Below, one piece after another: positions 1 through 64,000 of a DNA stretch of 64,000 nt (within the stretch, counting starts at the first letter, position 1; every line of letters begins with the position of its first letter). The position numbers were made by a program, and so were the translations under genes. The notes beneath the pieces were generated by a model. It had not been told where the DNA came from. It ran no database searches and saw only the letters and a list, made by a program, of their open reading frames with translations. The DNA is taken from assembly GCA_963716925.1 (NCBI GenBank), contig CAVQUX010000015.1, positions 308,104 to 372,103 on the forward strand, read 5' to 3'. Source of the DNA: an uncultured Acidobacteriota bacterium (GTDB lineage Bacteria; Acidobacteriota; Vicinamibacteria; Marinacidobacterales; SMYC01).

Positions 1-276
1 CCGTTCGTGGTCCCGTAGGTCACCGCGACGCGGTCGCCCTTCTCCAGCTCGGCGAAGATCTTTCGCTCTCCCTCGACGAAGATCTGGCTCGCCGCGTCCA
101 CATGGAACTTCATTTCGGCGGGTTCGCCCTTCTCCGTGCCCTTGACGGTGAAAGTGTAGTCCTTGGTGTCGACGGCGACGATCTCGCCGTCATAGCGTTT
201 CTCCTGAGCCGCCGCGAGTCCGGCGACCAGCAACAGCAAAACCGTGAGCTCTGATACTCGGACCGCCAAACGATTC
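1..276 (-). CDS. small secreted tandem-repeat protein (5' end with start at 276; 3' end runs off the window); paralog of 35393..35974
   Basis: Reverse translation gives MNRLAVRVSELTVLLLLVAGLAAAQEKRYDGEIVAVDTKDYTFTVKGTEKGEPAEMKFHVDAASQIFVEGERKIFAELEKGDRVAVTYG, closely matching the 35393 gene product in signal peptide and repeat unit. Confidence 0.6.
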
Positions 277-808
277 ATTGTCGTTCTCCTTCTTTCTTGC
301 GCGAGCGCCAGCTCGTGCTTCCGATCGAAGGCTAGCGCGCGCGGCATTGCCGCTCGGTTGCCGCCGGGTTAAGGAAATTTCATCGAGGAAAAGCGGCAGG
401 TCGGCGCCAGGGCGGCTCTCCGAGCTTCTTCACGGTCGCGAGAGAGAACGAGCCTTATACGGTAGGTCCTTCACGCGCGCTTCGGGGATCGTCCCCTTTG
501 CCATCGGTGTTCGGCGTTCTCCTGCTTGATTCGTTGAGATACGCCGACCGCTTCTTGTTTCGAATAGAGATCATGGAGAAATCGTGCCCGCCGCTCCCAT
601 GAGATCGGGCATGCAACCGACTTAGCTTCTTCTCGGTATCGACCTCGTAGATGTCCGCCGCATCGCCACATCCCGGACGGGGCACCCGCCCCTCGGTGCG
701 TTCATCGACGATTCGCCAGATGTGTCGCGGTCCGTTCGACAACGTCGAGGTGGCGTGCAGTAGAATCGCCGCGAATTCAACGAGGACGGCGCATGGAGGC
801 GAGATCCT

Positions 809-1708
809 ATGGAGAACGTGTCGCGCTCATGGTGGGACCGGCTGCTGGGGATCATCCGCACGCTGTTCTGGATCGCGCTCGCGCTCGTGGTGCTGCAGCA
901 GCTGTACGGGCCATGGAGGACGGCGGCGACTCGCGCCGATCTGCTCGACCGCCTGCAGCAGGAACGCAAGTCCCGCGTCATCGCGATGATCCACCGGCAG
1001 GAAACGGTCAGCGTCTTCGGTCTACCCGTCTCCAGTTCAATCGGGATCGAGGACTCGGAAGCGGTTCTACGGGCCATCCGGCTCACCCCTCCCGATCAGC
1101 CGATCGATTTGATCCTGCATACTCCGGGCGGGCTGGTGCTCGCGGCCGAGCAAATCGCGCACGCGCTCGTTGAGCGTCCCGGCAAAGTGACGGTGATCGT
1201 GCCGCATTACGCAATGAGCGGTGGCACTCTGATCGCGCTCACCGCCGATGAGATCCTGATGGACCCGAATGCCGTGCTGGGCCCGGTGGACCCGCAGATC
1301 GGGGACATGGCGGCGGCATCGATCGTGAAGCTTCTGGAACTGAAGCCGACCGCCCAGATCAGTGATGAGATGCTGGTCCTGGCCGACGTGGCGCAGAAAG
1401 CTCGCGTGCAGGTGGCAACGTTCGTGGCCGAAGTGCTTCTGAAGCATCTTCCGAAAGATCGCGCCGTGGCGCTGGCCAAGGTGTTGAGTGAGGGGCGCTG
1501 GACCCATGACTTCCCGATCACCGTGGAAGCCGCGACGCAACTCGGGCTGCCCGTGTCGACCGACATGCCGCCGCTCATCTATGAATTGATGGATCTCTAT
1601 CCTTCATCGGGCGAGGGCCGTCCTTCGGTCATGTACGTGCCGCTGCGCCGCGCTGTGCCCGCCGGAGGCCCGCGGCAGGACGCCCCTTCCCCGTCGCGGA
1701 AGCGATGA
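809..1708 (+). CDS. membrane-anchored SDH-family (ClpP-fold) serine protease
   Basis: N-terminal TM helix; motifs LILHTPGG...VPHYAMSGGTLIALTADEILM...GPVDPQIG typical of the serine dehydrogenase proteinase family; intact 299 aa ORF. Confidence 0.65.
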   Translation: MENVSRSWWDRLLGIIRTLFWIALALVVLQQLYGPWRTAATRADLLDRLQQERKSRVIAMIHRQETVSVFGLPVSSSIGIEDSEAVLRAIRLTPPDQPIDLILHTPGGLVLAAEQIAHALVERPGKVTVIVPHYAMSGGTLIALTADEILMDPNAVLGPVDPQIGDMAAASIVKLLELKPTAQISDEMLVLADVAQKARVQVATFVAEVLLKHLPKDRAVALAKVLSEGRWTHDFPITVEAATQLGLPVSTDMPPLIYELMDLYPSSGEGRPSVMYVPLRRAVPAGGPRQDAPSPSRKR

Positions 1709-2502
1709 GTACCATGAGCACTGTGCTCTCACGCCGCCCGACCTTTCTCATCGTTCTTACGATTGGTTTTGCGTTGGCGCCGGACCGCCTTGTGCGTGCG
1801 CAGGCGACAGAGACGATCACCATCCGTGGGCAAACGCAATCTCTCCGCCTCTACGGGACGCGCGGCGGTCCTCCGGTGATCGTCTCCAGCGGCGACGGCG
1901 GTTGGATCCACCTCGGACCGCACGTCGCCCAGGCGCTCTCAGCCAAGGGATTCTTCGTGGTGGGCTTCGACGTCAAGGCGTATCTCGAGAGCTTCACCTC
2001 CGGGAAGGTCACTCTGAAGCCCGAAGACGAACCGGGCGACTACAAGGTGCTCGCCGATTTCGCCGCGCGCGGGAGTACGCAGAAGCCGATTCTGATTGGA
2101 GTTTCCGAAGGTGCGGCGCTGTCCGTCCTGGCGGCGACCGATCCCGAAACGAAAGAGTCGATCGCCGGGGTGCTCGGATTGGGTCTTCCCGAGGTGAATG
2201 AGCTGGGCTGGCGGTGGAAGGACTCGTTGATATACGTGACCCACGGCGTGCCGAACGAGCCGACGTTCAGCACCGTCGCGATCGTCGATCGGGTGGCTCC
2301 AACCCCGCTCGCCGCAATCCATTCAACCCAGGACGAGTTCGTTCCGCTGTCGCAGGTGCAAAAGATCCTCGACGCCGCCAAGGAGCCGAAGAAGCTCTGG
2401 ATCGTGAAGGCATCCGATCACCGGTTCAGCGACAACCTGGCGGAGTTCGATCGGCGGCTCCTCGAGGCGATTGCCTGGGTGACCGCGAACGTCGCGCGCT
2501 GA
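1705..2502 (+). CDS. VirJ/AcvB-family alpha/beta hydrolase (single domain), likely aminoacyl-phosphatidylglycerol hydrolase partner of MprF
   Basis: Signal peptide, SGDGGW motif, 265 aa; ATGA start/stop overlap with upstream gene; sits immediately upstream of mprF. Confidence 0.65.
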   Translation: MSTMSTVLSRRPTFLIVLTIGFALAPDRLVRAQATETITIRGQTQSLRLYGTRGGPPVIVSSGDGGWIHLGPHVAQALSAKGFFVVGFDVKAYLESFTSGKVTLKPEDEPGDYKVLADFAARGSTQKPILIGVSEGAALSVLAATDPETKESIAGVLGLGLPEVNELGWRWKDSLIYVTHGVPNEPTFSTVAIVDRVAPTPLAAIHSTQDEFVPLSQVQKILDAAKEPKKLWIVKASDHRFSDNLAEFDRRLLEAIAWVTANVAR

Positions 2503-2510
2503 GGTTCCCG

Positions 2511-5063
2511 ATGTCTGAGCGGCTGCGTCGCGGCGATCCCGGTCGCCGTCGGCCTCGCGCTGTTCCTCGCCGCCCTCGAGGTGCTTCGCGTCGAGCTGCG
2601 GGCGGTCAGTTGGCATGAGCTCACGGCGGACGTGATCCGCACGCCGCCTTCGCAGCTCGTGCTCGCCTTGCTGCTCACGGCCCTCAATTACGCGGCTCTC
2701 ACTGGCTACGACCTGCTGGCGTTCGCCTACATCGGCAAGACGCTTCCGCGCGCGCGTATCGCTCTCGCGTCGTTTCTGGCGTACGCGATTTCCAACAACG
2801 TCGGGTTCGCGATGTTGTCCGGCGCCTCCGTGCGGTATCGCTTCTATACGCGGTGGGGAGTCACGGCCGAGGAGCTCTCGCGGATCGTCTTCTCGTACTC
2901 GGTGACGTTCTGGCTGGGCCTGTTCGGGTTGGGTGGACTGAGCCTCGTCGTCAGTCCCTTGCCGAGCGTGCGCGGTCTGCCCGCGCAGCAGCTCCTGGCG
3001 CCGATCGGTTGGCTGCTCATGCTGGTGCCACCGGCCTATCTGCTGGCAACCGTGGTGCGACGGCGGCCGCTGCGCATCCGGAGCTTCGAGCTGCCGTTGC
3101 CCTCGCCACGGATCGCGGCGGGTCAAGCACTGGTTTCCGCCGTCGACTGGGCCTTGGCGGGGGCCGTGCTCTATGTGTTGTTGCCGCCGAGCGCGCTGTC
3201 CTTTCTGGAGTTCCTCGGCACGTTCCTGGTTGCGATTCTTCTCGGAATGGCCAGTCACGTGCCCGGCGGTATCGGCGTGTTCGAGGGACTGATGGTCCTG
3301 CTCCTCAAGCCGTACCTGACCTCGGGGCAATTACTCCCGGCGCTCGTCGTGTATCGCGCGGTCTACTACCTGCTGCCGCTTACCGTCGCAACCCTCGGCC
3401 TCGTCGCCGACGAAGTGCGGCAGCGCCGCGCCCACGTGGCGCGCATCAGCGCCGTCGTCGGTCAGCTGACGGAGCAGGTCACGCCGCGCGTGCTGGCAGC
3501 CTTCACGTTTCTCGCCGGGCTGGTGTTGCTGTTCTCGGGCGCAACGCCCGCAGCTGCCGGGCGTCTCGAGTCGCTCAATCGGATACTGCCCTCTGGAGTG
3601 ATCGAGGCGTCGCACTTCCTCAGCAGCGTGGCCGGTGCGGCGCTGCTGATTCTGTCGCAAGGGCTGGCGCGGCGCCTCGATGCCGCCTACTACCTCACGG
3701 CAACGACGATCGTCGCCGGGATGGCAGCATCTCTGCTGAAAGGATTCGATTACGAAGAGGCGGTGCTGCTACTGCTGGTCTTCCTGGTGTTGCGGCGGGC
3801 TCGGCCGGCCTTCGATCGCCGCGCGGCCTTTTTCGACACCCGCTTCTCCGCGGCGTGGATCGCGGCACTGGTCGGCGCGCTCGGAGCCTCCGTGTGGCTG
3901 GGCTTGTTCGCGTTCAAGCACGTAGACTACTCGCACGAGCTCTGGTGGCAGTTCGAGGTTCACGGTGAAGCCTCGCGATTTCTCCGAGCCTCGGTCGGTG
4001 CGGTCATCTTCCTGCTGTTGTTTGGATTTGCCCGCTTGATCGGATACGCGCCTCACGAAGCGCCCACCCCGGTCGACGCCGACCTAGAGGACGCCGGAAA
4101 GGCGATCGCCGCACAGACATCGACCTCCCCCTACCTGGTGTATCTCCGGGACAAAGCGCTGCTGTTCAACGACGATCGAACCGCGTTCGTCATGTATGGA
4201 GTCCAGGGTCGCACCTGGGTCGCGCTCGGCGATCCCGTTGGCCCGGACGATCGGCTCAGCGATCTCATTCGCCGCTTCCTCGAACGGTGCGATGATTTTG
4301 GCGGCGTTCCGATCTTTTACGAAGTCGGCAAGACTCACCTGCATCGGTATGCCGACTTCGGCCTGACGTTCGTGAAGCTGGGGGAGGAAGCGAAGGTGGA
4401 CTTGACGACGTTCACAGCTGGAGGGGAGCGAGGCGACCAAATACCGCCAGTCGATTCGTCGGTTGGAGAAAGAAGGGGGCTCCTTTCGCATCGTCGAGCC
4501 CGCTGCCGTTCCAGCGATCATGGACCAGCTCCGCGCGGTGTCCGATGACTGGCTGAGAGCCAAGGCGAGCGCGGAGAAGGGGTTCTCGCTCGGGTTCTTC
4601 GACGAGGCGTACGTCTCCCGGTTCCCCGTCGCCGTCATCGAGCGCGGCGGCCGAATTCAGGCCTTCGCGAACGTCTGGCCCGGGCCAAAGCAGGTGGAGC
4701 TCTCGATCGATCTGATGCGATATCGACCGCGACGCGCCCAAAGGCGTGATGGAGGCTCTTTTCGTCCACTTGATGAAATGGGGCCAGGAGCAGGGGTATC
4801 GCTGGTTCGCGATGGGCATGGCGCCCTTGTCCGGCTTCGAAGACTCGCCCGTAGCCTCGCTCTGGAATCGGCTCGGCGCCTTCCTGTACGAGCACGTCGA
4901 ATCCGTCTACAACTTCCAGGGACTGCGCGCCTACAAGGACAAGTTCAACCCGATCTGGGAGCCGCATTATCTGGCTTATCCGGGTGGCCTTCGCCTGCCG
5001 CGCATCATGGCAGACGTCTCCGCGCTCGTGGCGGGAGGCTATCTGAAGGTCTTTCGAAAGTGA
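2511..5063 (+). CDS. mprF: phosphatidylglycerol lysyltransferase MprF (flippase plus synthase domains), read through about 3 frameshifts
   Basis: MSERLRRG start in one frame, then IPVAVGLALFLAALEVLRVELRAVSWHEL...GGIGVFEG in the next; C-terminal synthase domain split across ORFs 2581-4548, 4463-5134 and 4746-5063 (EKEGGSFRIVEP..., YRWFAMGMAPLSGFE...). Confidence 0.7.
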
Positions 5064-5077
5064 AGTCCGCTTTCGTC

Positions 5078-5506
5078 TCAGACCGTTCTTGGCGGCGGTG
5101 GCATCAACGGACCGCTTCTTGTTCCACAAGGTGATGTGGACAGGAGGCCCTCCCCTTCGCGACGCGCCTTGACGAAGAAGATAGCCGTGGCAACCAGGTT
5201 GTGTCCCTCCGTGCGAAAGCGAACCTGGACCGTGGCACCGACGCCGATCGTGCCCTCGCGCTCCGTGGAACGGCTCAGAACGAACGTCATCTCGCCTGGA
5301 GTCTTGCCGACCCGAGTGATGACGAGCCTGGTCGCATCGACGGACTTCACGACTCCGCTCACCGCGTGGTCGGGCACGGGTTTCTTCGGCGGGGAAGATT
5401 CTGCCGTTGTGTTGGGCGAATCCGCCTGGCCGGCTGCCGCGCCGCCTGCCAGGGGAACCGCCGAAAGTGCCCCGACGAGAAGAGCCGTCGTAATTCCCGT
5501 TACCAT
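5078..5506 (-). CDS. hypothetical secreted protein, single beta-rich repeat related to the 35393/1-276 family
   Basis: MVTGITTALLVGALSAVPLAGGAAAGQA signal peptide, then VSGVVKSVDATRLVITRVGKTPGEMTFVL...GATVQVRF repeat pattern; alternative upstream ATG at 5571. Confidence 0.4.
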   Translation of the reverse strand: MVTGITTALLVGALSAVPLAGGAAAGQADSPNTTAESSPPKKPVPDHAVSGVVKSVDATRLVITRVGKTPGEMTFVLSRSTEREGTIGVGATVQVRFRTEGHNLVATAIFFVKARREGEGLLSTSPCGTRSGPLMPPPPRTV

Positions 5507-5703
5507 CTGAAGCACCCAGCTCTCGGCCTCTTGCCGACTCCGACCAAGTCCCTTTCGCCCCCCGAATGCCATCTCACGAGTCCTGGCGGAAAGGTCTGAT
5601 TGCGGAGGCCTATTCCCCTCATCTACCGCTATTTGACTCGCCCCAGATGAGGGACACCTGATCCTCAGATGAACTCTTGTTAAGGTTCGTGGGCAACCAC
5701 GGC

Positions 5704-7130
5704 CGCGGTAGCCGACAGCCAGCACCCGCCGTCCGTCGGCGCTCAGCTGGTTGCACACCGCGGCGGAGGCTTCCCTCGCGGTCGCATCGAGCGCGGTGAC
5801 CCGTCCGTCGATCTCCTGGGCATCGCAGATCGCGAGCAGGGACTCCGGCGCGCCCTTGGCGATCAGCAGGCGCTGCCGCGGGTCGTCCGGCGTGGACACT
5901 ACCACAGACAAACGGCGACGTTCGAAGTCGAACGGGATTTCGTCTATCTTCGCACAAGCCGAAGCATCGGCCGACGCCGTTTTGAAGAATCGCCGCGTCC
6001 AACGGACTGCGAATGCCCGTCTGAAAACGGCTGTTGAGTGAAGCCAGCGCCAGAGGTCGCGGCGATACCTCACCCGCCGGACCCAGCGAGCGATCGAGGT
6101 GCATCACCCCGGTCGTGAGCGTTCCCGTCTTGTCGGTGCACAGGACGTCGATGCTGCCAAGGTTCTGAATCGCGGGAAGGTGTTTGACGATGACCTTGTC
6201 TCGAGCCATCCGCAGGGCGCCCTGGGTGAGCGTGACCGTTGCGATCATCGGGAGGAACTCCGGTGTCAGCCCGACCCCCAGCGCCACGGCAAAGAGCAGC
6301 GATTCGAGCGCATCGTGCTTGACGACGATGCCCATCAGCAGGATGAAGAGCACCAGCGCGGTGGTCGTTCGCAGAATCAGGAGGCTGAAGCGCCGCAAGC
6401 CGCTTTCGAACTCGGTCTCGGGCACACGGCTGCCCAGTCTCGTGGCGATGTCTCCGAACAGCGTCCTGGGCCCGGTCGCCGTCACGATCGCCGTCGCCGT
6501 TCCGCTGACGACCGACGTACCGAGGAAGACGAGGCCCGGCGCCTCGGGCCCCGTCGTTCGCCGGGTCTCGTCGGCGCTCGCCATCTTGTCCGCCGGCAGC
6601 GATTCGCCCGTCAGCATGGATTGCTGAACCGAGAGATCGCGCGAGTCCAGCAGGCGCGCATCCGCGGGCACGAGATCCCCGGCCGACAGGCGGACTACGT
6701 CTTCAGGGACGAGCTGCCGCAGCGGGACCTCCTGCCAGGTTCCGTCGCGGAGCACGATCGCCGTTGGCGCCACCGTCGCCCGGAGTCGTTCGGCCGCCCG
6801 CTGCGAACGATACGACTGCCAGAAATTGACGCTCACGCTCACCAGGATAATCGTGACGATGATCCCCGCATCGACGTCCTCGCCGAGCCAAGTTGAAACC
6901 GCACTCGCCACGAGCAAGATCAAGACGAGAGGGTTGGCGAACAGGCGACCGATCTCGACCACCGCCGAGAAGCGCCGCGTCGGGGCCGGCTCATTCGGAC
7001 CGTACTCATCGAGGCGGCGTGCGGCCTCGAGGCTCGTCAAGCCGGACGAACGCGGACGCGACTCGGGGTCGCCCGTCCGTTCGCTCAACGGCGCACGTCC
7101 TGGGCGGAGGGCAACTGCGACGCGTCCCAT
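5704..7130 (-). pseudogene. P-type ATPase (MgtA-like) N-terminal two-thirds, frameshifted near 6030 and truncated after the N-domain
   Basis: GLTSLEAARRLDEYGPNEP, TGES, DKTGTLT, then KIDEIPFDFERRRLSVVV...RVLAVGYR in a second frame; no P-domain C-terminus or TM5-10; reading frame runs on into the 5078-5506 ORF. Confidence 0.55.
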
Positions 7131-8536
7131 CCGCCGCCGAGGGCCTGGATCAAGGACACGCTCGCGACCAGGCGTCTGGTGAGGATGTCGACTGCCGCCC
7201 GTTGATTCTGCAGCAAGCTGGTCTGCGAGGTGATGACTTGCAGGTAGTTCGCGAGTCCCCCCGATATTGGATCGTCGAGATGTCAAGCGACTGCTGCGCG
7301 GCTGCGACCGCCCGGTCGACGATCTCTGCCTCGTGGGAGAGGATGCGCAACTCCGCCAGAGCTGTCCTCCACCTGTTGGAATGCCGTCAGTACGGTCTGA
7401 CGGTAATTCGCCACGGTGGCGTCGTAGGCGGCTTCGGTCAGCCTGACTTGAGCGCGGCGCTTGCCCGCGTCGAAGAGCGTCTCGGCCAACTGTACTCCCA
7501 CCGACCAGAGGCGGGTCGGCACCGTGAGCAGGTCGACGATGGCCGCGGCCTGCGAGCCCACGCTGCCGCCGAAGCTCAGGGCGGGGTAGAACGCCGACTT
7601 GGCGACGCCGATCTGTTCGTTCGCTGCCGCGACCTGCCGCTCGGCGGCGGCGACGTCGGGCCGTCGTTCGAGAAGCGTGGAAGGAAGGCCGACGACGACT
7701 GGCGGCGGCGGCGACTGAGTCGGCGCCGCAGGCATCGACAACGCGGACGGTGGCTGTCCGATCAGCACGGCTATGGCGTGCTCGAATTGGGCCCGCGGAA
7801 TGCCCAGGTCGGCCAACTGCGCGCGGGCGGTTTCCAACTGCGTTTGCGCCAGGGCCACGTCGGCCATCGACGCGACACCGCCTTCGTATCGGTCCTTGGT
7901 CAGCTGCACGTACCGTTCGTACGACTGTACGGTGGCCTCGAGCAACCGCCGCTCGGCGTCGAGTCCCTGAATCTGGAAATAGTCGGCGGCGAGTTCCGCC
8001 TGGTACAACAACCGGGCATTCTCCAGGTCCGCGGCGGACGCCTGCGCGACCGCTGAATTTGCCGCGACGCTGCGTCGGATGCTCCCCCAGACGTCCGCTT
8101 GATAGGTCACGTCAATCGGGATGTCGTACAGGCGCACGCCGGACACGGCACCGGTTCCGGAAGCCGTGGCGGACGGGGTCGCGGTCACGGTGGGGAACTG
8201 ACCCGCCCGGGTGACGCGCACGGCCGCCTTGGCCGCGCGGAACTGCGCCTCGGCGGCCAAAACGTTCTGGTTCGAGATGCTCACCTGGTCTTCGAGCGCG
8301 TCGAGCCGCGGGTCGTTGTACGGGCTCCACCACTTGCCGCGGGGTGCGCCGTCGTTGGGCTGCGCTTCCTTCCAGCCGGCGGGCAGCAGCTTCCCCGAAC
8401 GCCGGCGGGGCCGGCACGTCAGGACGCTGGTACTTCGGACCGATCAGCGCAGGCGTTCGAACGAGCAGCACGCCGAGCCGCGCGAAGCGGGGAGCACGGT
8501 CATAGCGATCCGGTCGATCGGACCGCGTTCATTCAT
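7085..8536 (-). CDS. outer-membrane efflux protein (OMF/TolC/NodT family), at least 3 frameshifts
   Basis: [12 protein letters not shown]...[16 protein letters not shown]...[14 protein letters not shown]...LGGGWDASQ assembled from 4 frames; a 6-G run at about 7245 would restore the frame with 7 Gs. Confidence 0.7.
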
Positions 8537-9766
8537 ACCGCAGCGCCTCGATCGGATCCAGGAACGCCGCCTTGCGCGCCGGGTAGTAGCCAAAGAACAC
8601 GCCCACCAGCGCCGAGAAGAGAAACGACGTCAGGATCGACAGCGCGCTGACCTCGGTGGACCATTGCGCGAAGTGCGAGATCGAGCACCGACGCCGTCAG
8701 CCCGACCACGATCCCGATGATTCCACCGAGCAGGGAGAGCGTCACGGCTTCCACCAGGAACTGCGAGAGGATGTCGCGGCGTCTTGGCGCCGACGGCCAG
8801 CCGCAGGCCGATCTCGCGCGTGCGTTCGGTCACCGAGACCAGCATGATGTTCATGATCCCGATGCCGCCGACGATCAGCGACACCGACGCGATCGCGCCC
8901 AGCAGAATCGACATCACTTGCGCCGAGGTTTCCTGGGCGGCGAACACCTCGGTGAGATTGCGGATCGTGAAGTCGTCCTCCAGACCCGGCAGGATCCGGT
9001 GCCGCTCGCGCAGCAGCGCCTCCATCTCCTGGATCGCCTGGTCCATGGCCTGCGGGCTCATGGCCTGCACCATCAGCGAGCCGACCGCCTTGGCGTTGGC
9101 CTTGTTGGCGCCGAGGACCTTCTGCTTGGCCGTGGAGATCGGCAGCAGGATGACGTCGTCCTGGTCCTGACCCGTCGGTGACTGGCCCTTCGGCGTCAGC
9201 ACGCCCGCGACGGTGAACGGCACGTTCTTGATGATGACGACCTGACCGGTGGGATCGCTGTCGCCGAACAGATTCGTCGCGACGGTTTCACCCAGCACGG
9301 CGGTTTTGGCGGCGGCATCCACGTCCTGCGTCGTGAAGAACTGGCCGGACAACATCGTGTAGTCGCGGATCGTCATGTAGTCCGGAGTCACTCCCTGGAC
9401 GGTCGTGGCCCAGTTGTTGTTGCCGTACACCACCTGCACGCCGCCGCGCACGGTAGGGGCGACGAGCGCGACGGACGGGCACTCGGCCGCGATGGCCTTC
9501 GCGTCGTCTTCCGTCAACGTGGCGACGCCGCCGGAGCCGAGCCGGACGCCGTTGCTGCTGATGCTGCCCGGCAGCACGATGATCAGGTTGCTGCCGATGC
9601 TCTGAATCTGCTCCTGGATCCGCGCGGTCGCGCCGTCGCCCACACCCACCATGGCGATCACCGCCGCGACGCCGATGATGATACCGAGCATCGTGAGCGC
9701 CGAGCGCGTGCGGTTCACCTCCAGCGCGCGCAACGCGATCTTCACGCTGGTGAGGAGCTTCTTCAT
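8529..9766 (-). CDS. MacB/FtsX-type ABC transporter permease (separate from the ATPase), at least 2 frameshifts near the C-terminus
   Basis: [15 protein letters not shown]...[10 protein letters not shown]..., then [18 protein letters not shown], then [19 protein letters not shown] in three frames; ATGA overlap with upstream ATPase stop. Confidence 0.75.
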
Positions 9767-10523
9767 GCCGACACCACCTCGTCCGCCGGATCGGCGGGAA
9801 GCTGCTCCAGCTCCTTCCGGGCATCGCGCGGCTGCTCGATCCGCTCGTCCCGCCGCAGTCTGCCATCTTTGAAGTGCAGCGTCCGGTTCGCGTAGCTCGC
9901 GATGTCGGGATCGTGCGTGACGACGATCAGGGTGATCCCCTCGTCGCGGTTCAGACGCTGGAAGATCGCCATGATCTCGACGCCGGTCCTCGAGTCCAGC
10001 GCTCCGGTGGGCTCGTCCGCCAGGATGATCCGGGGATCGTTCACCAGTGACCGCGCGATGGCCACGCGCTGCTGCTGGCCGCCGGAAAGCTGGCTCGGTT
10101 GATGCTCTTCGCGTCCGGCGAGCCCCACCGCGAGCAGCGCCTTCCGCGCCCGCTCCCGGCGCTCGGGCGCGGACGCGTCGGTATACATCAGCGGCAGTTC
10201 GACGTTCTCCGCGGCGCTGGTCCGCGCCAGCAGGTTGAACTGCTGGAAGACGAACCCGATCTTCTTGTTGCGGATCTCCGCCAGCTGGTCGCGATCGAGC
10301 GCTCCGACGCTGATGCCGTCCAGCATGTAACTCCCGGACGTCGGCTTGTCGAGGCACCCGAGAATGTTCATGAGGGTCGATTTACCGGATCCCGACGGAC
10401 CCATGATCGAGACGAACTCCCCGCGCTCGATCTCGAACGAGATGCCCTTGAGCACGTGTACCGGCACGTCCCCCAGCGTGGAAGTCCTTGACCAGATCCT
10501 TGACTTCGATGATCGACTGCCAT
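9763..10523 (-). CDS. ABC transporter ATP-binding protein (MacB/LolD-like), 1 frameshift at the N-terminus
   Basis: Walker [25 protein letters not shown], Walker [12 protein letters not shown]; N-terminal [15 protein letters not shown] is out of frame with [10 protein letters not shown] at a CCCCC run near 10475. Confidence 0.8.
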
Positions 10524-10528
10524 GACGC

Positions 10529-11905
10529 TCAGAATCCCGGTCCTCTGCGCCCGCCTGCGGGAGCCGGGACTACCGCCCGACTCGGGGGCTGCCTTCGCCA
10601 GCGCCGCGACGATCACGCGGTCGCCGTCCTTCAGGCCGCCCATCGGTCACCTCCGTGAAGGTGCCGTCGGTCTCGCCGGTACTGACCACGACACGGTGCG
10701 GCCTGTCGTTCACGTCCAGGATCCAGACAGCCTTTTCCGGTGCGGCGCCCTTCTCGACGCTGGCTGCTTCCGTTCGGGGCTCGGGGTGATAACGAAGGGC
10801 GGCGTTGGGGATCTTCAGCACATTCGGCCGCTGATTCACGAGAATCTTCACGTTCGCCGTCATGCCGGGAAACAGCTTCAGCTCCGTATTCGACACGCCA
10901 ATCACGGCGTCGTAGGTGATCACGTTCTGCACGTTGATGGGGGCCTTGCGGATCGGAGGTCACGGTGCCGGTGAAAGTCTGCCCTGGATAGGCATCCACG
11001 GTGAACGTGGCAGACTGGTTCACTCGCACGCGTCCCACGTCCGCTTCCGACACGTTCGTGTCCACCTGCATCTTCGTCAGGTCCTGCGCGATCAAAAACA
11101 ACGTGGGAGCCGCCAGGCTGGCAGCAACCGTCTGCCCGACATCCACGTTCCGTGACACCACGATGCCGTCCACCGGCGCCTTGATGTTCGTGTGATCCAG
11201 GTCGATCTGGGCCGACTGCAATGCCGCGGTGAACTGCTTCACCTGCGCCTGGTTGGAAGTCATCAGCGATTTCGCCACGTTCAATTGAGCCTGCGCCACC
11301 TTCACGCTGTCTTCCATCGCAGTCTGCTGCGCCATGAGGGCGTCGAGATCGGCCACCGCCGACTTGTACGTCGTCTGGGCGGTTTCGAGATCCTCTTTGG
11401 AGTCCGCGTCCTGACTGACCATGATCACGCGCCGATCGACCTTGACCTTGGCGTCCTCGGCGATAGCCTGTGCTTTCACGACATTCGCTTTGGCAGCGGC
11501 GAGCGAAGAGTTGGCGGCCTGAATGCCCGCCAGCGCCTGCTGAACCACGGCCTGGCTGTTGGCGACGGCGGCTCGGGCGGCGGCGACGTTCGCCTGTGCC
11601 TGATTCACCCTCGTCTGGAAGGGGGCCGGATCGATCTGGGCGATCAGCTCTCCCTTGGTTACCTTGGTGTTGAAGTCGGCGAACAACGCCAGAATATTGC
11701 CTGACACCTGCGAGCCCACTTGCACGGTGACGACCGCGTTGGGGTTCCCGGTGGCCGAGATGGTGACGTTGATGTCGCCGTGTTCGATCGTCGCCGTTCG
11801 GTATCGAACGCCGGACCGACTGCCGAGCCAGGCCCACGTCAGCAGCCCGGCAATCGCGCACGTGATGGCGCCAGCCAGGACAACCGTCTTCCTCTGCATA
11901 CTCAT
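10529..11905 (-). CDS. HlyD/MacA-family membrane fusion protein, 2 frameshifts
   Basis: TM anchor, long coiled-coil ([10 protein letters not shown]...), barrel/MP domain continues in ORFs 10570-10932 and 10368-10643 ([10 protein letters not shown]..., LKDGDRVIV). Confidence 0.7.
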
Positions 11906-12075
11906 CGGTTACTCAAGGGATGCCGCCGGGGCACCGCCGCCATGGCCCGTTCGTCGGAATTCATCACGTCGTCAGCTCCATTTGTATTAGACCCGAAGAG
12001 CCTGAGCGGGACATGAGGCGCGAATTAATTCCGTTTAATCCGCCCCCGCGATCGCGCGCCCATGAGTGGACACGC
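11906..12075. repeat. about 170-bp intergenic cassette, copy 1 of 2 (second copy 14326-14520, roughly 85% identical by eye)
   Basis: Shared strings TCGGTTACTCAAGGGATGCCGCC, CCCGTTCGTCGGAAT, TTGTATTAGACCCGAAG, CCTGAGCGGGACATGAGGCGCGAATTAA, TTAATCCGCCCCCGCGATCGC; abuts the start codon of the membrane fusion protein gene. Confidence 0.7.
12024..12040. promoter_or_regulatory. ATTAA-N6-TTAATC dyad motif (site 1 of 7)
   Basis: AT-rich inverted repeat in GC-rich DNA; identical 11-bp half-site spacing at all 7 sites. Confidence 0.45.
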
Positions 12076-12245
12076 GCGCCCCGACGATCCGTGCGCGCTG
12101 TCAACGAAGAAGTCGCGAAGACACCTCTGCTACCGTTTGGCTTCAATTCCGACGGTCTCGAGAGGGGATAACCGTGAGCCTGACCATTTCCTGCCCACAC
12201 TACCGTTGCCGCGCAGGCGCCCCTGACGACTCTCACACAGCTGAT

Positions 12246-13076
12246 TCAGGAGCGGGCCGGCCAAGCATCGTGCCGAACCCGTCCCTTGCCGGCACGCTTC
12301 GCTTCGTACAAGCGGCCGTCGGCTTCACGCAGCGCGTCGTCGAGGTTCGGAGGGGCGCAGTTGAAAGTCACTGCGCCGAGGCTAAGGCCAACCGGCCAGC
12401 CTCGCTCCCGCAGGCTCGGCACTTGCTCGAGCAGATCGCGGAAGACCGCCGCCGCCTCCTCCGCCGCCGTCTCCGGCAGCAGGAGCCCGAACTCGTCACC
12501 GCCCAACCGAGCCACGAGATCCACCCCGCGTAGCCGCCCAAGGAGCAACCCACTGACGGCCACGAGCGCCTTGTCACCCGCCTCATGGCCTAAAGTGTCG
12601 TTCAGGTGCTTGAAGCCGTCGAGATCGATGAGCGCCACGGTGAAGGGACGCCCGTGGCGCCGGGCCCGTTCGATCTCGGCGACCGCCGCCTCCTGGAAGG
12701 CGCGCCGATTCTTGAGGCCTGTCAAGGTGTCCGTGAGCGCCATTTCCGACTCGAAATCCAGCCGACGCTTCAGGCTGGCGATCAGCGCGGCCATAACGGC
12801 GAAAACGGCCAGTTCCGTAGAGAAATTCCAGAACCGCACGGCATCACTCAGCGGCGGGAGGTGGGTTCCATTCGCCACAAAGGAGCTCAGCGCCGCCGCC
12901 GCGGCGAAGAACAGTCCGCTCCCAAGTCCGGCGCTCCAAGTCGCCACTGCCACGGGGCCCAGGTGGATCAGCGTGAAGGCGACATCGTCCCCGCTGACGT
13001 GGTCACCGATCCCCGCGAGCACCACCCCCGCGGTTGCCAAGCCCAGGGCGGTCGTTCGCGAGAGGCGCACCCTCAT
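12246..13076 (-). CDS. membrane-bound GGDEF-domain diguanylate cyclase
   Basis: TM N-terminus; GGDEF signature RLGGDEFGLLL; start taken at MRVRLSRTTALGLA within the longer ORF. Confidence 0.7.
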   Translation of the reverse strand: MRVRLSRTTALGLATAGVVLAGIGDHVSGDDVAFTLIHLGPVAVATWSAGLGSGLFFAAAAALSSFVANGTHLPPLSDAVRFWNFSTELAVFAVMAALIASLKRRLDFESEMALTDTLTGLKNRRAFQEAAVAEIERARRHGRPFTVALIDLDGFKHLNDTLGHEAGDKALVAVSGLLLGRLRGVDLVARLGGDEFGLLLPETAAEEAAAVFRDLLEQVPSLRERGWPVGLSLGAVTFNCAPPNLDDALREADGRLYEAKRAGKGRVRHDAWPARS

Positions 13077-13296
13077 TGTGGCACCGTACCCAGGATCAGC
13101 TCGACCAGCCGCTCGCACTTGCCTCTGAATTGGTGGCCAGGAGCTCCTGCGGCCCGCACTCGTTGGACCTGGATGCGTTCGGTGCCAAGTCGTGTGTTCC
13201 GGACGAAGAGAATGGCGCCCACACCCGGTTCCGGCGTCGCGGACCGCTTCAAGCACGCAGCGCACATGACGGTGGCAGATCCCAGCTCGTTTCGGT

Positions 13297-14325
13297 TCAC
13301 TCGCTGGCCTCGACGGCGAAGACGAAAACCGTGCGGTCGTCACACCAGTTGGGGACTTCCGCAGGGCCGGGGGCCGCAGCCGCGACCCGGAGCAGTTCGT
13401 CGCAGATCTGGGCTGGCGAACTTCCCGCGGTCAAACGCTCCAGCGACGCTCCCAGGGTCTGGCTCAGAGTCGTCGGCCCGGTTCCGAGCGCTTCGGTAAT
13501 GCCGTCCGTGACCAGTACGCCGATGTCGTTCGGGCTCAGGGCGAGGTCGGCGACCGAATACGTCGCCCCCGGAAGCAGCCCCAGGGGTGGCCCGCCGGAC
13601 TCGATCGCAGCGGTGAGCGATCCGTTCCGCACCAAGTAGCCCGCGGGATGGCCGGCGTTGACGTAGACGAGCCGCGCGGGCTCCGTCTCGAAGCGCGCCA
13701 CGATGGCTGTCGCGTACGGTAGCCCCGCGTACTCTTCGTAGAGCGCCGCGGAGATCCGCTCCGCGATGATCGCTGGGGCGCCGGTCTCGCGAGCGAAGGC
13801 TCGAAACAGAGTCTTGAGCGACGACAGGATGAGCGCCGCCGGGATGCCCTTGCCCGAGACGTCGCCCAGGATCGCGAGCACCGTGTCCGAGGTGGGCTGG
13901 AAGAAGTCGTAGAAGTCGCCCCCGATGTGGCTCGCAGGGATCATGCGCGCCGCCCAGCGGAAGCTCTGGGTGGTCTGCGGGACGTCGGGCAGCAGGCCCC
14001 GCTGGATCTGCAGCTGCGAGGCGCAGTTGCTCGTTGACGGCAATCTGCTCCTGCTGCAGCTTGAGTACGTGAGTTCGAGAAGCCTTCAGATGAAGCCAGA
14101 GGTAGGTGAGCCCGGCCACACCGATCGAAATCACGGCGTCGCTCAGCCACTCCAACTCGCCACGGTTGCCGTGAACCGCACGGATGATCATCGACTCTGC
14201 CGCCGTGCCGACGGCGAAGACGGCGATTCCCGCCGCCGTAGCGAGAACCGAAGGTATCCACACGGCCGGACCGACCCCGGCGGGCACCCTGCGAGTCGGG
14301 CTCAGCGCCTCTGAGCCTTCATCCA
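13297..14325 (-). CDS. PP2C/SpoIIE-family serine phosphatase with N-terminal TM segments, 1 frameshift near 14000
   Basis: IGGDFYDF...LGDVSGKGIPAA...VNAGHP...TDGITE motifs; N-terminal membrane part MDEGSEALSP... lies in a different frame. Confidence 0.7.
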
Positions 14326-14520
14326 TGCGTCGGTTACTCAAGGGATGCCGCCCGGCGCACCGCCGCCATAGCCCGTTCGTCGGAATCCATCAAGTCGTCG
14401 CCTCAGGTTGTATTAGACCCGAAGGGCCTGAGCGGGACATGAGGCGCGAATTAAATCCACTTAATCCGCCCCCGCGATCGCACGCCCGTGAGAGGACAGA
14501 GCCGCCCCGGTGATCGACGA
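14326..14520. repeat. about 170-bp intergenic cassette, copy 2 of 2 (see 11906-12075)
   Basis: Same sequence blocks as copy 1; lies between the divergent PP2C gene (minus) and the response regulator gene (plus). Confidence 0.7.
14450..14466. promoter_or_regulatory. ATTAA-N6-TTAATC dyad motif (site 2 of 7)
   Basis: ATTAAATCCACTTAATC. Confidence 0.45.
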
Positions 14521-14594
14521 TGAATTACTATGGACCCGGCCGCGCGGCGCGTGCGAACGCCTCAGCGAAGGCACCGGACAGACAGGGGGTGGGT

Positions 14595-15270
14595 ATGCGC
14601 GTCCTCGTGATTGAGGACGACCGGAAGGTCGCGAGTTTCATCCAGACCGGCCTCGAGCAGGAAGGCTACGCCGTGGACCTCCTCAACGACGGCGCGGAGG
14701 CGGGCGATCAGGCGCTCGCCATCGATTACGACGCCGTCGTGCTCGATTTGATGCTGCCAGGCCGGTCCGGGTTCCAGGTTCTGCGGGACATCCGGGCGAG
14801 AAAGGCGTCGCTGCCGGTGCTCATTCTCACGGCCAAGAGACTCGCTCGAGGAGCGCGTCGCCGGGCTCGATGCCGGTGCGGATGACTACATGACCAAGCC
14901 GTTCGCGCTCGCGGAGCTCTCGGCACGGCTCCGCGCCTTGCTCAGGCGCGGCGCGCCTCGCGAGAGCGTTCTGCGCGTGGCGGACCTCGAGATGGACACC
15001 GTGCGGCGCAAGGTGCGACGCGCGGGAAGAGCGATCGACCTGAAGCCCAAGGAGTACGCGCTGCTCGAGATTCTGATGCGGAACGTCGATCGTCCGTTGA
15101 CCAAGGCGCTGATCATCGAGCACGTCTGGGACATCCATTTCGACAGCATCAGCAACGTCGTCGAGGTCCACATCAACTCGCTGCGAAACAAGATCGACAA
15201 GGGATTCGACATCCCCCTCATTCACACCATCCGGGGAGTCGGGTACGTCCTCACGGAGGCTCCGTCGTGA
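14595..15270 (+). CDS. OmpR/PhoB-family response regulator, 1 frameshift near 14835
   Basis: MRVLVIEDD...DLMLPGRSGFQVL receiver, then winged-helix LKPKEYALLEILMRN...TIRGVGYVL in a second ORF. Confidence 0.8.
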
Positions 15271-16670
15271 CCCTGACTCTGCGCGCCCGGTTGGCCACGA
15301 TCTCCACGATCGTGTTTGGCCTGCTCCTCGCGGCGCTCAGTTTTGTTTCGTACGAAGTACTCTCCCGGCAGCTCGATGCTGACGTCACGGAGCGCCTCAC
15401 GCAACTCACCGATGGTCTCCATGGGTACTTGCATTTCGACGGCGACACGGCGTCGGTCGTGTTCGACGCAAGAGACAACGATCAGGCGGTGTTCGTCAAC
15501 GAGGCGACGAGATACTACCAGGTATACGACGCAGAAACCGGCCGCCTCCTTGCCGAGTCGAGTGCGTTGACACCTCTCGCACTGCACTTGACCCCGGGTG
15601 AGGTCCGGGGGTTTCGCGCGGAGCCGACGCCCTTCGACATCGAGACCGAGTATGGCCGACTGCGCATCTCCAACAGCTTGGGGACGGAGGCAAACGGCCG
15701 CGCGTACCTCCTGCAGTTGGGGGTGTCGCTCGTGCCGATGGATACGGCGCTCGCGCGTTATCGCGACCACCTGTTGTGGCGTGTGCCGGTGGCGCTTCTG
15801 GTCGCCATCGCTGCCTCGTGGTGGCTGTCGGCGCTCGCCTTGCTCCCGCTTTCTCGGGTGGCGGTGGCGGCGAGCGAGATCAACGTGCAGACGCTCGAAC
15901 GGCGGCTGCCGAGTCGCGGCGTGGACGATGAACTCGAGCAGTTGGTCGACGCCTTCAACGACACGCTCGGGCGCCTCGAACATGCGGTCGGGGAGATGCG
16001 CCAGTTCAGTGCTGCCCTGGCGCACGAGCTGCGTACGCCGCTGGCCGCGCTTCGAGGCGAGATCGAGCTGGCCATGCGGGCGCCTGGAGCGAACCCGGCA
16101 CAGCGAGACCGGTGTGCCAGCCAGGTGGAGGAGATTGACAGGCTGACGCGGCTCATTGACCACATCCTGACCTTGGCCCGGGCCGAGTCCGGCCAGATTC
16201 GGCTTACCCGTGCGCCAGTCAATCTCGCCGATCTCGCCGCCTCTCTCGTCGAGCAGCTCGAGCCCCTCGCGGCGGCGAGGTCGATCGAGCTGCGCTCGGA
16301 GCCGTCCGATGCGGTGTTTGTCGATGGCGACGCCGGCTGGCTCCAACGACTGTTGCTGAACCTGGTGGACAACGCCATCAAGTTCACGAAGGAGAACGGC
16401 CGGATCGTGGTGCGGGTCACCCGCGAGGGCGACGACGCGCGGGTCGATGTGCAAGATACGGGAGTTGGCCTGTCGCCCGCCGATGCGCGGCAGGCGTTCG
16501 AACGATTTTTCCGAGCCGAGCCCGCTCGTTCCTCCTCGACCGAAGGCGCGGGGCTCGGCCTGAGCCTGGTCCGGTGGATCGCGGCGCAACATCGCGGAAC
16601 GGTAACCGTTCAGAGTCGTCTGGGCGAGGGCTCGACGTTCACCGTCACCCTGCCCCTCAGTCGAGGCTGA
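15267..16670 (+). CDS. sensor histidine kinase (two TM, HAMP, HisKA, HATPase_c)
   Basis: GTGA overlap with regulator stop; H-box LAHELRTPL; DTGVGL and GLGLSLV G-boxes; intact 467 aa ORF. Confidence 0.85.
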   Translation: MTLTLRARLATISTIVFGLLLAALSFVSYEVLSRQLDADVTERLTQLTDGLHGYLHFDGDTASVVFDARDNDQAVFVNEATRYYQVYDAETGRLLAESSALTPLALHLTPGEVRGFRAEPTPFDIETEYGRLRISNSLGTEANGRAYLLQLGVSLVPMDTALARYRDHLLWRVPVALLVAIAASWWLSALALLPLSRVAVAASEINVQTLERRLPSRGVDDELEQLVDAFNDTLGRLEHAVGEMRQFSAALAHELRTPLAALRGEIELAMRAPGANPAQRDRCASQVEEIDRLTRLIDHILTLARAESGQIRLTRAPVNLADLAASLVEQLEPLAAARSIELRSEPSDAVFVDGDAGWLQRLLLNLVDNAIKFTKENGRIVVRVTREGDDARVDVQDTGVGLSPADARQAFERFFRAEPARSSSTEGAGLGLSLVRWIAAQHRGTVTVQSRLGEGSTFTVTLPLSRG

Positions 16671-16863
16671 CCTTGGCCTCTGTCGCACCGGCGCCCATCG
16701 CTCGAGCTTCCGTAGGACGCTCGAGAAGCCACTTTGCGGCATTGAGGAGAGATCGCCCCTTCAGGTTCGCCTCAGGTCGCGGCGAGCAAATAGTAAGTCG
16801 ATTGACAGAGTGTCATCCGGCGCGTTGTTCCGCGCAAAGGACTCGACATGTGATCGAAAGGCC

Positions 16864-19411
16864 ATGACCAAACACGCACGTGTCAGCCACCCCCTGTACG
16901 GCCTGCTGCCCACGGACCTCGAGGGATTCGATTCCCTCGCGGACCTTGCTCTGGATATGCGCTGGTCGTGGAATCATGCCGCCGACCGAGTGTGGCGGGA
17001 GCTGGATCCGGAGCTTTGGGCTCTGACCCAGAATCCCTGGGTCGTTCTGCAGACCGTCTCGCGCGAGAAACTCCAGCGCGTACTGGACGATTCCGCTTTT
17101 CGCAAAGACGTTGACGATCTGGTGCAAGCGAGGCGGCATGCCGCGGAGGCGCCAGCGTGGTTTCAGAAAACCTACCCGGGATCCCAGCTGCGCCGTGTTG
17201 CGTATTTCAGTATGGAATTCATGTTGAGCGAGGCGTTGCCCATTTACTCGGGCGGGCTGGGCAACGTTGCCGGCGATCAACTCAAGGCTGCCGCCGATTT
17301 GGGCGTCCCGGTGATCGGCGTGGGGCTTCTCTACCAGCAAGGCTATTTTCGGCAGCTGATCGACAAGGATGGCGCGCAACAGGCGCTTTTTCCGTACAAC
17401 GATCCCGGACAGTTGCCGATCGCGCCGTTGCGTAAGTCGAATGGCGAGTGGTTGCGGCTGGAGATCGCCTTACCCGGTTATTCGGTCTGGTTGCGTGCCT
17501 GGCAGGTTCAAGTCGGTCGCTTGAAGCTATACCTGCTGGACAGCAATGACGCCGCGAATTACCCCGCGCATCGAGGCATTACCAGCGAGCTTTACGGCGG
17601 CGGGCCGGAATTGCGCCTCAAACAGGAAATCCTTCTCGGGGTCGGCGGATGGCGGCTGCTCGCGGCGCTTGGCAGCGAGCCGGAAGTCTGCCACCTGAAT
17701 GAGGGACACGCTGCCTTCGCTGTGCTGGAACGCGCGCGAAGCTTCATGGAGGATACCGGGCGGACGTTCGAGGTCGCGCTGGCCGTCACCCGGGCGGGCA
17801 ACCTTTTCACCACCCACACGGCAGTGGCTGCCGGCTTCGACCGTTTCGCCCCGGCGCTCGTCGAGCAATACCTCGGTGGTTATGCCGAGCGGGAACTCGG
17901 CCTGACCCCCCACGATTTGCTGGCCCTCGGCCGTCAGAACCCGAACGACTCGTCCGAACCCTTCAACATGGCGTATCTGGCAATTCGCGGTAGCGGGGCG
18001 GTCAATGGCGTGAGTCGCTTGCACGGAAAAGTGAGCCGGCAGCTGTTTGGACCGCTCTTTCCACGCTGGCCGCAGGACGCAGTTCCGGTCGGACACGTAA
18101 CCAATGGAGTCCACCTGCCGAGCTGGGACTCGGCCCCGGCCGATGATCTGTGGACGCAAGCCTGTGGAAAGAAACGTTGGCTGGGGGCGATGGAAACGCT
18201 GGAGCAGGATATTCGCTGCGTCTCCGACGCCAGTCTCTGGCAGTTTCGCACGGCCGCCAGCAAGGTGCTCGTTGAATACGCCCGCGAACGATTGTCCAAA
18301 CAACTGGTCGCGTCAGGAGCGTCGTCCGAAGCGGTTGACGACGTGAAGCGCCTGTTTGACAGCAATACGTTGACGCTCGGTTTCGCTCGCCGTTTTGCCG
18401 CCTACAAGAGACCGAATCTGCTGCTCCACGACCCGGAACGACTGCTGCGCCTGCTGACGAATCCTCAACGCCCGGTGCAGCTCATCCTGGCGGGCAAGGC
18501 CCATCCCGAGGATCTGGCCGGCCAGGCGATGATCCAGGAATGGACTCATTTCATCCGGCGGCCCGACGCGCGCCGTCATGCGATCTTCCTCAGTGACTAC
18601 GACATGCTCTTGACCGAGCAGTTGGTGCAAGGCGTGGATGTCTGGCTCAACACGCCGCGACGCCCCTGGGAAGCGTGTGGGACCAGCGGCATGAAAGTAC
18701 TGGTCAACGGCGGCATCAATTTGTCGGAGCTGGATGGCTGGTGGGCGGAAGCCTACACGCCGGAGGTGGGGTGGGCGCTGGGGGACGGCCAGGAACACGG
18801 CGACGATCCGGCCTGGGACGCTGCCGAAGCCGAAGCGCTCTACGACCTGCTCGAACGCGAGGTGATCCCCGAGTTCTACTACCCGCGACGAGCATGGGAT
18901 CCCCAGCGCCTGGGTGGCGCGGATGCGGGAAAGCATGGCGCGGTTGACGCCGCGCTTCTCCACCAACCGCGTCGTGCGCGAGTACACCGAGCAACATTAC
19001 TTCCCGGCGGCCTCGGCCTACCTGGAGCGGGCTGCCGACAATGGCGCCATCGGCGTGCGGGTGGTTGATTGGCGGCATGCGCTGGACCAGAAATGGACCG
19101 CGCTGCGCTTCGGCGAAGTGAAGGTAGAGACCGACGGCGAGCAACACGTTCTTGAGGTTCAGGTCTATCTCGATGAGCTCGACCCGGAGGCCGTGCGGGT
19201 CGAGATCTACGCCGACGGAGTCCGGGACAGCGCTCCCCTGCGGCAGGAGATGGAGCGCGTGCGGCAACTGGTGGGCGCTGCCAACGGCTACGCCTATCGC
19301 GCGCGGGTGCCTTCTGCCCGCCCGTCGACGGACTATACGGCGCGAGTAATTCCGAACTTCCCCGGGGTCGCGGTTCCGCTGGAAGCCCCTCAAATCCTGT
19401 GGCAGCGATGA
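16864..19411 (+). CDS. glgP: alpha-glucan (glycogen/maltodextrin) phosphorylase of the alpha-glucan-family type, 1 frameshift near 18890
   Basis: DMRWSWNHAADRVWRELDPELW N-terminal domain, GGLGNVAGD, long GT35-like body; C-terminus RDEHGIPSAWVARMRES... continues in ORF 18914-19411. Confidence 0.75.
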
Positions 19412-20063
19412 TTCTGTTTCGAGTGGCAACCTGGATACGCCGCGAACACCGAGAATTTCCGAGTTCCACGCCCATGCAGGTCAGCATCCGGTTCCCCGAT
19501 CGTGGGCAGCCACCACGTTTCCCGCAGCGGGGGCTCAGGATCGCTCGGTGAGCTGGACCCGGATGAGCAGCCGATCCGCGTACTTGAACGAATCGACGAG
19601 TTCGATACCGAAGACGATCACCGCAGCCGCGTGCGCAACGGCGTCGCCCAGTGATGCGGCCGGAAGTGGAGCGACGTCGCGGTCACTGCTAGCAACCCCA
19701 ATAACGAAGGAATCACCACTACGGCATCGAAGGTTGCACGCCGCCAGTAGCTGCCTCCCAAGTGCAGCCAGAGTCCGAACTCGTCAAAGGTCAAGGCCAG
19801 ACTCCGTATAAGAGCGCGACGCTTCGAAGGTGTCGCGCATTCGGGCAAGTAAAGAGCAGGTACGCACCGACCGCGCCGGGTCGCGTTATCTCCCTTGTGA
19901 GCAAAGCGGGGCGGCAGTTGGCGGCAGTTTGTCCAGGCGGGGCGACGCCCGCGAACAGCCTTCGCGGGCAAGTCGTTCTGCAACGGTAAAGTCTTCGCCG
20001 TGTTGCTTGGCACTGCGTTTGCACAGATCAACAAACGAGGGTGCAGAAGAATGAGAGGTTCCC

Positions 20064-20987
20064 ATGAGACATACGAAAGCAGCTAGCACTCTACTGGCGA
20101 CGATGGCGATTTTGGTCTCTGGCTCGCCGGTCATGGCGCAGTCGCGCCACGGCTATAACCACGGGGGTCGATCGATGAGCTACCAACCTCATTATTATCG
20201 ACCCTACGGCTATGGACCTCGGGTCGGTTTCTACGGTTACTTCGGCGCTCCCTACTACCCGTACTACTGGCCCTATTACGGTGGCCCCTTCTATCCGGGC
20301 TACTACGGGTACTACGGGTCCTACAGCCCGTGGGCTTCCTTCCGTATCGAGGTCAAACCCAGAGAGGCGAACGTTTACCTCGACGCCTACTACGCCGGCA
20401 TCGTGGACGACTACGACGGAGCGTTCCAGCGACTCAACGTGCCGCCGGGCAATCACGAGATCGCGGTGTATCTCGAGGGGTATCGGACCATCCGACAAGC
20501 CCTCTACGTGAGCCCCGGGAGCTCCTACAAGATCAAGCAAGAGATGGTTCCTCTGGCCCCGGGTGAGGCGCAGGAGCCACCGCCGGAGGCGGCGCCGCCG
20601 GACGAGTTCACCGGGAACGAGCCTCCCGCGGTCATGACTCCCCAGGCACAGCTCACGCCGGCTCCGACGATGCCTTCGACACCCCCGGCGGCGGCCGCCG
20701 TGTCGGAGCCAGCCGATTTCGGAGTCCTGGAAGTGCGGGTGCAGCCTTCCGGCGTTCGCCTGCGTATCGACGGAGAGCCTTGGCTGGCCGAGCCTGCAGG
20801 TCCGGTTTCCATCCATCTGCCTCAGGGACGCCACCGAGTCGAGATCGAGAAGGAAGGCTTTCAGTCCTTCGCGGGCGACGTGGTCGTGAGCTCCGGGAGG
20901 ACCACGACGCTGAACGTGAAGCTGTCTTCGAGCAGATCGTTCGAGGAACCACAGGATCGATCGTTGCTCGTCAGGGGCTCCGAGTGA
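20064..20987 (+). CDS. secreted PEGA-domain protein with a Tyr/Gly/Pro-rich low-complexity N-terminal region
   Basis: Signal peptide; YYRPYGYGPRVGFYGYFGAPYYPYYWPYYGGPFYPGYYGYYGSY; two PEGA-like beta-sandwich segments (FRIEVKPREANVYLD..., LEVRVQPSGVRLRIDGEP...). Confidence 0.6.
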   Translation: MRHTKAASTLLATMAILVSGSPVMAQSRHGYNHGGRSMSYQPHYYRPYGYGPRVGFYGYFGAPYYPYYWPYYGGPFYPGYYGYYGSYSPWASFRIEVKPREANVYLDAYYAGIVDDYDGAFQRLNVPPGNHEIAVYLEGYRTIRQALYVSPGSSYKIKQEMVPLAPGEAQEPPPEAAPPDEFTGNEPPAVMTPQAQLTPAPTMPSTPPAAAAVSEPADFGVLEVRVQPSGVRLRIDGEPWLAEPAGPVSIHLPQGRHRVEIEKEGFQSFAGDVVVSSGRTTTLNVKLSSSRSFEEPQDRSLLVRGSE

Positions 20988-21380
20988 GCCGGCGATGCGA
21001 GTCCAGAGGGAGAACGGGGGAGCTTCGGAGAGGCTGAAGCAGGAAGGACCAGAAAATTCCGCGAGCCACGCTCGCAGTCCGGATTGGATTGAACAAAGGC
21101 GGCGGTCGACGTTCAGCGTCTTCGTCGGGCGCCGCCGAGTTTCACTAGAAAACCCAGCTCACGGCTTGCCGTTCTTCGCGGACTGTCGCCGTCGTTTCCA
21201 CCTCCCGAACACGACTTCTCCGTCTGTTTTGGCCCACCGAACAGTTCTTGGCACTTTGCGCGTTCTCCTCTGTTCCGCGGGGATGTGACCTCATTCGAGC
21301 ACACCCACCCTGAAAGTTGTAGCAACGAGCATCGCGGCAAATACGTGTCGTGTTTGGCCCTCGTGTGCACCCCAACGCCT

Positions 21381-21396
21381 TGGCACCGGAATTGCT
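21381..21396 (+). promoter_or_regulatory. candidate sigma54 (-24/-12) promoter TGGCAC-N5-TTGCT
   Basis: Match to YTGGCACG-N4-TTGCW; 30 bp upstream of the BON-gene ATG; a sigma54-dependent activator is encoded at 58760-60280. Confidence 0.45.
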
Positions 21397-21425
21397 CTAC
21401 TTCATTGCAGAGAAGGAGAAGAGTC

Positions 21426-22169
21426 ATGAGAACTACATCACCCATTCTGGCGATCATCCTGGCGGGAGCGCTGGACCTCTCCCCTACGGTGTCCGCCGCG
21501 GACCAGACGAACGACGCTACAATCCGTGCGAAGGTCGAAAAGAAGCTCCAGTCCGAACAACTGACGAACCTGACCGGTCCTTCCGTCGAAGTGAAAGACG
21601 GCATGGTCATTCTGACGGGACGGACCGAGACCCTGTATTCCAAGGACAAGTCGGTCGCCGCGGCGATGGGGGTCGAGGGTGTCACCGGCGTCCAGGACCG
21701 CCTGGAGATCCCGAAAGGCGAGAGCGATCCGAAGGTCGCGGAGGCTATCACTCGAGAGGTGCGCCGCTACCCGTTCTTCACCATCTATGACGACGTGAAC
21801 CTGCTGATCGACGATGGCAACGTGACGCTCGTGGGGCGCGTGACCATGCCCTTCAAGTCGAACGAGATCGCCGAACGGGTCTCGAAGCTCGCGGGCGTGC
21901 AGAGCATCAAGAACGAGCTCGAAACGCTCCCGACGAACATCGGAGACCAGAGACTCCGGGCGGTCCTCGCCCACCGGATCTACGGCAACCCATCATTTCG
22001 CGAGTACGCCTCGATGGTCAATCCGCCGATCCACGTCATCGTCGAGCACGGACGCGTCGCGCTGACCGGCGCCGTCCGATCCGAGGTGGAAAAGCGCCAG
22101 GCGGAGGTCATCGCCCGCTCCACATTCGGCGTCTTCTCGGTCGACAACCGTCTCGTGGTTGCGAGCTGA
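21426..22169 (+). CDS. BON-domain (OsmY-like) periplasmic protein, three BON repeats
   Basis: Signal peptide MRTTSPILAIILAGA; repeated ...V.V.DG.V.L.G.V... BON pattern. Confidence 0.7.
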   Translation: MRTTSPILAIILAGALDLSPTVSAADQTNDATIRAKVEKKLQSEQLTNLTGPSVEVKDGMVILTGRTETLYSKDKSVAAAMGVEGVTGVQDRLEIPKGESDPKVAEAITREVRRYPFFTIYDDVNLLIDDGNVTLVGRVTMPFKSNEIAERVSKLAGVQSIKNELETLPTNIGDQRLRAVLAHRIYGNPSFREYASMVNPPIHVIVEHGRVALTGAVRSEVEKRQAEVIARSTFGVFSVDNRLVVAS

Positions 22170-22357
22170 AGGCGGCGCTCGGTTGACGCCCGCCCGGGGG
22201 AAAACGGGTTCGCTCCTCTGCACCCTTGCGACGAAGTGGACCTCCCCGGGCGGGCGCTCGCGAGTCTCTCGTATCGAGCGCGTCTGGGACATGTATTTCG
22301 ATGTCCAGCCGGACTCCACGTTCACGATACGGGACACGATGGGCACCCCCCCGGCAC

Positions 22358-22374
22358 ATTAACGGAAGTTAATC
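22358..22374. promoter_or_regulatory. ATTAA-N6-TTAATC dyad motif (site 3 of 7), perfect palindrome ATTAAC-N4-GTTAAT
   Basis: cATTAACGGAAGTTAATCtgcgcCTCACG, about 100 bp upstream of the STAS gene. Confidence 0.5.
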
Positions 22375-22470
22375 TGCGCCTCACGATCCGCTGAACCGTG
22401 TCTCGTAGTATTTGCTTCATGATCACGAGATCGACTGCCGCATCAACCAAAAGGGGTTAGTCACACGTTG

Positions 22471-22815
22471 ATGAACATCGAGCAACGGAGCGTCGGGGAC
22501 GTCATCGTGCTGTCGATCCGGGGCGATATCACGATGAATGGAACTGGGGCGACTCCGCTGGCAGACAAAGTCCGAAGCGAGCTCCAGCAAGGTCGCGATC
22601 GCTTTGTGCTCGATTTGCGGCACGTGCGCTACGTAGACAGCGCGGGACTCGGGGAGCTCGTGCAGGCGTTCTCTGCCGTGCTGAACCGAGGCGGAGCGAT
22701 GAAGCTCCTCAAGGTGACCAAGCGGCTGAAAGACTTGCTCGTGGTGACCAAGCTCCTGACCACGTTCGCATGCTTCGAAGAAGAATCAGAGGCGCTGGCC
22801 AGCTTCGAGCCTTAG
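22471..22815 (+). CDS. STAS-domain anti-sigma-factor antagonist (SpoIIAA/RsbV-like)
   Basis: 115 aa; conserved DSAGLGEL motif around the phosphorylatable Ser. Confidence 0.7.
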   Translation: MNIEQRSVGDVIVLSIRGDITMNGTGATPLADKVRSELQQGRDRFVLDLRHVRYVDSAGLGELVQAFSAVLNRGGAMKLLKVTKRLKDLLVVTKLLTTFACFEEESEALASFEP

Positions 22816-23213
22816 CCGGCGCTTTGCTGAGGGAGATCGATAAAGCCCCACAACGGGTTAGGCCGCGCGACGCCGCCGCGGCCCACCGGAGCGTCCGGTG
22901 AGATGTCCCGTCCGCGGGGTCTTCGTCGCGCCCAGGGCAGTCGTGGAGGCGGAAACCATCGTCGAGCGGGGGTTTCGCTCCTTGGAGCATGTGGGCGCCA
23001 GCGTCGCGCGCATGCTCCGCGTGCCCATGGCCGCCTTTGCCCGAGACGCCGGCGCGAGTCGCACGCTCGAGCACGGACCGTCCACGAAGCGGCAGCCACG
23101 GTTCTTCTCGGGGCAATGCTCCTGGTGGCGATTCGCCTCACGGCCGAGTGGTTCAAGCGCCTTGGCGATAACCGCGCGGTGTCTCTGGCGAGTGGTCCGA
23201 TTACGGAATTGGC

Positions 23214-24994
23214 CTAGGCGTTTTCGGGACGGTCATCCGCGTTACGGTTGGACGGCTCCACGGGGATCCTTCCCGCAACGTTGAAGGCAGCGCCATCGGT
23301 GATTGCCGATGCGTGGGTTGTCGTCAGCGGCTGCGAGTGTTCGAGGCCGACGAGTGTCCACCCGGCCGCCTCGCGGCGGAAGTAGGCACGTACGGGAACC
23401 GCCCAGGCAGGACTCGCCGGCGCCAGCGCACGGATGTCAACGCGCACGAACGCGCCGACGTCGCTCGGAAGCGCAGTCGGGGCGCTTGCGCTCGTGGAGC
23501 GAGTCTCGGTGACGTCGCCCAGTGGAGCGGCGTCGCCCGTCGCGTTGTCGAACCGGTACCAGGCGACGCGGTACGAGGAGGGTGCGGTCGCAACGCCGCT
23601 ATCGACCGCGGCGTTGTGGAAGGTCAGCAGGCCGGTATCATCCAACGATGGGGCGACGATGGGGTTGATCTTGGTCAGGAAGGCCCGACCAATGGCGTTG
23701 CGACGCCCGACCAGTGTTTCCACCAGGTAGTCCTCGGCCGCCGGGTCACTGAATTTCCCGCTCTTCACCGCCGCCGCAATCATCGGCTCGGTGACCGCCA
23801 TGACCTTGCGCGCCGCCCAGAACGTGTCGTCCGGCTGGGCGCGGAGGTACGCGGCGTTCGGCACCCGGCTCCGCCACGATTCGGGGTCGAAGCGATCCGC
23901 TTCTATCCGACCGACCCCGCGGAGGTTCGGGTAGGGGATGGTGCGCCAGTCCTCGATGGGGAATCCGAATCCCAGAAGCTTCTTGAGAAGCGGTTTGCCG
24001 GCGTAAAGGTATTCGTAGCCTTCCCAGTACTCATTGGGAGCGATCCCGGCGCTACCGAGCGTCGATCCGAAGTCGAGCACGTGATGGCGGACGATCGTCT
24101 TACCATCGACAGTGACGAGCGTGTCGAGCGTGTTGCCCGCTTTCGCATCCACCCGGTCGATCCAGGCGGCGAACACGTCCATCGCGCGCAACTCGCGCCG
24201 GTTCTCGTGGGGCACGATGTCGTTGGGATCGTCGGCGCGGGTGCCATAGTACAGAAATTCTCCCACCGGCTTGCCGTCGAGCGCTTTGCTCGTGATCGCA
24301 CGATAAGCTGCCGTCGGGGCTCCGGTCCACCAGAGCCAGCACCCGGTCGACGTCGCTGGCCGTCAGCCGTCGCCGTTTGCCATGCACCGTGATGGTGGCG
24401 TCCGGGCCCACCACCAGGTCCCCGCGGCGAATCGTCACCACGTGCGTCTCCGCGACGTAGTAGCCAAGGGCCCAGAACAGCTTCGTGGCCACGACTTCCG
24501 CTCCGGTGGCCTGTTCGGGGTACCCCGGGGCGTCGAACTTGATGAACCAGAGGACTCCGGCCGCGTCCCGGATCGTGAAACCCGGCCTCACGCCCTCCGA
24601 CTTTCCGGACACGACGGTCCAACGGCCGCACCGGTCCGTCCGTGGTGTCCGGGCCTCTGGCGACGTCCGCCAAGGACAGCGTTCGAGATCCGACGCGATT
24701 CGTGAACCAGCTGGAATCGGGAACCTCGTCGATGGTGTTGACGTTCCGTGCGCGTCCCCGGGTCGGATCGCCTTCCTTGACGAACAGGCTGGAAAGGATG
24801 TCCCACGACAGGTGGATCGGGAACGGTCGTACGTGCGACGCGTCGGCCGGGTCCGGTTCCCGCGCGATCGGATCGTCGTGAAAGAACGCGGGTCCCGCGG
24901 CCGACAGGGGCGGACTGAGCAGTACCGCGAGCGCGATTGCGGCGCCGGCACGGCGAGCGCATCCGTGGAGGTTGGGAAGCCTTGGAGTCATCAT
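23214..24994 (-). CDS. hypothetical secreted protein with a possible kinase-like catalytic motif, at least 2 frameshifts
   Basis: Signal peptide MMTPRLPN...AIALAVLLSPPLSAAG; segments WFIKFDAPGYPEQATGAEVVATKLFWALGYY and GNTLDTLVTVDGKTIVRHHVLDFGSTLGS resemble PI3/4-kinase or HipA-type folds; this assignment is uncertain. Confidence 0.35.
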
Positions 24995-25002
24995 GATCCA
25001 CC

Positions 25003-26166
25003 TCAGAAGCTGACAGTGCGCGCGAAGTTGTAACGCCAGCCCTCGACGCTGTGGGCCACTTCGAGACGGAGCGCGGTGTAAGTCGAGCCGTGAAACCGGG
25101 CGCCGATACCCCATCCCCGCTTCAAGTCGTGCAGGTCGAGCGCACCCGCGCTTGCGGCGACGGTTCCGTGGTCGAGGAAGACCGCCATGTCGACCAGCGG
25201 GGACGGTGTCCAGCGCAGCTCGCACCTCAGGAGCAGGCTGTTGTTGTCCGTGAAACGGTAGTCTGCGAACCCGGGAAGCGTGTCCCGCCCGCCGATCCAG
25301 GGCAGCATGAAGAAAGGGATGACCTGCCCCTGCGCCGACGAGGCCAGGTCGGCTCGCGCCTGCAGGGCGATGATCCAGTTGTTGTGAAGGAGGGGCACGA
25401 ACTGCCGGAGGTCGATCTCGGTTCGGGTGAAGTCGGCAGCGGTTCCGCGGCCTGCGTAGTCGTGGAAGCCGACGCGGTACAGGCCGCCGGAACTCGTGTA
25501 CCCGGGCGATTGGCGCGAATCGACCGCCGCGTACGCCGTAGTGTGCCACCATTCCGCGGTCGAGCTCGTACCGATAGTCGGCGCGTCTCCGGTCCCCTCG
25601 CTCGATTGGACGTCCAGATAGCTCGCGCCCACGCCGTATCGGAACCACCGGGCGCTGCGGGCCTGCACTTCGCCGCCGACTTCCGTTGTCCGCAGGCCGT
25701 AACTCACCCCGTCATCGATCGAAGTGCCGGTGCCGAGTCCAAAGAACTGAAGTTCTGGAGCGTCTTCCCACCTGGCAACGGCGCGTACGCGCACCCGGTC
25801 GGTGGCCAGGGGCGGTATGTCCACCGCCGTCTCCACCTCCTTGAAGTGCTTCACCGACCATGCCGCCGAAACGTCCCACAATCCACGCTCGCCCACGGGC
25901 ATCTCGTAGCCAACGCCGAGGGCGAAGCCGCCGCCGGGCCGAAAATCACCGAAGTGGAGGCGGATGGCCGGTGGCGCCGGCAGCAATATGTGCTCGAGCT
26001 CGGTGATGATGACGTCACCCTTCTCGCGCGTTTCGGGCTTCACGTCAGCGGCCTTGGCTGCTTTCTCGTCACTGATCTGTTCAGCACGTGTTGCTTGCGC
26101 CCAGGCACGAGGTGCCATGAGCCAAGCGATCAGCCAAAGGGCGGCTCCGGGGTACCTGCGCGGCAT
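25003..26166 (-). CDS. outer-membrane beta-barrel protein (hypothetical)
   Basis: Signal peptide; alternating amphipathic beta-strand pattern; C-terminal ...RYNFARTVSF ending in Phe; intact 387 aa ORF. Confidence 0.55.
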   Translation of the reverse strand: MPRRYPGAALWLIAWLMAPRAWAQATRAEQISDEKAAKAADVKPETREKGDVIITELEHILLPAPPAIRLHFGDFRPGGGFALGVGYEMPVGERGLWDVSAAWSVKHFKEVETAVDIPPLATDRVRVRAVARWEDAPELQFFGLGTGTSIDDGVSYGLRTTEVGGEVQARSARWFRYGVGASYLDVQSSEGTGDAPTIGTSSTAEWWHTTAYAAVDSRQSPGYTSSGGLYRVGFHDYAGRGTAADFTRTEIDLRQFVPLLHNNWIIALQARADLASSAQGQVIPFFMLPWIGGRDTLPGFADYRFTDNNSLLLRCELRWTPSPLVDMAVFLDHGTVAASAGALDLHDLKRGWGIGARFHGSTYTALRLEVAHSVEGWRYNFARTVSF

Positions 26167-26223
26167 GTCTGTTCCTCCACCGTGGATTTGACGCGAAAAG
26201 ACTGATGCGAACGTGAAGCCGCG

Positions 26224-26240
26224 ATTAATTCGGATTAATC
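26224..26240. promoter_or_regulatory. ATTAA-N6-TTAATC dyad motif (site 4 of 7)
   Basis: gcgATTAATTCGGATTAATCC, same flank as sites 1 and 2. Confidence 0.45.
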
Positions 26241-26267
26241 CCCGTCGTCCGTTGGTGGTCGCCGGTC

Positions 26268-26284
26268 ATTAAAAGGAGTTAATC
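26268..26284. promoter_or_regulatory. ATTAA-N6-TTAATC dyad motif (site 5 of 7)
   Basis: gtcATTAAAAGGAGTTAATCgg...tCACG, same flank as sites 3, 6 and 7; tandem with site 4, about 75 bp upstream of the PAP2 gene. Confidence 0.45.
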
Positions 26285-26358
26285 GGGGTTTCACGTCGCG
26301 CTCACGCGGGTTGCTGCGTAATACACGGAGACACACGAGCGTGTCGAGGAGAAGCGAC

Positions 26359-27297
26359 ATGACGTCATCTGGAATGATCCTGGTTCTTGCTGCGGCGCTG
26401 GGCGTGCCCGCCACGGGGCGAGCGTCGTCGAGGGACGACGGGAGCGTCGCAGAAACGGACCGCACGCGGCAAGCGGAGCCGGCCCAGCCCCCAGTGGAGG
26501 ACGGTGCTGTGTTGCCGAAGGAGCAGTCGCCGGCGATCGACCCATCGCAGACCAGAGCGGCCGAGGAGGACGTGCCGCAGGACGGGAAAACCGGATTACG
26601 CACGCTTTTCCGTGATCTTGGCAGCGACTTCGCGCACCTGCCGTCTCGCGATTCGCTCTTCGTCGCCAGCATAGGGGGTACCGCCGCTCTCGCCCTGCAC
26701 CCGTTCGACGCGACGTTCAACGAGCACCTCCAAGACTCATCGTTCTTCAGCGCTGGCGATCGGCTCGGAAACACGTTCACGCTCATGGGCGCGACGTTCG
26801 CCGTGTACGGCGTCGGGCTCGCGACCGGCCATCATCGCGTCACCCACGTGGCGATGGACGTGGTGCGAGCGCAGCTCGTGAGCGAAGCCCTGGTGCAGTC
26901 GTTGAAGGTGGCGGTGCGCCGGGAGCGGCCGGACGGCAGCAGCGGCTATTCGTTTCCGTCCGGCCATGCGGCGGTGACGTTCGCCACCGCCACCGTGCTC
27001 CAGCGGCATCATGGCCTCAAGTGGGCCCTGCCGGCCTACGGGCTGGCGACGTATGTGGCCATGTCGCGGCTTCACGACAACGTGCACTACCTGAGCGACG
27101 TCGTCTTCGGGGCGACCATCGGTACGCTGGTCGGGCGGACCGTGACTCGACACGGCCCCCAGAACTTCGCCTTCATGCCGATGGCGGTACCTGGCGGCGC
27201 GGCGTTTGTCGTCCTGTACTCACCCAGAGGCTCAATAGAGTGCGGCTTCAACGGACCTCGCCGAGTACCGCTGCGGTTCGCCCAGTCCAGTCATTAA
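26359..27297 (+). CDS. PAP2-family (acid) phosphatase
   Basis: KVAVRRERP, FPSGHAA and SRLHDNVHYLSDV motifs (KxxxxxxRP / PSGH / SRxxxxxHxxxD). Confidence 0.75.
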   Translation: MTSSGMILVLAAALGVPATGRASSRDDGSVAETDRTRQAEPAQPPVEDGAVLPKEQSPAIDPSQTRAAEEDVPQDGKTGLRTLFRDLGSDFAHLPSRDSLFVASIGGTAALALHPFDATFNEHLQDSSFFSAGDRLGNTFTLMGATFAVYGVGLATGHHRVTHVAMDVVRAQLVSEALVQSLKVAVRRERPDGSSGYSFPSGHAAVTFATATVLQRHHGLKWALPAYGLATYVAMSRLHDNVHYLSDVVFGATIGTLVGRTVTRHGPQNFAFMPMAVPGGAAFVVLYSPRGSIECGFNGPRRVPLRFAQSSH

Positions 27298-27441
27298 GGG
27301 AAGTTAAGCGGTCGCTCACGCTCCGATCATCGGCGAGAGGTCAAATGGAGTTGAGAGCATCCAGCGGTGCAGCGCCGGTGGCTCGGTGAGCCTCGGGCGG
27401 TGCCGCGAAAAAAGAGGAGAGACGTCATGAGACTTCGCCGT
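27288..27441 (+). repeat. about 155-bp upstream cassette (promoter, 5'UTR, RBS and first 5 codons MRLR), copy 1 of 2
   Basis: GTCATTAAGGGAAGTTAAGCGGTCGCTCACGCTCCGATCATCGGCGAGAGGTCAAATGGA...GCGGTGCCGCGAAAAAAGAGGAGAGACGTCATGAGACTTCGCC is near-identical to 34458-34610. Confidence 0.7.
27293..27309. promoter_or_regulatory. ATTAA-N6-TTAAGC dyad motif (site 6 of 7)
   Basis: tcATTAAGGGAAGTTAAGCggtcgCTCACG. Confidence 0.45.
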
Positions 27442-28041
27442 AGGAGTCAAGAAATGCTCATCCGACCCTTGAAGATCCACTGGTTTCCGGCCGCTTTGAT
27501 CATCGGCTTGCTCGGAGCGGCCTGCGCCGAAGCTCCCGAGAGCGAGGAAAAAGACGCGAAATCGGCGATCGCGATGGCCCGCGCCGCCGAGGCGGCAGTC
27601 TACGCCCCCGACACCCTCGCCCTTGCCGAAAAGGCGATGACGGATGCCGCCCGAGCGATAGACACCGAAGCGCACCGCTTCGGTCCGATGCGCAGCTACA
27701 GGGAAGCCTCGAGACTTCTCGAAGAAGCGAAGACCCGCGCCGATGAAGCGAAGGCTCAGGCGGAGCAAGAGCGCGAGAAGTGGATGCGTGACGCGAAATC
27801 CGCCGTCGCTGATGCACGCAGCGGGCTCGAGCAGGCGAATGCGGCCCTCGCCAAAGCGCCGAGACAGCTCGCGCAGCAGCCCGAGATGAAGAAGAGGGGC
27901 GAGGACTGCGAGAAGCTGCTCTATGACGCGGAGAAGGCCTTCGACGCCAAGAGCTACAAGGACGCCGCGGAGAAGGCCCGAGACGCTCAAGCCGCGGCGG
28001 ACGACCTTGTCGAGAGCCTCCTGGTGGGTTTCCGAGGGTGA
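27427..28041 (+). CDS. hypothetical lipoprotein, Ala/Lys/Glu-rich coiled-coil
   Basis: Signal peptide with lipobox LLGAAC; helical low-complexity body. Confidence 0.5.
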   Translation: MRLRRRSQEMLIRPLKIHWFPAALIIGLLGAACAEAPESEEKDAKSAIAMARAAEAAVYAPDTLALAEKAMTDAARAIDTEAHRFGPMRSYREASRLLEEAKTRADEAKAQAEQEREKWMRDAKSAVADARSGLEQANAALAKAPRQLAQQPEMKKRGEDCEKLLYDAEKAFDAKSYKDAAEKARDAQAAADDLVESLLVGFRG

Positions 28042-28165
28042 GCTGGGGAGTTTCCCAGGTGCGGGGTCCCGTATCGGTGGATAAGGTTCACGACCGGGGG
28101 CCTATCCGTCTCGCCTGTGCGAAGTGGACCATTTTCTACGCCGAAAGGCGCGAAGGAGAGGGGTG

Positions 28166-28582
28166 ATGCAGAGTGCGGTCTTGGTTGCCGGGAAGAGAAG
28201 CGCGGCCGTGGCTCGACGGGTCGAGAAGGTTTGGTCCGTCATACTCGCCGACGGCGAGGGAACGCGGATCAAGCCGTTCATCGAGATGTGGTTCGGCGAC
28301 GGCCGCCCGAAGCAGTACTGCACTTTCACCGGAACGCGCTCGCTCTTTCAACATACCGTCGACCGAGCGGACTCCTTGGCGCCGCAGGCCCAGCGAATCG
28401 TGGTGGCGGCAGCTCACCACGACCGGTACGTCCGCGAACAACTCGGCGATAGGGAGGGACGAGTGCTCTTTCAACCCCGCAATCGTGGCACGGCGCCTGG
28501 AATCCTCCTTCCGCTCACCTACGTCCTCGCGCTCGCCCCGGAGGCTCTCGTCGTCATTTATCCATCCGATCACTTCGTCTAG
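28166..28582 (+). pseudogene. N-terminal fragment of a sugar-1-phosphate nucleotidyltransferase (ManC/GMP-like), truncated after 138 aa
   Basis: ILADGEGTRIKPF...GRPKQY...NRGTAPGILLP...VIYPSDHFV then a stop; no continuation detectable in 28583-28899. Confidence 0.45.
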
Positions 28583-28899
28583 TCGCGCGAACTCGGATTG
28601 CGGATCAAACGAGCGATGGATAGGAAACGCTTGGGACGAGGGTTGCCCGCGCCACATCAATCACTCCGAACGACGCTCGAGCGCCTCGGCGTCTTTCGGT
28701 ACGGAGCGCAGGCGAGAGCCGGGCGAAAGATCAGGTCGGGGCCCGGTTGGAACGCTGACCCGGGAGTTCAGGGAAATGAAGGAATACGAGTTCGGCCCAG
28801 ACATCCTGCCTCTAGCATTCGAACGGTTCGTCTTCGCGGTTCACCCGCAGGTCGCTGTTGACCGGGGCGGAAAGACTCGCGCAGACAGGAGATTCGTCC

Positions 28900-29592
28900 A
28901 TGGATCCAATCACCATCATCGGCGTGGCCCTGGTGGCCATCGTTTCCATCACCAGTCACGAGGCGGCCCACGGTTTCGTGGCCGATCGTTTCGGCGATCC
29001 CACGGCGCGCGAGCAGGGGCGCCTTACCCTGAATCCGCTTCCGCACATCGACCTGTTTTTCACAATCCTGCTTCCGCTCGTGTTGATCCTGTCCCGCTCG
29101 GGCTTCATCTTCGGAGGCGCCAAGCCGGTTCCGGTGAACGTGTCGCGGTTGCGGAACCCTCGACGCGACTGGGCGCTGGTGGGCGCCGCGGGGCCGCTCA
29201 TGAACGTGCTCATCGCCCTCGTGCTTACGGTCCTGCTCTCGGCCGCCGCGCACCTCGGCCTCGCCGATGCGTCTTCGAGCCTGACGGAGATCCTCTCGGT
29301 GGGTATCTTCCTCAACGCGCTGCTCGCGATTTTCAATCTCATCCCGATTCCTCCCCTCGACGGGTCGCGAGTGCTCCAGTACTTCCTCTCCGGGGAGAGT
29401 CTCGACCTCTACCGGCGCGTCGAGCAGTTCGGCCTGTTGATCCTCATCGCCCTCCTCTTCCTCGTCCCATCGTTCCAGTTCTTTCTGGCGGACGCGATCT
29501 TCGGGCTCGTCGCGATTATCACGGCGCCGTTTGGCGTGTGGGCAGACGTCGAGCCGCTGCTCCGAAGTCTTCTATTTCCGCCCGGTACGTGA
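28900..29592 (+). CDS. site-2-protease-type M50 metallopeptidase (small membrane form)
   Basis: HEAAHG (HExxH) and [10 protein letters not shown] motifs; 231 aa, 4-6 TM. Confidence 0.75.
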
Positions 29593-29638
29593 TGGACGAC
29601 TCCGCGTTGTAGACTCGTACCGCGGATCGAGAACGAGC

Positions 29639-31770
<2,132 letters not shown>

Positions 31771-31901
31771 TTGTCAGAGATTCAGGAAGCGGCCGACGTG
31801 AACGCTATCAACGCGTTATCGACACCCGGGTCCTCCGCGACGGCTTGCGGGCATGAGTCTTGCGCATGATCCCAACGGTGGGGGAACGAAAGGGTGGAAA
31901 A

Positions 31902-32780
31902 ATGAGACGAATAGGCGCTCTCGAATTTGCCTTCGCGCTGATGCTTGTTCCCGGCCGCTCGATGGCGGGCCAGGAGGCGCTCTATACCGACGGAGAGCTC
32001 GAAGATTGCCTCCTGGCCGACCTGTCGCATCTCGACATCCACGGTCTCGACGTCCGGGTCGTCGGGGGCATGGTCGACGTTTCGGGCGAAGTGGGAAGTC
32101 TGGCCGAGAAGAAGGAAGCGGAATCGACGATAAGGCGAAGATCGCAGGTGCGCGACGTCTCCAACGAGCTTCGAGTGGCGCAGGTTCCCGATGCCGAGCT
32201 GCAGCGAGACGTCCTGGCGGCGCTCGAGGACAGCCGCCACTACACGATTTACGACGAGCTGAGCGCATCCGTCTCCGGAGGTGTCGTGACTCTCGCCGGT
32301 CGCGTGCCTCGGGACAGCGCTCTCGACGGAGTCGTGAGCGACCTGTCAAAGGTGCGGGGCGTCCGCGCGATCCAGAACGAGGTGCGAATCCTTCCCTACA
32401 CTCCGGAAGAGGAAAAGCTGCAGGAAGGGGTAGCCATCGACGTCTCGGCGGCTCTGGTGAAGCTCGATCGACGAACTTCTTCCCTCCATGTCGTCATCGA
32501 GAACGACACGGTCACTTTGAGCGGGATGGTCGGGGACGACATTGCGAGGAGAGCCGCGGAAGAGGCAGCCCGTCGATCGGCAGGCGTAAAAGAGGTACAG
32601 AATCGGCTCCGGATCGGGGAGCCCTGGACGCGACCGCGATCCTCGATACCGGAAGACTCTATCGATCGCGGCACGGAGCTTGCGAAGGCTCCCCGCGCCA
32701 CGGCTGCCCGCGCCTTTGCACGGCAGGACGGGTCACACCGCTATGCGGGGATAGACCTGGGCAGCAATGATCACAAGTAG
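31902..32780 (+). CDS. BON-domain periplasmic protein (three or four BON repeats)
   Basis: Signal peptide MRRIGALEFAFALMLVPGRSMAG; repeated BON-like segments. Confidence 0.65.
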   Translation: MRRIGALEFAFALMLVPGRSMAGQEALYTDGELEDCLLADLSHLDIHGLDVRVVGGMVDVSGEVGSLAEKKEAESTIRRRSQVRDVSNELRVAQVPDAELQRDVLAALEDSRHYTIYDELSASVSGGVVTLAGRVPRDSALDGVVSDLSKVRGVRAIQNEVRILPYTPEEEKLQEGVAIDVSAALVKLDRRTSSLHVVIENDTVTLSGMVGDDIARRAAEEAARRSAGVKEVQNRLRIGEPWTRPRSSIPEDSIDRGTELAKAPRATAARAFARQDGSHRYAGIDLGSNDHK

Positions 32781-33029
32781 AGTCGTGGTCGAAAGGAGCA
32801 GCAGGAAATCCGTGCCAATGCCAAAGATGCTGGTTCCTCCCGCAATCATGAAAGCTCGAAGCACATCGACCTCGTAGCTGAGCGGGTTGATCCGCGCAAC
32901 GAGACGCAACCAATCGGGCATGATCGCCAACGGGTAGATGGCGTTGCTGGCGAAGAATAGAGGCATCGTCAGGATCTGCCCGATCCCCATGAACCGCTCG
33001 CGAGTCTTGACGATGGCTGCGATGATCAA
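32733..33029 (-). pseudogene. C-terminal fragment of an ABC-2-type transporter permease
   Basis: Last 2-3 TM helices only (…INPLSYEVDVLRA…); no upstream remainder of the gene; overlaps the 3' end of the BON gene. Confidence 0.4.
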
Positions 33030-33099
33030 CGAAAGGGTGGCGAAGCAGCCGCGCCACCGCTATGTGCGCGCGGGGCGGACTGCTTTCCTCTCACGGGAC

Positions 33100-33847
33100 G
33101 TCGGGAGTGGCGCGGCCCGCCGCGCTCCTCTCCGACGATGAGAAACAGCCATTTGACCAGGCGGGTGGTCACCTCCTCGACATGCAGCGCCGGGTGGGCC
33201 GTCTGGATGAGCTCGGTCGTTCGGCCGAAGTACGTCCCAACGCCGGTCGCCACGACGACAGCGGTGGCCTCACCCCGACGAACGCTCGATCCGGAGTAAA
33301 CGGCTTCGTCCGCCGCCCTTTTGGCCTCCTGAGATTCTCCCGTCAGTGCAGACTGGTCCACCCGCAACTCGCCCTCGAGGATGAGTGCGTCGGCGGGGAC
33401 GATATCCCCCGCACGCACGCGCACCACGTCGCCTTTCACCAGCTCACGCGCTGCGAGAGGCTTCCAGGTCCCGTCGCGAAGCACTCGAGCCGTGACCTGG
33501 AGCCGGCGCCGAAGAGCGGACACGGCCGCCGAGGCGCGTTGCTCGTGCAGGAAACCGAGGGTCGCGTTCACCGTGAGCAGCGCGAGGGCGTTCCAGAAGT
33601 CAGCCCGCTTGTCGAGAATGAGGGAGAGGGCCACGATCAGCTCGAGCATCCACGCGGAAAGCCCCCAGAATTTGCTCGCGAGTCGAGCGAGCGGGTGAGC
33701 GCTCTTCTCGGGAACCTCGTTCGCACCCTCCCGGTCCAGCCTGAGCCTCGCCTCGGCAGCGGTCAGACCGGCCTCGCGGCTCGAGCCGAGGAATTGAATG
33801 GCGTCCGTCGCGGACTGGACCGGTTTGTGCGGTTCGATATCGGGCAT
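33100..33847 (-). pseudogene. N-terminal fragment of a P-type ATPase (PMA/H+ or Mg2+ type): TM1-2 plus actuator domain only
   Basis: GLTAAEARLRLDREGANEVPEK, TM helices, VLRDGTWKP...GDIVPADALILEG...ALTGES, then loss of homology; no DKTGT region follows. Confidence 0.5.
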
Positions 33848-33915
33848 CACCACGGCGGAGCTCGTCAGGTCGGTCCTCGGGCGACGAGCACGCGGATTGA
33901 CTCCAACGCGTCTGA

Positions 33916-34110
33916 GAGAGCCTCAGCGGGCTCGATCTTCAGAGTGAGCTCGCCAGAGCCGGGGCGTGTATTCCCGTCATTTTCGTCACCGGTCACGGTG
34001 ACATCGCGATGTCCGTGCGGGCTATGAAGGCCGGCGCGGTGGAGTTCTTCACGAAGCCGTTCCGCGATCAAGACCTTCTCGATGCGGTTCAAGACGCTAT
34101 CGAAGGCGGC
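33916..34110 (+). pseudogene. C-terminal half of a FixJ/NarL-type receiver domain (fragment)
   Basis: ESLSGLDLQSELARAGACIPVIFVTGHGDIAMSVRAMKAGAVEFFTKPFRDQDLLDAVQDAIE; in-frame stop immediately upstream; no HTH follows. Confidence 0.45.
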
Positions 34111-34140
34111 GCACGTCGAGCACCAGGCAGTCGGGAACGT

Positions 34141-34257
34141 CTCCGGTTGCTCCTGGTGCAGGAACTCCTGCGCCGAGCCGAAAGTCCCGACGCCGAGCCC
34201 CACCGAGCGGAGGAGACTGCTGAGTGCTTCGCGAATAGGTGGGGCGTCATCAATCAC
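34141..34257 (-). pseudogene. N-terminal 39 aa of a FixJ/NarL-type receiver domain, on the opposite strand and head-on to the previous fragment
   Basis: MIDDAPPIREALSSLLRSVGLGVGTFGSAQEFLHQEQPE; the two halves converge at about 34115-34140, implying an inversion breakpoint inside one receiver gene. Confidence 0.4.
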
Positions 34258-34457
34258 ATACTGGCTCGGCTTCCTTCATGACCGACGCTCTGGCCTCTTC
34301 GCACCTAAGTGCAGTCTTACCACGACCATGTCAACAGGGATCGGCCGCGGGACCGGCGACCGAACCGAGGCGACGAGAAACAGGTTCTCCTGCCTTGCTC
34401 TTCCCTGTGCTCTCTCGGGCCAGTCAGCTCCCCGCGCACCCCCGGAAAGCGGGCAAG

Positions 34458-34610
34458 GGGGTCATTAAGCGGAGTTAATCGGTCACTCACGCTCCGATCA
34501 TCGGCGAGAGGTCAAATAGAACTGGGAAAACGGTTCGGCGTTGCGAGTGGCTCGGCGTTCAGCGCGGTGCCGCAAAAAAGAGAAGGAGAGACGTCATGAG
34601 ACTTCGCAAG
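34458..34610 (+). repeat. about 155-bp upstream cassette, copy 2 of 2 (see 27288-27441)
   Basis: GTCATTAAGCGGAGTTAATCGGTCACTCACGCTCCGATCATCGGCGAGAGGTCAAATAGA...GCGGTGCCGCAAAAAAGAGAAGGAGAGACGTCATGAGACTTCGCAAG. Confidence 0.7.
34464..34480. promoter_or_regulatory. ATTAA-N6-TTAATC dyad motif (site 7 of 7)
   Basis: gtcATTAAGCGGAGTTAATCggtcaCTCACG. Confidence 0.45.
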
Positions 34611-35231
34611 ATGGTGAACGCGTCGATGGTCGCCCTGGGGCTCGGCCTCGCCGCTCTGCCCGCGCTCGCGCGGGACAAGCCCCGATCCGCGGTCGACGAG
34701 ATTCGCAAAGAGCTGCTCCAGCTGCCGTATTACGGGGTGTTCGACTTTCTGGCGTTCAAGTACGACCAGGGATCCCTCACCCTGATGGGCTACGCCTATC
34801 GGCCCGTTCTGAAGAACGATGCCGAGAGAGCGGTGAAGCGGGTGGCTGAGGTCCAGACGGTGGAAAACCAGGTCGAGGAATTACCTCTGTCGCCGAACGA
34901 CGACAGTCTGCGTTGGCAGGTGTACTACGCGATCTATCGCGATCCCTTCCTGTCACGCTACGCACCCGGAGGCGGGCTCCTGTGGGGTCACCGGCATCCA
35001 TTCCTCGCCGGCACGTTCCTGCCGCTCGGGCCGAGTCGGTTCCCGGGCACCGAGCCGGCGGGCGACTACCCGATTCACATCATCGTGAAGAATGGCCGGG
35101 TCTTGCTGCTGGGAGTAGTGGATTCGGAGTCGGACAAGACAATCGCGGGTGTGCGGGCGCGAGAAGTGCCAGGTTCGTTCGCGATCGACAATGAGCTCGC
35201 TGTCGATCATCCGCCGTCGGGCAAGACGTAG
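34596..35231 (+). CDS. BON-domain periplasmic protein (two BON repeats)
   Basis: Signal peptide MRLRKMVNASMVALGLGLAALPALA; YGVFDFLAFKYDQGSLTLMGY and IHIIVKNGRVLLLGVVDSE BON-like segments. Confidence 0.6.
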   Translation: MRLRKMVNASMVALGLGLAALPALARDKPRSAVDEIRKELLQLPYYGVFDFLAFKYDQGSLTLMGYAYRPVLKNDAERAVKRVAEVQTVENQVEELPLSPNDDSLRWQVYYAIYRDPFLSRYAPGGGLLWGHRHPFLAGTFLPLGPSRFPGTEPAGDYPIHIIVKNGRVLLLGVVDSESDKTIAGVRAREVPGSFAIDNELAVDHPPSGKT

Positions 35232-35366
35232 GGGCGGAGTTGAAGGTGCAATCGGTGTTTTCAGTGGAAGAAATCGCAGGCTTGATCGCTGGTAGGTCGG
35301 CGTTCTTCGCCGGAAGGCCGCGCCCGTTGGCGCGAGCTGACCGAGGAGGAATTCCGGTCAATAAAC

Positions 35367-35380
35367 GTCCCGTACGGGAC
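35367..35380. promoter_or_regulatory. perfect 14-bp palindrome GTCCCGTACGGGAC, 13 bp upstream of the ATG (operator or 5'UTR hairpin)
   Basis: Seen directly, between the 35367 site and the RBS AGGAGA. Confidence 0.35.
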
Positions 35381-35392
35381 ACAAGGAGAAAG

Positions 35393-35974
35393 ATGATGGT
35401 ACATCGAATCATGTCGGTAGTGAGCCTCGGCGCCCTTCTTACGCTGTCGGCCGGTATAGCCGCGGCGCAAGAGAAGAAATATGAAGGCGAAATCGTCACC
35501 GTCGATACCAAGGACTACACTTTCACCGTCAAGGGTACGGCGAAGGGAGAAGTCGCCGAAATGAAGTTTCACGTCGGCAGGGAGAGCGAAGTTGTCGTCG
35601 ACGGCGAACGGAAGATTTTCGCGGAGCTCGGCAAGGGAGATCAAGTGACCGTCGAGTATGGAACCTCGGACGGAAAGCACACGGTGAAGCGCGCGGAGCG
35701 ACACAAGACCGCCGCGAAGGAGATGGCGCTCACCGGACAGGTGATCGCCGTTGATGCTGCCGCCCACACGTTTACCGTAAAGCGGAGCCAGGGCGGGCCG
35801 GTGGAGGAGATGAAGTTCCACGTCAACCCGACGACGCGGATCTATATCGGGACAGATCATCTCGAGCTCCTGAAACAGCTTCAGAAGGGAGACGACGTGA
35901 CCGTGCACTACATCAACGAGAGCGGAAACCAAATGGTCAGGCACGTAAGCAAGGCGAAGGCCAAGACGACCTGA
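35393..35974 (+). CDS. small secreted tandem-repeat protein (two repeats of about 75 aa), unknown function
   Basis: Signal peptide; repeat 1 EGEIVTVDTKDYTFTVKGTAKGEVAEMKFHVGRESEVVVDGE...; repeat 2 LTGQVIAVDAAAHTFTVKRSQGGPVEEMKFHVNPTTRIYIG... Confidence 0.6.
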   Translation: MMVHRIMSVVSLGALLTLSAGIAAAQEKKYEGEIVTVDTKDYTFTVKGTAKGEVAEMKFHVGRESEVVVDGERKIFAELGKGDQVTVEYGTSDGKHTVKRAERHKTAAKEMALTGQVIAVDAAAHTFTVKRSQGGPVEEMKFHVNPTTRIYIGTDHLELLKQLQKGDDVTVHYINESGNQMVRHVSKAKAKTT

Positions 35975-36122
35975 GCCCGTCAGACCGAGAAGCTCGGGAC
36001 CGTCGCCGCGCCAGCGGCGGCGGTTCCGATGCGGGCTCGAAGAGAACGATAGGAAGAGGTCGTCAGACTAGTCGAAGCCCAAGCTGCGCCTCGGATGTCC
36101 AATCCTCTGAGGGCAAGAAATC

Positions 36123-37520
36123 TTACTCCCGCGCAGCCGCGAGGAGGGCACGTGCGATCGCATCGTAGTTGCCCCCGAAGTGATGCGATCCCTCAAGCGG
36201 CATGAGCTCCCAGCGCGCGGCATCGAGCTTCCGGCAGAGCGAGTCCGTTTCCTCCGTGCCGTAAACGCACAAGAGCCTGGGTGCGGTCAGCTTCTGCGCC
36301 TCGGGGAGCACTGGACGATTGTCGGGTCTCGTCGTCCCCGGAAGCCAATCCGTCAGATGAAATTCGAAATCAACGTCAGGGCTCGGCCCCAGGAGTGCCA
36401 CGACGCGTAGGCGCGCCGCGAGATCCGGAGATAGCCGGTTAGCGAGAAACGGAAGGACGTCCGCCCCGAGGGAGTAACCCACGAGAACCGCCGCCCGCTT
36501 GTTCCACCGGCTGAGATAGTGACTGAGGACGTTCGCCAGATCCGCTGCGGCGCCCTCCGGCGTTCGTCGGGTCCAGAAGTATCGAAGCGAATCGAGCCCG
36601 ACGACGGGGACGCCTTCCGCGGCCATTGCAGAAGCGAGCTCGCGGTCCAATCCGACCCAACCACCGTCCCCGCTCAGAAGGAGGGCGAAAACGTCCGACG
36701 TTCCCTGCGCTTCGACCTCCACGAGGGGCAGCCCGGTGAGATCGACTTCCGCCGGCTTCGGCGCGCCCCGCGGGGGCGTCAAGTCGGCGAACGCCGTCTT
36801 GAACTGCGGCATCCAGTTTCTTTGGACCGAGAACCCGTGCCCCACTTTGTCCAGAAGCACAATACGTGCCCCGCCGACCTTCTGAACGTATTCCTGGACC
36901 GACTTCGGGTCGCACACTTGATCCACGCTCCCCTGAAATGCGATCCACGGCGTTTCGAGGCGAGGCGCTGGCTCGAAGCTCACACCCTTGCCTTTAGGAC
37001 CGGCCTTCCACTCGAGGCCGTTGCCGCGGCAAAGAGGTTTCGTGAGCGGAAGGTCCGGGCAGAATCCCATGCTGATCGCGCCTCCGAACGTACCCGTCGG
37101 CGCCTGGACGAGAATCGCGTACACCAGGGTCGCTCCCGACGAGTAGCCCACGAGGATCGGCGAAACGTAGTTGGGGTATCCGAGCTTCTTCTGAACGAAT
37201 TGGCTCAACGCCTCGAAATCGGCGGCCGGATACGAGCAGGATCCCTTCGCGGACGCGAGCGACTTCTGGTAGGCCGTGATATCGATGCCGACCACGAGCG
37301 CGTCGAGCGAAGCGAGCGCTTCGGCCATGTCGACGACTCCGAGGTTCCAGCCTCCGTCGCCCGAAACGAACAGCACCACGCGTGACGGATGCTGGGAGTT
37401 CCGATACAAAGCGACCGCGCCAAATGGGCCGAACTCGATCGACTCGACGGCGCTCTCCGCGTTCGCGACGAGAGTACCGGCGAGGACGATAGAAGCCAAA
37501 GCGAGTCTGCGGTCCATCAT
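36123..37520 (-). CDS. AcvB/VirJ-family protein with two tandem alpha/beta-hydrolase-like domains (lysyl-PG hydrolase candidate)
   Basis: Signal peptide; two SGDGGW-type motifs (VLFVSGDGGW, ALLLSGDGGW); 466 aa from MMDRRLALASIVLAG. Confidence 0.65.
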   Translation of the reverse strand: MMDRRLALASIVLAGTLVANAESAVESIEFGPFGAVALYRNSQHPSRVVLFVSGDGGWNLGVVDMAEALASLDALVVGIDITAYQKSLASAKGSCSYPAADFEALSQFVQKKLGYPNYVSPILVGYSSGATLVYAILVQAPTGTFGGAISMGFCPDLPLTKPLCRGNGLEWKAGPKGKGVSFEPAPRLETPWIAFQGSVDQVCDPKSVQEYVQKVGGARIVLLDKVGHGFSVQRNWMPQFKTAFADLTPPRGAPKPAEVDLTGLPLVEVEAQGTSDVFALLLSGDGGWVGLDRELASAMAAEGVPVVGLDSLRYFWTRRTPEGAAADLANVLSHYLSRWNKRAAVLVGYSLGADVLPFLANRLSPDLAARLRVVALLGPSPDVDFEFHLTDWLPGTTRPDNRPVLPEAQKLTAPRLLCVYGTEETDSLCRKLDAARWELMPLEGSHHFGGNYDAIARALLAAARE

Positions 37521-37609
37521 TGCTGCGAGCGTCGAGATGGCGGAAGTCTCGAAAGAGCGGCGGAGGATTCCGCCGCCCGCGCCCGTGGCCTCGCCCGCTG
37601 TGCCTTGGC

Positions 37610-37798
37610 TCATAACGTCGAGGTGTTTGAAGGGAGGGCGAGAAGCTGCTCCAGCCTAGTCAGGCGCTCGCTCTGGGCGGTGACGAGCTCGGCGAGAGCC
37701 GCCCACTGATGCTCGCGCGCGGCGTCCAGCTTCTCGTGCAGCCTCATGGTCTCCATCTCGGCACGCCGGTTCACTTCGTAGTCGGTCTTCTCGTCCAA
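37610..37798 (-). CDS. small hypothetical protein (62 aa, helical)
   Basis: ORF only; start not resolved against the downstream AcvB ORF; no recognisable motif. Confidence 0.25.
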   Translation of the reverse strand: MDEKTDYEVNRRAEMETMRLHEKLDAAREHQWAALAELVTAQSERLTRLEQLLALPSNTSTL

Positions 37799-37875
37799 TA
37801 GGTCCTTCGCCCTAGCAAAGGGAAGTTCCGCATTTCCCTATTTTGCCCCTCCGAGACTTCGCGTCGGGAGACTTT

Positions 37876-38862
37876 TCAGCCGCTCTTCTTGTCGTGGCCG
37901 TAGTACTCGAAGGCGGACATCGGCTTTTCGCCCCCGATCTTCCAGGGCCTTCGATCCCGCTCCATCTTTCCCAGCGCGATCGCCATCTCCCGGATGTGCG
38001 TCGCCACGACGCCGCAGCAGGCTCCGATGTAGCGGATGCCGGCGTCGTTCGCCTTTCGGGCGTAGTCCGCCATCTGATGCCGGGACCACTGCAAGGGGTC
38101 GAGCCCCGTAGGAAACTCGGGAAGACTGGTGAAGTCGGGCTTGCCCTTCGGCGTGTGATAGCCGGCGGGCTGGGTCGCGACGTAGACGTCGACCGCCTCG
38201 ACCATCTGCTCCGCGAGCGGAAGCGTGGTGTCCGGATTGCGGAGGCAGTTGATGCCGACGATGTCGCACCCGGCGTCCCGAAGGGCCCGGGCGCAGTCGG
38301 CCGGCGTCTTGCCGTCCGAGGTGACGTCCTTCTCTTCGAAGCTCATGGTGACCATCACCGGAAGCCCCGTGCTCTTCGCCCGCTCGGCCGCGATGAGCGC
38401 CTCTCCGAGCCACGAGAACGTCTCGCCGATGATGAAATCGACGCCGGCTTCGACCTGCTGTCTCAGCTGCTCGTCGAAGGTCGCGGCCACCCGGGCTCGG
38501 GCCTTCTCGCTTCCCTCCTCGTACATCCAGGTGAGGCTCAGGTTCCCGGCGACGAGGCATCGGTCCGATGCGGCGTCGCGCGCGATTCGAACGGCGGTGC
38601 GGTTCAGCTCTTCCACCTTGTCCTCGAGCCCGACGGTCGCGAGCTTGTCGCGGCTCGCGTAGAACGTGAGCGCCTGGAGCACGTCGGCTCCCGCCTCTCG
38701 AAACTCGACGTGGAGCTCGTGGAGGGCCGAGGGGCGCTCGAGCACCACTTCGGGCGTGAACGGGCCGGCTCGCACCCAGCCCCGTTTTTCGAGCTCGAGG
38801 AGGTAGCCTCCATCGCCGAGGACCGGGCCTTCTTCGAGTCGTTCGAGTATGTTCTTCTTCAT
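37876..38862 (-). CDS. homocysteine S-methyltransferase-family protein (BHMT/MmuM-like)
   Basis: Pterin-binding-type TIM barrel pattern with GINCLRNP and GACCG (zinc-binding Cys) motifs; 328 aa; ATGA overlap with upstream gene. Confidence 0.65.
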   Translation of the reverse strand: MKKNILERLEEGPVLGDGGYLLELEKRGWVRAGPFTPEVVLERPSALHELHVEFREAGADVLQALTFYASRDKLATVGLEDKVEELNRTAVRIARDAASDRCLVAGNLSLTWMYEEGSEKARARVAATFDEQLRQQVEAGVDFIIGETFSWLGEALIAAERAKSTGLPVMVTMSFEEKDVTSDGKTPADCARALRDAGCDIVGINCLRNPDTTLPLAEQMVEAVDVYVATQPAGYHTPKGKPDFTSLPEFPTGLDPLQWSRHQMADYARKANDAGIRYIGACCGVVATHIREMAIALGKMERDRRPWKIGGEKPMSAFEYYGHDKKSG

Positions 38863-40469
38863 CGCGATCTCCTCTTGCGAAAGTCTTTCAACGCCTGATG
38901 GGCGGCATTGTAGCCGGGAGCGCCGGTGACGCCGCCACCGGGATGGGCGCCCGCGCCAGCGAGGTACAGCCCCTCGACCGGCGTCCGGTACTGGGCCCAA
39001 CCGGGAACGGGGCGCATGAAGAACAGCTGCTCCAGGCTCAGGTCGCCGTGGAAGATGTTCCCCTCGGTGAGGCCATAGATACGCTCGAGATCCAGAGGCG
39101 TCAGGACCTGCCGCGCGAGGACGCTCCCGGGAACGTTCTTCGCGTAGCGGCCGATGATCTCGACCACGCGGTCCCCGAGCCACTCCCGCTTCTCGTCCCA
39201 GCTTCCCGCTCTCAGGCGATAGGGAACGTACTGCACGAAACAGGTCATCACGTGCTTTCCCGCCGGAGCCAGCGAGGGGTCGACGTTCGACGCCACGACG
39301 CAATCCACCCAGAGGTCCTCGGGGATCTCTCCGAGCTTCGCCTTGTCGTAGCACCGCTCGGCGTACTCCGCTGAGGGAACGAGGGTGAAGAGCGAGCGGC
39401 GGTTGGGATCCGCGTCCGGGGGCATTCCCGTGACCTTCGGCTCCTCCGCGAGCACCAGGTTCACTTTCGCGCTCGGCCCGTCCATCTTGATGCCGGCGAC
39501 GGCGCTCCGAAAATCCTCGGGAAGCGCCTTCGGTTCGACGAGCTTCAGGAAAGTTCTCTTGGGGTCGGCGTTCGAGAGTACGAAGCGCGATCCGATCTCG
39601 CTTCCGTCCTCGAGCACCACACCTCGCGAGGTGCCGTCGTCGACGGCTATTCTCGCGACGGGAGCGCCCGGTCCGGATCTCGACCCCGGCCTTTCGGCAG
39701 GCGGACGCCATCGCCTGGGTGATCGCTCCCATTCCCCCCATCACGTGGCCGTAGAAACCCTGGAGGTCGTGGTCGCCTCCGCTCAGAAGGTGGAACAGGA
39801 GACCGATCGCCGTCCCCGCCTGGTAAGGTCCGCCGTGCTTCCCGTAGACGTTGTTGGCGACGTACATCGTCTTCACCACGTCGGAGGTGAAGTTGCGATC
39901 GAGGAAGTCGCCGAGGCTCCCGGTGAGGAACGAGACCATGCGGGCGATCTCGTCGCCTTTTATGCCGCGGAACCGCCGGCCGATGCGGGAGAGCTCCATG
40001 AACCCGGATATGCCCTTGAGATCCACGTCGGGAGGCGGCTCGAGGAAGAACGGCTGAAGGTAGCGCGCGAGCCTTTTGAGCTCCGAGTCGACGGCGAGGA
40101 ACCGGGCGCCGTCCGTCTTCGAGTAGCGGCTCCATTCGGAAGCGGTGCGCTCGGGATCGGGCCACCAGGGGACGACGTTCCCATCGGGAAACGCGACCTG
40201 CATGCCGGGCTCGCAGGGCACCATCCGCAGCCCGTGCGAGGGAAGATCGAGATCGCGAATCACCTCGGGCCGGAGCATGCTCGCGATGTAGGAAGTGGTC
40301 GAGGCCCGGCAGCCGGGGGCGATCTCCTCGGTGACGGCGCAGCCGCCGACGATGTCGCGTCGCTCGAGGACGAGAGTCGAGAGCCCCCGCGGGCGAGGTA
40401 GAAGGCGGCGGTCAGTCCGTTGTGGCCGGCGCCGATGACGATGGCGTCGTAGCGGGTCTTCGAGGTCAA
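38859..40469 (-). CDS. phytoene-desaturase-family FAD/NAD(P)-dependent oxidoreductase (CrtI-like), 2 frameshifts
   Basis: YDAIVIGAGHNGLTAAFYLARGG dinucleotide fold; C-terminal ...GLYLAGAGAHPGGGVTGAPGYNAA; the listed 948-aa ORF 37876-40722 is a read-through artefact joining this gene, wrong-frame Arg-rich sequence, and the methyltransferase. Confidence 0.65.
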
Positions 40470-40651
40470 GAGGCGGGAGTATATACCGAGGCTCTAGGGG
40501 ACTCCGAGATGGAAGAGGTCGGCCTGGCCCGAAGGGCGGGAGTAAACGAAAGTGGAAAGATCTCGAGAGAAGTCGTAGAGAGTCGTCCGACGCTGGGCCG
40601 TGGAAAACAAACGGCAGCCTGACGGCTACTTCGGGATTTCCCGCCTCTCCG

Positions 40652-43073
40652 TCATTCCAGCTCACGCGGTAGACAGCGGTCTCGAGCTCGCCTGGAAACC
40701 GCGTATAGAATCGAACGACCATCGACTGCGGACCGGACCGTCATCGTGAGAATTCCCGGCACCAAGGGAATGCAGCGCTTTTCCAGGAGGGACACAACGT
40801 AGATTCCCCTGGGTTCGACCGGACGAAGCTCCGAGGAGGAACTTCCCACCAGGGAGGTAATCCGTGACCATCGCGCATCCTTCCAGAATCTTTTCTGCCG
40901 GAGCGCTGTCGGCGCTGACCTTCCAGATGTCCAATCCCTGGGCGCTGGCGTAATGAAAACCTTCGGGTGACCAGACCAACCAGCCCACGAACTCTTTGAA
41001 GAGTCGATATCTCCCTGAGATTGCATTCCGTCCACGCCGACGGTGAAGATCTTGTGGTCTCCCGCGGTGTGGTCGGTAAAGCTGACATGAGATCCGTCGG
41101 GGGACCACGCACCCGTCGTCAGCAGAGCGACGGAAGCAAGTTTCCGCTGGTTTCTTCCATCGATATCCGAAACCCAGAGTTCCATGTCTCCCTGTTGAGG
41201 CGAGGTTTTGAACATCACGCGCTTCCCGTCGGGGGAAACGATCGGCTCGGACGCCCACTCGTTCACGAGGTCGATTGTCGCGCCCGTCTTCGCGTTATAA
41301 GCAGTCAGACGACCGGAGGTCTTTCCGCTCACGAAATAGAATCCATTCCCCGAAGGATCGGCCATGGGCGAAAAATCCGGACCAGGCCCGAACGTGAGTT
41401 GAGTGAAGGTGCGCTTGCCGAGGTCGTACTTCCAGATGTTGGTGAGATTCTGGACCGTTCGATTGAGAAGGAGAGTCTCGCCTGGCTCGCCCCATTCCGC
41501 GCTCGTCAGGAAGTCGAGGGTACCCAGGTCCTCGGCCGTACGGGATTCTCGATTGACTCTATGGAGCTGAATTCCCGGAGAACCCGAAGGACGCGTGCCT
41601 GCTAAGAGATGCTTCTGATCGGGATAGAGAAGGTAAAACTCAAGAAAATCTTCGAATCGGTATATCTCTTGCTCGTTTAGTCCCGAGCTCGAAGACTGGA
41701 AAATGGCGCGGCGCTCCCATTTTGTGTAGTAGAACGTGCTTCCATCGCTCGACGGTATCAAGCCGACGCCCGTGACGAGTGGTCGAGGGGCGCCTCCGAG
41801 TGTGGGGACTGCCCATTCCTCACCTCTGCCCAGCGTTTGGTAGTAGATCTCTGTTCCGTCTGGCGAGAAGCCGTCGACGAAGCTTGTCGCCCCCATCCCG
41901 GGTCAACTGCAAGGGCTCCCCGCCGGAGGTCAGCATGACGAATACTTGAAGGACGGAAGAGACGTACGAGCCGAAGGCCACGGTGTGACCATCCGGCGAA
42001 AGCACAGCCCACTCCATGATCTTGTTCCACCGGCTGATTTGTTTCAGCTGTGGAGGAGGCGAAGGCCGGGAAGTCCAGAGCCAGTATCCCGCCCAAACGA
42101 GGGCGAGGAGAACGGGGATCACGGCAGCCATCCGGAATCGAGAACCGAAACCGGAACGGCGCGGTTGCGGCTGCGCGACACGATCGCCCCGATTCCAACT
42201 CCCGCTTCAGCCGCTTCAAGTCCGTGCGAAGCTCGGCGGCGGTCTGGTAGCGTAGGTCCCGATCCTTCTCCAGGGCCTTCGAAACGATCTTCTCGAGCTC
42301 CGCCGGCAGCCGCGGATTTTGCTTCAGGATCGATGACGGCTCACGGTTCAGGACCGCCTCGAAAATCACCGCGGACGTGTTTCCCGGAAAAGCTTGTTGA
42401 CCCGTGGCCATTTCGTAGAGAACGGCGCCGAGCGAAAAGACGTCCGTGCGCGAATCCAGCTCTTCGCCCGCGAGCCTGCTCGGGCGACATGTAGGAAACC
42501 GTTCCCACCGCGGCGCCCGGGCTCGTCAAGAGTCTTTCGGCTGTCGCCGGACGTCGAATCCGCTGCTTTGCCCGCCGATCATGCGGACGAGCTTGGCGAG
42601 ACCGAAGTCCAGAATCTTCGCCTGGCCCCTCGGCGTCACGAAAAGGTTCGCGGGCTTCACGTCGCGATGGATGATTCCTTTCGCGTGAGCCGCCTCGAGA
42701 CCATCGGCGATTTGGATTCCCAGCTCCAGAATCTCCGCGGTTCCCAGGGGCCCGCATCGACCAGCTGCTTGAGGGTCTTCCCCTCGAGGTATTCCATCAC
42801 GATGAAATGGGTGGACTCGCCGCTCTCGGAGCGGACGCCGGTATCGACGTCGTGGATGGTGCAGATATTCGGGTGATTGAGGGCGGAAGCCGCACGCGCT
42901 TCCCTCTGAAATCGTTCGAGGGCTTGTGGATCCTGCGAAAGCTCCTCGGGCAGAAACTTCAGAGCTACGCGGCGGCCGAGCTTCGTGTCCTCGGCGGAAT
43001 AGACGATGCCCATTCCGCCCCCGCCGAGGCGCTCCAGGATTCGGTAGTGGGAGATTCGATTGCTTGGGAGCAC
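40652..43073 (-). CDS. Hanks-type Ser/Thr protein kinase with TM segment and C-terminal TolB-like (PD40/WD40) beta-propeller, at least 5 frameshifts
   Basis: [24 protein letters not shown]; HRDVKPAN.., [16 protein letters not shown] in shifted frames; [20 protein letters not shown]; repeated SPDG motifs in the propeller. Confidence 0.65.
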
Positions 43074-43203
43074 GGCGGCACCCGGGTTGGCTGCGACAGT
43101 CTAGAAACGGGGATTCGGGATGTCAAACGGCGCGATTCTCTCGCCGCCATACCGGGTCTCGCCTTCGGGGCGTGATATTCTATTAGACAAATGTCGTTGG
43201 ATT

Positions 43204-43435
43204 ATGCCGCGCAGTTCGTGCGCGACCCAGGATCTGCGGCGGGGAAACAGTATTCCGGGGGACTCGGGTGCTGCTTCGCACCGTGCTGGCCGATCTCGCC
43301 GACGGCGCGACCATCGAGCAGATCCTGAAGGACTTTCCCAGCCTCAACGAGCAACAGGTGCGGGCCGCCATCGCCTTCGCGGCCGCCGCGGCCCGCGATG
43401 ACATGCCCGTGCCCTCCATCGTTGACTCCCGGTGA
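43204..43435 (+). CDS. DUF433-family protein (putative antitoxin), possible frameshift near the start
   Basis: RICGGETVFRGTRVLLRTVLADLADGATIEQILKDFPSLNEQQVRAAIAFAA; the only upstream ATG (43204) is in frame +1 relative to the conserved body. Confidence 0.5.
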
Positions 43436-43794
43436 GGCTCAAGGTCGACGAGAATCTGCCCGCGCGACTCGTTTCCGTCCTTCTCGAGCTGGGTCATGAC
43501 GTCGACACCGTCGTAGGCGAGGGCCTCAAGGGCGCGCAGGATGTCGACCTGTGGCCGGCGGTCCAGAAGGCGGAGCGATTTCTGATCACCAAGGATCTCG
43601 GATTCTCCGACGCTCGACGTTATCCTCCGGGTACCCACCGCGGCATCCTGGTGTTCCGGCTGTCGGATGACCGCAGCGCGGTTGTCGCTAAGAGGCTCGA
43701 GCTCGTGTTCCGTGGTGAAGCGGTCAACGGCTGGAGCGGCTGTCTGGTCATCGTGACGGACCACAAGGTTCGTGTTCGACGCGCTAGCGTCTGA
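43432..43794 (+). CDS. DUF5615-family PIN-like putative nuclease (toxin partner of DUF433)
   Basis: GTGA overlap with upstream gene; MRLKVDENLP...LITKDLGF pattern typical of this family. Confidence 0.5.
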   Translation: MRLKVDENLPARLVSVLLELGHDVDTVVGEGLKGAQDVDLWPAVQKAERFLITKDLGFSDARRYPPGTHRGILVFRLSDDRSAVVAKRLELVFRGEAVNGWSGCLVIVTDHKVRVRRASV

Positions 43795-43840
43795 ATGCAG
43801 ACGAACAGGCGGCGTCCTCATACGCGGCCGCTGCGGAAGG

Positions 43841-45778
43841 TTACCCCGTTCTCACGCTCGAGAGTCCTGTCTCTCTCATTTTCTTGAGCGGAAGCCAGAC
43901 GAAGAGATAACCCAGCACCGGATAGATCGCGAGCCCGAGGGGATAGCTCGGCGTGATGCCGGCGAGCCGCTCGCGGAAGGCTGCGATCGCCGGGACGAAA
44001 TCCCCTCCGAGAACGACGAACGCCAGGGCGACCGCCATCAGCGACTCCCCGGCGATGAGGCCGGAGGAGAGGAGCGTCCCGACGTTCTCCGCGCGCACTC
44101 GCTCCTCGGCGGATGCCTTCCGCCCGTGGAGCAGTTTGTCGAGCGCGAGTCGGAAGAGACCGCCCACGAACATCGCCGCGGTGGACTCGAACGGCAGGTA
44201 CATCCCCACGGCGATGATCATCGGCGAGGGCGCTTTGACGAGTATGAGGGCAAGCGCCAGGAACATCCCCGCGATCACCAGAGGCCACGCCATCTGGCCG
44301 CTCACGATCCCGTTCGCCATGAGCGCCATGAGCCCCGCCTGGGGCGCGGGAAGCGCCGCCGAGCCGATTCCGTAGACCTTGTGGAGCGCCATCAACGGAA
44401 ACGTGAGAACGAACGACGCGCCGATGACCCCGAGGATTTCCGCCACTTCCATGCGCCAGGGAGTGCCTCCGAGGATGTGCCCGATTTTCAGGTCCTGCAT
44501 CATGTCCCCCGCAATCCCCGCGGCGCAGCAGATGACCCCCGCGACTCCGAGCACCGCGGCGACCCCCTTGATGTCGGTGAGACCGACTCCGACCATGAGA
44601 ACCGCCGCGATCAGTAGCGCCGAGAGCGTCAGCCCGGAGATCGGGCTGTTGGATCCCCCGATGAGGCCGGCGAGGTAGCCGGCGACCGCGGAGAAGAGGA
44701 ATCCGAGGATCACCATGACGAGAGTGAGAAGGAGCGCGCCCCCCACCGAACCGGCGAAGTAGTAGTACAGGAGAAAGGTAGCTCCAGTGGCGACGCCGAC
44801 TCCGAGGGCGGTCTTCGTGAACGAGAGGTCGAGCTCGGTCCGATCGGTGACCGTCTCGGCCTGCGCCCCGATGTTCTTGAGAGCCTTGCCGATTCCCGCA
44901 GTGAGCGAGCCCCTGAGGTTGTAGAGCGTCTGAAAGGCGGCGACGATCATCGTCCCCACGGCGAGGGGACGCACCTGGCGCAGCCAGACTTCATTGGCGA
45001 GGTCGCTCCCAACGGGACCCAGCGACGGGTTGAGGAAGAGCGCGAGAGGCACCAGAACCAGCCAGCCGGTGACGGCGCCCGCGAAGAGCACCGCTGAAAT
45101 CCGCGGGCCCACGATGAATCCGATGCCCATGAGGGCGGGGGAGAGGGCGGGGGCGGCGACGTGGAACCCTCCGCTGTACGAGATCTCCTTTTCCGCGATG
45201 CGGATAGTGGAGCGGCTGAAATGGAGGAACCGGCTCGTGGTGTCGGCGATGAAGTGGATTCCGTTCGAGTTCTTGAAGAGCTCAAAGAGGGCTCCGAGCC
45301 CCATGGCGCCGAACACGAAACCGGCGCCGGTCTGGCCTCCCTGACCCGCTTTGTGGATCTCGGCCGCGGCGACGCTCTCGGGAAACGGGAGATCCGACTC
45401 GACGACGAGCGTTCGCCTCAGAACGATGATGAACAGCACGCCGAGGACGCCGCCGATGAGCATGATGAGCGTGCTCTCCCAGTAGTGGAGCTCCGTCCAT
45501 GCGCCGGCGATCACGAACGCGGGGATGGTGAAAATCGCGCCCGCGACCAGCGCCTCTCCCACCGAGGCCGCGGTGCGCGCGATGTTCTCCTCGAGAATCG
45601 TTCCGCGAAAGGGCCGGAGGGCGGCCATGGCGACGACCGCCGCGGGAAAGGTCGCCGAGACGGTGAGTCCCGCCTTCATGCCCAGGTACGCGTTCGCGGC
45701 GCCGAGCACCACGGCCATCAGCACGCCCAGGAAAACGGCTTTGAACGTCAGCTCCCTATCCACGAGCGCGACCTCCAC
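43841..45778 (-). CDS. OPT-family oligopeptide transporter
   Basis: 645 aa, about 16 TM; OPT-superfamily pattern; intact ORF. Confidence 0.7.
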   Translation of the reverse strand: MEVALVDRELTFKAVFLGVLMAVVLGAANAYLGMKAGLTVSATFPAAVVAMAALRPFRGTILEENIARTAASVGEALVAGAIFTIPAFVIAGAWTELHYWESTLIMLIGGVLGVLFIIVLRRTLVVESDLPFPESVAAAEIHKAGQGGQTGAGFVFGAMGLGALFELFKNSNGIHFIADTTSRFLHFSRSTIRIAEKEISYSGGFHVAAPALSPALMGIGFIVGPRISAVLFAGAVTGWLVLVPLALFLNPSLGPVGSDLANEVWLRQVRPLAVGTMIVAAFQTLYNLRGSLTAGIGKALKNIGAQAETVTDRTELDLSFTKTALGVGVATGATFLLYYYFAGSVGGALLLTLVMVILGFLFSAVAGYLAGLIGGSNSPISGLTLSALLIAAVLMVGVGLTDIKGVAAVLGVAGVICCAAGIAGDMMQDLKIGHILGGTPWRMEVAEILGVIGASFVLTFPLMALHKVYGIGSAALPAPQAGLMALMANGIVSGQMAWPLVIAGMFLALALILVKAPSPMIIAVGMYLPFESTAAMFVGGLFRLALDKLLHGRKASAEERVRAENVGTLLSSGLIAGESLMAVALAFVVLGGDFVPAIAAFRERLAGITPSYPLGLAIYPVLGYLFVWLPLKKMRETGLSSVRTG

Positions 45779-47180
45779 TCGCCGCGTGAGCCTCCAGAAC
45801 CGAGGCCACGGCCGCCGTCAGCTTCTTCGCGTAGGCGATCTCGAGAAATTCGTTGGGGCCATGAGCGTTGCTCTCGGGACCGAGGACTCCCGTGATGAGG
45901 AACTGGGCCTCGGGGAACTCTCTTCCGAGAGCCCCGATGAAGGGAATCGAGCCTCCGTCGCCGAGGTGCATCGCTTTCTTCCCGAAGAGCGCCTCCGAGC
46001 TCCCGTCCAGCGCTTCGCGAAGCCAGGGAGCGAGCTCGGGCGCGTCCCAGCCTCCCGCGGGCTCGTCGAAGGCGCACGAGACCCGGGCTCCGTAGGGCGG
46101 CTCGCGGGTGAGCGCGTCTCGAACGATGGCCTCGGCTCGCGACGGCGGAAGCGTCGGAGGAATGCGCATCGAGAGCTTCAGCGTGGTGACTGGACGGAGC
46201 ACGTTTCCCGCTTCGCCGAGCTTCGGGATGCCTTCCTGTCCCGTCACCTCGAGCTCGGGTCTCCACGCCCGGTTGAGGAGAAGCTCGACCGGGTCGTCGC
46301 TCACCGGTCTCATTCCGGCTACCCAGGGAAACGCGGATTGGATCTCGTCGCCCAGCGCCGCCGCGACCGCTCTCGCTTCGCCGATCCGCGCCTCCGGGAT
46401 CGTAACCTGGAGCCCGTCCGGTCGAATGACCCCGGTCTTCTCGTCCTCGAGACGGGAGAGGATCTGACGCGCGATCCGGAAGGACGAGGGCACGATTCCG
46501 CTGCCGTCTCCCGAGTGCACTCCTTCGCGGAGAACCTCGACGGTGAGAGCACAGCCCACGACGCCTCTCAAAGAAGTCGTGGACCAGATCTGGTCGTAGC
46601 TCGAGACCCCGGAGTCGAGAGCGACGACGAGTCCCGGGGTCCCGACGACGCTCGAGAGCTCGTCCATGTATGCAGGAAGGTCGGGAGATCCGCTCTCTTC
46701 CGAGAACTCGATGAGGATCACCACTCGAGCGTGGGGGACGCTCTGTTCCTCGAGAGCCCGGATGGCGGCGACGGAGGCGAAGACCGCGTAGCCGTCGTCG
46801 GCGCCGCCTCGCCCGTAGAGGCGATTGCCCTCGCGCACGGGAGACCAGGCGGAGAGGCCGGAGCGCCATCCGGACATCTCCGGCTGCTTGTCGAGGTGGC
46901 CGTACATGAGGACCGTCTCTTCGGAGTCGCCGGGGACCTCGACGACGAGGACGGGCGTGCGCCTCGGGATCTTCCCGACTCGCACGGTGGCGCCTTCGGG
47001 ACGATTCTCCTCGAGCCAGTCCCGGACGAGCGCGAGCGCGCGATCCGTGTGGCCGCTCGTCTCCCAGCCGGCGTCGAACGCGCGCGAGAGAACGGGAATG
47101 CGGATGTACTCGGAGAGCGCGGGAAGGATCCTCTCTTCCCAGAACGAATCCGCGAATGCGCGCGCCTTTTCGATGTCCAT
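45756..47180 (-). CDS. M20-family metallopeptidase (dipeptidase/ArgE/DapE-like)
   Basis: MYGHLDKQP, GRGGADDG and ESGS metal-site motifs; start taken at MDIEKARAF within the longer ORF. Confidence 0.7.
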   Translation of the reverse strand: MDIEKARAFADSFWEERILPALSEYIRIPVLSRAFDAGWETSGHTDRALALVRDWLEENRPEGATVRVGKIPRRTPVLVVEVPGDSEETVLMYGHLDKQPEMSGWRSGLSAWSPVREGNRLYGRGGADDGYAVFASVAAIRALEEQSVPHARVVILIEFSEESGSPDLPAYMDELSSVVGTPGLVVALDSGVSSYDQIWSTTSLRGVVGCALTVEVLREGVHSGDGSGIVPSSFRIARQILSRLEDEKTGVIRPDGLQVTIPEARIGEARAVAAALGDEIQSAFPWVAGMRPVSDDPVELLLNRAWRPELEVTGQEGIPKLGEAGNVLRPVTTLKLSMRIPPTLPPSRAEAIVRDALTREPPYGARVSCAFDEPAGGWDAPELAPWLREALDGSSEALFGKKAMHLGDGGSIPFIGALGREFPEAQFLITGVLGPESNAHGPNEFLEIAYAKKLTAAVASVLEAHAASGGRARG

Positions 47181-48529
47181 CAGATCGCGGGGTGCCTCTG
47201 GTGCCACTCCGTCGCGCGCTCGTAGGCGTGCGCCGCCTGCAGCACCTTGCCTTCCTGGAACGCGGCCCCCGCGAGCTGGAACCCCACGGGAGAATCCGGA
47301 CGAGCGAACCCTCCGGGAATCGAGACCGCGGGAAGACCCATGAGGTCGTAAGGCATGGTGTAGCGGAGGGCGTCGTCGAGCGTGAACCTCCGCCCGGAGA
47401 CCACGGGAAGCCTTCGGTGCTCCCGCCTCACGATGGGATACGTGGGCGAGACCAGGAGGTCGACGGTCGCGAGGGCTCTCGCGTATCCCCTCTGGAACAA
47501 CCGCCGCTGCTGCTGCGCCTTCAAGTAGTCCGCGGCGGGAATCAGCAGCGCCGCCCGGGCGCCTCCGTCGTACTCCTCCGGGTGAGAGCGCATCCAGGGC
47601 TCGTGGGCGACGCCCCATTCGCAGAAGAAGATGGTGTACATCGCGGGCATCATCTCTTCCGGGCTGGGAAGCGCGACCTCCACGATCTCGAAGCCGAGCT
47701 CCGCGAGCTTCTTCACGACCTCGTCGAAGATCCGGAGCACGTCCGGCTCTCCCACTTTCGCCAGATTGCGATCGAGGCCCACCTTGAGTCCTTTGACCGG
47801 ACGCGCCAGCCCGGAAACGTAGTCGCCGCCCGCGACGGCCTCGAGTGCCATCGCCGCGTCCTCGACGGTTCTCGTCAACGTGCCGGCGTGATCGACGCTG
47901 TAGGCGCGGGGGAACATCCCTTCGGTCGAAACGAGGCCGTGCGTCGGCTTGAGCCCGACGATGCCGCAGACACATGCGGGATTGCGGACAGAGCCGCCGT
48001 TGTCGGAGCCCATGGAGAGCGCGGCCATTCCAGCCGCCACCTGGGCCGCGGAGCCGCCGCTCGAACCGCTCGGCGAGAACTCCCGGTTCCAGGGATTCCG
48101 GATATCGCCGTAGTCGGGGTTCTCTCCCGACTCGCCGCCGGCGAACTTGTTCAGGTTCGACTTTCCCATGAGGACGGCTGCCGCGGCAGCGAGCCGCCGG
48201 GTCACCTCGGCGTCCGCGCTCGGGATCCTTCCTTCGAGGAAACGCGCACCCGCCGTCGACGGGATACCCGCGGTGTCGAAGACGTCCTTCAAGCTGATGG
48301 GGATCCCGTGAAGCGGTCCCTTCGCCTCTCCCCGCGCTCTTTCCCGATCGCGGGCTCGGGCCTGCTCGAGGGCCTTCTGCGGGAGGAACGTGATGTAGGT
48401 GTTCAGCTCTCTTTCGATCGCTTCCGTGCGCTCGATGGTCGCCCGGACCAGCTCTTCGGAAGAGATCTCGCGGCGCTCGAGGAGCCTCGAGAGCTCCCGC
48501 ATCGGGCGAAGGAGAAGCTCTCGACTCAC
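47180..48529 (-). CDS. amidase-signature-family amidase (GatA-like)
   Basis: GGSSGGSAAQVAAG and SMGSDNGGSVRNPA amidase signature; intact 449 aa. Confidence 0.8.
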   Translation of the reverse strand: MSRELLLRPMRELSRLLERREISSEELVRATIERTEAIERELNTYITFLPQKALEQARARDRERARGEAKGPLHGIPISLKDVFDTAGIPSTAGARFLEGRIPSADAEVTRRLAAAAAVLMGKSNLNKFAGGESGENPDYGDIRNPWNREFSPSGSSGGSAAQVAAGMAALSMGSDNGGSVRNPACVCGIVGLKPTHGLVSTEGMFPRAYSVDHAGTLTRTVEDAAMALEAVAGGDYVSGLARPVKGLKVGLDRNLAKVGEPDVLRIFDEVVKKLAELGFEIVEVALPSPEEMMPAMYTIFFCEWGVAHEPWMRSHPEEYDGGARAALLIPAADYLKAQQQRRLFQRGYARALATVDLLVSPTYPIVRREHRRLPVVSGRRFTLDDALRYTMPYDLMGLPAVSIPGGFARPDSPVGFQLAGAAFQEGKVLQAAHAYERATEWHQRHPAI

Positions 48530-48768
48530 GGCCTGAGCTCGGGGTCGAACGTCGACGCCGGCTCGACGGCCGGATCGGAGGGAAGCGCGTAGCGATAGGA
48601 CAGGAGAAAAGCTCTGACGCCGGCCTCCTCCCCCGGCATGGGATCGAGGTTCGCGAGAGTCCGCATCATCTGCTTCACCGTCTCCGGCGACAGGTCCTGG
48701 GCTTCGGCCGTTCCCGCACCGAGGGCGGCCGCACCCAGGAGCGAAACCAGAGCCTCCCTTCGCTTCAA
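48526..48768 (-). CDS. small twin-arginine (Tat) signal protein, 80 aa, TTG start
   Basis: MKRREALVSLLGAAALGAGTAEAQD...; TTGA overlap with SDR stop and stop overlapping amidase start; candidate small partner subunit for the downstream amidase. Confidence 0.3.
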   Translation of the reverse strand: MKRREALVSLLGAAALGAGTAEAQDLSPETVKQMMRTLANLDPMPGEEAGVRAFLLSYRYALPSDPAVEPASTFDPELRP

Positions 48769-49574
48769 GGCGGAAGCTCCACCGGAATCACGCGTCCGAT
48801 CACCCAGTCGGCGACGAGGGGAGCGAACCGCTGCAGGAGGACGAGGAACCTTCCTTTGCCGGTGAGGACGATCTCCCGCCGGGGTCTCCGGGCGCATTCG
48901 AAGATCGCGTCGGCGACGCCCTCCGACGACATCGCCGCGCGGTTCGAACGAGGACGCGGGACGCCGTAGTCGATCACGCTGTCGCTGAACTCCGTCTCGG
49001 TATAGCCGGGACAAACGACGGAGACCCGGACTCCGGTTCCCGCGAGCTCGACCCGGAGCGCGTCGGAAAGGCCCTGGAGCGCGTACTTCGTCGCGGCGTA
49101 GGCGCCGGTCATGGGGAGCGCTCTCTTGCCCACGACCGAGGAGACGTTCACGATGAGGCCGCGTCCCCGCCGCCTCATCCCCGGAAGGACGGCCTGGATG
49201 CAGGTGAGGGCGCCGAACGTATTCACGGCGAACAGCCGCTCGATGTCCTCCCGTCTCACCGATTGAAGCGGCGCGTAGAGACCGAAGCCCGCGTTGTTCA
49301 CGAGGACGTCGATCCCCGAGAACGCGCTCTCGATCTCGGCGATCGCCGCGGCGACCCTCTTCTCCTCGGCGACGTCGACGACGGCGATCTTCGCGACGCC
49401 CCCGAGCTCGCGGACGCGCTCCGCGACTCTCGCGAGACGGTCCTCGCGGCGGGCGATGAGCCCGACTTTCGCCCGGGCCCGGGCGAAGCGGCAGGCGGTC
49501 GCCTCCCCGATGCCGCTCGACGCTCCGGTCACGACGACCGAGGGCTCGGCGGGAAGGGTCCAGGGCTCGGGCAT
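48765..49574 (-). CDS. SDR-family short-chain dehydrogenase/reductase
   Basis: TGASSGIGEA, NNAG, SSV, and Y-ATK catalytic motif (YAATK). Confidence 0.8.
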   Translation of the reverse strand: MPEPWTLPAEPSVVVTGASSGIGEATACRFARARAKVGLIARREDRLARVAERVRELGGVAKIAVVDVAEEKRVAAAIAEIESAFSGIDVLVNNAGFGLYAPLQSVRREDIERLFAVNTFGALTCIQAVLPGMRRRGRGLIVNVSSVVGKRALPMTGAYAATKYALQGLSDALRVELAGTGVRVSVVCPGYTETEFSDSVIDYGVPRPRSNRAAMSSEGVADAIFECARRPRREIVLTGKGRFLVLLQRFAPLVADWVIGRVIPVELPP

Positions 49575-49635
49575 GTCCCCCCGTTTCTATCACGATTCCC
49601 GGAGGAGCTTCAGGTACAGGGCTTCGTCGAGAAGG

Positions 49636-51096
49636 TCACCGCTCGTAGGATTCGCGCCGCGAAGACTCCGAGAGGGGAATGAGAAAGCGGAGTGGGTCGG
49701 GGAGGATCTTGGCTCGGGCGGAGGCGAGCGACCTCTCGCCCGCGTAGCTCACCGCCGACTGGAGGTGGCCGCGGATGCGCCTCAGGACGTCGACGACGCT
49801 TCCCTTGTAGGCCACCTGAATCTCCATCCCCTCCGCCGGCGTCGCCAGGGCGGAAGCGAGCTCTTCCCCGTTTCCGGGATCCTCGAGGGACTGGAAGACC
49901 GCCTGGGGCGAGGTCATGCCGCGGTACATCTTCCGCTTCTGGTGCGTGGCGGGATCTTCGATCAGGTGTCCCGGCGATTCGTCGGTTCCGGAAAGGGCGC
50001 TTCCGAGCATTACCGAGGAAGCGCCGGCGATGAGGGCGAGAAAGATGTCCTTGTCGTGGGCGATCCCTCCGTCGGCGACGATGGGGACTTCATCGCCGAC
50101 GGCGCAGTAGGCCTCCCGGATCGCCTGGAGCTGCGGAACCCCGGCGGCGGTCTCGAGCCGGGTCCGGCAGCCGCGGCCCGGTCCCACGCCCACCTTGATG
50201 GCGTCGACGCCGCAATCGGCGAGGAACCGGGCGCCCTCGTAGGTCGCCACGTTTCCGCAGAGGAGGGGCGTCGATTCGAATCGCGCGCGCAGCGCGGCGA
50301 TGGCCTTCTCCATGACCTCCGAGTGGGCGTGGGCGATGTCGATGCACAGGATGTCGACCTCGGCCTCGACCAGCGCCCGCGCGCGCTCGAGAAAATCGCC
50401 CCGGGCTCCGATCGCCGCGCCCACCAGGAGCCGGCCTTTTCCGTCCTTGGTCGAGAACGGGCGGTTCCGGAAGAACAGGATGTCGCGGAGGGTGATGAGC
50501 CCGCGGATTCTCCGGGCTTCGTCCACCAGGGGCAGGCGCTCGATCCGCTTTTCGAACATGAGGCGCTCCGCCTCGTCCTCGCCGATCCCCGGCGGGCTGA
50601 CGTGAAGCCGCTCGAAAGGAGTCATGAACTCGTCGACCGGCCGATCGTCGAGGCCGGAGCGCCGGGGAATGTCCCGGTTCGTGAGCAGCCCGGCCAGAGC
50701 TCCGCTTCCCGGGGTCTCCTCGATGAGGATGGCGGTGATATGGTGGCGTCGGGCGAAGGCTTTCGCCTCGCGGATCGAAACACCGCGCGGAAGCCGCAGC
50801 GGGCTCTCGATGACGGCGCTGTGGCTTCGCTTCACGCGCCGCACCATCTCCGCCTGGCGCTCGACGCTCATCGCCCGGTGGACGATTCCGATGCCGCCCT
50901 CGAGCGCCATGCACCGCGCCATCTCCCACTCGGTGACGCTGTCCATGTTGGAAGAGACCACCGGGAGCTCGAACGAGCTCCGCCGGGCGAGCTTCGAAGC
51001 GAGAGAGATCTCGGTGCGGCTCGCGACCCGCCCTTTCTGGGGGCGGAACAGGAAGTCGCTGTAGGTTCTTCCGACGAAGCGAGGGTCGAGGTCCAT
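49636..51096 (-). CDS. guaB: IMP dehydrogenase with CBS pair
   Basis: GIGIVHR, CBS segments, catalytic [11 protein letters not shown] loop, [24 protein letters not shown]; start taken at [14 protein letters not shown] within ORF 49636-51783. Confidence 0.8.
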
Positions 51097-51172
51097 GGTT
51101 CGGTGCCTGCCTACATGATCGCAATCCATTCGAAAACGATCAACTTGATAGAATGGCGCCCGGCGATGCGCG

Positions 51173-51894
51173 ACCCTCTGAGCTCCATTCCGGCACTCAC
51201 GCCCGAGCAGCGGGTCGAGCTCGGCCGATCGATGGTCGAGGACTTCGCGGTCGACCCGATCCAGATTCTGGAGAGCGCCGCCCGTCACTTCGCCCACCTC
51301 GCGCGGGACCGGTTCCTCGCGGGCGATGCCCGGGAGAAGAGCGTCGTGGTGCTCGCGGGAGCCGGAGGGCAGGGGAGAGTCGCCCTCGCCGCCGCTCGCA
51401 GGCTTTCGAGCTGGGGGGCCTCGGTCGAAGTCTTCCTGCTGCGGGAGCGCTCCCGTCAGAGCGCTCTCGGCCTTCGTCTTCTCGAGACCCTCGACCGCAT
51501 GAAGGTGACGGTGAGGGATTCCTCGGAGCCCCTCGCGGCCGGGGATCCCGAGGCGATCCTCGAGGGCGCGGTCGGCTTCGGCCTTCGCGGCCGTCCCCGA
51601 GAAGACCTCGCGGATGCCCTCCGCTGGGCCGCGGCCCAGCGGATTCCGGTCCTTTCGCTCGAGGTCCCCGCGGGGATGGACGCGGGCACCGGCTCGGTCT
51701 CCTCGCCTTCGATCAAGGCGACGGCGACGCTCGCCCTTGCACTTCCGCTGAAGGGGGTTACCACTCACGGGGCCGAAGAGCATCGAGGCGAGCTCTATCT
51801 CGGCGACCTCGGAGCTCCCGAGATGGCGATTCGCCGGCTCGGCCTCAAGGTCGGCCCGATCTTTTCCCAGACGGATCTACTGCGGCTCGCGTGA
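51173..51894 (+). CDS. NAD(P)H-hydrate epimerase (YjeF N-terminal domain)
   Basis: LTPEQRVELGRSMVEDF, VVLAGAGGQG, ILEGAVGFGL and SLEVPAGMDAGTG motifs. Confidence 0.65.
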
Positions 51895-51928
51895 GCGGCG
51901 GGGAGGAGGCCATCTGAGCGAGCAAACG

Positions 51929-52459
51929 TTGGACCGCGGCACGGAGCGCAGGGCCTTCGCCGTGATCGCCGTTCTGAGCGCCGCCGTCCTCGCGTACCTC
52001 TTCTGGCTCCTTTACGGGAGAGAGGGCTCGAGCGAGGCGCCTTCCTGGACGTCGTCGCTCCCGGCGCTGAACGCCGCCCTGAACGGAACCAGCGCCCTTC
52101 TCCTGGTCTCGGGCTTCCTCGCGATCCGCCGGCGGCGGCGCGAGCTCCACATGAAGCTCATGCTCGGGGCGCTTCTCGTCGCGGCCGTCTTTCTCGCGAG
52201 CTACGTGCTCTATCATCATTATCACGGGGACACCCCCTTCGAGGGCGAGGGCGTGGTGCGCCCGATCTACTTCTTCGTCCTCGTGACCCATATCCTCGGC
52301 TCGATGGTCGCTCTCCCGATGGTTCTCACGACGCTCTTCTTCGCGTTCACCCGACGATTCGAGCGGCACCGTCGACTCGCCCGGTACACCTTTCCGCTCT
52401 GGCTCTACGTTTCCGTCACCGGGGTCCTGGTGTTCTTTCTCCTGAGCCGGTTCGGCTGA
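51929..52459 (+). CDS. DUF420-family membrane protein
   Basis: Four TM helices; 176 aa; pattern typical of DUF420 proteins associated with heme-copper oxidase loci. Confidence 0.5.
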   Translation: MDRGTERRAFAVIAVLSAAVLAYLFWLLYGREGSSEAPSWTSSLPALNAALNGTSALLLVSGFLAIRRRRRELHMKLMLGALLVAAVFLASYVLYHHYHGDTPFEGEGVVRPIYFFVLVTHILGSMVALPMVLTTLFFAFTRRFERHRRLARYTFPLWLYVSVTGVLVFFLLSRFG

Positions 52460-52500
52460 CGTCGCCTTCTCGATCTGATAGCCTGATCGAGGCTCGCACC

Positions 52501-53874
52501 ATGGGAAACCTCTCGCTTCTTGCCGTCCTGCCTTTGCTCTGGAGCGGAGCCGATCTGTGGACGCGCCCCCCGGAGGTTCTTCGGAGCCGCCTGACCCGCT
52601 TCGAGGCGAAGGAGCTCTCGGGCGAGGTTGTTCGTCTCGAGCTCTTCGAGCGCGAAGCGGTCGAGGCGGTGCGCGACAGGCTCGTGCCCGTCGGTCCGGA
52701 GGCGTTCACCTGGGTCGGATCCGTTCGGGGCGATGAGACGAGCTCCGTGGTGCTCTCGGTCTTCCGGGGCGTTCTCTCGGGGAGCGTTCGCCTGGGTTCG
52801 GCGCAATATCGCATCCGGCCGCAAGGCGCGGGGCTGCACCGCATCGAGGAAGTAGCTCCCTCGTCGGAGCCGCCGGAGCGCCAGCCGCTGACTCCGGGCC
52901 GGACCTCACGTCCTCCCGCGGCCGACGGCCTCGACGATGGAACTGAGCTGGATCTGCTCGTGGTGTACACGCCCGGGGCGCTACGAGCGGCGGGAGGCTC
53001 CGACGCGATCGCCTCTCTCGTCGCGCTCGGCGTCGCGGAGGCGAACCTGGCGCTCGAGAAGAGCGAGGTCGAGACCCGGCTGAGGCTGGTCGAGCTCGCG
53101 GAGGTTCCGTTCGCGGAGGCGGGCCGAGCGGAGTCGGATCTCGAGATCCTGAAACAGGAGAACGACGGCGCCCTCGACGAAGTGCACCAGCTGCGCGACG
53201 CCTACGGAGCGGACCTGGTGCAGCTGGTGGTCGAGGAGGGAGACGGCTGCGGAATCGCCTATTCGATGGGGCGGGCGGGGGCTTCGTTCTCTGAGTGGGC
53301 GTTCTCCGTGGTCGAAAGGAGCTGCATCGACACCACCTACGCGATGGCGCACGAGCTCGGTCACAACCTCGGCTGCGATCACGCGCCCGAAGACCCGACG
53401 ACGAAGAGCGCCTTCGCGTACTCGTTCGGCTACAAGGATCTGTCCGCGGGATTTCGCACCATCATGGCCTACGGTCCGGGAAGGCGGGTCGCGCGCTTCT
53501 CGAATCCGCGGGTCCTCTTCGGCGGCGTTCCCGCGGGGACCGAGCGGCAGGACAATGCCCGCTCACTGAACGTGCTCCGTGCCACCGCCGCGCGCTTCCG
53601 GCGCGGCCTTCCGCCTCCCCGCGTGATCTCGACGGCCCTGGTCGATGAGGATGCGCTTCGTATTCGACTCGCTTCCGAGGGGGCGCGCATCACCGAGTGG
53701 CGGCTTCTCGTGGGTAGGTCGAAGGGGGCGAGGGACGTGGCCGACAGCGGACCGTTGAGAGTCGAAGATTTCTTCGATGTGCCGCGCCCGCCCGGCGACA
53801 GCGCATTCTTCGCGAGGTTGTGGTATCGACGCGGAGCCGTCTGGTTCTTTCAGGACTCTTCCTTGTCCCCGTAG
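52501..53874 (+). CDS. secreted reprolysin-like (metzincin) zinc metalloprotease
   Basis: Signal peptide; HELGHNLGCDH (HExxHxxGxxH) zinc-binding motif. Confidence 0.65.
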   Translation: MGNLSLLAVLPLLWSGADLWTRPPEVLRSRLTRFEAKELSGEVVRLELFEREAVEAVRDRLVPVGPEAFTWVGSVRGDETSSVVLSVFRGVLSGSVRLGSAQYRIRPQGAGLHRIEEVAPSSEPPERQPLTPGRTSRPPAADGLDDGTELDLLVVYTPGALRAAGGSDAIASLVALGVAEANLALEKSEVETRLRLVELAEVPFAEAGRAESDLEILKQENDGALDEVHQLRDAYGADLVQLVVEEGDGCGIAYSMGRAGASFSEWAFSVVERSCIDTTYAMAHELGHNLGCDHAPEDPTTKSAFAYSFGYKDLSAGFRTIMAYGPGRRVARFSNPRVLFGGVPAGTERQDNARSLNVLRATAARFRRGLPPPRVISTALVDEDALRIRLASEGARITEWRLLVGRSKGARDVADSGPLRVEDFFDVPRPPGDSAFFARLWYRRGAVWFFQDSSLSP

Positions 53875-53925
53875 AATTCCGGTTCCTCGTTCATCGCGCG
53901 CTATACTGCTGCGGGCGTCCGAGTC

Positions 53926-53945
53926 GGAATTCAAAGAATTGAATT
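53926..53945. promoter_or_regulatory. perfect 8-bp inverted repeat GAATTCAA-N4-TTGAATTC (candidate operator)
   Basis: AT-rich palindrome in GC-rich DNA, about 95 bp upstream of the DUF2911 gene; ACGTAACGACGTAAC direct repeat nearby. Confidence 0.35.
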
Positions 53946-54037
53946 CTCTCCACCTCGCATCGACACCCGTGCTCGGACCCTCGATCGAATCCCTCAACCC
54001 AGAAAACGTAACGACGTAACAAGGAGTTGGACGAACG

Positions 54038-54610
54038 ATGATGACGAAACGAATCGCCATGGCGGTGGCCCTCACGGCTGTCGCGGGTATGGCCATCTCC
54101 CAGCAGGGCCAGCCCCGAGGCAAGGCGGAGGCCACGATCAACGGCAAGAAGGTCGTGATCGACTACGGCCGTCCCGCCCTCAAAGGCCGGACGCTCGACG
54201 CGCTCATGAAGGACCTGCCCGAGGATCGCATCTGGCGCGCCGGGGAGAACCAGGTGACGACCCTCGACACGCAGACCGCCCTCAACATCGGCGGCAAGCC
54301 CGTTCCCGCCGGCAAGTACAGCCTCTACGTCCACGCTCCCGCGCAGGGCGACTGGGCTCTCGTGGTCAACAAGAACCTCGGCATCCCTCTGGGAGAAATC
54401 TGGGCCGAGGCTCCCGCGGAGATGAAAAAAGAGCTCTGGCCGAGGCTCGACGGCTACGGCAAGGTGACGAAGGACGAGGTCGCGCGAGTGGCGATGAAGA
54501 AGGGGACCGGCCCTGCGGCCGACGTCTTCACCATCGCCATCAAGGGCGATGCGCTCACGCTCTCGTGGGCTGCCACGACCTGGACCACGACCATCAAGGC
54601 CGGCACCTAG
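54038..54610 (+). CDS. DUF2911-family secreted protein
   Basis: Signal peptide; VVIDYGRPALKGR...WRAGENQVT...AGKYSL...WALVVNKN pattern. Confidence 0.55.
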   Translation: MMTKRIAMAVALTAVAGMAISQQGQPRGKAEATINGKKVVIDYGRPALKGRTLDALMKDLPEDRIWRAGENQVTTLDTQTALNIGGKPVPAGKYSLYVHAPAQGDWALVVNKNLGIPLGEIWAEAPAEMKKELWPRLDGYGKVTKDEVARVAMKKGTGPAADVFTIAIKGDALTLSWAATTWTTTIKAGT

Positions 54611-54619
54611 CTTTTCGGG

Positions 54620-54648
54620 CGGCGGGGCCTCTGACGGAGGCTCCGCCG
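54620..54648 (+). terminator. GC-rich hairpin (12-bp stem, 1 mismatch) 10 bp after the DUF2911 stop
   Basis: CGGCGGGGCCTC-tgacg-GAGGCTCCGCCG; no clear U-tract. Confidence 0.3.
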
Positions 54649-54715
54649 TCATCGAACCTCCAGTCGCCGTCGCATCCCCGGGCCGTTGGGGTTGGTGCCC
54701 CGCGGGGCGGATGCA

Positions 54716-55819
54716 TCAGTGATTCGTCTCGGGTTTTCCCGTGGTGAGCGAAGAGACCGGCGCGTCAACAAGCTCATCGAAAGAGTGAGCGTGGGTGGAC
54801 TCCGGCTCCTTGAGGGGATTGCTCCGGAGAGACTTCAGCCACTGTCGCAACCGCGGCTCTTCCTTCGCGCCTCTTTGGGCGATGTCGTCCGTCGCGCTCT
54901 CGAGGTCCTCGAGCTTCCTCATGATGGCATCGAGCTGCGCCGCCATGCGGAGCAGGAGGCTCCCCTCGAATCCCAACGCTCCCGTCGCTTGATCGTAGCT
55001 GCCGTCGGCGATGGGCTTCAGGTTCAAATCCGCGACGGATTGATCGACGTGCGAGTCCTTGAGCACCTGGACTTCTTCCACGTAGCCCACGAGGAGCGAG
55101 CGCTCGCAGACGATGTTGATGAGACGGGGCACGCCCCGGGTGGCGTTGTGGATCCGCTCCACCGCGTCGACGCTGAACATGTCGGGGTTGGGCGCGCCGA
55201 CGACGTCGAGACGGTGCCTTATGTACGAGCGGGTGTGCGCGAGGCTCATCGGCTCCACCCAGCAGCGCACCACCGCCCTTTGACTCAGCGATTCCAGGTC
55301 GGGAGTCCGGAACTTGCGCTCGAGCGAGGGAAGCCCCGCGAGAACGATCTCGAGGAGCTTCTTGTTCTTGTGCTCGAGATTGGTCAGATGGCGAAGCTCT
55401 TCGAACTGGCCGTCCGTCAGACCCTGCGCCTCGTCGATCAGGACCACCACCGTTCGTCCGGCGGTCACCTGTCCCCGGAGAAAGATGTCGAGGTACTGAG
55501 ATACCGTTTCCGTCGATTCCTGGGGTCGGCACGGCACCAGGAGCGCCCGCGCGACCTGCCGGATCAGGGACGACTCGCCCACGGCGACGTCCGAGAGGAA
55601 CACCCCGTTGAGCTGTCGGGTGAACGTCCGCAGGAGCCGGAGCAGAAGAGTCGTTTTGCCCGTGCCCGGCTCCCCGAGAAGAATAGCCAGGCCGTGCCGT
55701 TCCTCGATGGAGTAGCAGATCTCGTTCAGAGCAACCTGGTGGGCCTCGCCGTAGTAGTAAGCGGGGTCGTGGGTCAGCTTGAACGGCTTGTCGCGGAAAC
55801 CATAATGATGAAGGTACAT
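54716..55819 (-). CDS. ExeA/GspA-like AAA ATPase (AAA_22 family)
   Basis: MYLHHYGFRDKPFKLTHDPAYYYGEAHQVALNEI N-terminus, Walker A GEPGTGKTTL, Walker B VVLIDEAQ. Confidence 0.65.
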   Translation of the reverse strand: MYLHHYGFRDKPFKLTHDPAYYYGEAHQVALNEICYSIEERHGLAILLGEPGTGKTTLLLRLLRTFTRQLNGVFLSDVAVGESSLIRQVARALLVPCRPQESTETVSQYLDIFLRGQVTAGRTVVVLIDEAQGLTDGQFEELRHLTNLEHKNKKLLEIVLAGLPSLERKFRTPDLESLSQRAVVRCWVEPMSLAHTRSYIRHRLDVVGAPNPDMFSVDAVERIHNATRGVPRLINIVCERSLLVGYVEEVQVLKDSHVDQSVADLNLKPIADGSYDQATGALGFEGSLLLRMAAQLDAIMRKLEDLESATDDIAQRGAKEEPRLRQWLKSLRSNPLKEPESTHAHSFDELVDAPVSSLTTGKPETNH

Positions 55820-55929
55820 GGCGCTCGCCTTACATAAAAGATGAGTTCAGAAGAGAGCCGTACTAGATCCGTGGGGTGGGGCATTCTACACCAAAAGGCA
55901 CTTCCAAGTGAAACGCTCCTTCGTCAGGG

Positions 55930-55954
55930 GGAACTTTCGCGGGGTTCCCGCGTT
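55930..55954 (+). promoter_or_regulatory. candidate ECF-sigma-type promoter GGAAC-N16-CGTT (autoregulatory)
   Basis: GGAACTTTCGCGGGGTTCCCGCGTT ending 13 bp before the ECF sigma ATG. Confidence 0.35.
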
Positions 55955-55966
55955 GAACCCATTGAA

Positions 55967-56548
55967 ATGACCCCACCCGCGCCACTGGAGGACGGGGAGC
56001 TGATGCTCCGGGTACAAGGCGGCGACCGGGAAGCCTTCGCGGCGCTGGTGGAGCGCCACAAAGCCCCCCTGGTCCGTTTTCTCACCGCGCTCTCCCGGGA
56101 TCGGGATCGCGCCGAAGAGGTGGCCCAGGACGCCTTCGTTCGTCTCTTCGAGCTCTCCCATCGATACCAGGAGCGCGGCCAGTTCACCCCGTATCTCTAC
56201 CGCATCGCCGCCAATCTGCTTCGCACCGAGGATCGCAAGCGCCGCCGCCGTGCGATTCTCCTGAAGGCCTTCGGAGGCAACGGGACCCACGAAGCGGCCC
56301 CGAGTCCGCAGACGGTCTGCCTGCAGGACGAGCTCAGCGCGCGGCTGTCGGAAGCCCTCTCGGCGCTCCCGCTCCGCTACCGCTCGCCGCTCGTGCTGCG
56401 GGACGTGGAGGGCTGGTCCTATACCGACATCGCGCGGGCGATGCGCTGCGGTGAGGGGACGGTGAAGTCCCGCATCCATCGCGGTCGCGAGAGACTGCGG
56501 CGGCTGCTCGAGCCTTATTGGAATGGAGGTCGGCGATGGGCCGAATGA
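55967..56548 (+). CDS. ECF (sigma-70 family group IV) RNA polymerase sigma factor
   Basis: Region 2 (DAFVRLF, YLYRIAANLLR) and region 4 (SYTDIARAMRCGEGTVKSRIHRGRERLR). Confidence 0.8.
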   Translation: MTPPAPLEDGELMLRVQGGDREAFAALVERHKAPLVRFLTALSRDRDRAEEVAQDAFVRLFELSHRYQERGQFTPYLYRIAANLLRTEDRKRRRRAILLKAFGGNGTHEAAPSPQTVCLQDELSARLSEALSALPLRYRSPLVLRDVEGWSYTDIARAMRCGEGTVKSRIHRGRERLRRLLEPYWNGGRRWAE

Positions 56549-56994
56549 ACGACGAGGACGTGTCGCGGCTCCTGCGGGAGCTCCCGCGCGAGGAGCCGTC
56601 CTTCGATTTCACCAGGAGAGTTCTCGCGAAAGTGGACGCCCGCTCCCGGAGCGGTCGTCGCAGCCGCGGCACGGTGATCGCGTGGGCCGGGGCCGCACTC
56701 CTCGGGGCCTTCCTGTCCCAGGGTTACCTCCGGGAGCGGTACGAGCGCTCGCGGGCCGCGGCGCGCGTCCGCGAGCTTCGCGACGAGTACCGGGAGCTTC
56801 AGACGGAGCTCGAGAAGCTCAGGACGTTGACGCGCGAGCTCGAGCCCGTCCTCGAGCTCGGCGGCACCGACGACGTGGAGTTCGTGTTCGATCTGAGAGA
56901 GCTGGCGCGAAGGGAGTCGGAAGGGCTGCGAGCCCAGCCCGTCTCCGACGCCCCTTCGGATATGCCTACGAAAACGGAAGTGAGGAGACCATGA
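56536..56994 (+). CDS. anti-sigma factor, single TM
   Basis: Start overlaps the sigma stop; one TM helix VIAWAGAALLGAFL; helical C-terminus. Confidence 0.5.
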   Translation: MGRMNDEDVSRLLRELPREEPSFDFTRRVLAKVDARSRSGRRSRGTVIAWAGAALLGAFLSQGYLRERYERSRAAARVRELRDEYRELQTELEKLRTLTRELEPVLELGGTDDVEFVFDLRELARRESEGLRAQPVSDAPSDMPTKTEVRRP

Positions 56995-57752
56995 ATCGAC
57001 GACCATCGAGTGAACGGAAGTTTCACGTCGTTCTTGCGGGCCTCGCGGCGGTCGGGCTCGCCGGAATCGCAGCGGCGCAGAGCGGGAAACCCGCGGACCA
57101 CACCCGCGCGTTTTTCTGGAAGAGCATGGGCCGGGGCTATATCGGGGTCCAGGTGCTGGGGCTCACGCCGGAGCTCCGCGTCCACTTCGGGGCGCCCGAG
57201 GACGCGGGAGTTCTCGTGGCCCGGGTCGACGAGGGAAGCCCGGCCGCCGCGGCTGGCATCCAGGTGGGAGACGTACTCACCGCCGTCGACGGAAAACCGA
57301 TTGCGGGCCCTCATATCCTCGCGGTCGAGGTGGGTGAGAAGAATGCCGGTGAAAGCGTCAACGTCGATTGGATTCGCCACGAGGCGGGGCTGAGCGCCTC
57401 GGTTCCCGTCGAGGAGCGCGATCGGAAGGTAATCGACCTCGCCGGGTTCGAAACCGCGATTCCCCCGCTTCCGGAGATCGGCGCGTTTCCGGGGCTCCCC
57501 GTACCCCCAGGAGAGCACGGCGTCTTCTTCGCGCCCGGGAGCCGGCTCGCGCTCGACGAGGAAGCCCTCCGCGCTTTCGAGGAGGCGATGCGCGACCTCG
57601 AGGGCCGCTTCGAAAGCGAGGAGTGGCAGGAGAAGCTGAAGCGGTTCCGGGAGATGGACCTCGGGAAGATTCAAGACCGGATGAAAGAGGTCGAGGACCG
57701 GCTCCGGAAGCTCGAGTCGGAGCTGGATCAGGAAGGGAAGAAGAAACTTTAA
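56991..57752 (+). CDS. periplasmic PDZ-domain protein
   Basis: ATGA overlap with anti-sigma gene; signal peptide; PDZ segment GVLVARVDEGSPAAAAGIQVGDVLTAVDGKPI. Confidence 0.65.
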   Translation: MNRRPSSERKFHVVLAGLAAVGLAGIAAAQSGKPADHTRAFFWKSMGRGYIGVQVLGLTPELRVHFGAPEDAGVLVARVDEGSPAAAAGIQVGDVLTAVDGKPIAGPHILAVEVGEKNAGESVNVDWIRHEAGLSASVPVEERDRKVIDLAGFETAIPPLPEIGAFPGLPVPPGEHGVFFAPGSRLALDEEALRAFEEAMRDLEGRFESEEWQEKLKRFREMDLGKIQDRMKEVEDRLRKLESELDQEGKKKL

Positions 57753-57778
57753 CCCGCCGTCGCGGGAGCTACGGCGGG
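57753..57778 (+). terminator. hairpin directly after the operon stop codon
   Basis: CCCGCCGT-cgcgggagct-ACGGCGGG; further hairpins up to 57840 (GTCTCAG-N8-CTGAGAC). Confidence 0.35.
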
Positions 57779-57861
57779 TCCGCCGCGGCCCTCCGGGCGG
57801 AGGCGGCGCGGCGTCTCAGTTGTTACTCTGAGACGTGCGACAGTCGACGAGCTCGGTCTTG

Positions 57862-58770
57862 ATGATCGAGCCGGTTGCGTTCGGGAGCAATCCCGACTCG
57901 GCCCGGACCAACGCCTTCATGCGGGACGCCACGGGCTTCCCTCCCGAAGAGCTCCAGGCCTCGGCCCTTCGTGAGTTCCTGGCGCTGGTCGAGCGGCTCG
58001 AGAGCGAAGGCGTCGAGGCTCTGGTATTTCGGGACCGGGCCGACTCTCCGTCGCCGGACGCGATCTTCCCCAACAACTGGGTGTCGTTCCACGAGGAAGG
58101 CCGGGCCCTCCTCTACCCCATGGAGCCGCCGAATCGGAGGCGGGAGCGGCGCACGGAGATTCTCGATTGGCTCTCGGTCGAGAAAGGCTTCCGGCTGGAC
58201 GAGGTCATCGACCTGAGCTTTCACGAGGCCGAGGGTCGATTCCTCGAAGGCACGGGCAGCATGGTCTTCGACCGGCCCGGGAGAACGGTCTATGCCTCCG
58301 TCTCGCCGCGCACCACTCCGAGCCTCCTTCACGAGTACGGCGAGAGGTTCGGTCTTCGGATCGTTTCCTTCCACGCGTTCGACGCCGGAGGCGTCGCGGT
58401 GTACCACACGAACGTCGCTCTCGCTCTAGGAGCCGGCGTTGCCCTGTTCTGCGGGGAGGCCGTCCGGGACCTTTGCGAGAGGCGAGAGGTAATGGAGTCT
58501 CTCGAGAGCGGCGGGCGCGAAGTGGTCGAGCTCACGATGGAGCAGCTGTACGCGTTCGCCGGCAACATGCTCGCGCTCGAGAGCCGGCGGGGGGAGCCGC
58601 TCCTGGCGATGTCCGAGCGCGCGTTCTCGTCGCTGAGCCGGACGCAGCTCCAGAGGCTCGAACGTCGAGCGCGCCTCGTCCGGAGCCCGATTCCCACCAT
58701 CGAGGAGTTCGGCGGCGGAAGCGTCCGCTGCATGCTGGCGGAGGTGTTCCTCCCGCGGGTCAGGAGCTAG
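57862..58770 (+). CDS. amidinotransferase / arginine-deiminase-related-superfamily protein
   Basis: MIEPVAFGSNP...DAIFPNNW...HTNVA...SVRCMLAEVFLP pattern of citrulline-utilisation/arginine-deiminase-related hydrolases. Confidence 0.55.
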   Translation: MIEPVAFGSNPDSARTNAFMRDATGFPPEELQASALREFLALVERLESEGVEALVFRDRADSPSPDAIFPNNWVSFHEEGRALLYPMEPPNRRRERRTEILDWLSVEKGFRLDEVIDLSFHEAEGRFLEGTGSMVFDRPGRTVYASVSPRTTPSLLHEYGERFGLRIVSFHAFDAGGVAVYHTNVALALGAGVALFCGEAVRDLCERREVMESLESGGREVVELTMEQLYAFAGNMLALESRRGEPLLAMSERAFSSLSRTQLQRLERRARLVRSPIPTIEEFGGGSVRCMLAEVFLPRVRS

Positions 58771-60280
58771 CTTCCTTCGGGGATCGCCTGCGGTAGGCCT
58801 GGACCTTGCTCTTCACCGTCCGGCGGTCGAGCCCGAGCCTTCGCGCGGTCTCGAGGAAGTTGCCCGAACGGTCGTAGACGTGGGCGCAATAGGCCTCGAG
58901 GAGCTCCTCCGCGGTCGAGCTTCCCTCTCGCAAGTCCACCAGCCAGGGCGAGTCCGCGGCCCTCGACGCGGGACGATACTCCTTGCGGACGAGGATGTTC
59001 CGCACGCATTGCTCGAGCTCGCGGAAGTTTCCCGGCCAGCCGTAGTCGGGCCCGAGATGGCTCTCTATCCAATGGAGGACTTCGGAAGTGACGGCGTCCG
59101 ATTCCTCCGGACCCACGATGCGCCGGGCGATGAAGCGGACCAGCTCCTCGAGATCGTCGGGCGCATCCCCGAGCTGCTCCCGGAGCGAGGGCGTGGCGAT
59201 GAGATCCGAGCAAAGGCGGTAGTAGAGATCCTCCCGGAAGCGGCCCGCCCGCATCTCCGCCGCCAGATCGCGGTGGGTCGCGGCCACGATCTTGCCCTCG
59301 AACTTCTGGGTCTTGGTCTCGCCCAGGGACTGGAACTCGCGCGTCTGCAGCACCCGCAGGAGCTTGACCTGAATCGCCGGGTCGAGATCGCCGATCTCGT
59401 CGAGGAACACCGTACCGAGCGCGGGGCAGATCGCGAAGAATCCCTTGCGGTCCGCGAGAGCGCCGGTGAAGGCCCCGCGGCGGTGGCCGAAGAGCTCGGA
59501 TTCGATGAGCGTCGGCGCGAGCGCCGAGAGGTTCATGGGGTAGAAAGCTTCGGCCGCGTCGAGGACGAACCGCTCGGTCTTCGGCTGGAAGGGGATGTAG
59601 CGGGAGGAGCCGATGGCTCTCGCCACCAGCTCCTTCCCCGTACCCGAAGGACCGGTCACCAGCGTCGAGATGTCCCCCATACGGTCGAAGAGCGCGCGCC
59701 GATAGCGCCTCAGGTCGTGGGTGAAGATGGATTGCCAGATGGCGGCCCGGAGCCGCGCCGCGGGGTAGGAGCTCCCGACGATGAACTCGAAGATGTGGTG
59801 GGAGGCGCGGCGGATCTGGAACAGGAACGCGAACCAGTGCGAGAGCTCCGCCTCGATTCGCGTGGAGACCGCGGGCGGCGGCAGCAGGCGCACGGCCTCG
59901 CGGCAGAACGAATCGTAGAACCGAATGGCGGGCTCTCCCATCGCCCGTCCGAAGTCCCCTTCGAAGCGGTAGTACAGAATGTAGAAGACCAGCTCCTCGT
60001 AGAGCCGGGCGTCGTATGCCGAAGGCTTGCCTGCGGAAGCGAATCGAGGACGCAGCGATTTCGCCGTCGACTCCGCCCGGGCCTCGATCTTGACCACGTT
60101 GGGGTTCTGCCGATCGAGGCGCTTGCTCCAGACCGGGCTCACTTCCTCGAAATCGTCCTTCAGGATCTCGCGCTCGAGCTCGATGCGCTGGGGAAGGAAC
60201 GGGTTCGCGGTCGCGAGGCGGGAGAGGTTCTCGAGGAAGTCCCTTTCTTCTCGAGTGAAATCCGCGGAGCTCATATTCAA
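58760..60280 (-). CDS. sigma54-dependent transcriptional activator (bEBP) with a non-receiver N-terminal domain and C-terminal HTH
   Basis: GPSGTGKE Walker A, GAFTGA (HRRGAFTGAL), FREDLYYRL, C-terminal ETARRLGLDRRTVKSKVQ; about 200-aa N-terminal domain of unknown type. Confidence 0.8.
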   Translation of the reverse strand: MNMSSADFTREERDFLENLSRLATANPFLPQRIELEREILKDDFEEVSPVWSKRLDRQNPNVVKIEARAESTAKSLRPRFASAGKPSAYDARLYEELVFYILYYRFEGDFGRAMGEPAIRFYDSFCREAVRLLPPPAVSTRIEAELSHWFAFLFQIRRASHHIFEFIVGSSYPAARLRAAIWQSIFTHDLRRYRRALFDRMGDISTLVTGPSGTGKELVARAIGSSRYIPFQPKTERFVLDAAEAFYPMNLSALAPTLIESELFGHRRGAFTGALADRKGFFAICPALGTVFLDEIGDLDPAIQVKLLRVLQTREFQSLGETKTQKFEGKIVAATHRDLAAEMRAGRFREDLYYRLCSDLIATPSLREQLGDAPDDLEELVRFIARRIVGPEESDAVTSEVLHWIESHLGPDYGWPGNFRELEQCVRNILVRKEYRPASRAADSPWLVDLREGSSTAEELLEAYCAHVYDRSGNFLETARRLGLDRRTVKSKVQAYRRRSPKEASS

Positions 60281-60384
60281 CCATTGTATAGGTGGTGAGC
60301 AGCGTCTGGACAGCTCGAGACGGACGAGTTGAAGAAGATCGCGAAAAAAGCCCGAAACATCGAGATCGAGCGGGTGGGGTGAGC

Positions 60385-60400
60385 TGGCACGCGCCCTGCT
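60385..60400 (+). promoter_or_regulatory. weak candidate sigma54 promoter TGGCAC-N5-CTGCT upstream of the PadR-permease operon
   Basis: GG/GC dinucleotides at correct spacing; one mismatch in the -12 element. Confidence 0.2.
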
Positions 60401-60527
60401 ACGGTCGACCGATCGGAGCCCATGGCCGGGAGGTCGATAACAAACCTGCCCTCACCCCCGACCTCCCGGCCGAGCTCCCGCATCCCGAGCCTTGATCCTA
60501 TGTAGAAATGCATATAGATTGGGCGCG

Positions 60528-60851
60528 ATGAGAAGAAAGAGGCTCAGCTACAACGAGGCCTTGGTGCTCCAGGCTCTCGCCCGCGGCTTCCGCTACGGCT
60601 TCGAGATCATGGACTTCACGACGCTCGCGAGCGGCACCGCCTATCCCATCCTGAGGCGCTTCGAGATCGAGAAGCTCGTTCGCTCGCGCTGGGAAGGGGA
60701 GAGGACGGCGCAGCGCGACGGGCGGCCCCGCCGACGGTACTACGAGCTCACCGAGGAGGGCCGGAAGCTGCTCTCGATGGCGCTCGAGCGATTCTCCGAC
60801 CATCGCCGAGTCTTCGGCGACGCCGTCGCCGAGCCTCAGTCGAGCCGATGA
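60528..60851 (+). CDS. PadR-family transcriptional regulator
   Basis: NEALVLQALARGFRYGFEI...YPILRRFEIEKLV...RRYYELTEEGRKLL winged-helix pattern. Confidence 0.8.
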   Translation: MRRKRLSYNEALVLQALARGFRYGFEIMDFTTLASGTAYPILRRFEIEKLVRSRWEGERTAQRDGRPRRRYYELTEEGRKLLSMALERFSDHRRVFGDAVAEPQSSR

Positions 60852-63505
60852 AGCCTCCGATTCTCGCGCGGATCACGGTCGGGATCGCGAGCCTGGCGGT
60901 TCCGGCGTTCTACCGCGATCGGTTCCGCGAAGAGTGGCTCTCCGAGCTCTGGCACCTGAGGAATAAGGGAGCGCCGGCGTCGAAGATCGCCGCCCGGACC
61001 GTCGGCGTGTTCCGGGACGCTCTCGAAACGCGCCGGCTGTTGCCCGAGGCGAGAGAGACGGGGAGGAGAAAGTTCATGGGATTCCGCGATGTCCGTCTCG
61101 CCTTGCGAAGCTTCCGGCAGCGGCCGGGCTGGACGTTCTTCGTCCTCGCCACGCTCGCCGTCGGCATCGGCGCCAACATCGCCATCTTCAGTCTCGTCGA
61201 GGCCGTCCTCCTTCGTCCCCTCCGATACGCCGAGCCCGACCGGTTGGTGAAGGTCCAGGGACTGACCCTCGCGAGCGGCCAACCAGGGAACATCTCCCCC
61301 GGGGAATTCTACGACTTCGCCGAACGGAGCGAGGTATTCGAATCGATGGGCGCTCACGGCTGGGTTGGATTCTTCACCGTCACCGGCGATCTGGAGCCCG
61401 AGCGCGTCGCCGGCTCGAGCGTGACCGCGGGCTTCTTCGAGACCCTGCGAGTGCGGCCCGCTCTCGGGAGGATCTTCACCGAAGACGAGGATCGGCCGGG
61501 GGCGCCTCTCACCGTCGTAGTTACTCATTCGTTCTGGCAATCACGACTGGGAGGCTCGTCTTCAGTCCTGGGAAAGACGATCCGGGTGAACGCCGAGCCT
61601 CACGAGATCGTGGGAGTTCTTCCGGCAGACTACCTGCACCCCGAGCCGAACCCCGAACGAGAGCCCTTCCTCTACACTCTCCAGCGGTTCGACCGCGGCG
61701 ACCCTTGTCAGGATTGCCGGTTCATCCGCGCCATCGGACGGCTCCGCGACGGACGCTCGGTCGAAGAGGCCCGCGCCGAGCTCGCCGCCGTCGCACGGCG
61801 ACGCGAGCGGGACGATCCCGCGTCCAACACCGGAAGGGGCGCCCACGTCGTCGAGCTCAAGGAGGCGATCGTCGCCGGCTCGCGAACGAGTCTGCTGGTC
61901 CTCTACGGGGCCGTCGGGGCGGTGCTTCTCATCGTCTGCGTCAATCTCGCGAACCTCCAGCTGGCGCAGGGGGTGATTCGCCAGAAGGCGCTCGCGATCC
62001 AGTCGGCTCTGGGGGCGGGCCGCGGGGCGCTGGTGCGCCAGCTTCTGACGGAGAGCTGGATTCTCTCGATGGCGGGGGGATTCCTCGGACTCCTGCTCGC
62101 GGCCTCGGCGCGCGGATTCCTGGCGCAGCGGGCGATCCCGCGAGCGGTCGAGATCGACTTCGACTGGACCGCGCTCGGGTTCGCCGTCCTGCTCTCGTCG
62201 CTGACGGCGATCGTCTTCGGATTCGCACCGGCGTTGAGCCTCGCTTCCACGAACCTCCGAACCGTTCTCCTCGAGGGCGGAGGCCGGGGCGCTAGCGCAA
62301 GGGCCGACGCGCGGCGGATCCTGATCGGAGTCGAGGTCGCGCTCTCGCTGATGCTCCTCTTGGCCGCCGGGCTCCTGATCAGGAGTCTCGGAGAGCTTCG
62401 CTCGGTTGCGCCCGGGTTCCGCGCCGACCGCGTCCTCACGATGTCCCTCTCTCTCCCTCTCGCCCGCTACGCCGAGGGAGAGCAGATCCCCTTCTACCAG
62501 CGGCTCTACGAGAGGATTCGGTCACTTCCGGAGGTCCGTGCGGTGGGCGGGACCAACATCCTTCCCTTGAGCGACAACTACTCCAACGACGCGTTCCAGA
62601 TCGAGGCTCGCCCCGCGCCCCAGGGAGAGCGGCCCGGGGCGGAAGCGCGGTCCGTGAGCGCCGGTTACTTCGAGGCCATGGGGATTCCGTTGCTCCGCGG
62701 CAGGCTCTTCGACGAGCGGGACATCGCGAGCGCGGCGCGGGTGGTGGTGGTAAGCGAATCGATGGCCGCGAAGTTCTGGCCGGGCGAGGATCCTCTGGGA
62801 GCGCACATCACTTACAACCGCGGCGTTTCCGACGAGGGGAAGCTCGACGTGGGCGGAACGGGCTCGCGCGAGATCGTGGGAATCGTTTCCGACGTGAAGC
62901 ATCTGGACCTGAACGAGGAGAGCGTCCCGATGTTCTACACCCCTCAAGCCCAGGAGCCTTCTTTTCACACCATGACGCTCGTGGTGCGAACGTCGTCGTC
63001 GGCGGAAGCCGTCGCTTCCGGAATCTCGAGGGAGCTAAAGGCGATGGATCCGGAAATCCCCCTCTACTCCGTGCGCAGCCTGAGCGAGGTCCTCGAGGGT
63101 TCGGTGAGCGAGGAGCGGTTCCGCGCGCGCGTCCTCGGGCTCTTCGCGCTGGTCGCGCTCGGCCTCGCCGCTCTCGGAGTCTACGCGGTCATGGGGCTCA
63201 CCGTAGCTCAGCGCGAGCGCGAGATCGGAATCCGGATGGCGCTCGGCGCGAGGGTGAAGGACGTGGTGCGGATGCTCGTCCTCGAGAGCATGAGGCCGGT
63301 GGTCTGGGGCCTCGCCGCCGGCGCCGTCGGCGCGACCTTCCTGACCCAGGCGCTGCGGAGCCTGCTCTTCCGGATCGAGCCTTCGGATCCCGCGACCTTC
63401 GTCGGCGTTACCACGATCCTCGGCGTGACCGCGCTCGCGGCCGCCCTCATTCCAACGCTGCGGGCGGCTCGAGTCGACCCGGTGAGGACCCTCCGCTCGG
63501 AGTGA
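60848..63505 (+). CDS. ADOP-type (acidobacterial duplicated orphan permease) FtsX/MacB-like permease
   Basis: ATGA overlap with padR; 885 aa with two FtsX/MacB_PCD repeats (…REIGIRMALGAR… C-terminal FtsX motif). Confidence 0.75.
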   Translation: MKPPILARITVGIASLAVPAFYRDRFREEWLSELWHLRNKGAPASKIAARTVGVFRDALETRRLLPEARETGRRKFMGFRDVRLALRSFRQRPGWTFFVLATLAVGIGANIAIFSLVEAVLLRPLRYAEPDRLVKVQGLTLASGQPGNISPGEFYDFAERSEVFESMGAHGWVGFFTVTGDLEPERVAGSSVTAGFFETLRVRPALGRIFTEDEDRPGAPLTVVVTHSFWQSRLGGSSSVLGKTIRVNAEPHEIVGVLPADYLHPEPNPEREPFLYTLQRFDRGDPCQDCRFIRAIGRLRDGRSVEEARAELAAVARRRERDDPASNTGRGAHVVELKEAIVAGSRTSLLVLYGAVGAVLLIVCVNLANLQLAQGVIRQKALAIQSALGAGRGALVRQLLTESWILSMAGGFLGLLLAASARGFLAQRAIPRAVEIDFDWTALGFAVLLSSLTAIVFGFAPALSLASTNLRTVLLEGGGRGASARADARRILIGVEVALSLMLLLAAGLLIRSLGELRSVAPGFRADRVLTMSLSLPLARYAEGEQIPFYQRLYERIRSLPEVRAVGGTNILPLSDNYSNDAFQIEARPAPQGERPGAEARSVSAGYFEAMGIPLLRGRLFDERDIASAARVVVVSESMAAKFWPGEDPLGAHITYNRGVSDEGKLDVGGTGSREIVGIVSDVKHLDLNEESVPMFYTPQAQEPSFHTMTLVVRTSSSAEAVASGISRELKAMDPEIPLYSVRSLSEVLEGSVSEERFRARVLGLFALVALGLAALGVYAVMGLTVAQREREIGIRMALGARVKDVVRMLVLESMRPVVWGLAAGAVGATFLTQALRSLLFRIEPSDPATFVGVTTILGVTALAAALIPTLRAARVDPVRTLRSE

Positions 63506-63760
63506 ATGCGCGGATTTGGTTGAACGATCTCAATAACTGGCAGATGACGCGCGACTTTCGTCAAGTGGTTCAGCGGCATCGAGCTTTCGTCTCGAAGTAT
63601 TCGCGGCTGATCAGACCTGAACCGTATTCTTGTGGAAAGGGAGATGCCCGATTGACGCATCGCACCGACGGAACATACATTGCCGGGAGTGCCGATCCGA
63701 TATATCCGCTCGCCTTCTAAACGGAAACGCGGGCACGAACTTCTCCGGGCGCGTTGAGCG

Positions 63761-64000
63761 ATGGCGCTCTCCGGCGTCGACTTGTTCGTCGTCCTCTCGT
63801 ACCTCGGGGCCATCGTAGGGATGTCGTGGGCGTTCGCCCGCCGACAGCGCAGCGGAGAAGAGTACTTCCTCGCGGGCCGCGCGATGTCCGGCCCCGTGCT
63901 CGCAGCGTCGATCCTCGCCAACCAGGCGAGTGCGGTGAGTCTCGTGGGGGCGCCCGCGTTCGTGGCCCTGCGCGAGGGTGGAGGCCTTCTGTGGCTCCAG
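63761..64000 (+). CDS. sodium:solute symporter (SSF) family transporter, N-terminal fragment; continues beyond the window
   Basis: MALSGVDLFVVLSYLGAIVGMSWAFARRQRSGEEYFLAGRAMSGPVLAASILANQASAVSLVGAPAF. Confidence 0.55.
   Translation, partial: MALSGVDLFVVLSYLGAIVGMSWAFARRQRSGEEYFLAGRAMSGPVLAASILANQASAVSLVGAPAFVALREGGGLLWLQ

Follow-up and report, generated by a model that had tools for sequence, protein, structure and literature searches.

Is the organism behind this DNA losing conserved genes, or is its published sequence faulty? The window, meaning the whole 64,000-nt stretch that we analysed, comes from an uncultured Acidobacteriota bacterium, and many of its recognisable genes can be read through only by changing frame. 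A sequence-only reading had counted at least 12 such genes, all of them conserved, in the interval from about 2.5 to 43 kb, and had attributed the +1/-1 shifts to sequencing or assembly error rather than to pseudogenisation. In the present study, we located the frame breaks by alignment to orthologues and compared the affected regions with a nearly identical public sequence. We found that the breaks are very probably not mutations but consensus errors, arising in a metagenome assembly that was prone to error and most likely built from long reads. The lesions are private to the assembly, are ±1 nt in size, are biased toward insertion, do not depend on homopolymers, and are accompanied by no other sign of decay.

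Sequences compared

Frame breaks were identified by frameshift-aware alignment to orthologues from JGI and Logan contigs, in which the genes are intact. The Logan matches included runs ERR12036786 and ERR15459708, which hold the same proteins. The affected genes are 77-94% identical to their orthologues, and events within 5066-36129 were compared only with these more distant sequences. A scan of GTDB species genomes with glgP yielded only relatives at or below 84% identity, in which synteny was slight, and a literature search for the accessions gave no match. Outside that interval, the comparison sequence was the public contig_56072 (ENA ERZ25039492), which is 99.3% identical to the window over positions 1-5065 and 98.3% identical over 37861-47271. 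The outer-membrane factor gene was also aligned at the DNA level to contigs L081 and L083, and the kinase gene to L084. The protein that gave the top glgX match (P0121) is no close relative; it has an internal duplication.

Frame breaks in 13 genes

The alignments revealed 52 events in 13 genes, spanning 2,533-42,755. They comprise 42 insertions of 1 nt, seven deletions of 1 nt (p=4e-7 for the excess of insertions), and three complex differences, so that 49 of the 52 are single-base changes. The affected genes and two related features are as follows.

2493-5060, plus strand: mprF (lysyl-phosphatidylglycerol synthase), 855 codons; single-base insertions at 2534, 4418, and 4727
5798-7091, minus strand: truncated P-type ATPase relic (residues about 43-456 of about 860); insertion at 5971
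7088-8536, minus strand: outer-membrane factor (OEP family), 483 codons; insertions at about 7360, 8388, and 8446; deletions at 7261 (6-base run), 8460, and, doubtfully, 8525
8532-9766, minus strand: MacB-type ABC permease, 411 codons; insertions at about 8683 and 8781
9766-10522, minus strand: ABC ATPase; insertions at about 10477 and 10516
10532-11905, minus strand: membrane fusion protein; insertions at about 10641 and 10956; complex 8-nt difference at about 10556
13309-14332, minus strand: PP2C/SpoIIE phosphatase; insertion at about 14010
14577-15267, plus strand: OmpR-type response regulator; insertion at 14838
16852-19408, plus strand: alpha-glucan phosphorylase glgP, 852 codons; insertion at about 18881
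23337-24943, minus strand: protein of about 560 aa, earlier called secreted kinase-like; shifts at about 24305 and 24627
29639-31743, plus strand: glycogen debranching enzyme glgX, 697 codons; 17 shifts (14-15 insertions, 2-3 deletions)
38873-40493, minus strand: FAD/amine-oxidase-like oxidoreductase; insertion at about 39667; deletion at about 40384 in a 5-base run
40503-43013, minus strand: Ser/Thr kinase with a TolB/Tricorn-like propeller, 830 codons; 10 insertions, one deletion
37876-40722, minus strand: artefactual read-through ORF of 948 aa
43841-63505, no strand assigned: error-free block; ten ORFs, each spanning its NCBIfam model end to end in one frame

The earlier estimate of at least 12 genes held, and its counts for mprF (about 3), the permease (about 2), the phosphatase (1), the response regulator (1), glgP (1), and the oxidoreductase (2) agree with ours. 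Its lower bounds for glgX (more than 8) and the Ser/Thr kinase (more than 5) were exceeded, with 17 and 11 events, respectively. Elsewhere the shifts were real and their number differed: five to six in the outer-membrane factor (about 3 had been given), two in the efflux ATPase (1), and two in the secreted kinase-like protein (more than 2). The membrane fusion protein has the two shifts proposed and one complex event on top of them. The event in the P-type ATPase relic had not been listed before. This relic is a Cation_ATPase fragment followed by a DUF5666 gene. We found no Pfam family for the protein of about 560 aa.

Once corrected, the genes look intact. There was no in-frame stop in 5,469 aligned codons, including those of mprF (81% amino acid identity to the JGI orthologues), the outer-membrane factor (79% in the protein-to-DNA alignment), the kinase (87% to P0241), and glgX, the catalytic motifs of which are intact. 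All 120 orthologues of the MacB-type permease are 411 aa long and 89-93% identical, and the corrected gene has 411 codons.

Comparison with a near-identical contig

All 16 events that orthologue alignment had predicted in the regions shared with contig_56072 proved to be 1-nt differences confined to the window (14 extra and two missing bases). These are all three mprF insertions, each an extra C, both oxidoreductase events, and all 11 kinase events. In contig_56072, mprF (849 aa) and the oxidoreductase gene (536 aa) are intact. This contig in turn bears private indels of its own at places where the window is intact, in OPT, M20 peptidase, and kinase genes and, with five of them, in the ADOP permease gene; some lie within the error-free block of the window. 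In L083, which is a third contig from that assembly, the response regulator, histidine kinase, and PP2C genes bear seven private insertions and one private deletion.

The SNPs between the two strains have a pN/pS of 0.17 overall (mprF, 0.20; oxidoreductase gene, 0.06), and the only remaining coding indels are two in-frame differences of 6 nt each. The SNPs between the two contigs look selected; the indels do not.

Gene decay and recoding

If the lesions were genuine, the strain would carry dozens of frameshift mutations and would be losing these genes. Their concentration in certain genes and absence from others is a pattern that selection would give, and the window contains genuinely truncated genes (relics of two P-type ATPases, an ABC-2 C-terminus, and an NTP-transferase N-terminus), so that some of the decay in it is real and occurs next to the artefacts. 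However, 52 neutral indels should have been accompanied by 5-17 stop codons, given a probability of 0.032 that a substitution creates a stop and 3-10 substitutions per indel, a ratio taken from bacterial mutation spectra; none was observed. Bacterial mutation is biased towards deletion, and the 42 insertions against seven deletions run opposite to this bias, which argues for an artefact. A single gene carries up to 17 lesions and keeps all its conserved motifs. Compared with L081, the corrected genes have a dN/dS of 0.11 to 0.20-0.22, like that of the intact L081-L083 pair, although this test and pN/pS are weak for very recent inactivation. In the kinase gene, about 14 indels stand against some 30 SNPs (the latter figure is estimated) between strains. 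Together with the absence of all 16 testable lesions from a strain that has a different private set, these results make genuine decay highly improbable and strongly support the original attribution to sequencing or assembly error. Pseudogene-rich genomes in decay, such as those of Mycobacterium leprae and recent host-restricted pathogens, likewise have many frameshifted conserved genes, but they show nonsense codons, deletions of varied sizes, relaxed selection, and lesions common to close strains, none of which we found in the window.

Another reading holds that the extra bases are real and strain-private, in an insertion-prone lineage or subpopulation that very recently acquired +1 insertions outside repeats in selected genes, before any substitution or stop could follow. 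We consider this very improbable.

Programmed recoding, by ribosomal or transcriptional slippage, could restore the frames in vivo. Nothing specific speaks for it beyond the functional appearance of the corrected proteins, whereas the 52 sites have no motif in common, lack slippery runs, and are not conserved in orthologues; in the 99% identical strain, these positions carry no shift. Recoding is effectively refuted.

Homopolymers and the type of error

The sequence-only reading had placed the shifts often at homopolymer runs and had seen in them the indel errors of flow-based or long-read sequencing. This part of the proposal was not supported. Runs of at least four identical bases lie within ±3 nt of three of 48 events, against 8.1% expected by chance (p=0.76), and near just one of the 42 insertions. 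Enrichment was confined to deletions, three of seven of which (7261, 40384, and 42753) are at such runs (p=0.015), those at 7261 and 40384 being in 6- and 5-base runs.

Events adjoining runs of at least five are essentially the two that the earlier reader had pinned. The first, given as a 6-G run at about 7245, is real: one nucleotide is missing in or beside the 6-base run 7257-7262. At the second, a CCCCC run at about 10475, a stray base beside the run fits better than a change of run length: the orthologues read H/K-L-G-E-V-P, and without the G that follows CAC the sequence becomes HLGDVP, whereas the proposed shortening of the run gives HAGDVP.

The insertions are also unlike copies of their neighbours. 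Two of 36 unambiguously duplicate an adjacent base, compared with 24.5% under random insertion (p=0.003). In the near-identical alignments, the inserted base stands between two different bases, as in CAG[C]TGG and GAG[A]TTG, and 11 of the 15 insertions resolved against contig_56072 are unlike either neighbour. With 85% of events being run-independent single-base insertions, the pattern is not the one left by homopolymer miscalls in flow-based or classic nanopore data. Miscalls of homopolymer length, as in 454, Ion Torrent, or early nanopore data, would account for the deletions at runs, but they are very unlikely to be the main cause. The signature is unusual in that neighbour-differing insertions outside homopolymers fit the textbook profile of no known platform. 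This mismatch and the depletion of neighbour-duplicating insertions count against the artefact account.

Possible origin of the errors

Indel errors in nanopore consensus sequences fragment gene calls, and about 40x coverage is needed (PMC9262707). The acknowledged indel problem extends to Flye metagenomes of soil MAGs polished with one Medaka round (PMC12313526). In one collapsed long-read assembly, allelic variants close to each other are reported to have led to misalignment and thereby to indel errors and apparent frameshifts (PMC8445201). The window resembles the long-read (nanopore or PacBio CLR) case known as the 'IDEEL' problem in its single-base indels, split ORFs, and otherwise intact genes; in that problem, errors depend on local support and are removed by polishing. 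It differs in that the published signature consists of homopolymer indels, largely deletions, whereas 85% of the events here are insertions outside runs with a base usually unlike both neighbours. The coexistence of two 98-99% identical sequences as separate contigs, seen in the assembly of the sister contig only and not in the source of the window, recalls collapsed haplotypes.

Under the consensus-error reading, the consensus would have gained stray single bases and, more rarely, lost a base from a run wherever a patch of the contig had poor support. Gene callers would then break up intact genes and produce Arg-rich read-through ORFs. The cause was presumably low or mixed read support, which we infer because two 98-99% identical strains occur as separate contigs. 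A nanopore assembly with one polishing round would fit; contig names in the sister ENA assembly (ERZ25039492) are Flye-style.

Several more specific origins were considered and rejected. A methylation motif was not indicated, as no k-mer of 4-6 nt showed convincing enrichment in the ±7 nt around the insertions (best uncorrected p 0.001; GATC not significant). A model in which both alleles of a wobble SNP are written side by side is suggestive at most, being weakly favoured: wobble-pair ties accounted for 20 of 36 insertions versus 46% at random (p=0.15). Unlike collapsed-haplotype artefacts, the insertions are not clustered near inter-strain SNPs (one of 14 within 5 nt, with 9.6% expected). 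Patches resembling raw reads, with substitution errors, would give an excess of amino acid mismatches near indels, and none was seen (81.4% identity near indels vs 82.6%, p=0.11). A general trait of nanopore soil MAGs is not involved, as only two of 80 glgP loci, many from such MAGs, are frameshifted.

Patchiness

The earlier remark that the shifts are not uniformly distributed was correct: the verified coding sequence between 43.8 and 63.5 kb, 14.6 kb in total, has none. Frameshifts suspected within this part, at about 48771, 56950, and 60838, turned out to be ordinary gene boundaries. Differences in coverage are a plausible basis for the patchiness. Its extremes weigh against the artefact account: glgX, the gene with the highest density (8 events per kb), has eight events packed into 163 nt (30396-30559), and 20 kb elsewhere has none.

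Consequences for annotation

The frame breaks are a data-quality artefact and not a real biological feature. The 533-kb contig, which is public at NCBI and ENA, contains up to eight frame-breaking errors per kb in patches, and its users should be warned accordingly. Claims of gene loss for this organism (mprF, the efflux operon, the glycogen genes, and the kinase) should not rest on the present sequence. Because the errors are insertions outside homopolymers, most of them would escape polishing or filters that target homopolymers. Automatic annotation will give split proteins, along with pseudogenes and Arg-rich ORFs that do not exist, and such fragments are already present in protein databases. 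The 948-aa ORF, previously suspected of being a read-through artefact, is indeed of this kind. It joins a homocysteine S-methyltransferase gene to the out-of-frame middle and the in-frame start of the oxidoreductase gene, and its out-of-frame middle contains 25.5% Arg, compared with 9.5% elsewhere in the ORF.

Mapping of the frame breaks

The window has a G+C content of 60-69%. A six-frame Viterbi path based on codon usage switched frame on the same strand at many points at 2.5-43 kb and never inside genes past 43.2 kb. We mapped the events gene by gene with a custom profile-to-DNA aligner, in which shifts of ±1 and ±2 were allowed and stops were penalised; the oxidoreductase junctions were judged by eye and backed by a Pfam Amino_oxidase match across both. 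Thirteen genes gave 52 events: 42 single-base insertions, 7 single-base deletions, and 3 complex events. Each affected gene was aligned over nearly its full length; identity was 77-94% against close orthologues and about 50% against distant references, and no in-frame stop was found in the 5,469 aligned codons. The gap sites were reproduced by direct DNA alignment to orthologues of about 85% identity. The sequence-only reading had held that conserved genes here need frame shifts to be read through; with 52 events mapped in 13 genes, these shifts are real, and its per-gene counts were matched or surpassed by those of the aligner. When the sequence was read at the two sites that it had pinned (about 7245 and 10475), a frame change was required at both: correction of the first recovered the C-terminal motif of the outer-membrane factor (12 protein letters), and correction of the second recovered the Walker-A region of the ABC ATPase.

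Searching proteins for matches to the stitched MacB-type permease recovered 120 orthologues; each is 411 aa long and 89-93% identical, and several are labelled Bryobacteraceae. The whole efflux operon is present on two JGI contigs (L081 and L082) and one ENA contig (L083, ERZ25039492 contig_22748), which carry two permease orthologues. At 2165-7620 of L083, genes are split by its own single-base insertions: the N-terminal domain of a glucodextranase stands apart from GH15, and the response regulator (RR), histidine kinase (HK), and PP2C phosphatase genes are affected. A scan of species genomes for glgP gave distant relatives only, with little synteny. Additional references came from searches with the stitched glgX and with the Ser/Thr kinase, whose best match lies on contig L084; PP2C and RR/HK orthologues were also taken from the metagenome scan with mprF, and references for a family-less protein of 560 aa from a search of 50%-identity cluster representatives. 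In the top-scoring glgX homologue, P0121 (ENA, 853 aa), about 150 aa of the catalytic region are internally duplicated, probably through misassembly of that record.

Error or gene decay

By exact-sequence look-up, 7 of the 10 window proteins tried were found in the public collection, on a contig of 533,265 bp (NCBI and ENA). Near-identical proteins, with the ADOP permease in pieces, are encoded by a 197,409-bp ENA contig (ERZ25039492 contig_56072) from the same assembly as L083. Its identity to the window is 99.3% at 1-5065, 94% at 36130-37811, and 98.3% at 37861-47271, and both mprF (849 aa) and the oxidoreductase gene (536 aa) are intact in it. All 16 events predicted in the overlap (3 in mprF, 2 in the oxidoreductase, and 11 in the kinase) were single-base differences private to the window, 14 being extra bases and 2 being missing bases in or beside runs. 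Where the window stays in frame, contig_56072 in turn carries single-base indels of its own (3 in the kinase, 1 in OPT, 2 in an M20 peptidase, and 5 in ADOP), and L083 has seven insertions and one deletion private to it in the RR, HK, and PP2C genes. The lesions thus track the assembly, not the lineage.

The window and contig_56072 differ by 253 substitutions, of which the 163 in seven scored genes gave a pN/pS of 0.17; the substitutions thus represent real strain variation under a selective filter. The single-base indels between the two contigs show no trace of such a filter; apart from them, the coding sequences differ in length only by two in-frame 6-nt indels.

Bacterial mutation spectra contain 3-10 substitutions per indel and have a deletional bias. 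If the 52 indels were neutral, 5-17 stops would be predicted from this range and the measured 3.2% stop chance per substitution; none was seen. Insertions outnumbered deletions 42:7 (p=4e-7), opposite to the bacterial bias. Against L081, the corrected operon genes had a dN/dS of 0.11-0.20, indistinguishable from that of the intact pair L081-L083. Amino-acid identity was the same near the events (within 8 codons) as farther off, so the indels arrive without substitution damage. The view that the breaks are sequencing or assembly errors and not pseudogenisation is therefore correct, as all testable events are private to the window, stops are absent, and dN/dS is low.

Nanopore consensus retains indels that fragment gene calls unless about 40x coverage or polishing is available (PMC9262707), and a large soil MAG project that used Flye --meta and one Medaka round screened its assemblies for errors of this kind (PMC12313526). 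Judging by contig names alone, the window contig may derive from such a project. The frame breaks are an artefact of low biological interest, and a practical concern for users of the sequence record.

Sequence context and distribution of the events

The frame changes had been described as often lying at homopolymer runs. Overall, they did not co-localise with runs of at least 4 identical bases, which lay within ±3 nt of 3 of 48 events vs 8.1% of random positions (p=0.76); for runs of at least 5, the values were 2 of 48 and 1.9%. Divided by type, runs of at least 4 were near 3 of 7 deletions (p=0.015) and 1 of 42 insertions, and the homopolymer attribution is wrong for the insertions, which make up 85% of the events. 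We re-scored which base is removable in each insertion, with 4,000 simulated random insertions as the null; insertions duplicating a neighbouring base were rarer than random (2/36 vs 24.5%, p=0.003). At the second pinned site, the best repair was to drop the G between CAC and CTG, not to shorten the run. Because run proximity is at chance, neighbour duplicates are depleted, and this site is repaired outside the run, the description is untenable.

The events were strongly clustered (coefficient of variation of gaps, 2.07), with densities per kb of 8.1 in glgX (8 in 163 nt), 4.4 in the kinase, and 0.4 in glgP. The HK gene had no event, nor, on ORF and codon-path evidence, did the methyltransferase gene; the VirJ-like gene had no reliable event, one call near its poorly conserved N-terminus being doubtful. 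At 43.8-63.5 kb, ten ORFs span NCBIfam models end to end, and zero events there would have a probability of about 1e-16 at the left-hand rate. Long-read assembly that collapses close variants reportedly introduces indel errors and apparent frameshifts (PMC8445201). Local read support, given two strains 98-99% identical, is the obvious candidate cause of the patches. The idea that the consensus records the two alleles of a polymorphic site one after the other was weakly supported. We found no sequence motif enriched at the events and no link of the insertions to SNPs between the two strains. GATC lies within 7 nt of 7 of the 42 window insertions, and both private insertions in the contig_56072 ADOP gene (L167 9239-11895) lie directly 5' of GAGATCG; neither is statistically significant.

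A possibly strain-specific segment beside mprF

Listed below are mprF, the two genes that flank it, and three paralogues scattered through the window.

1705-2502, VirJ/AcvB-like hydrolase, 265 aa, flanks mprF
2493-5060, mprF, between two VirJ/AcvB-like hydrolase genes
36123-37613, VirJ/AcvB-like hydrolase, 496 aa, flanks mprF
3-368, - strand, small secreted paralogue, DUF5666-like repeat
5156-5509, - strand, small secreted paralogue, DUF5666-like repeat
35406-35969, + strand, small secreted paralogue, DUF5666-like repeat

The three scattered paralogues share the repeat YxGEIVxVDTKDYTFTVKG; relatives retain one of them beside mprF, and a VirJ-like gene adjoins mprF in the JGI relatives too.

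In the 99% identical contig_56072, 12 nt stand in place of window 5066-36129 (31,064 nt); there, mprF and the 496-aa VirJ-like gene are convergent immediate neighbours, and the two segment junctions fall in the intergenic spacer. The segment is either specific to one strain or deleted in the other. No tRNA or integrase was seen within it. Proteins at least 90% identical to those of the flank and of the segment carry different source labels: the flank ATPase (54716-55819) clusters with proteins labelled Vicinamibacteria, and the segment permease (8532-9766) with proteins labelled Bryobacteraceae. This difference may point to horizontal acquisition of the segment.

Truly truncated gene relics lie inside the segment at 5798-7091, 33137-33790, 32736-33059, 28085-28579, and about 34180-34275. 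Two of them are N-terminal parts of P-type ATPases, one of which is adjoined by the C-terminus of an ABC-2 permease; the others are an NTP-transferase cut down to its N-terminal half and a stub, about 30 aa long, of a receiver domain. They cannot be explained by single-base errors. Beside the junction, the VirJ-like gene (36130-37811, against L166 14267-15948 on contig_56072) is 94% identical between the strains, with a pN/pS of 0.20, vs 98-99% in the flanks; it looks like a divergent tract, possibly recombined.

Follow-up and report, generated by a model that had tools for sequence, protein, structure and literature searches.

A rigid 54-bp promoter element placed before many cell-envelope and signalling genes of soil Acidobacteria

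What is the AT-rich dyad that recurs upstream of genes in this acidobacterial DNA, and which factor reads it? In the window, by which we mean the whole 64,000-nucleotide stretch that was analysed, a pattern search for ATTAA-N6-TTAA(T/G) returned matches beginning at 12024, 14450, 22358, 26224, 26268, 27293 and 34464, exactly the sites that a sequence-only reading of the same DNA had picked out. Dinucleotide shuffles gave a chance expectation of 0.02, and the observed count was reached in 0 of 100 shuffles. The surroundings are GC-rich as described (60-69% across the window; about 66% had been stated). The dyads do lie upstream of starts, though the distance of 75-140 bp given for them has to be corrected to 73-134 bp, counting from the dyad's first base to the best start codon. 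Two tests had been set beforehand: the sites proved hugely enriched relative to chance and always intergenic, and they are not one mobile repeat, since they are always oriented to the downstream gene and are the only element conserved between orthologous upstream regions. Not all of the seven copies are independent: 12024 and 14450, like 27293 and 34464, form a pair of local duplicates in which the leader is duplicated too.

The dyad is genuine and makes up the upstream part of a rigid promoter element of 54 bp. The functional unit had been taken to be a symmetric 16-bp dyad, with the copy at 22358, ATTAACGGAAGTTAAT, as a perfect palindrome. That copy is self-complementary at only 12 of 16 positions, because its reverse complement is ATTAACTTCCGTTAAT; the highest symmetry among the copies is found at 26224 (14 of 16 positions). 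The dyad centre is asymmetric, with A10 conserved at 92% and no symmetric partner at position 7. The unit is instead a directional composite of fixed spacing, ATTAAC-nGrA-aTTAAT-N7-TCAyG-N6-TCAgG-N9-TCAAAT, of which the dyad forms the first 16 bp, and every copy points into the gene downstream. A conserved block after the dyad, thought to be confined to four or five copies, is present as TCAYG in 7/7, exactly 7 bp after the dyad and in each case on the same strand as the downstream gene. In all copies 32 nt lie between the 3' end of the dyad and the -10-like hexamer. The downstream blocks C (TCAyG), D (TCAgG) and E (the -10-like cGTCAAAT) are conserved as strongly as the dyad and are almost never found apart from it: 86 of 90 matches to a weight matrix of blocks C-D-E have the dyad. 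Block E carries C rather than A at the second position of the hexamer, with CG in front, and no sigma70-type promoter is predicted inside the element.

The genes downstream of the dyads are those that had been listed. Copy 1 (11986-12039, minus strand; dyad 12024-12039) precedes a tripartite efflux set composed of a HlyD/MacA-like adaptor gene (10631-11905, frameshifted), MacB-type ABC genes (8630-10467) and an OEP gene (7283-8284), and its orthologous promoter is conserved in L057, L078, L115, L155, L009 and L037. Copy 2 (14412-14465, minus strand; dyad 14450-14465) is a duplicate of copy 1 together with a leader of about 130 nt. It stands before a TM-SpoIIE/PP2C phosphatase gene (13297-14341, frameshifted) and a DUF4118-GGDEF gene (12246-13343), divergent to an OmpR-type response-regulator gene whose kinase gene follows next door. 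Copy 3 (22358-22411, plus strand) precedes a STAS anti-sigma-antagonist-like gene (22471-22815), as the element also does at the STAS orthologues of L037, L147, L209, L210 and L230. Copies 4 (26186-26239, minus strand) and 5 (26268-26321, plus strand) lie back to back; the former faces the gene of a 387-aa Omp85-like outer-membrane protein (25003-26166), the latter a PAP2 phosphatase gene (about 26359-27297). Copy 6, a TTAAG variant (27293-27346, plus strand), precedes a DUF4398 lipoprotein gene (27427-28041), and copy 7 (34464-34517, plus strand), which duplicates copy 6 and its leader, precedes a BON-domain gene (34596-35231) and the gene after it (35240-35974). To these must be added a degenerate copy 8 missed at first (5631-5684, minus strand; CTTAA-N6-TTCAT...TCAGG...TCA...GTCAAAT), upstream of the gene, also on the minus strand, of a small secreted CusF-like/DUF5666-like protein (about 5081-5506), and a partial copy 9 that lacks the dyad (16738-16791, plus strand). 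The latter retains blocks C-D-E as TCAGG-N6-TCAGG-N9-GCAAAT (16760-16791) between the kinase gene, which it follows directly, and an alpha-glucan phosphorylase gene (16810-19068) downstream.

The same element before the same genes recurs in MAGs of Vicinamibacteria/Acidobacteriota and in soil metagenomes, in 75 non-redundant sites. Many acidobacterial lineages carry it on the same gene set, and orthologous genes keep it across lineages; in other words, soil Acidobacteria place this element before many cell-envelope and signalling genes. No fewer than 8-9 promoters within 30 kb of the window belong to the regulon, which is conserved in Vicinamibacteria-type Acidobacteriota. Its members include a MacAB-TolC-type efflux pump, small periplasmic proteins (CusF-like and others), envelope proteins of the BON, DUF4398 and Omp85-like types, two enzymes (a PAP2 lipid phosphatase and a VirJ hydrolase) and the signalling proteins STAS, PP2C, GGDEF and a DksA-like zinc finger; in many genomes the operon of regulator and kinase is a member as well. 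The commonest target is the CusF-like protein, and a profile of 22 such proteins matched E. coli CusF with E = 4e-9. In a few loci a second, atypical OmpR-type regulator and a 75-aa protein sit behind elements. We found no published description of the element in the literature. The sequence-only reading had proposed an envelope or stress regulon of one factor, possibly an alternative sigma factor. The regulatory element and the coherent envelope and signalling regulon stand; the alternative-sigma or SigB-like part finds no support in the gene neighbourhood, as the surroundings of all copies are free of sigma and RsbW-like genes.

Which protein, then, might recognise the dyad? The neighbouring two-component system had been counted as one target among others, but its genomic linkage makes it the best candidate for the regulator itself. 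The response regulator (14520-15270, plus strand) is of the OmpR/PhoB family, with receiver and Trans_reg_C domains; its gene is split by a frameshift and the real start probably lies at about 14595. The cognate sensor histidine kinase (15267-16670, plus strand) has a HAMP-HisKA-HATPase architecture. Judged by their best scores the two proteins appear nearest to the heavy-metal CusR/CusS subfamily, just below the cutoffs: the best NCBIfam match of the regulator is the heavy-metal profile cztR_silR_copR (235 bits, just below the curated cutoff) and that of the kinase the heavy-metal sensor kinase TIGR01386 (full length, 283 bits, below the cutoff of 292.6). Many orthologues of the regulator are named CusR by JGI. 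Across 22 orthologues the recognition helix, SNVVEVHINSLRNK, shows essentially no variation, in keeping with the constancy of the box; it shares E-V-H-I and an Asn with PmrA/BasR.

Among loci fetched by the DNA motif only, 18 of the 27 that span at least 4 kb, and 22 of all 58, contain an orthologue of the regulator; by our own estimate a single-copy gene would fall in such a locus by chance about 0.2% of the time. The regulator is co-transcribed behind an element in 6 of the motif-fetched loci and divergent-adjacent to one in 4. Conversely, three independent 20-kb loci fetched via regulator orthologues were all positive (3, 2 and 5 elements), and in 4 of 5 regulator-fetched loci (two 20-kb loci and two short contigs) the nearest element lies 75-100 bp upstream of the regulator gene. 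In L057 the PP2C gene (4768-5814) is divergent to the regulator and the box of the tripartite efflux operon directly follows the PP2C gene, 1.2 kb from the regulator start (2.5 kb in the window), an arrangement which loosely recalls cusRS/cusCFBA. The boxes that are truly divergent-adjacent to the regulator (L227, L228, L230 and L231) drive a small gene of 115-117 aa, not the pump, and no conserved -10 was found at the mirrored distance on the regulator side of divergent arrangements.

The explanation for these observations rather likely lies in a dyad that is the operator of this CusR/PmrA-like response regulator, fixed inside a dedicated promoter. The membrane kinase would phosphorylate the regulator, a dimer of which would bind the 16-bp box ATTAAC-N4-RTTAAT, centred about 52 bp upstream of the presumed transcription start and ending 32 bp before the -10-like TCnAAT. 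From there it could recruit or reposition RNA polymerase, probably as an activator rather than a repressor, on an otherwise non-canonical core promoter with TCAyG at about -35, TCAgG at about -25 and cGTCAAAT at -10. The signal may be metal, oxidant or envelope stress. The lack of a competing sigma or RsbW gene near any copy speaks for the operator; against it, a regulator at -52 does not account for blocks C, D and E, and the copy at 16738 keeps them without the dyad. The same linkage would be expected if the operon of regulator and kinase were simply the most conserved member of a clustered regulon.

It is possible, though in our judgement unlikely, that the whole element is the promoter of a dedicated ECF-like alternative sigma factor and the regulator a mere regulon member. 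TCAyG would then be the -35, CGTCAAAT the -10, and the AT-rich dyad an UP element, in the usual position of about -60 to -45, contacted by the alpha C-terminal domains. The rigidity of all spacings, the lack of a predicted sigma70-type promoter, the copy consisting of blocks C-D-E and the presence of STAS and PP2C partner-switching genes in the regulon would fit. So would the resemblance of cGTCAAAT to ECF -10 sequences, namely 'GTC' of E. coli sigmaE (PMC6648896), whose promoter reads GGAACTT / GTC, and 'CGTC' of the ECF41 promoter TGTCACA-N16-CGTC, the -35 of which contains TCAC (PMC3426412). The TCAC- and CGTC-containing blocks and the C where sigma70 needs A are indeed ECF-like, but the spacer between TCAyG and CGTC is 18 bp, 2 bp longer than the 16 ± 1 of ECF41, and holds an extra, nearly invariant TCA at about -25 which a sigma factor leaves unexplained. 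Where block E played no part in the selection of sites, conservation of CGTC is only 55-75%, as against 81-92% for AAT, and in sites never selected on the left half T2 (58/58) and A4 (57/58) are more specific than a degenerate UP element. ECF sigma factors are normally co-located with their promoters and autoregulated, yet no sigma or anti-sigma gene was found in the 58 motif-fetched and 5 regulator-fetched loci; the sole ECF sigma in the window lies 20 kb away behind a GGAAC-N16-CGTT promoter of its own.

We regard it as quite improbable that the dyad is bound by another protein, be it an unlinked dimeric factor, the 75-aa protein or the second OmpR-type regulator, leaving the Cus-like regulator to the TCA repeat of blocks C-D in the -35 region or to nothing. 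The 11-bp spacing of this direct repeat, TCAyG-N6-TCAgG, is characteristic of tandem dimers of OmpR-family proteins; in the E. coli cusC promoter TCAC and TCAG follow the box at equal offsets; and the closest PDB match of the regulator's DNA-binding domain is Mtb PhoP, whose site TCACAGC-N4-TCACAGC is similar (PMC4832192). The base-contacting Ser216, Tyr217 and Tyr220 of PhoP are not conserved, though: the regulator is PmrA-like there (V-H), which fits the TTAA core. Moreover, the second regulator and the 75-aa protein occur behind the element in only a few loci, and the dyad accompanies C-D-E in nearly all matches. A mobile or selfish (MITE-like) repeat or a structured cis-regulatory RNA with no promoter or operator role is hardly credible and effectively refuted: two copy pairs in the window share long flanks and some leaders contain hairpins, but similarity between non-paralogous copies ends at the 54-bp edges, orientation is always to the next gene, the element is kept at orthologous genes across lineages, RNAalifold found 0 conserved pairs in 48 sites, an Rfam search gave no match, and in copy 4 the -10-like hexamer ends only 19 nt before the ATG.

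The dyad had been thought unlike known boxes, whereas the proposed operator resembles two of them. With the PmrA (BasR) box YTTAAK-N5-YTTAAK it shares the TTAA core of the half-sites, and the regulator shares the recognition helix N-x-x-E-V-H-I including His193, a proposed specificity determinant in PmrA (PMC3973317); His195 of PmrA is Asn here. Both regulons have a similar theme of envelope remodelling, represented here by a PAP2 phosphatase; MprF and VirJ genes also lie nearby. PmrA half-sites are direct repeats 11 bp apart that overlap the -35 region, whereas here the TTAA cores are 10 bp apart, their flanks look inverted (A1/T16) and the site lies further upstream. Regulators of the Cus subfamily bind AT-rich palindromes of 15-16 bp, ATT(A)CATnnATGTAAT, AAAATGACAAnnTTGTCATTTT and CATTACAAAATTGTAATG, located between divergent regulator and efflux operons (PMC11195947, PMC9302797). 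Like the boxes of E. coli CusR/HprR and Pseudomonas CusR/CopR/CzcR, the dyad is a 16-bp AT-rich inverted repeat with outer ATTA...TAAT (compare the hiuH box, ATTACAAAATTGTAAT, with ATTAAC-N4-ATTAAT), is intergenic and adjoins the operon of regulator and kinase, separating the regulator gene from a divergent target operon in several loci, with CusF-like periplasmic proteins among the targets. By our own reading of the E. coli sequences, -10-like hexamers follow the boxes of cusC, cusR and hiuH by 33, 32 and 33 nt, compared with 32 nt here. The differences are that the inner half-site is TTAAC rather than TTACA or TGACA, that regulator and kinase fall under the curated cutoffs, that the core promoter following the box shows rigid conservation of its own, and that known CusR regulons consist of one or two metal operons, whereas this one is far larger and includes envelope and signalling genes. 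Because the dyad is most likely the site of a CusR/PmrA-like response regulator, what is new is the regulon, while the type of system, the operator of a two-component regulator, is a known one.

The dyad ATTAA-N6-TTAA(T/G) is a real feature of this DNA and far from chance. It was found at exactly the seven positions picked out by the sequence-only reading (12024, 14450, 22358, 26224, 26268, 27293 and 34464), where dinucleotide-preserving shuffles expect 0.02 matches, and its surroundings are GC-rich as described, the window having 60-69% GC. Distances to the best start codons, counted from the dyad's first base, are 73-134 bp, close to but not identical with the 75-140 bp given before. The copy at 22358 had been taken for a perfect palindrome; it is self-complementary at 12 of 16 positions only.

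Once the copies are oriented toward the downstream gene, the dyad proves to form the opening 16 bp of a directional element that is 54 bp long. Its consensus, from 75 non-redundant sites among the matches listed in genome and metagenome scans, reads ATTAAC-nGrA-aTTAAT-N7-TCAyG-N6-TCAgG-N9-TCAAAT. Block A (ATTAAC) occupies positions 1-6 and is followed by a centre, nGrA, with a nearly invariant A10, and then by block B (aTTAATC, positions 11-17), block C (yTCAyG, positions 23-28), block D (CTCAgG, positions 34-39) and block E (gcgTCnAAT, positions 46-54). A conserved block behind the dyad had been noticed earlier in four or five copies. The block itself was borne out but the count was too low: in 7 of 7 copies in the window TCAYG lies exactly 7 bp past the dyad, always on the same strand as the downstream gene.

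Blocks C, D and E are conserved as strongly as the box. As a check on selection bias, base frequencies were taken from sites whose scored block had not been selected on. Sites never selected on the left half had T2 in 58 of 58 cases and A4 in 57 of 58, and both T35 and A37 were present in 35 of the 36 sites for which neither block D nor block E had served in selection. In the latter block E read T(75%) C(61%) n A(81%) A(92%) T(83%), and CGTC was 55-75% conserved in sites not selected on CGTC. Conversely, the dyad was present at 86 of 90 weight-matrix hits to blocks C-D-E, with about 2 hits expected by chance. Blocks C and D form a direct repeat of TCA with a spacing of 11 bp. The gap between the -35-like and -10-like sequences is 20 bp, and a C stands in place of the key A of the -10. 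Because a conserved TAGA follows 6-9 nt past position 54, and because position 54 and the ATG are just 19 nt apart in copy 4, with GGAGG in between, transcription probably starts near position 61. We infer from this that the dyad would span about -60 to -45, block C -37 to -33, block D -27 to -22 and block E -12 to -7.

A weight-matrix scan of the window added two copies. The eighth, degenerate, is at 5631-5684 on the minus strand, upstream of the gene for a small secreted protein; the ninth, consisting of blocks C-D-E without the dyad, is at 16738-16791, just past the kinase gene and before a glucan phosphorylase gene. All copies are confined to 5.6-34.5 kb. The copies at 12024 and 14450, and likewise those at 27293 and 34464, are duplicate pairs of promoter plus leader, with 80-130 nt of 5' leader duplicated in both pairs. 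The first pair (11880-12060 and 14306-14486, minus strand) precedes unrelated genes, HlyD and PP2C, and so does the second (27293-27430 and 34464-34600, plus strand), with DUF4398 and BON; members of the second pair also have in common an A-rich stretch ahead of the ribosome-binding site. The HlyD leader contains an upstream ORF of 20 codons (about 11904-11966, minus strand) whose stop overlaps the HlyD start codon (ATGA), and the duplicated PP2C leader has a similar ORF. It was dropped as a conserved feature since the closest relative, locus L057, has no such ORF.

Many genes of the window are split into two to three overlapping frames, namely those for the HlyD adaptor, MacB, PP2C, the response regulator, MprF, a glycogen enzyme and a Ser/Thr kinase with a TolB-like domain (8630-11905, 13297-14341, 14520-15270, 2581-5063, 23214-25648, 29790-31856 and 40652-43073). 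Relatives from ERZ250395xx assemblies are equally fragmented. Most likely the split frames are indel errors of long-read assembly rather than pseudogenes.

The element is not restricted to this contig. A strict version of the motif, run against one genome per species, gave about 70 chance matches in AT-rich genomes, while high-GC matches with the full architecture all came from Acidobacteriota, Vicinamibacteria or Vicinamibacterales MAGs, except for two MAG contigs labelled otherwise. Further copies clustered inside the same 8-kb loci. The pattern for the metagenome scan left the left half of the dyad and block D unspecified. It returned at least 120 loci; about 45 of those listed were contigs of high GC from soil or rhizosphere, and in almost all of them the left half was present, as was block D, each at its fixed offset. 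About 60% of the metagenome matches listed belonged either to a low-GC repeat or to a conserved coding sequence, and these were removed by their GC content and by the missing other blocks. The repeat, from loci of about 40% GC among L103-L219, is a highly repeated …TTAATCAGTTTTTCACGGCACAAGAATTAAATAATCGTCAAAT… found in samples such as Ga0126337 and Ga00998xx, and the coding sequence comes from gut metagenomes; both are unrelated to the element. The nearest relative of the window by DNA is L057 (85% identity), and an exact match to its STAS protein turned up on two short Logan contigs only. When the regions upstream of HlyD and STAS orthologues were aligned for 5-7 lineages, conservation was confined to the element. 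Of the proposal of one recognition element behind one regulon, the regulon idea is supported and extends across a class of soil bacteria, but the 16-bp dyad did not survive as the full unit.

The genes listed by the sequence-only reading as lying downstream were confirmed by Pfam: an HlyD adaptor with a MacB-type ABC transporter and OEP channel, TM-SpoIIE/PP2C with GGDEF, STAS, PAP2, DUF4398, BON, and an OmpR-type regulator with its kinase. In the window the element lies upstream of the MacAB-OEP efflux pump, of Omp85-like, PAP2, DUF4398 lipoprotein, BON and CusF-like genes, and of PP2C-GGDEF and STAS on the signalling side; glucan phosphorylase is possibly a further member. The regulon of other lineages also takes in the regulator-kinase operon itself, a DksA/TraR-like zinc-finger protein, VirJ, an outer-membrane beta-barrel and a second OmpR-type regulator, which is atypical. 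The STAS genes either are monocistronic or come after the kinase gene. Small secreted proteins, of which 22 were identified, are the most frequent target family. A profile built from them matches CusF of E. coli over its full length (E = 4e-9 in a one-sequence search, 22.9 bits).

In the 10-45 nt past position 54, the leaders of genes for small secreted proteins of the 'VKVPFPFVV' type open with a conserved hairpin, TAGATGAC-N4-8-GTCATC, behind which comes GCGCAATCACGCGC (L111, L116, L117, L132, L148, L205, L126, L135 and L068). This may be a gene-specific 5'-UTR element. Genes for MprF (lysyl-phosphatidylglycerol synthase) and a VirJ/AcvB-like hydrolase border the cluster in the window (1705-5063 and 36123-37613) and recur beside the regulator-kinase operon in the relatives L227, L229 and L230, and the VirJ genes of L067 and L192 carry the element, a hint that the same response includes the remodelling of membrane lipids.

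Which protein might read the element? The OmpR-family response regulator encoded at 14520-15270, together with the adjoining histidine kinase (15267-16670), is the candidate to which genomic linkage points. Of the 27 motif-fetched loci with a length of 4 kb or more, 18 encode an orthologue of the regulator (bit scores 240-495 against the copy in L068), as do 22 of all 58, among the matches listed. In six loci (L068, L138, L176, L204, L107 and L145) the regulator gene is co-transcribed behind an element, usually after a small secreted protein gene. Four motif-fetched loci have an element adjacent to and divergent from the regulator gene, the window included (dyad at 14450, regulator from 14520), and the divergent-adjacent arrangement was seen in the window, L057, L009, L063, L227, L228, L230 and L231. 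The linkage also works in reverse: three independent 20-kb loci fetched by regulator orthologues hold 3, 2 and 5 elements.

The recognition helix of the regulator, SNVVEVHINSLRNK, is essentially invariant among 22 orthologues; the best 120 regulator homologues listed are all at least 88% identical. The best models for both proteins are those of the heavy-metal subfamily and match over the full length but below the curated cutoffs, TIGR01387 for the regulator (235.3 against 279.2) and TIGR01386 for the kinase (283.3 against 292.55). Many orthologues of the regulator are named CusR in the JGI annotation. In the PDB the DNA-binding domain is nearest to Mtb PhoP, DrrD and PcoR, with PmrA/BasR close too. 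The kinase has a sensor domain homologous to that of metal sensor kinases. In a few lineages (L126, 2057-2815; L205, 4506-5321) there is, behind or near elements, a gene for a second OmpR-type protein, whose receiver domain is degenerate and whose recognition helix differs (EYLRVFMGQLRRK).

Taken together, two-way genomic linkage, family resemblance and geometry make it reasonably probable that the element is the operator of this regulator. In the mechanism we propose, the kinase would detect a periplasmic signal and phosphorylate the regulator, which in its phosphorylated form would bind the box at about -52 and activate the fixed core promoter. A regulon of the CusR/CopR/HprR type would be predicted to respond to Cu/Ag/Zn or oxidants.

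The alternative that survives best is one of the two raised by the sequence-only reading, a dedicated alternative sigma factor. An ECF-dependent promoter would be expected to join a -35 to a CGTC-type -10 across a spacer of 16-17 bp, and to stand before a sigma (and anti-sigma) gene at the same place. Blocks C and E together do look like an ECF promoter, TCAyG-N18-CGTC being similar to the ECF41 promoter TGTCACA-N16-CGTC (PMC3426412), and sigmaE recognises 'GTC' (PMC6648896), but the spacer is 2 bp longer than that of ECF41 and no sigma or partner-switching kinase gene was linked in the loci searched. When every ORF of the high-GC loci was searched by phmmer with RpoE, SigW, SigB, RsbW and SpoIIAB, one ECF sigma was the only match, and an RsbW- or SpoIIAB-like kinase or a group-3 sigma was not found in any locus. 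The sole sigma gene of the window, at 55838-56545 on the plus strand, is of the ECF type and 20 kb from the elements. It has its own promoter, GGAAC-N16-CGTT (about 55925-55960), a classic autoregulatory-looking motif unrelated to the 54-bp element. We regard the alternative-sigma reading as unlikely.

Promoters of the SigB type have the form GTTTAA-N12-15-GGGTAT and go with an rsbV-rsbW-sigB type operon. The element contains no GGGTAT-like block, in line with the lack of a sigma B match reported earlier, and no such operon lies behind it in the loci searched. Compared by eye, none of the consensus sequences of SigB, sigma28, sigma32, sigma54, sigmaH and the LysR motif T-N11-A fits. A sigma70-type promoter was likewise set aside, a sigma70 promoter scan of 26100-26450 having found none, with the 20-bp gap and the C for the key -10 A.

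It might also be that the regulator reads the TCA repeats, or that another factor occupies the dyad. The C/D repeat does resemble tandem sites of the OmpR family such as that of Mtb PhoP, TCACAGC-N4-TCACAGC (PMC4832192), and in E. coli TCAC and TCAG happen to occur at the C/D offsets at cusC, though not at cusR or hiuH. We think either arrangement improbable. A mobile repeat (MITE) and a structured cis-regulatory RNA can be dismissed, the former because the flanks are not conserved, orientation is always toward the gene and orthology is kept, the latter because the whole window gave no Rfam match at gathering thresholds and RNAalifold on 48 sites gave 0 consensus base pairs.

Acidobacteriota dominate many soils and are mostly uncultured, and Vicinamibacteria are among the most abundant soil lineages. 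To our knowledge almost nothing is known of transcriptional regulation in the phylum, and nothing relevant came up when the literature was searched for a promoter motif or regulon of Acidobacteria. What is provided here is a defined site consensus, a named candidate regulator pair and a list of conserved targets (efflux, periplasmic CusF-like, BON, PAP2, Omp85-like, STAS, PP2C, GGDEF and DksA-like proteins). A whole stress regulon is made directly testable, the element can serve as a marker for promoter annotation in these MAGs, and its downstream blocks could inform promoter recognition in the phylum. If the regulator binds as proposed, the CusR/PmrA theme would be extended in a solid but unsurprising way. 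There is a more far-reaching possibility, a rigid and novel architecture of activator and polymerase that goes beyond a Cus/Pmr-type box before ordinary promoters, which we put forward only tentatively and hold to be rather doubtful as a whole. Its features could be the 11-bp-spaced TCA repeat over -35 to -25, the C at the invariant-A position of the -10 and the 20-bp gap; its mechanism could be the regulator acting with a dedicated, unlinked (ECF-like) sigma, or a housekeeping holoenzyme remodelled in an undescribed way. If true, the system would be the general envelope-stress response of Vicinamibacteria, including STAS/PP2C, c-di-GMP and DksA-like signalling.

How does the box compare with known operators? 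Sites of the Cus/Cop/Czc/Hpr subfamily are AT-rich palindromes of 15-16 bp between the regulator's own operon and a divergent target operon (PMC11195947, PMC9302797). Examples are the P. paraeruginosa box ATT(A)CATnnATGTAAT and the CusR box of E. coli, AAAATGACAAnnTTGTCATTTT (PMC11195947), and the E. coli hiuH/hprR box CATTACAAAATTGTAATG (PMC9302797). The box described here has the 16-bp length and the outer ATTA...TAAT in common with CusR/CopR/HprR operators (compare CATTACAAAATTGTAATG and ATTCATnnATGTAAT / AAAATGACAAnnTTGTCATTTT); at the outer bases, which are ATTA...TAAT or ATGA...TCAT in those operators, it reads A1-T-T/g-A ... T-A-A-T16 across the 75 sites among the matches listed. However, the inner bases ACA/TGT of those operators (half-site GTAAT or TGTCAT) are absent. 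The half-sites are ATTAAC and (A/G)TTAAT instead, with A and C at positions 5-6 and T at position 12.

Placement is also of the CusR/CopR/HprR type, since the box adjoins the regulator-kinase operon, divergent from it in some loci and with the regulator gene co-transcribed behind it in others; operators of this type lie between that operon and a divergent target, or belong to an autoregulated operon, or both. The synteny of regulator and efflux genes loosely recalls that of cusRS and cusCFBA. In L057 a PP2C gene divergent to the regulator is followed by the box of the tripartite efflux operon, 1.2 kb from the regulator start, as against 2.5 kb for the efflux box of the window; the truly divergent-adjacent boxes drive a small gene of 115-117 aa, not the pump. 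A shared bidirectional box as at cusR/cusC was rejected, no conserved -10 having been found on the regulator side at the mirrored distance in the divergent arrangements. A fixed position about 32-33 bp upstream of the -10 hexamer (centre about -53) would be expected of such an operator. By our own reading of the sequence in both organisms, the -10-like hexamer lies 33 nt (cusC, TAAAGT), 32 nt (cusR, TACTCT) and 33 nt (hiuH, TATCCT) past the 16-mer in E. coli K-12, and 32 nt past the box in every copy here.

The PmrA box is built of two hexamers, half-site YTTAAK, as a direct repeat separated by 5 bp with a period of 11 bp, and Asn188, His193 and His195 have been proposed as determinants in its recognition helix (PMC3973317). 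The TTAA core is shared by the half-sites of our element but the spacing is not, the cores being 6 bp apart (hexamers 4 bp) with a period of 10 bp. The helices are alike in part: NVVEVHINSLR here and NTLEVHIHNLR in BasR have Asn, Glu, Val, His193 and Ile in common (N-x-x-E-V-H-I), whereas His195 is replaced by Asn. The element is best filed as a putative variant of the CusR/HprR/PmrA-type response-regulator operator, set within an unusually rigid promoter, rather than as a categorically new system.

What the first reader, a model, noticed from the sequence alone, without database searches (positions are those of the whole stretch)
11906..14520. Duplicated 170-bp promoter and leader cassette driving two different minus-strand operons
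11906-12075 and 14326-14520 share long identical blocks, roughly 85% by eye, from the start codon context (CCCTTGAGTAACCGAYG) outward through the dyad motif. Copy 1 precedes the membrane fusion protein gene of the ATPase/permease/outer-membrane-factor efflux operon. Copy 2 precedes the PP2C-GGDEF operon and also faces the divergent response regulator and kinase pair.

Only two copies were seen, and there are no terminal inverted repeats, so this is not an obvious MITE. More likely a regulatory module has been copied between operons.
Basis: seen in the sequence. Interest (0 to 1): 0.6.

Follow-up and report, generated by a model that had tools for sequence, protein, structure and literature searches.

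The report
Duplicated efflux promoter captures signalling operon
In an uncultured soil Acidobacteriota genome, the ~186-bp promoter and leader of an efflux-pump operon has been copied in front of unrelated signalling genes; this is a real, well-resolved, but ordinary case of bacterial promoter reuse inside a local stress regulon.

Summary
The repeat is real. Window 11905-12089 and 14330-14515 align over 186 columns at 87.6% identity (E 4e-64), and the window holds only these two copies. Copy 1 is the native upstream region of macA-macB-OMF: five related Acidobacteriota loci carry one orthologous copy at that position. Copy 2 is specific to this lineage. [quoted passage not shown] That gene, a virJ2 remnant and a GGDEF gene have replaced the ancestral PP2C.

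The conserved core is a promoter, not an RNA or a MITE. Its pattern is TTAA-N6-TTAA-N7-yTCA-N7-yTCA-N10/11-GTCWAAT. This architecture occurs at seven promoters in the window (0.01 TTAA-N6-TTAA sites expected). In related macA loci it is present when the CopR/PmrA-like response regulator and kinase pair is adjacent (6/6) and absent otherwise (0/2). The 5' leader is poorly conserved, has no consensus structure, no Rfam match and no conserved small ORF.

The case meets the published definition of a "putative mobile promoter". The binding factor, the transcription start and copy number outside the window remain untested.

The parts
11905..12089 (-). Copy 1: native promoter and 5' leader of the macA-macB-OMF operon (parent locus)
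   Evidence: Aligns to copy 2 at 87.6% over 186 columns. Orthologous to the single macA-upstream region of L001, L006, L007, L011 and L012.
14330..14515 (-). Copy 2: lineage-specific duplicate fused to the PP2C_new start codon
   Evidence: The junction lies 3 nt upstream of the ATG that is the native start in L010. No relative has a copy here.
12020..12043 (-). Upstream operator of copy 1: GCGGATTAA-N6-TTAATTCGC (TTAA-N6-TTAA). It reads equally as a dyad or as a direct repeat with a 10-bp period.
   Evidence: The arms are invariant in 14 aligned promoters while the spacer varies.
14446..14469 (-). Upstream operator of copy 2. The arms are identical to copy 1; the spacer differs at 3 of 6 positions.
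12003..12017 (-). Two phased CTCA repeats of copy 1 (CTCATGTCCCGCTCA, 11-bp period), lying where a -35 element would be
   Evidence: TCA...T(C/G)A is invariant in alignment A6.
14429..14443 (-). The same phased CTCA repeats in copy 2, identical sequence
11986..11992 (-). -10-like element GTCTAAT of copy 1 (class consensus GTCWAAT). The transcription start is inferred to lie a few nt downstream.
   Evidence: It sits at a fixed distance from the repeats in 13 of 14 promoters. No canonical sigma-70 promoter was found by the consensus scan.
14412..14418 (-). -10-like element GTCTAAT of copy 2
11906..11985 (-). 5' leader of macA (about 80 nt), copied along with the promoter. Not a conserved RNA element.
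   Evidence: L006 and L011 lack 44 nt of it. RNAalifold predicts 0 pairs on 7 leaders. MFE z-scores are -0.63 and +0.29. No Rfam hit.
14329..14411 (-). Copied leader in front of PP2C_new
10631..11905 (-). macA (HlyD-family adaptor), first gene of the macA / ABC ATPase / MacB permease / OMF operon
   Evidence: Pfam hits. 78-86% amino-acid identity to P0002-P0006.
13300..14326 (-). PP2C_new (SpoIIE/RsbU-like phosphatase with a membrane N-terminus). The reading frame breaks near 14012-14085.
   Evidence: Pfam SpoIIE. 82-87% nucleotide identity to L009 and L010. Only 39% amino-acid identity to the ancestral PP2C of L001 and L007.
13085..13139 (-). Remnant of the 3' end of a virJ2-like gene. Its stop codon overlaps the GGDEF start (ATGA).
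   Evidence: 84-85% identity to the 3' ends of virJ2 in L009 and L010.
12246..13076 (-). GGDEF diguanylate cyclase gene with a membrane N-terminus
   Evidence: Pfam GGDEF. Start codon.
14526..14594 (.). Retained ancestral intergenic region between the response regulator gene and the (now lost) ancestral PP2C
   Evidence: 77-80% identity to the RR-PP2C intergenic regions of L006 and L011; a 35-39-nt stretch next to the RR start is also 85-86% identical in L007 and L012.
14595..15270 (+). OmpR-family response regulator, the candidate factor for the promoter class. There is an apparent +1 frameshift near 14836-14840.
   Evidence: Pfam Response_reg and Trans_reg_C in two frames. Intact orthologue in L007: best NCBIfam hit is cztR_silR_copR at 252.6 bits, below the 279.2 cut-off. 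Frameshift seen.
15267..16670 (+). HAMP-HisKA-HATPase sensor kinase, partner of the response regulator
22354..22418 (+). Promoter of the same class (site C), upstream of a STAS gene (ATG 22471)
   Evidence: Model R1 score 44.8 bits.
26175..26243 (-). Promoter of the same class (site D-), upstream of a secreted 387-aa protein of unknown family (ATG 26166)
   Evidence: 49.9 bits.
26265..26333 (+). Promoter of the same class (site D+), upstream of a PAP2 phosphatase gene (ATG 26359)
   Evidence: 46.2 bits.
27291..27358 (+). Promoter of the same class (site E), upstream of a DUF4398 lipoprotein gene (ATG 27427)
   Evidence: 46.1 bits.
34461..34528 (+). Promoter of the same class (site F), upstream of a BON-domain gene (ATG 34596)
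   Evidence: 50.2 bits.

Best explanation
Shown: copy 1 is the native upstream region of the macA-macB-OMF efflux operon. It consists of about 50 nt of distal sequence, a TTAA-N6-TTAA operator, two phased yTCA repeats in the -35 zone, a GTCWAAT -10-like element, and a leader of about 80 nt that is poorly conserved. Inferred: the core is an activator-dependent promoter. It is one of at least seven promoters of one class in this window, which together look like a local envelope/stress regulon. The most likely factor is the adjacent CopR/PmrA-like OmpR-family response regulator with its kinase, bound as tandem dimers to the phased repeats. Shown: in this lineage only, a 2.24-kb segment replaced the ancestral PP2C gene. 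The segment carries PP2C_new, which was torn out of a virJ-PP2C-mprF-virJ2 operon, plus a virJ2 remnant and a GGDEF gene. The 186-bp macA upstream region now flanks this segment as a direct repeat. Copy 2 is joined 3 nt before the PP2C_new start codon. Inferred consequence: the phosphatase and diguanylate cyclase genes are now transcribed from a copy of the regulon promoter, using the macA leader and ribosome-binding context. They are therefore co-induced with the efflux pump. Copy 2 also brings the operator to within about 125 nt of the response regulator gene.
For: Repeat: 87.6% identity over 186 columns, E 4e-64.
Orthology of copy 1: L001, L006, L007, L011 and L012 each have one copy, upstream of macA, in the conserved order HK-RR / PP2C_anc / macAB-OMF.
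Copy 2 is derived. It is closer to copy 1 than to any orthologue. PP2C_new is 82-87% identical at nucleotide level to genes in L009 and L010, which lie inside virJ-PP2C-mprF-virJ2 and have no promoter of this class within 17 kb. The junction is exact. A virJ2 remnant is present. No PP2C_anc orthologue exists elsewhere in the window.
Promoter class: there are exactly 7 TTAA-N6-TTAA sites against 0.01 expected, and none at any other spacing from 0 to 15. They account for 14 of the 17 TTAA tetramers in the window. All seven are intergenic and point at a start codon 50-135 nt downstream. In the 14-sequence alignment the invariant columns are ATTAA, TTAA, TCA, T.A and the final T of the -10-like element. 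The sequence model scores these sites at 39-65 bits and finds new ones in relatives.
Link to the two-component system: macA loci with the RR-HK neighbour carry the class 6/6; those without it (L008, L013) carry it 0/2. L002 and L005, whose RR-HK is 66% identical, have the class in front of a different operon.
Both copies carry a similar number of derived substitutions, 9 and 10. Copy 2 keeps every invariant position of the class.
Against: No transcription start or binding data exist. The -10 and -35 assignment and the identity of the factor are inference. No canonical sigma-70 promoter was detected. The response regulator scores below the cut-off of every named NCBIfam family, and no known operator of those families was shown to match. 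The response regulator and PP2C_new both carry frameshifts in this assembly. If these are real, the module may be decaying rather than rewired. The co-occurrence test rests on only 8 loci. The duplication could be a neutral structural by-product of the insertion, since the copies are direct repeats flanking the insert. The GGDEF gene is about 220 nt downstream of the PP2C stop, so co-transcription is assumed and not shown. Copy number elsewhere in the genome is unknown.
Confidence: 0.7

Rival explanations
1. The duplication is only a structural scar. A 2.24-kb segment entered at the macA upstream region by single-crossover (Campbell-type) or duplicative insertion, leaving the target as 186-bp direct repeats. 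Copy 2 was not selected for regulation, and recombination between the copies could excise the insert again.
For: Each copy keeps one ancestral flank. Copy 1 keeps the macA side. Copy 2 keeps roughly 25 nt more of the ancestral distal intergenic sequence and abuts the ancestral RR intergenic region. The insert (12090-14329) is a rearranged operon fragment with a gene remnant. A second pair of direct-repeat promoter and leader copies flanks a 7.2-kb segment.
Against: The junction lies exactly 3 nt before the native ATG of PP2C_new, which is what expression would require. Copy 2 retains all invariant promoter positions after about 12% divergence, and the core is 95% identical against 80% for the distal part. 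This rival concerns how the copy arose and does not exclude its regulatory effect.
Confidence: 0.35
2. The shared architecture is the promoter of an alternative sigma factor, for example one controlled by the local PP2C/STAS partner-switching proteins, and not the operator of the neighbouring response regulator.
For: No canonical -35/-10 pair was found. The regulon includes RsbU-like PP2C and RsbV-like STAS genes, and the STAS operon carries the motif in the window and in L006, L007, L011 and L012, which is reminiscent of sigma-B autoregulation. The -10-like GTCWAAT resembles ECF-type -10 elements (from memory, not tested).
Against: No sigma or anti-sigma kinase gene lies next to these promoters. 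The only sigma gene seen (55838-56548, ECF type) is more than 20 kb from the nearest site. Four elements phased at 10-11 bp and spanning about 36 bp upstream of the -10 fit tandem response-regulator binding better than a single -35 element. The class tracks the RR-HK neighbourhood (6/6 against 0/2).
Confidence: 0.2
3. The repeat is a cis-regulatory RNA (riboswitch, attenuator or leader peptide) shared by two operons.
For: Similarity runs through about 80 nt of 5' leader up to the start codons. In copy 1 a 20-codon small ORF ends in an ATGA overlap with macA (read). A GGDEF gene is nearby.
Against: There is no Rfam match at gathering score or at E<=5 within either copy. MFE z-scores are -0.63 and +0.29. 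RNAalifold predicts 0 pairs on 7 orthologous leaders, and L006 and L011 lack 44 nt. The small ORF is frame-shifted in copy 2 and absent in L006. The most conserved part lies upstream of the -10-like element. In other members of the class its distance to the start codon varies from about 25 to 135 nt.
Confidence: 0.04
4. The repeat is a MITE or other non-autonomous mobile element.
For: It is a short non-coding repeat in intergenic DNA. Its copy number elsewhere in the genome is unknown.
Against: There are no terminal inverted repeats or target-site duplications. The window holds only two copies. Copy 1 is a stable orthologous single-copy region in five relatives. Exact-word scans of species-representative genomes and JGI metagenomes found the core only at syntenic or regulon promoters.
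Confidence: 0.03
5. The second copy is an assembly artefact of a long-read metagenome bin.
For: The window and related ENA contigs are full of split genes typical of indel errors.
Against: The copies differ at 23 of 186 columns and have four different unique flanks. Artefactual duplication would give near-identical copies. The inserted genes are coherent and 82-87% identical to real genes elsewhere.
Confidence: 0.05

Closest known systems
Putative mobile promoters / promoter propagation (Matus-Garcia, Nijveen & van Passel 2012, PMC3488235)
   Same: Highly similar upstream regions (>50 nt, >=80% identity) in front of non-homologous genes within one genome. Most published families are pairs (68%) with a mean identity of 92%. 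In the Treponema example described in the paper, conservation starts about 5 nt from the start codon, as it does here.
   Different: Here the parent copy, the donor context of the captured gene and both junctions can be reconstructed from relatives. The promoter also belongs to a defined regulon class with a candidate regulator next door.
Activator-dependent promoters of OmpR/PhoB-family response regulators (pho box; PmrA/BasR YTTAAK-N5-YTTAAK; ArcA GTTAATTAAATGTTA). The motifs are recalled from memory.
   Same: AT-rich short repeats phased at 10-11 bp. The repeats occupy or replace the -35 region about 10 nt upstream of a -10 element. A response regulator and kinase pair is encoded beside the target operons. 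The targets (MacAB, PAP2, and MprF/VirJ in L002) resemble PhoP/PmrA-type envelope-remodelling regulons.
   Different: TTAA start-to-start spacing is 10 nt, not 11. There are four phased elements of two kinds (TTAA x2, yTCA x2). The response regulator is nearest the CopR/CusR family but scores below its cut-off. Binding is untested.
Sigma-B-type partner-switching regulons (RsbU PP2C, RsbV STAS)
   Same: PP2C and STAS genes are members of the co-regulated set.
   Different: No RsbW-like kinase or sigma gene was found at these loci. The promoter does not match GTTTAA-N12-15-GGGTAT (from memory).

Membership tests
Putative mobile promoter (PMP; PMC3488235) | Upstream regions align over >50 nt at >=80% identity | tested here: met
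   186 columns at 87.6% identity, ending 0-3 nt from the start codons (definition).
Putative mobile promoter (PMP; PMC3488235) | Downstream coding sequences are not homologous | tested here: met
   HlyD/MacA adaptor against SpoIIE/PP2C phosphatase. Similarity stops at the start codons.
Putative mobile promoter (PMP; PMC3488235) | Upstream neighbours are not homologous, and the repeat is not an IS end | tested here: met
   The upstream neighbours are a GGDEF gene and a divergent response regulator gene. No terminal inverted repeats. No transposase was seen in the region.
MITE | Terminal inverted repeats and target-site duplication | tested here: not met
   No inverted repeats at the ends of either copy. 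The flanks carry no matching direct repeats.
MITE | Many dispersed copies in the genome | not testable with these tools
   The window holds two copies. The rest of the source genome (a 533-kb contig) could not be retrieved.
Known cis-regulatory RNA (Rfam 15) | Match to a covariance model, or a conserved structure with covariation | tested here: not met
   No hit at gathering score. No hit at E<=5 inside either copy. RNAalifold gives 0 pairs on 7 leaders.
Operator/promoter of an OmpR-family response regulator | Short repeats phased at about one helical turn, placed at a fixed distance from a -10 element | tested here: met
   TTAA-N6-TTAA-N7-yTCA-N7-yTCA-N10/11-GTCWAAT in 13 of 14 aligned promoters.
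Operator/promoter of an OmpR-family response regulator | Co-occurrence of the motif with the regulator gene | tested here: met
   6/6 macA loci with the RR-HK neighbour carry it, against 0/2 without. L002 and L005 also carry it. The sample is small.
Operator/promoter of an OmpR-family response regulator | Direct binding and activation by the phosphorylated regulator | not testable with these tools
   Needs EMSA, DAP-seq or genetics.
CopR/CusR/CzcR heavy-metal response regulators (TIGR01387) | Score at or above the curated family cut-off | tested here: not met
   252.6 bits against a cut-off of 279.2. The kinase scores 283-284 against 292.55. These are the nearest family, but membership is not demonstrated.

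The most novel reading that the evidence does not exclude
The four-element promoter (TTAA-N6-TTAA + yTCA-N7-yTCA + GTCWAAT) may define a previously undescribed envelope/stress regulon of soil Acidobacteriota, run by a CopR/PmrA-like two-component system. This regulon may grow by repeatedly copying whole promoter-plus-leader cassettes onto new genes. The 64-kb window holds two independent pairs: macA/PP2C, and DUF4398/BON. In each pair the copies are joined at or just after the start codon and lie as direct repeats around an inserted block. That pattern hints at a recurrent recombination route for recruiting genes into the regulon.
Probability: 0.35. Interest if true: 0.5.

Novelty: new member of a known kind. 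Interest (0 to 1): 0.35.

Why it matters
This is a clean natural example of transcriptional rewiring by promoter duplication. The parent promoter, the donor operon of the captured gene, the replaced gene and both junctions can all be read from comparative data, which is rarely possible for putative mobile promoters. It also yields a sharply defined promoter/operator motif and a candidate regulator for an uncultured Acidobacteriota lineage, a group with almost no experimentally characterised regulation. Seven ready-made target promoters are available for DAP-seq or reporter tests. It does not reveal a new kind of element or mechanism.

Tried and rejected
Rfam search of the whole window at gathering score and of 11850-14650 at E<=5: nothing in the copies.

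Single-sequence RNA folding of both copies: z-scores not significant.

RNAalifold on seven orthologous leaders: no pairs.

Leader-peptide idea: the small ORF is frame-shifted in copy 2 and deleted in L006 and L011.

Sigma-70 and intrinsic-terminator scan of 11800-14700: no promoter, and one terminator-like site no better than chance.

MITE idea: no terminal inverted repeats.

Retrieving the source contig by exact protein look-up failed three times. The cluster look-up gave no name or accession, so genome-wide copy number could not be counted.

The genome-contig scan with a 20-mer from the core found only the relative L001. The metagenome scan with the dyad found L002 and L005 plus two hits with no similarity to the window or the promoter class, L003 and L004.

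Gene conversion between two pre-existing regulon promoters was rejected. The native context of PP2C_new in L009 and L010 has no such promoter, and the similarity extends through the non-promoter leader and distal flank.

A literature search for an Acidobacteria motif or regulator returned nothing relevant.

The weak model hit at window 5625-5683 (13.8 bits) lies inside a P-type ATPase gene and was not pursued.
Full report
OBSERVATION. BLASTN aligns window 11905-12089 with 14330-14515 over 186 columns: 163 identical (87.6%), 22 mismatches, one 1-nt gap, E = 3.9e-64. MAFFT and the repeat finder (family D1) agree. Two long identical blocks, searched with up to three mismatches, occur only at these two places in the 64-kb window. 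Identity is uneven. It is 95% in the 39 nt between the dyad and the -10-like element, 89% in the leader and 80% in the distal 46 nt. In the dyad, all three differences fall in the 6-nt spacer and both arms are identical.

CONTEXT IN THE WINDOW. All the genes concerned are on the minus strand.
- Copy 1 ends at the ATG (11905) of a HlyD/MacA adaptor gene. An ABC ATPase, a MacB-type permease and an outer-membrane factor follow.
- Copy 2 ends 3 nt before the ATG (14326) of a SpoIIE/PP2C phosphatase gene whose reading frame breaks once. A GGDEF gene lies downstream (12246-13076).
- An OmpR-family response regulator (ATG 14595, frameshifted near 14838) and a HAMP-HisKA kinase are encoded divergently from copy 2.
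- The window is 65% G+C.

WHAT RELATIVES SHOW. An exact-word scan of species-representative genomes found one relative, L001, an uncultured Acidobacteriota MAG that is about 84% identical across the efflux operon and the two-component genes. Homologues of MacA led to further loci.

Five relatives (L001, L006, L007, L011, L012) share the order HK <- RR <- | -> PP2C_anc -> [element] -> macA-ATPase-permease-OMF. Each has exactly one copy of the element, between PP2C_anc and macA. Copy 1 is therefore the orthologous, ancestral copy.

Copy 2 is closer to copy 1 than to any orthologue. The duplication therefore happened in the window's own lineage. Using the relatives as outgroups, derived substitutions are split evenly, 9 in copy 1 and 10 in copy 2.

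THE CAPTURED GENES.
- The PP2C behind copy 2 is not the ancestral one. It is only about 39% identical in protein to PP2C_anc, whereas the PP2C_anc orthologues are 72-80% identical to each other.
- Its true orthologues (up to 83% amino-acid identity; 82-87% nucleotide identity) lie in L009 and L010, inside a virJ-PP2C-mprF-virJ2 operon. No promoter of the class described below occurs within 17 kb in those loci.
- Homology to L010 begins at "CGCATGGAT", where the ATG is the annotated start in L010. Homology to copy 1 ends at "GAGTAACCGA" immediately before it. The fusion is thus exact, 3 nt upstream of the native start codon.
- Between the PP2C stop and the GGDEF start lies a 55-nt remnant of the virJ2 3' end (13085-13139, 84-85% identical to L009 and L010). 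Its stop codon overlaps the GGDEF ATG. mprF and most of virJ2 have therefore been deleted from a once longer operon.
- On the other side, window 14526-14594 is the ancestral RR-PP2C_anc intergenic region.
- No PP2C_anc orthologue remains anywhere in the window.

In sum, a 2.24-kb block (12090-14329) replaced PP2C_anc, and the macA upstream region now flanks that block as a 186-bp direct repeat. Copy 1 keeps the ancestral macA flank. Copy 2 keeps about 25 nt more of the ancestral distal flank, although that similarity is weak. This geometry is what a single-crossover or duplicative insertion would leave. It means the duplication may be a by-product of the insertion rather than a separate event.

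WHAT THE CONSERVED CORE IS. Among the six macA-type sequences, the strongly conserved part runs from the dyad to a -10-like element. The leader is not conserved: L006 and L011 lack 44 nt of it.

The same architecture appears at other promoters. TTAA-N6-TTAA occurs exactly seven times in the window. It occurs zero times at every other spacing from 0 to 15. A first-order Markov simulation expects 0.01. These seven sites contain 14 of the window's 17 TTAA tetramers.

All seven sites are intergenic, and each is followed at fixed distances by yTCA-N7-yTCA and, in 6 of 7, by GTCWAAT 10-11 nt further on. Each points at a start codon 50-135 nt downstream. The genes are macA, PP2C_new, a STAS gene (22471), a secreted protein of unknown family (26166), a PAP2 phosphatase (26359), a DUF4398 lipoprotein (27427) and a BON-domain protein (34596).

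A sequence-only model built from 14 such sites scores them at 39-65 bits. It also finds further sites in relatives, for example in front of the conserved 121-aa + STAS operon next to the kinase gene.

The variable distance to the start codon (about 25 nt in L002) and the position upstream of the -10-like element argue for a promoter with operator rather than an RNA element. If GTCWAAT is the -10, the two yTCA repeats fall at about -37 and -26, and the two TTAA elements at about -58 and -48. That gives four elements phased at 10-11 bp. No canonical sigma-70 -35/-10 pair is present. This layout is typical of activator-dependent promoters of OmpR/PhoB-family regulators (general knowledge; specific motifs recalled from memory).

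WHICH FACTOR. This is inference only.
- The class tracks the neighbouring two-component system. Six of six macA loci with the RR-HK neighbour carry the class upstream of macA. Neither of the two macA loci without that neighbour (L008, L013) carries it.
- A more distant locus (L002/L005, RR-HK 66% identical) has the same promoter in front of a lipoprotein-virJ-mprF operon, plus a divergent one.
- The response regulator is nearest the CopR/CusR/CzcR family but scores below its curated cut-off (252.6 against 279.2). PmrA, QseB and RppA come next. The closest solved structures include PhoP, PrrA and BasR/PmrA.
- A rival is an alternative sigma factor, possibly linked to the PP2C/STAS proteins. No sigma or anti-sigma kinase gene is nearby: the only sigma gene seen is an ECF type at 55.8 kb.

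WHAT IT IS NOT.
- No Rfam family matches.
- Folding energies are unremarkable.
- Seven orthologous leaders give no consensus structure.
- The small ORF that overlaps the macA ATG in copy 1 is frame-shifted in copy 2 and missing in L006.
- There are no terminal inverted repeats or target duplications.

COMPARISON WITH WHAT IS KNOWN. The case fulfils the published operational definition of a putative mobile promoter: more than 50 nt at 80% identity or better, upstream of non-homologous genes, with non-homologous upstream neighbours. More than 4000 such families were reported in 1043 genomes, and 68% of them are pairs (PMC3488235). It is therefore a new member of a known kind. What is added here is the reconstruction of the event and the regulon context.

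CAVEATS. The window and the related ENA contigs contain many split genes, most likely long-read indel errors. This affects the reading of the response regulator and PP2C_new frameshifts, and possibly the single indel between the copies. The source genome outside the window could not be searched. All functional statements (transcription start, factor, co-induction, co-transcription of the GGDEF gene) are inferred.

VERDICT. This is an ordinary phenomenon that is unusually well resolved, and it comes with a newly defined promoter class for an uncultured Acidobacteriota lineage. Interest 0.35.

Noticed in passing
window 27290-27440 and 34461-34610: A second promoter-plus-leader pair. The two regions share the TTAA-class promoter, both ends of the leader, the Shine-Dalgarno region and the first four codons (ATGAGACTTCGC, MRLR). 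The coding sequences are then unrelated (DUF4398 lipoprotein against BON-domain protein). The copies are direct repeats 7.2 kb apart.
   Followed up: partly
window 12020-34530 (seven sites): Only 17 TTAA tetramers occur in the 64 kb, and 14 of them sit in seven TTAA-N6-TTAA promoter sites. This defines a tight local regulon: MacAB-OMF, PP2C/GGDEF, STAS, PAP2, DUF4398, BON and a secreted protein of unknown family.
   Followed up: yes
window 26223-26284: Two TTAA-N6-TTAA sites 44 nt apart drive divergent genes: a 387-aa secreted protein on the minus strand and PAP2 on the plus strand. L002 5087-5212 shows a similar back-to-back arrangement.
   Followed up: partly
window 14836-14840; about 14012-14085; 4548-4716; 5078-7286: Apparent frameshifts split the response regulator, PP2C_new, mprF and a P-type ATPase. 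Related ENA contigs (L006, L008, L009, L011) are fragmented in the same way, which suggests long-read indel errors rather than pseudogenes. If the response-regulator frameshift is real, the regulon's presumed regulator is inactive.
   Followed up: partly
window 13085-13139: A 55-nt remnant of a virJ2-like gene 3' end lies between the PP2C and GGDEF genes, with an ATGA stop/start overlap onto GGDEF. It is evidence that mprF-virJ2 was deleted from a former virJ-PP2C-mprF-virJ2-GGDEF operon.
   Followed up: yes
L006 3888-3945, L007 3418-3487 and 2105-2153, L011 2782-2839, L012 4465-4527: In relatives, a conserved operon encoding a 121-aa protein with no Pfam match plus a STAS protein lies directly downstream of the kinase gene. 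It carries the same promoter class. In the window the STAS gene with its promoter has moved to 22.4 kb.
   Followed up: no
window 1585-5063 and 36123-37655; L002, L007, L012: virJ-mprF genes (lysyl-phosphatidylglycerol synthesis and hydrolysis) recur near this cluster in several genomes. In L002 they are driven by the TTAA-class promoter. In the window, no TTAA-class site precedes the virJ-mprF copy.
   Followed up: no
window 11952-11961 and 12145-12154: A perfect 10-nt inverted repeat (CGTCGGAATT / AATTCCGACG) links the copy 1 leader to the unique spacer upstream of copy 1. It is probably chance.
   Followed up: no

Follow-up and report, generated by a model that had tools for sequence, protein, structure and literature searches.

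Promoter cassettes repeated before unrelated genes in an uncultured Acidobacteriota bacterium probably carry the box of a CusR/PmrA-like regulon

Why should two genes with no common ancestry begin with the same DNA? In a 64,000-nucleotide stretch from an uncultured Acidobacteriota bacterium, analysed in full and referred to below as the window, a lipoprotein gene and a BON-domain protein gene are preceded by strikingly similar sequences. The original prediction described near-identity over about 155 bp, saw in it the modular reuse of a promoter, 5′UTR and signal-peptide start, and proposed that the conserved leader carries a post-transcriptional element. The explanation that we consider likely is a regulon of promoters built on a regulator box, combined with two cassette-copying events; binding, start site, activation and copying direction are the parts of it that we infer, while the repeats themselves, the statistics of the motif, its conservation and its linkage to two-component genes are shown by the data.

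The repeat before the lipoprotein and BON genes

The homology of the two stretches (pair A) is clear. BLASTN aligned them at 79.2% identity over 154 columns (E=1.5e-30), the global alignment has 14 gap columns and, in the 144 columns without gaps, 125 identical positions (87%), and MAFFT gave a mean column identity of 84%. However, the stretches are near-identical in blocks only. The 5′ block comprises 67 nt at 88% identity, and the middle has little conservation except GTGGCTCGG. The 3′ block, GCGGTGCCGC...GGAGAGACGTCATGAGACTTCGC, is free of substitutions and differs only by small indels within its A-run; the last 41 aligned positions are substitution-free, while the mid-leader has diverged. 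Identity ends after four codons, ATG AGA CTT CGC, and both proteins start with MRLR followed by R or K, as had been noted. Otherwise the two proteins are indeed unrelated (BLASTP E=4.3), and the upstream neighbours are different as well (PAP2 and a P-type ATPase, respectively). Downstream of the −10-like box described below, the local alignment score of pair A is 42, compared with 9.2 ± 1.8 (maximum 19) for shuffles and 7–15 for all other site pairs.

This longer similarity is a duplication: the two genes have about 150 bp of upstream DNA in common because a whole promoter/leader/start-codon cassette was copied between them. The donor was probably the BON gene and the recipient the lipoprotein gene. 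Proteins of the BON family natively begin with MxLRK, as the BON orthologs do, and these orthologs have in common the ribosome-binding region AAGGAGAG..ATG. The lipoprotein, on the other side, begins with a nine-residue extension, MRLRRRSQE, after which its native signal peptide, MLIRPLK..LLGAAC, follows. Signal peptides of its homologs are about 20 aa long, and the window protein bears an additional N-terminal segment. The derived copy, whose leader consists of a GC hairpin, the A-run and a GGAGAG ribosome-binding site (RBS), sits 5′ of the gene's own RBS (AGGAG) and ATG at 27454, which are retained nine codons 3′ of the copied start. The gene has two in-frame starts, a warning for annotation.

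Table 1. Elements of the 54-bp motif (numbered from the A of ATTAA) and features of the window
Feature	Position	Strand	Remarks
H1	motif 1-6		ATTAAC
H2	motif 11-16		nTTAAT
H3	motif 22-27		nTTCAY
H4	motif 33-38		nCTCAS
−10-like box	motif 49-54		TnnAAT
Purine	motif 61-62		taken as start
Motif copy, 37 bits	5631..5684	-	degenerate; 5′ of DUF5666-like gene
Motif copy, 58 bits	11986..12039	-	5′ of HlyD-ABC-OEP efflux operon (10631-11905 and downstream)
Motif copy, 59 bits	14412..14465	-	5′ of PP2C gene; divergent from response regulator
Motif copy, 49 bits	22358..22411	+	5′ of STAS gene (22468-22815)
Motif copy, 52 bits	26186..26239	-	back-to-back with 26268; 5′ of Omp85-like gene
Motif copy, 51 bits	26268..26322	+	5′ of PAP2 gene (ATG 26359-27297)
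Motif copy, 43 bits	27293..27346	+	5′ of lipoprotein gene; predicted start ~27353
Motif copy, 49 bits	34464..34517	+	5′ of BON gene; predicted start ~34524
Pair A, derived copy	27290..27438	+	promoter, 74-nt leader and ATG AGA CTT CGC
Pair A, probable source copy	34461..34607	+	native promoter, leader and start of BON gene
Pair B, putative source copy	11905..12084	-	HlyD efflux operon promoter and ~75-nt leader
Pair B, putative derived copy	14330..14510	-	inserted in PP2C-regulator intergenic region
DUF5666-like small secreted protein	5078-5572	-	degenerate orthologous site in L208
Membrane PP2C/SpoIIE phosphatase	13297-14341	-	
OmpR-family response regulator	14595..15270	+	candidate factor for motif
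Cognate sensor histidine kinase, CusS/CopS-like	15267..16670	+	2 TM, HAMP, HisKA, HATPase
Omp85-like protein, 387 aa	25003-26166	-	motif also at orthologs in L183, L091
DUF4398-like coiled-coil lipoprotein	27427..28041	+	
BON-domain (OsmY-like) secreted protein	34596..35231	+	

The 54-bp motif and the adjoining two-component system

The core of the cassette is a 54-bp motif of four phased hexamers, H1–H4, followed by a −10-like box (Table 1). TTAA occupies positions 2–5 and 12–15, TTCA 23–26 and CTCA 34–37 (steps of 10, 11 and 11), a phasing shared by 73 non-redundant instances and by sites whose detection did not depend on the full pattern. The window contains eight sites scoring 36.7–58.6 bits, and the range from 8 to 36 bits is empty; the best score in 10 simulated windows was 14.6 bits. 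The motif pattern itself has six matches in the window against 0.04 expected, and none in 1.38 Mb of unrelated high-GC loci. In the copy at 27293, the hexamers read ATTAAG, GTTAAG, CTCACG and GATCAT and the −10-like box TCAAAT; its H1 includes the stop codon of the PAP2 gene (27295–27297).

The shorter copies of the leader that had been proposed at 22358 (STAS) and 26268 (PAP2) are real, but they comprise only the 54-bp motif, without the leader. Rather than four times, the motif is present eight times, further copies starting on the minus strand at 5684, 12039, 14465 and 26239, and there is an additional near-identical pair (pair B, below). The motif also accompanies orthologs of the downstream genes: it precedes the STAS ortholog in locus L170 and is kept 5′ of HlyD orthologs in L101, L139, L164 and L178.

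A pattern scan of metagenomes returned 120 loci, of which 101 have a GC content of at least 0.55 (soil-metagenome contigs). Since the pattern fixed parts of H3 and H4, the conservation of these two hexamers among the scanned loci is in part a product of the search, and a smaller set of sites provides the independent support. Sites sought by H1–H2 alone still display H3, H4 and the −10-like box. Moreover, T23, T29, T49, A52, A53 (71/73) and T54 were free in the pattern yet are conserved in the 73 non-redundant instances. The conserved TnnAAT and the purine place H3–H4 at −39 to −23 from the predicted start, which precedes the start codon by a median of 37.5 nt. Information content in the same 73 instances is about zero from +1 onward, with none after position 62. 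What all copies have in common is a specialised promoter rather than an RNA; its start and the part played by a regulator are predictions.

A better reading of the dyad at the beginning of the repeat is a pair of TTAA half-sites belonging to an OmpR/PhoB-type response-regulator box. H1–H2 is a perfect inverted repeat as well, and therefore a symmetric dimer of a different family may bind there. A candidate for the factor is encoded in the window itself, by an OmpR-family response regulator gene followed by the gene of its cognate kinase. The recognition helix of this regulator, SNVVEVHINSLR, resembles that of PmrA/BasR, TNTLEVHIHNLR. Its orthologs are 88–96% identical and all 223–238 aa long, and it has more than 4000 relatives at E<=1e-60. 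In this assembly the regulator gene contains a 1-nt frameshift near 14838; several genes of the window are frameshifted. Among the 101 motif loci, 68 have an ortholog of the regulator or kinase on the same contig, and the motif directly adjoins these genes in 61 instances: 35 motifs are oriented divergently to the regulator gene, at a median distance of 71 nt, and 26 begin at the stop codon of the kinase gene (median 2 nt). The linkage is not universal, since in the closest relatives, L207 and L208, the motif is absent upstream of the regulator gene itself. Taken from sequence and gene neighbourhood, the core of the cassette is the probable binding box of the neighbouring response regulator.

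In the mechanism that we propose, the phosphorylated regulator would bind the motif as tandem dimers, one at a distal H1–H2 box (about −60 to −45) and the other at a proximal H3–H4 box standing in for the −35 element. Both boxes together would recruit RNA polymerase, as those of PhoB and PmrA do. The outcome would be activation, rather than repression, of an envelope and stress regulon that takes in BON/OsmY-like, DUF4398 lipoprotein, DUF5666/CusF-like periplasmic, PAP2, Omp85-like, HlyD-ABC-OEP efflux, STAS and PP2C genes.

Alternatively, the motif could serve as promoter for an alternative sigma factor of ECF type or of a partner-switching, sigma-B-like kind, with TTCAYG as the −35 element, GTCnAAT as the −10 element and the TTAA pair as an UP element or separate activator site. 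We regard this as rather unlikely. The −10-like box has A at its second position (the canonical A-11) in just 5 of the 73 instances, and often reads GTCnAAT, resembling ECF −10 elements. Housekeeping sigma factors normally need this A, and therefore a different sigma factor may act at these promoters. No −35/−10 sigma-70 consensus promoter was found, and partner-switching genes, STAS and PP2C, are among the regulon members. Against this stand a 20-nt spacer between TTCAYG and TnnAAT, too long for the known geometry of the sigma-70 family, and the 10–11 bp phasing of four XTTAAY-like hexamers. In addition, the loci show no linkage of the motif to a sigma or anti-sigma gene, in contrast to its linkage to the regulator and kinase genes. 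The two readings are compatible, and a regulator box working together with a non-housekeeping sigma factor is possible.

Copying of cassettes and the fate of the leader

Pair B is 88% identical over 180 nt (BLAST E=6e-62). It precedes genes of different Pfam families (HlyD and SpoIIE/PP2C), and the upstream neighbours differ too (GGDEF and response regulator). In L208 and L207 the PP2C–regulator spacer is 80 nt long and motif-free; here it measures about 260 nt and holds the 180-nt insert. HlyD orthologs keep the motif, with different leaders. These observations point to a second independent case, in which a 180-bp efflux promoter with its leader was copied before the PP2C gene. The idea of modular reuse is thereby borne out: the parts were copied together, a direction of copying can be deduced, and a second case lies 13 kb away.

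In the explanation based on a regulator box, the BON cassette of about 150 bp (promoter, 5′UTR, RBS and first four codons) would have been copied before the lipoprotein gene, landing in frame just 5′ of the RBS and ATG of that gene, which would thereby have joined the regulon. The 180-bp efflux segment would have entered the PP2C/regulator intergenic region in a separate event. As the core of the copied cassette is a probable response-regulator box, this amounts to ordinary growth of a regulon, with no new RNA element.

Gene conversion, instead of one-off copying, could maintain the similarity within both pairs, and the substitution-free 3′ block of pair A suggests either selection or recent conversion. 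A further reading, to which we assign a small probability, is recurrent homology-guided copying among box promoters, for example by templated repair or by gene conversion, with the conserved 54-bp box as the seed, together with a co-selected translation module in the 3′ block. Two events within 25 kb, both at about 87–88% identity, would then not be accidental. If this reading were true, such copying would actively recruit neighbouring genes into the regulon, and the 3′ block (hairpin half, A-run, RBS and MRLR codons) would pass the donor's post-transcriptional behaviour to the recruited gene.

The proposal that the conserved leader is itself a post-transcriptional element (a riboswitch, thermosensor, or sRNA or protein target) co-regulating the two mRNAs, its 3′ block being held by selection, we consider improbable. 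It could draw on the contrast between this block and the diverged mid-leader, and on a GC-rich hairpin 10–15 nt before the RBS in both leaders and in the BON ortholog of L206. Yet nothing is conserved 3′ of the predicted start across the 73 promoters, and orthologous leaders vary in sequence and in length, from 22 to 80 nt. The BON genes of L081 and L205 have no leader of their own. The palindrome CCGATCATCGG, which had been placed in the leader, occupies −30 to −20, ahead of the predicted start, and overlaps the fourth hexamer. Fold energies of leaders are no better than those of shuffles (z −0.7 to +1.5); the two pair A leaders gave −0.73 and +0.60, with predicted stems that pair differently in each copy. 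Rfam had no match at gathering score in the window, and at E<=1 the two leaders yielded only one chance-level snoRNA match, on the opposite strand. Ordinary translation selection on a strong RBS and start region would explain the 3′ block.

It is hardly credible that the repeats are copies of a MITE, an IS fragment or a similarly small, REP-like mobile element with an incidental promoter. Dispersed direct copies 5′ of unrelated genes would fit, but BLAST found only two copies of each cassette in the 64 kb. The four boundaries have neither terminal inverted repeats (best end-to-end inverted match 6–8) nor target-site duplications, and they fall at points of functional significance, namely the first hexamer and the region of the start codon. 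In many genomes, moreover, the conserved core keeps its register relative to the genes downstream.

Relation to known regulators and mobile promoters

In the PmrA box, two XTTAAY hexamers are separated by 5 nt and overlap the −35 region, and PhoB occupies −41 to −25 (PMC10570014). Like the class-II promoters of PmrA/BasR and PhoB, the window motif has tandem TTAA-core hexamers on one helical face, and the predicted position of its proximal box, without a −35 consensus, is close to that of PhoB. The window regulator belongs to the same fold family as PmrA and has a similar recognition helix with conserved base-contacting N and V. Unlike in PmrA, H1 and H2 are spaced by 10 bp (a 4-nt spacer), not 11. 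Further differences from both systems are the presence of four hexamers, with a strong distal pair that forms a perfect inverted repeat, the TnnAAT box without A-11, and the host, an uncultured Acidobacteriota lineage, for which binding is a prediction.

The second relationship is with CusRS/CopRS. The heavy-metal families TIGR01387 and TIGR01386 are the top curated NCBIfam matches for the regulator and kinase, although both scores lie below the cut-offs (248.2 vs 279.2 bits and 283.3 vs 292.55 bits, respectively), and JGI labels many orthologs as CusR. In cusR/cusC the box occupies a divergent intergenic region beside the regulator gene (PMC10920338), just as in the window, where an efflux operon is likewise among the predicted targets, as are small periplasmic CusF-like/DUF5666 proteins. 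Unlike CusRS/CopRS, the window system has a different box sequence, a much larger regulon of mostly envelope and stress proteins, and no linked copper-type metal ATPase. Taken together, the cassettes probably carry the box of a CusR/PmrA-like regulon in Acidobacteriota. The operator/promoter is sharply defined and apparently undescribed, and belongs to a two-component system that is very abundant and highly conserved in uncultured soil Acidobacteriota; with the motif defined, the regulon can be read directly from metagenomes.

Putative mobile promoters have been described as sequences of more than 50 nt with at least 80% identity before non-homologous genes of one genome (Matus-Garcia et al. 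2012, PMC3488235); in the majority of families there are two members, and the similarity stops only a few nt short of the start codon (PMC3488235). By the criterion of at least 50 nt at at least 80% identity upstream of two genes in one genome, pairs A (67-nt block at 88%; 79–87% overall) and B (88%, 180 nt) are putative mobile promoters, and so represent a phenomenon already described, not a new mechanism. Unlike the described cases, they have an identifiable cargo, the probable response-regulator box, and an inferable donor and recipient. Moreover, pair A extends over the first four codons, and the RBS and ATG of the recipient are intact, hence the two in-frame starts. The locus thus offers a clean natural example of a gene wired into a regulon by the copying of a complete promoter/leader/start cassette.

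Shared upstream regions and a promoter-like motif

The original prediction was that two unrelated genes, one for a coiled-coil lipoprotein (DUF4398-like in this analysis) and one for a BON-domain protein, share their upstream region, ribosome-binding site and first codons. Reading and aligning 27150–27600 and 34320–34770 bore out the homology of the two regions (pair A; see the table). The similarity extends from GTCATTAA to ATGAGACTTCGC, with 125 of the 144 ungapped columns identical and 14 additional gap columns in a global alignment; BLASTN reported 79% identity over 154 columns (E=1.5e-30) and only these two copies within the window. It consists of a 67-nt 5′ block at 88% identity (repeat family D4), a diverged middle section, and a 3′ block (GCGGTGCCGC, an A-run, GGAGAGACGTC and ATG AGA CTT CGC) with zero substitutions. 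Both ORFs do begin with MRLR, and past this start the two proteins are indeed unrelated (BLASTP E=4.3).

Both regions carry a 54-bp promoter-like motif, numbered here from the A of ATTAA, in which four hexamers are followed by a −10-like TnnAAT box (positions 49–54). Based on the four copies named in the original prediction, a search pattern had 6 matches in the window, compared with 0.04 expected, and each of the 7 window loci matching TTAA-N6-TTAA turned out to be a copy of the same longer motif. Scanning the window with a position weight matrix derived from metagenomic instances gave exactly 8 sites, scoring 36.7–58.6 bits, and zero matches between 8 and 36 bits; the top score of the same matrix in ten Markov-simulated windows was 14.6. 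All 8 sites are directed at a gene start located 13–120 nt 3′ of the predicted transcription start.

Motif sites, duplicated cassettes and associated features in the window
Feature	Position	Strand	Description
Motif site	5684	−	Upstream of DUF5666-like small secreted protein
Motif site	12039	−	Upstream of HlyD-ABC-OEP efflux operon
Motif site	14465	−	Upstream of membrane PP2C/SpoIIE phosphatase
Motif site	22358	+	Upstream of STAS protein
Motif site	26239	−	Upstream of Omp85-like protein
Motif site	26268	+	Upstream of PAP2 phosphatase
Motif site	27293	+	Upstream of DUF4398 lipoprotein
Motif site	34464	+	Upstream of BON protein
Pair A cassettes	27290–27438; 34461–34607		Lipoprotein gene; BON gene
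Pair B cassettes	11905–12084; 14330–14510		Efflux operon; PP2C gene
GCGATCG-containing stretch	12040–12084; 14466–14510		Also in L101, L139, L164, L178
Small ORF in pair B leader	11905–11975; 14330–14400	−	20 aa; 18 aa
Regulator gene	14595–15270		Frameshift at 14830–14845
Kinase gene	15267–16670		
PEGA-domain gene	20064–20987		
Three-domain BON gene	21426–22169		RBS/start region at 21409–21431
Lipoprotein ORF	27427–28041	+	
ORF antisense to lipoprotein	27316–27990	−	
ORF after BON gene	35240–35974	+	Weak CusF match
PP2C gene	13297–14341	−	Split, two overlapping ORFs
GlgX-like region	28173–31856	+	Split, 2–3 ORFs
P-type cation ATPase	31782–34257	−	Broken, at least 5 minus-strand ORFs

A scan of metagenome contigs with the pattern ATTAA-N3-RA-N-TTAAT-N7-TCAYG-N6-TSA detected at least 120 loci, and GC content was 0.55 or higher in 101 of those listed. 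The AT-rich loci look like chance pattern matches; three of them (L146, L159 and L104, GC about 0.40–0.42) contain repeats in tandem, for example GGGATTTAATGGGACATTCATGG, which are unrelated to the motif and fit the pattern fortuitously. Among the 73 non-redundant high-GC instances in the matches listed, several positions left free in the pattern are conserved (T23, T29, T49, A52, A53 in 71 of 73, and T54), positions 61–62 are enriched in purines, and information content is approximately zero at 63–110 and upstream of position 0. TTCAYG, CTCA and nnAAT are also found in register where only the first two half-sites were required, as well as at sites found by orthology (L202, L206, L207 and L208). 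From position 61, the first plausible start codon lies a median of 37.5 nt away; in 65 of 84 cases the distance does not exceed 60 nt. As far as sequence conservation can tell, this pattern is the signature of a promoter with its operator, not of a transcribed element.

In other contigs the motif is present at orthologs of the window STAS, HlyD and Omp85-like genes. Four HlyD orthologs have kept it, with leaders of about 22 to about 80 nt that lack sequence similarity, and a locus with a BON ortholog (L081, 68% amino acid identity) has three copies. A GlgX-anchored genome scan for syntenic relatives, which served as a negative control, returned 80 distant loci, none of them with the motif. The commonest target is a small secreted DUF5666 protein with weak resemblance to CusF (31 of the 52 non-redundant downstream genes among the matches listed), followed by GGDEF, DksA/TraR, STAS and Omp85-like genes.

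Several further features accompany the motif. Motif-driven genes repeatedly encode DksA/TraR-type zinc-finger proteins (L092, L106, L128, L138, L176, L198 and L202), and none was seen in the window; at 462–1339 (−) in L202 such a protein is encoded by the second gene behind a motif placed back-to-back with the BON promoter. Promoters of the HlyD type share, beyond the general motif, a short conserved GCGATCG-containing stretch about 10–20 nt 5′ of the first hexamer. A second BON gene, with three domains, has nearly the same ribosome-binding site and start (AGAGAAGGAGAAGAGTCATGAGA), yet the motif is missing upstream of it; it may be transcribed together with the PEGA-domain gene.

Linkage to a two-component system

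Searches with the window proteins (tblastn) revealed orthologs of the regulator or the kinase in 68 of the 101 listed high-GC motif loci. The regulator orthologs are mostly 75–95% identical, the two weakest retained matches being 58% and 65%, and the kinase orthologs are 47–81% identical. Among the loci listed, motif and regulator gene diverge in 35 cases (median 71 nt to the regulator start), and in 26 the kinase stop codon marks where the motif begins, with ATTAA at or overlapping the stop (median offset 2 nt; for example L108, L111, L125, L141, L162, L168 and L185). Since the motif was the sole basis on which the loci were chosen, and since they are mostly no longer than 1–5 kb, this linkage is strong sequence-based evidence that the motif belongs to an OmpR-family regulator/kinase system. 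The window has the same layout, with the minus-strand site at 14465 lying 130 nt from the regulator start. Motif promoters sit tightly against the preceding gene: at 27293–27297 the PAP2 stop codon (TAA, 27295–27297) lies inside the first hexamer, so that the pair A cassette begins within the stop.

The nearest NCBIfam families are heavy-metal CusR/CopR for the regulator and CusS/CopS for the kinase, with scores that fall short of the curated cut-offs (248 vs 279 bits and 283 vs 293 bits, respectively); the runners-up were HprR, RppA, PmrA and QseB. More than 4000 regulator relatives were found at E≤1e-60. The best 120 of them are intact proteins, 88–96% identical and 223–238 residues long (nearly all 224), and one is named Acidobacteriota bacterium; the best GlgX matches point to Vicinamibacterales and Thermoanaerobaculia. 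This CusRS/PmrAB-like system is very abundant in soil metagenomes. Weak matches to CusF, a periplasmic copper chaperone, were obtained for the ORF directly after the BON gene and for three DUF5666 targets; they loosely fit a CusRS-like system and hint at a metal signal.

A 1-nt frameshift interrupts the regulator gene itself (AAGAGACTCG in the window vs AAGGACTCG in L178); this is either an assembly error or a sign that the regulator proposed to read the motif is a pseudogene. Other genes in the window likewise look frameshifted or fragmented, suggesting an error-prone assembly, and the same kind of gene fragmentation is seen in L081, from a related long-read-style assembly.

Origin of the cassettes and nature of the leaders

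The leader shared by pair A had been thought to recur, in shorter form, before the STAS and PAP2 genes. Local alignment 3′ of the −10-like box gave a score of 42 for sites 27293 and 34464 and 62 for sites 12039 and 14465, compared with 7–15 for the other 19 pairs and 9 ± 1.8 for shuffled sequences. Thus, pair A similarity does exceed background beyond the dyad, but high scores in only two pairs indicate two duplicated cassettes and no family-wide leader. The proposed modular reuse of promoter, leader and start is upheld in this form. Terminal inverted repeats and target-site duplications are absent from both cassettes.

For pair A, BON orthologs (68–79% identity) begin with M-x-L-R-K, for example MRLRKVVNAS in the ortholog P0002, and a AAGGAGAG..ATG ribosome-binding region is common to the BON orthologs in L081, L202, L205 and L206. 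In lipoprotein homologs the signal peptide, about 20 residues long, ends with the lipobox Cys; the window lipoprotein has an additional N-terminal segment. Directly after the copied ATGAGACTTCGC, the lipoprotein gene has its own AGGAG and in-frame ATG (27454), giving MLIRPLK...LLGAAC. These features argue that the cassette was copied from the BON gene to a position just upstream of the native lipoprotein start. The best match among relatives of the lipoprotein is only 36% identical, and its exact sequence is absent from a collection of 5.8 billion proteins that does include others encoded on this contig. The lipoprotein ORF is overlapped by an antisense ORF of equal length, and the source annotation probably missed or mis-stranded the gene.

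The pair B copies are 88% identical (E=6e-62). The motif is native at HlyD orthologs elsewhere, and in the closest relatives by regulator identity, L207 (96%) and L208 (95%), the PP2C and regulator genes are divergently oriented and have no motif in the spacer between them, which in L208 is only 80 nt long. The window spacer consists of the same 75–85 nt proximal to the regulator plus a 180-nt insert. Taken together, this suggests that the promoter and leader of the efflux operon were copied in front of the PP2C gene. A small ORF within the leader has a stop that overlaps the HlyD start (ATGA), and its PP2C copy reads MDSDERAMAAVRRAASLE*; it is probably non-coding, as a 1-nt indel alters the C-terminal end and HlyD orthologs lack the ORF.

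The suggestion that the leader carries a post-transcriptional element found no support. The near-palindrome CCGATCATCGG proposed as part of it occupies motif positions 31–41 (−30 to −20), which lie 5′ of the predicted start, and overlaps the fourth hexamer. The pair A leaders (about 74 and 72 nt) each have a GC-rich hairpin, an A-run and a strong ribosome-binding site, and neither folds with unusual energy (z = −0.73 and +0.60); their predicted stems pair differently. Single-sequence folding of six leaders showed no excess stability, Rfam returned nothing at the gathering score or at E≤1, and a BLAST search with the pair A leaders detected no homologous leaders in any of the loci retrieved. 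In L081 and L205, BON follows a DUF5666 gene as the second gene of an operon and lacks a separate leader. The simplest explanation for the lack of substitutions in the 3′ block is either ordinary selection acting on a strong translation-initiation region or a tract of recent conversion.

Comparison with known promoters

The literature searched gave no account of this motif. A MerR-type reading, with the operator in a long spacer, was rejected for want of a consistent dyad in the spacer across instances, and the geometries of sigma-B (GTTTAA-N14-GGGTAT), sigma-H and sigma-54, judged by eye, misfit the conserved positions. No sigma-70 consensus promoter or intrinsic terminator was detected by scan in either pair A region, and the former would be expected to be missing if the promoter is activator-dependent. 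A non-housekeeping sigma factor may nevertheless act at these promoters, as A is almost absent from the second position of TnnAAT (5 of 73 instances among the matches listed).

The OmpR/PhoB-type reading draws on a comparison with solved structures, in which the recognition helix SNVVEVHINSLR of the regulator aligns with TNTLEVHIHNLR of PmrA/BasR. The PmrA target comprises two XTTAAY hexamers spaced 5 nt apart and overlapping the −35 region, with T187, N188, V192 and H195 contacting the TAA bases; PhoB occupies −41 to −25 (PMC10570014). The motif can be read as four PmrA-like hexamers: ATTAAC (1–6), nTTAAT (11–16), nTTCAY (22–27) and nCTCAS (33–38). If position 61 is +1, the strong distal pair would lie at −60 to −45 and the weaker proximal pair at −39 to −23, the site of class-II OmpR/PhoB boxes. 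The motif would then be a new instance of a familiar kind, a box promoter of the OmpR/PhoB family read by a CusRS/PmrAB-like system, with both regulator binding and the transcription start predicted.

The original observation is confirmed and extended: modular reuse was right, and the RNA reading is unsupported. The biology is that of regulon growth, of which the cassettes are a tidy if unsurprising example. Putative mobile promoters have been defined as homologous promoters before non-homologous genes, at least 50 nt long at 80% identity or more; over 4000 families are known, mostly two-member and averaging 92% identity, and they frequently extend to within a few nucleotides of the start codon (PMC3488235). 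Pairs A and B both fall within this definition.
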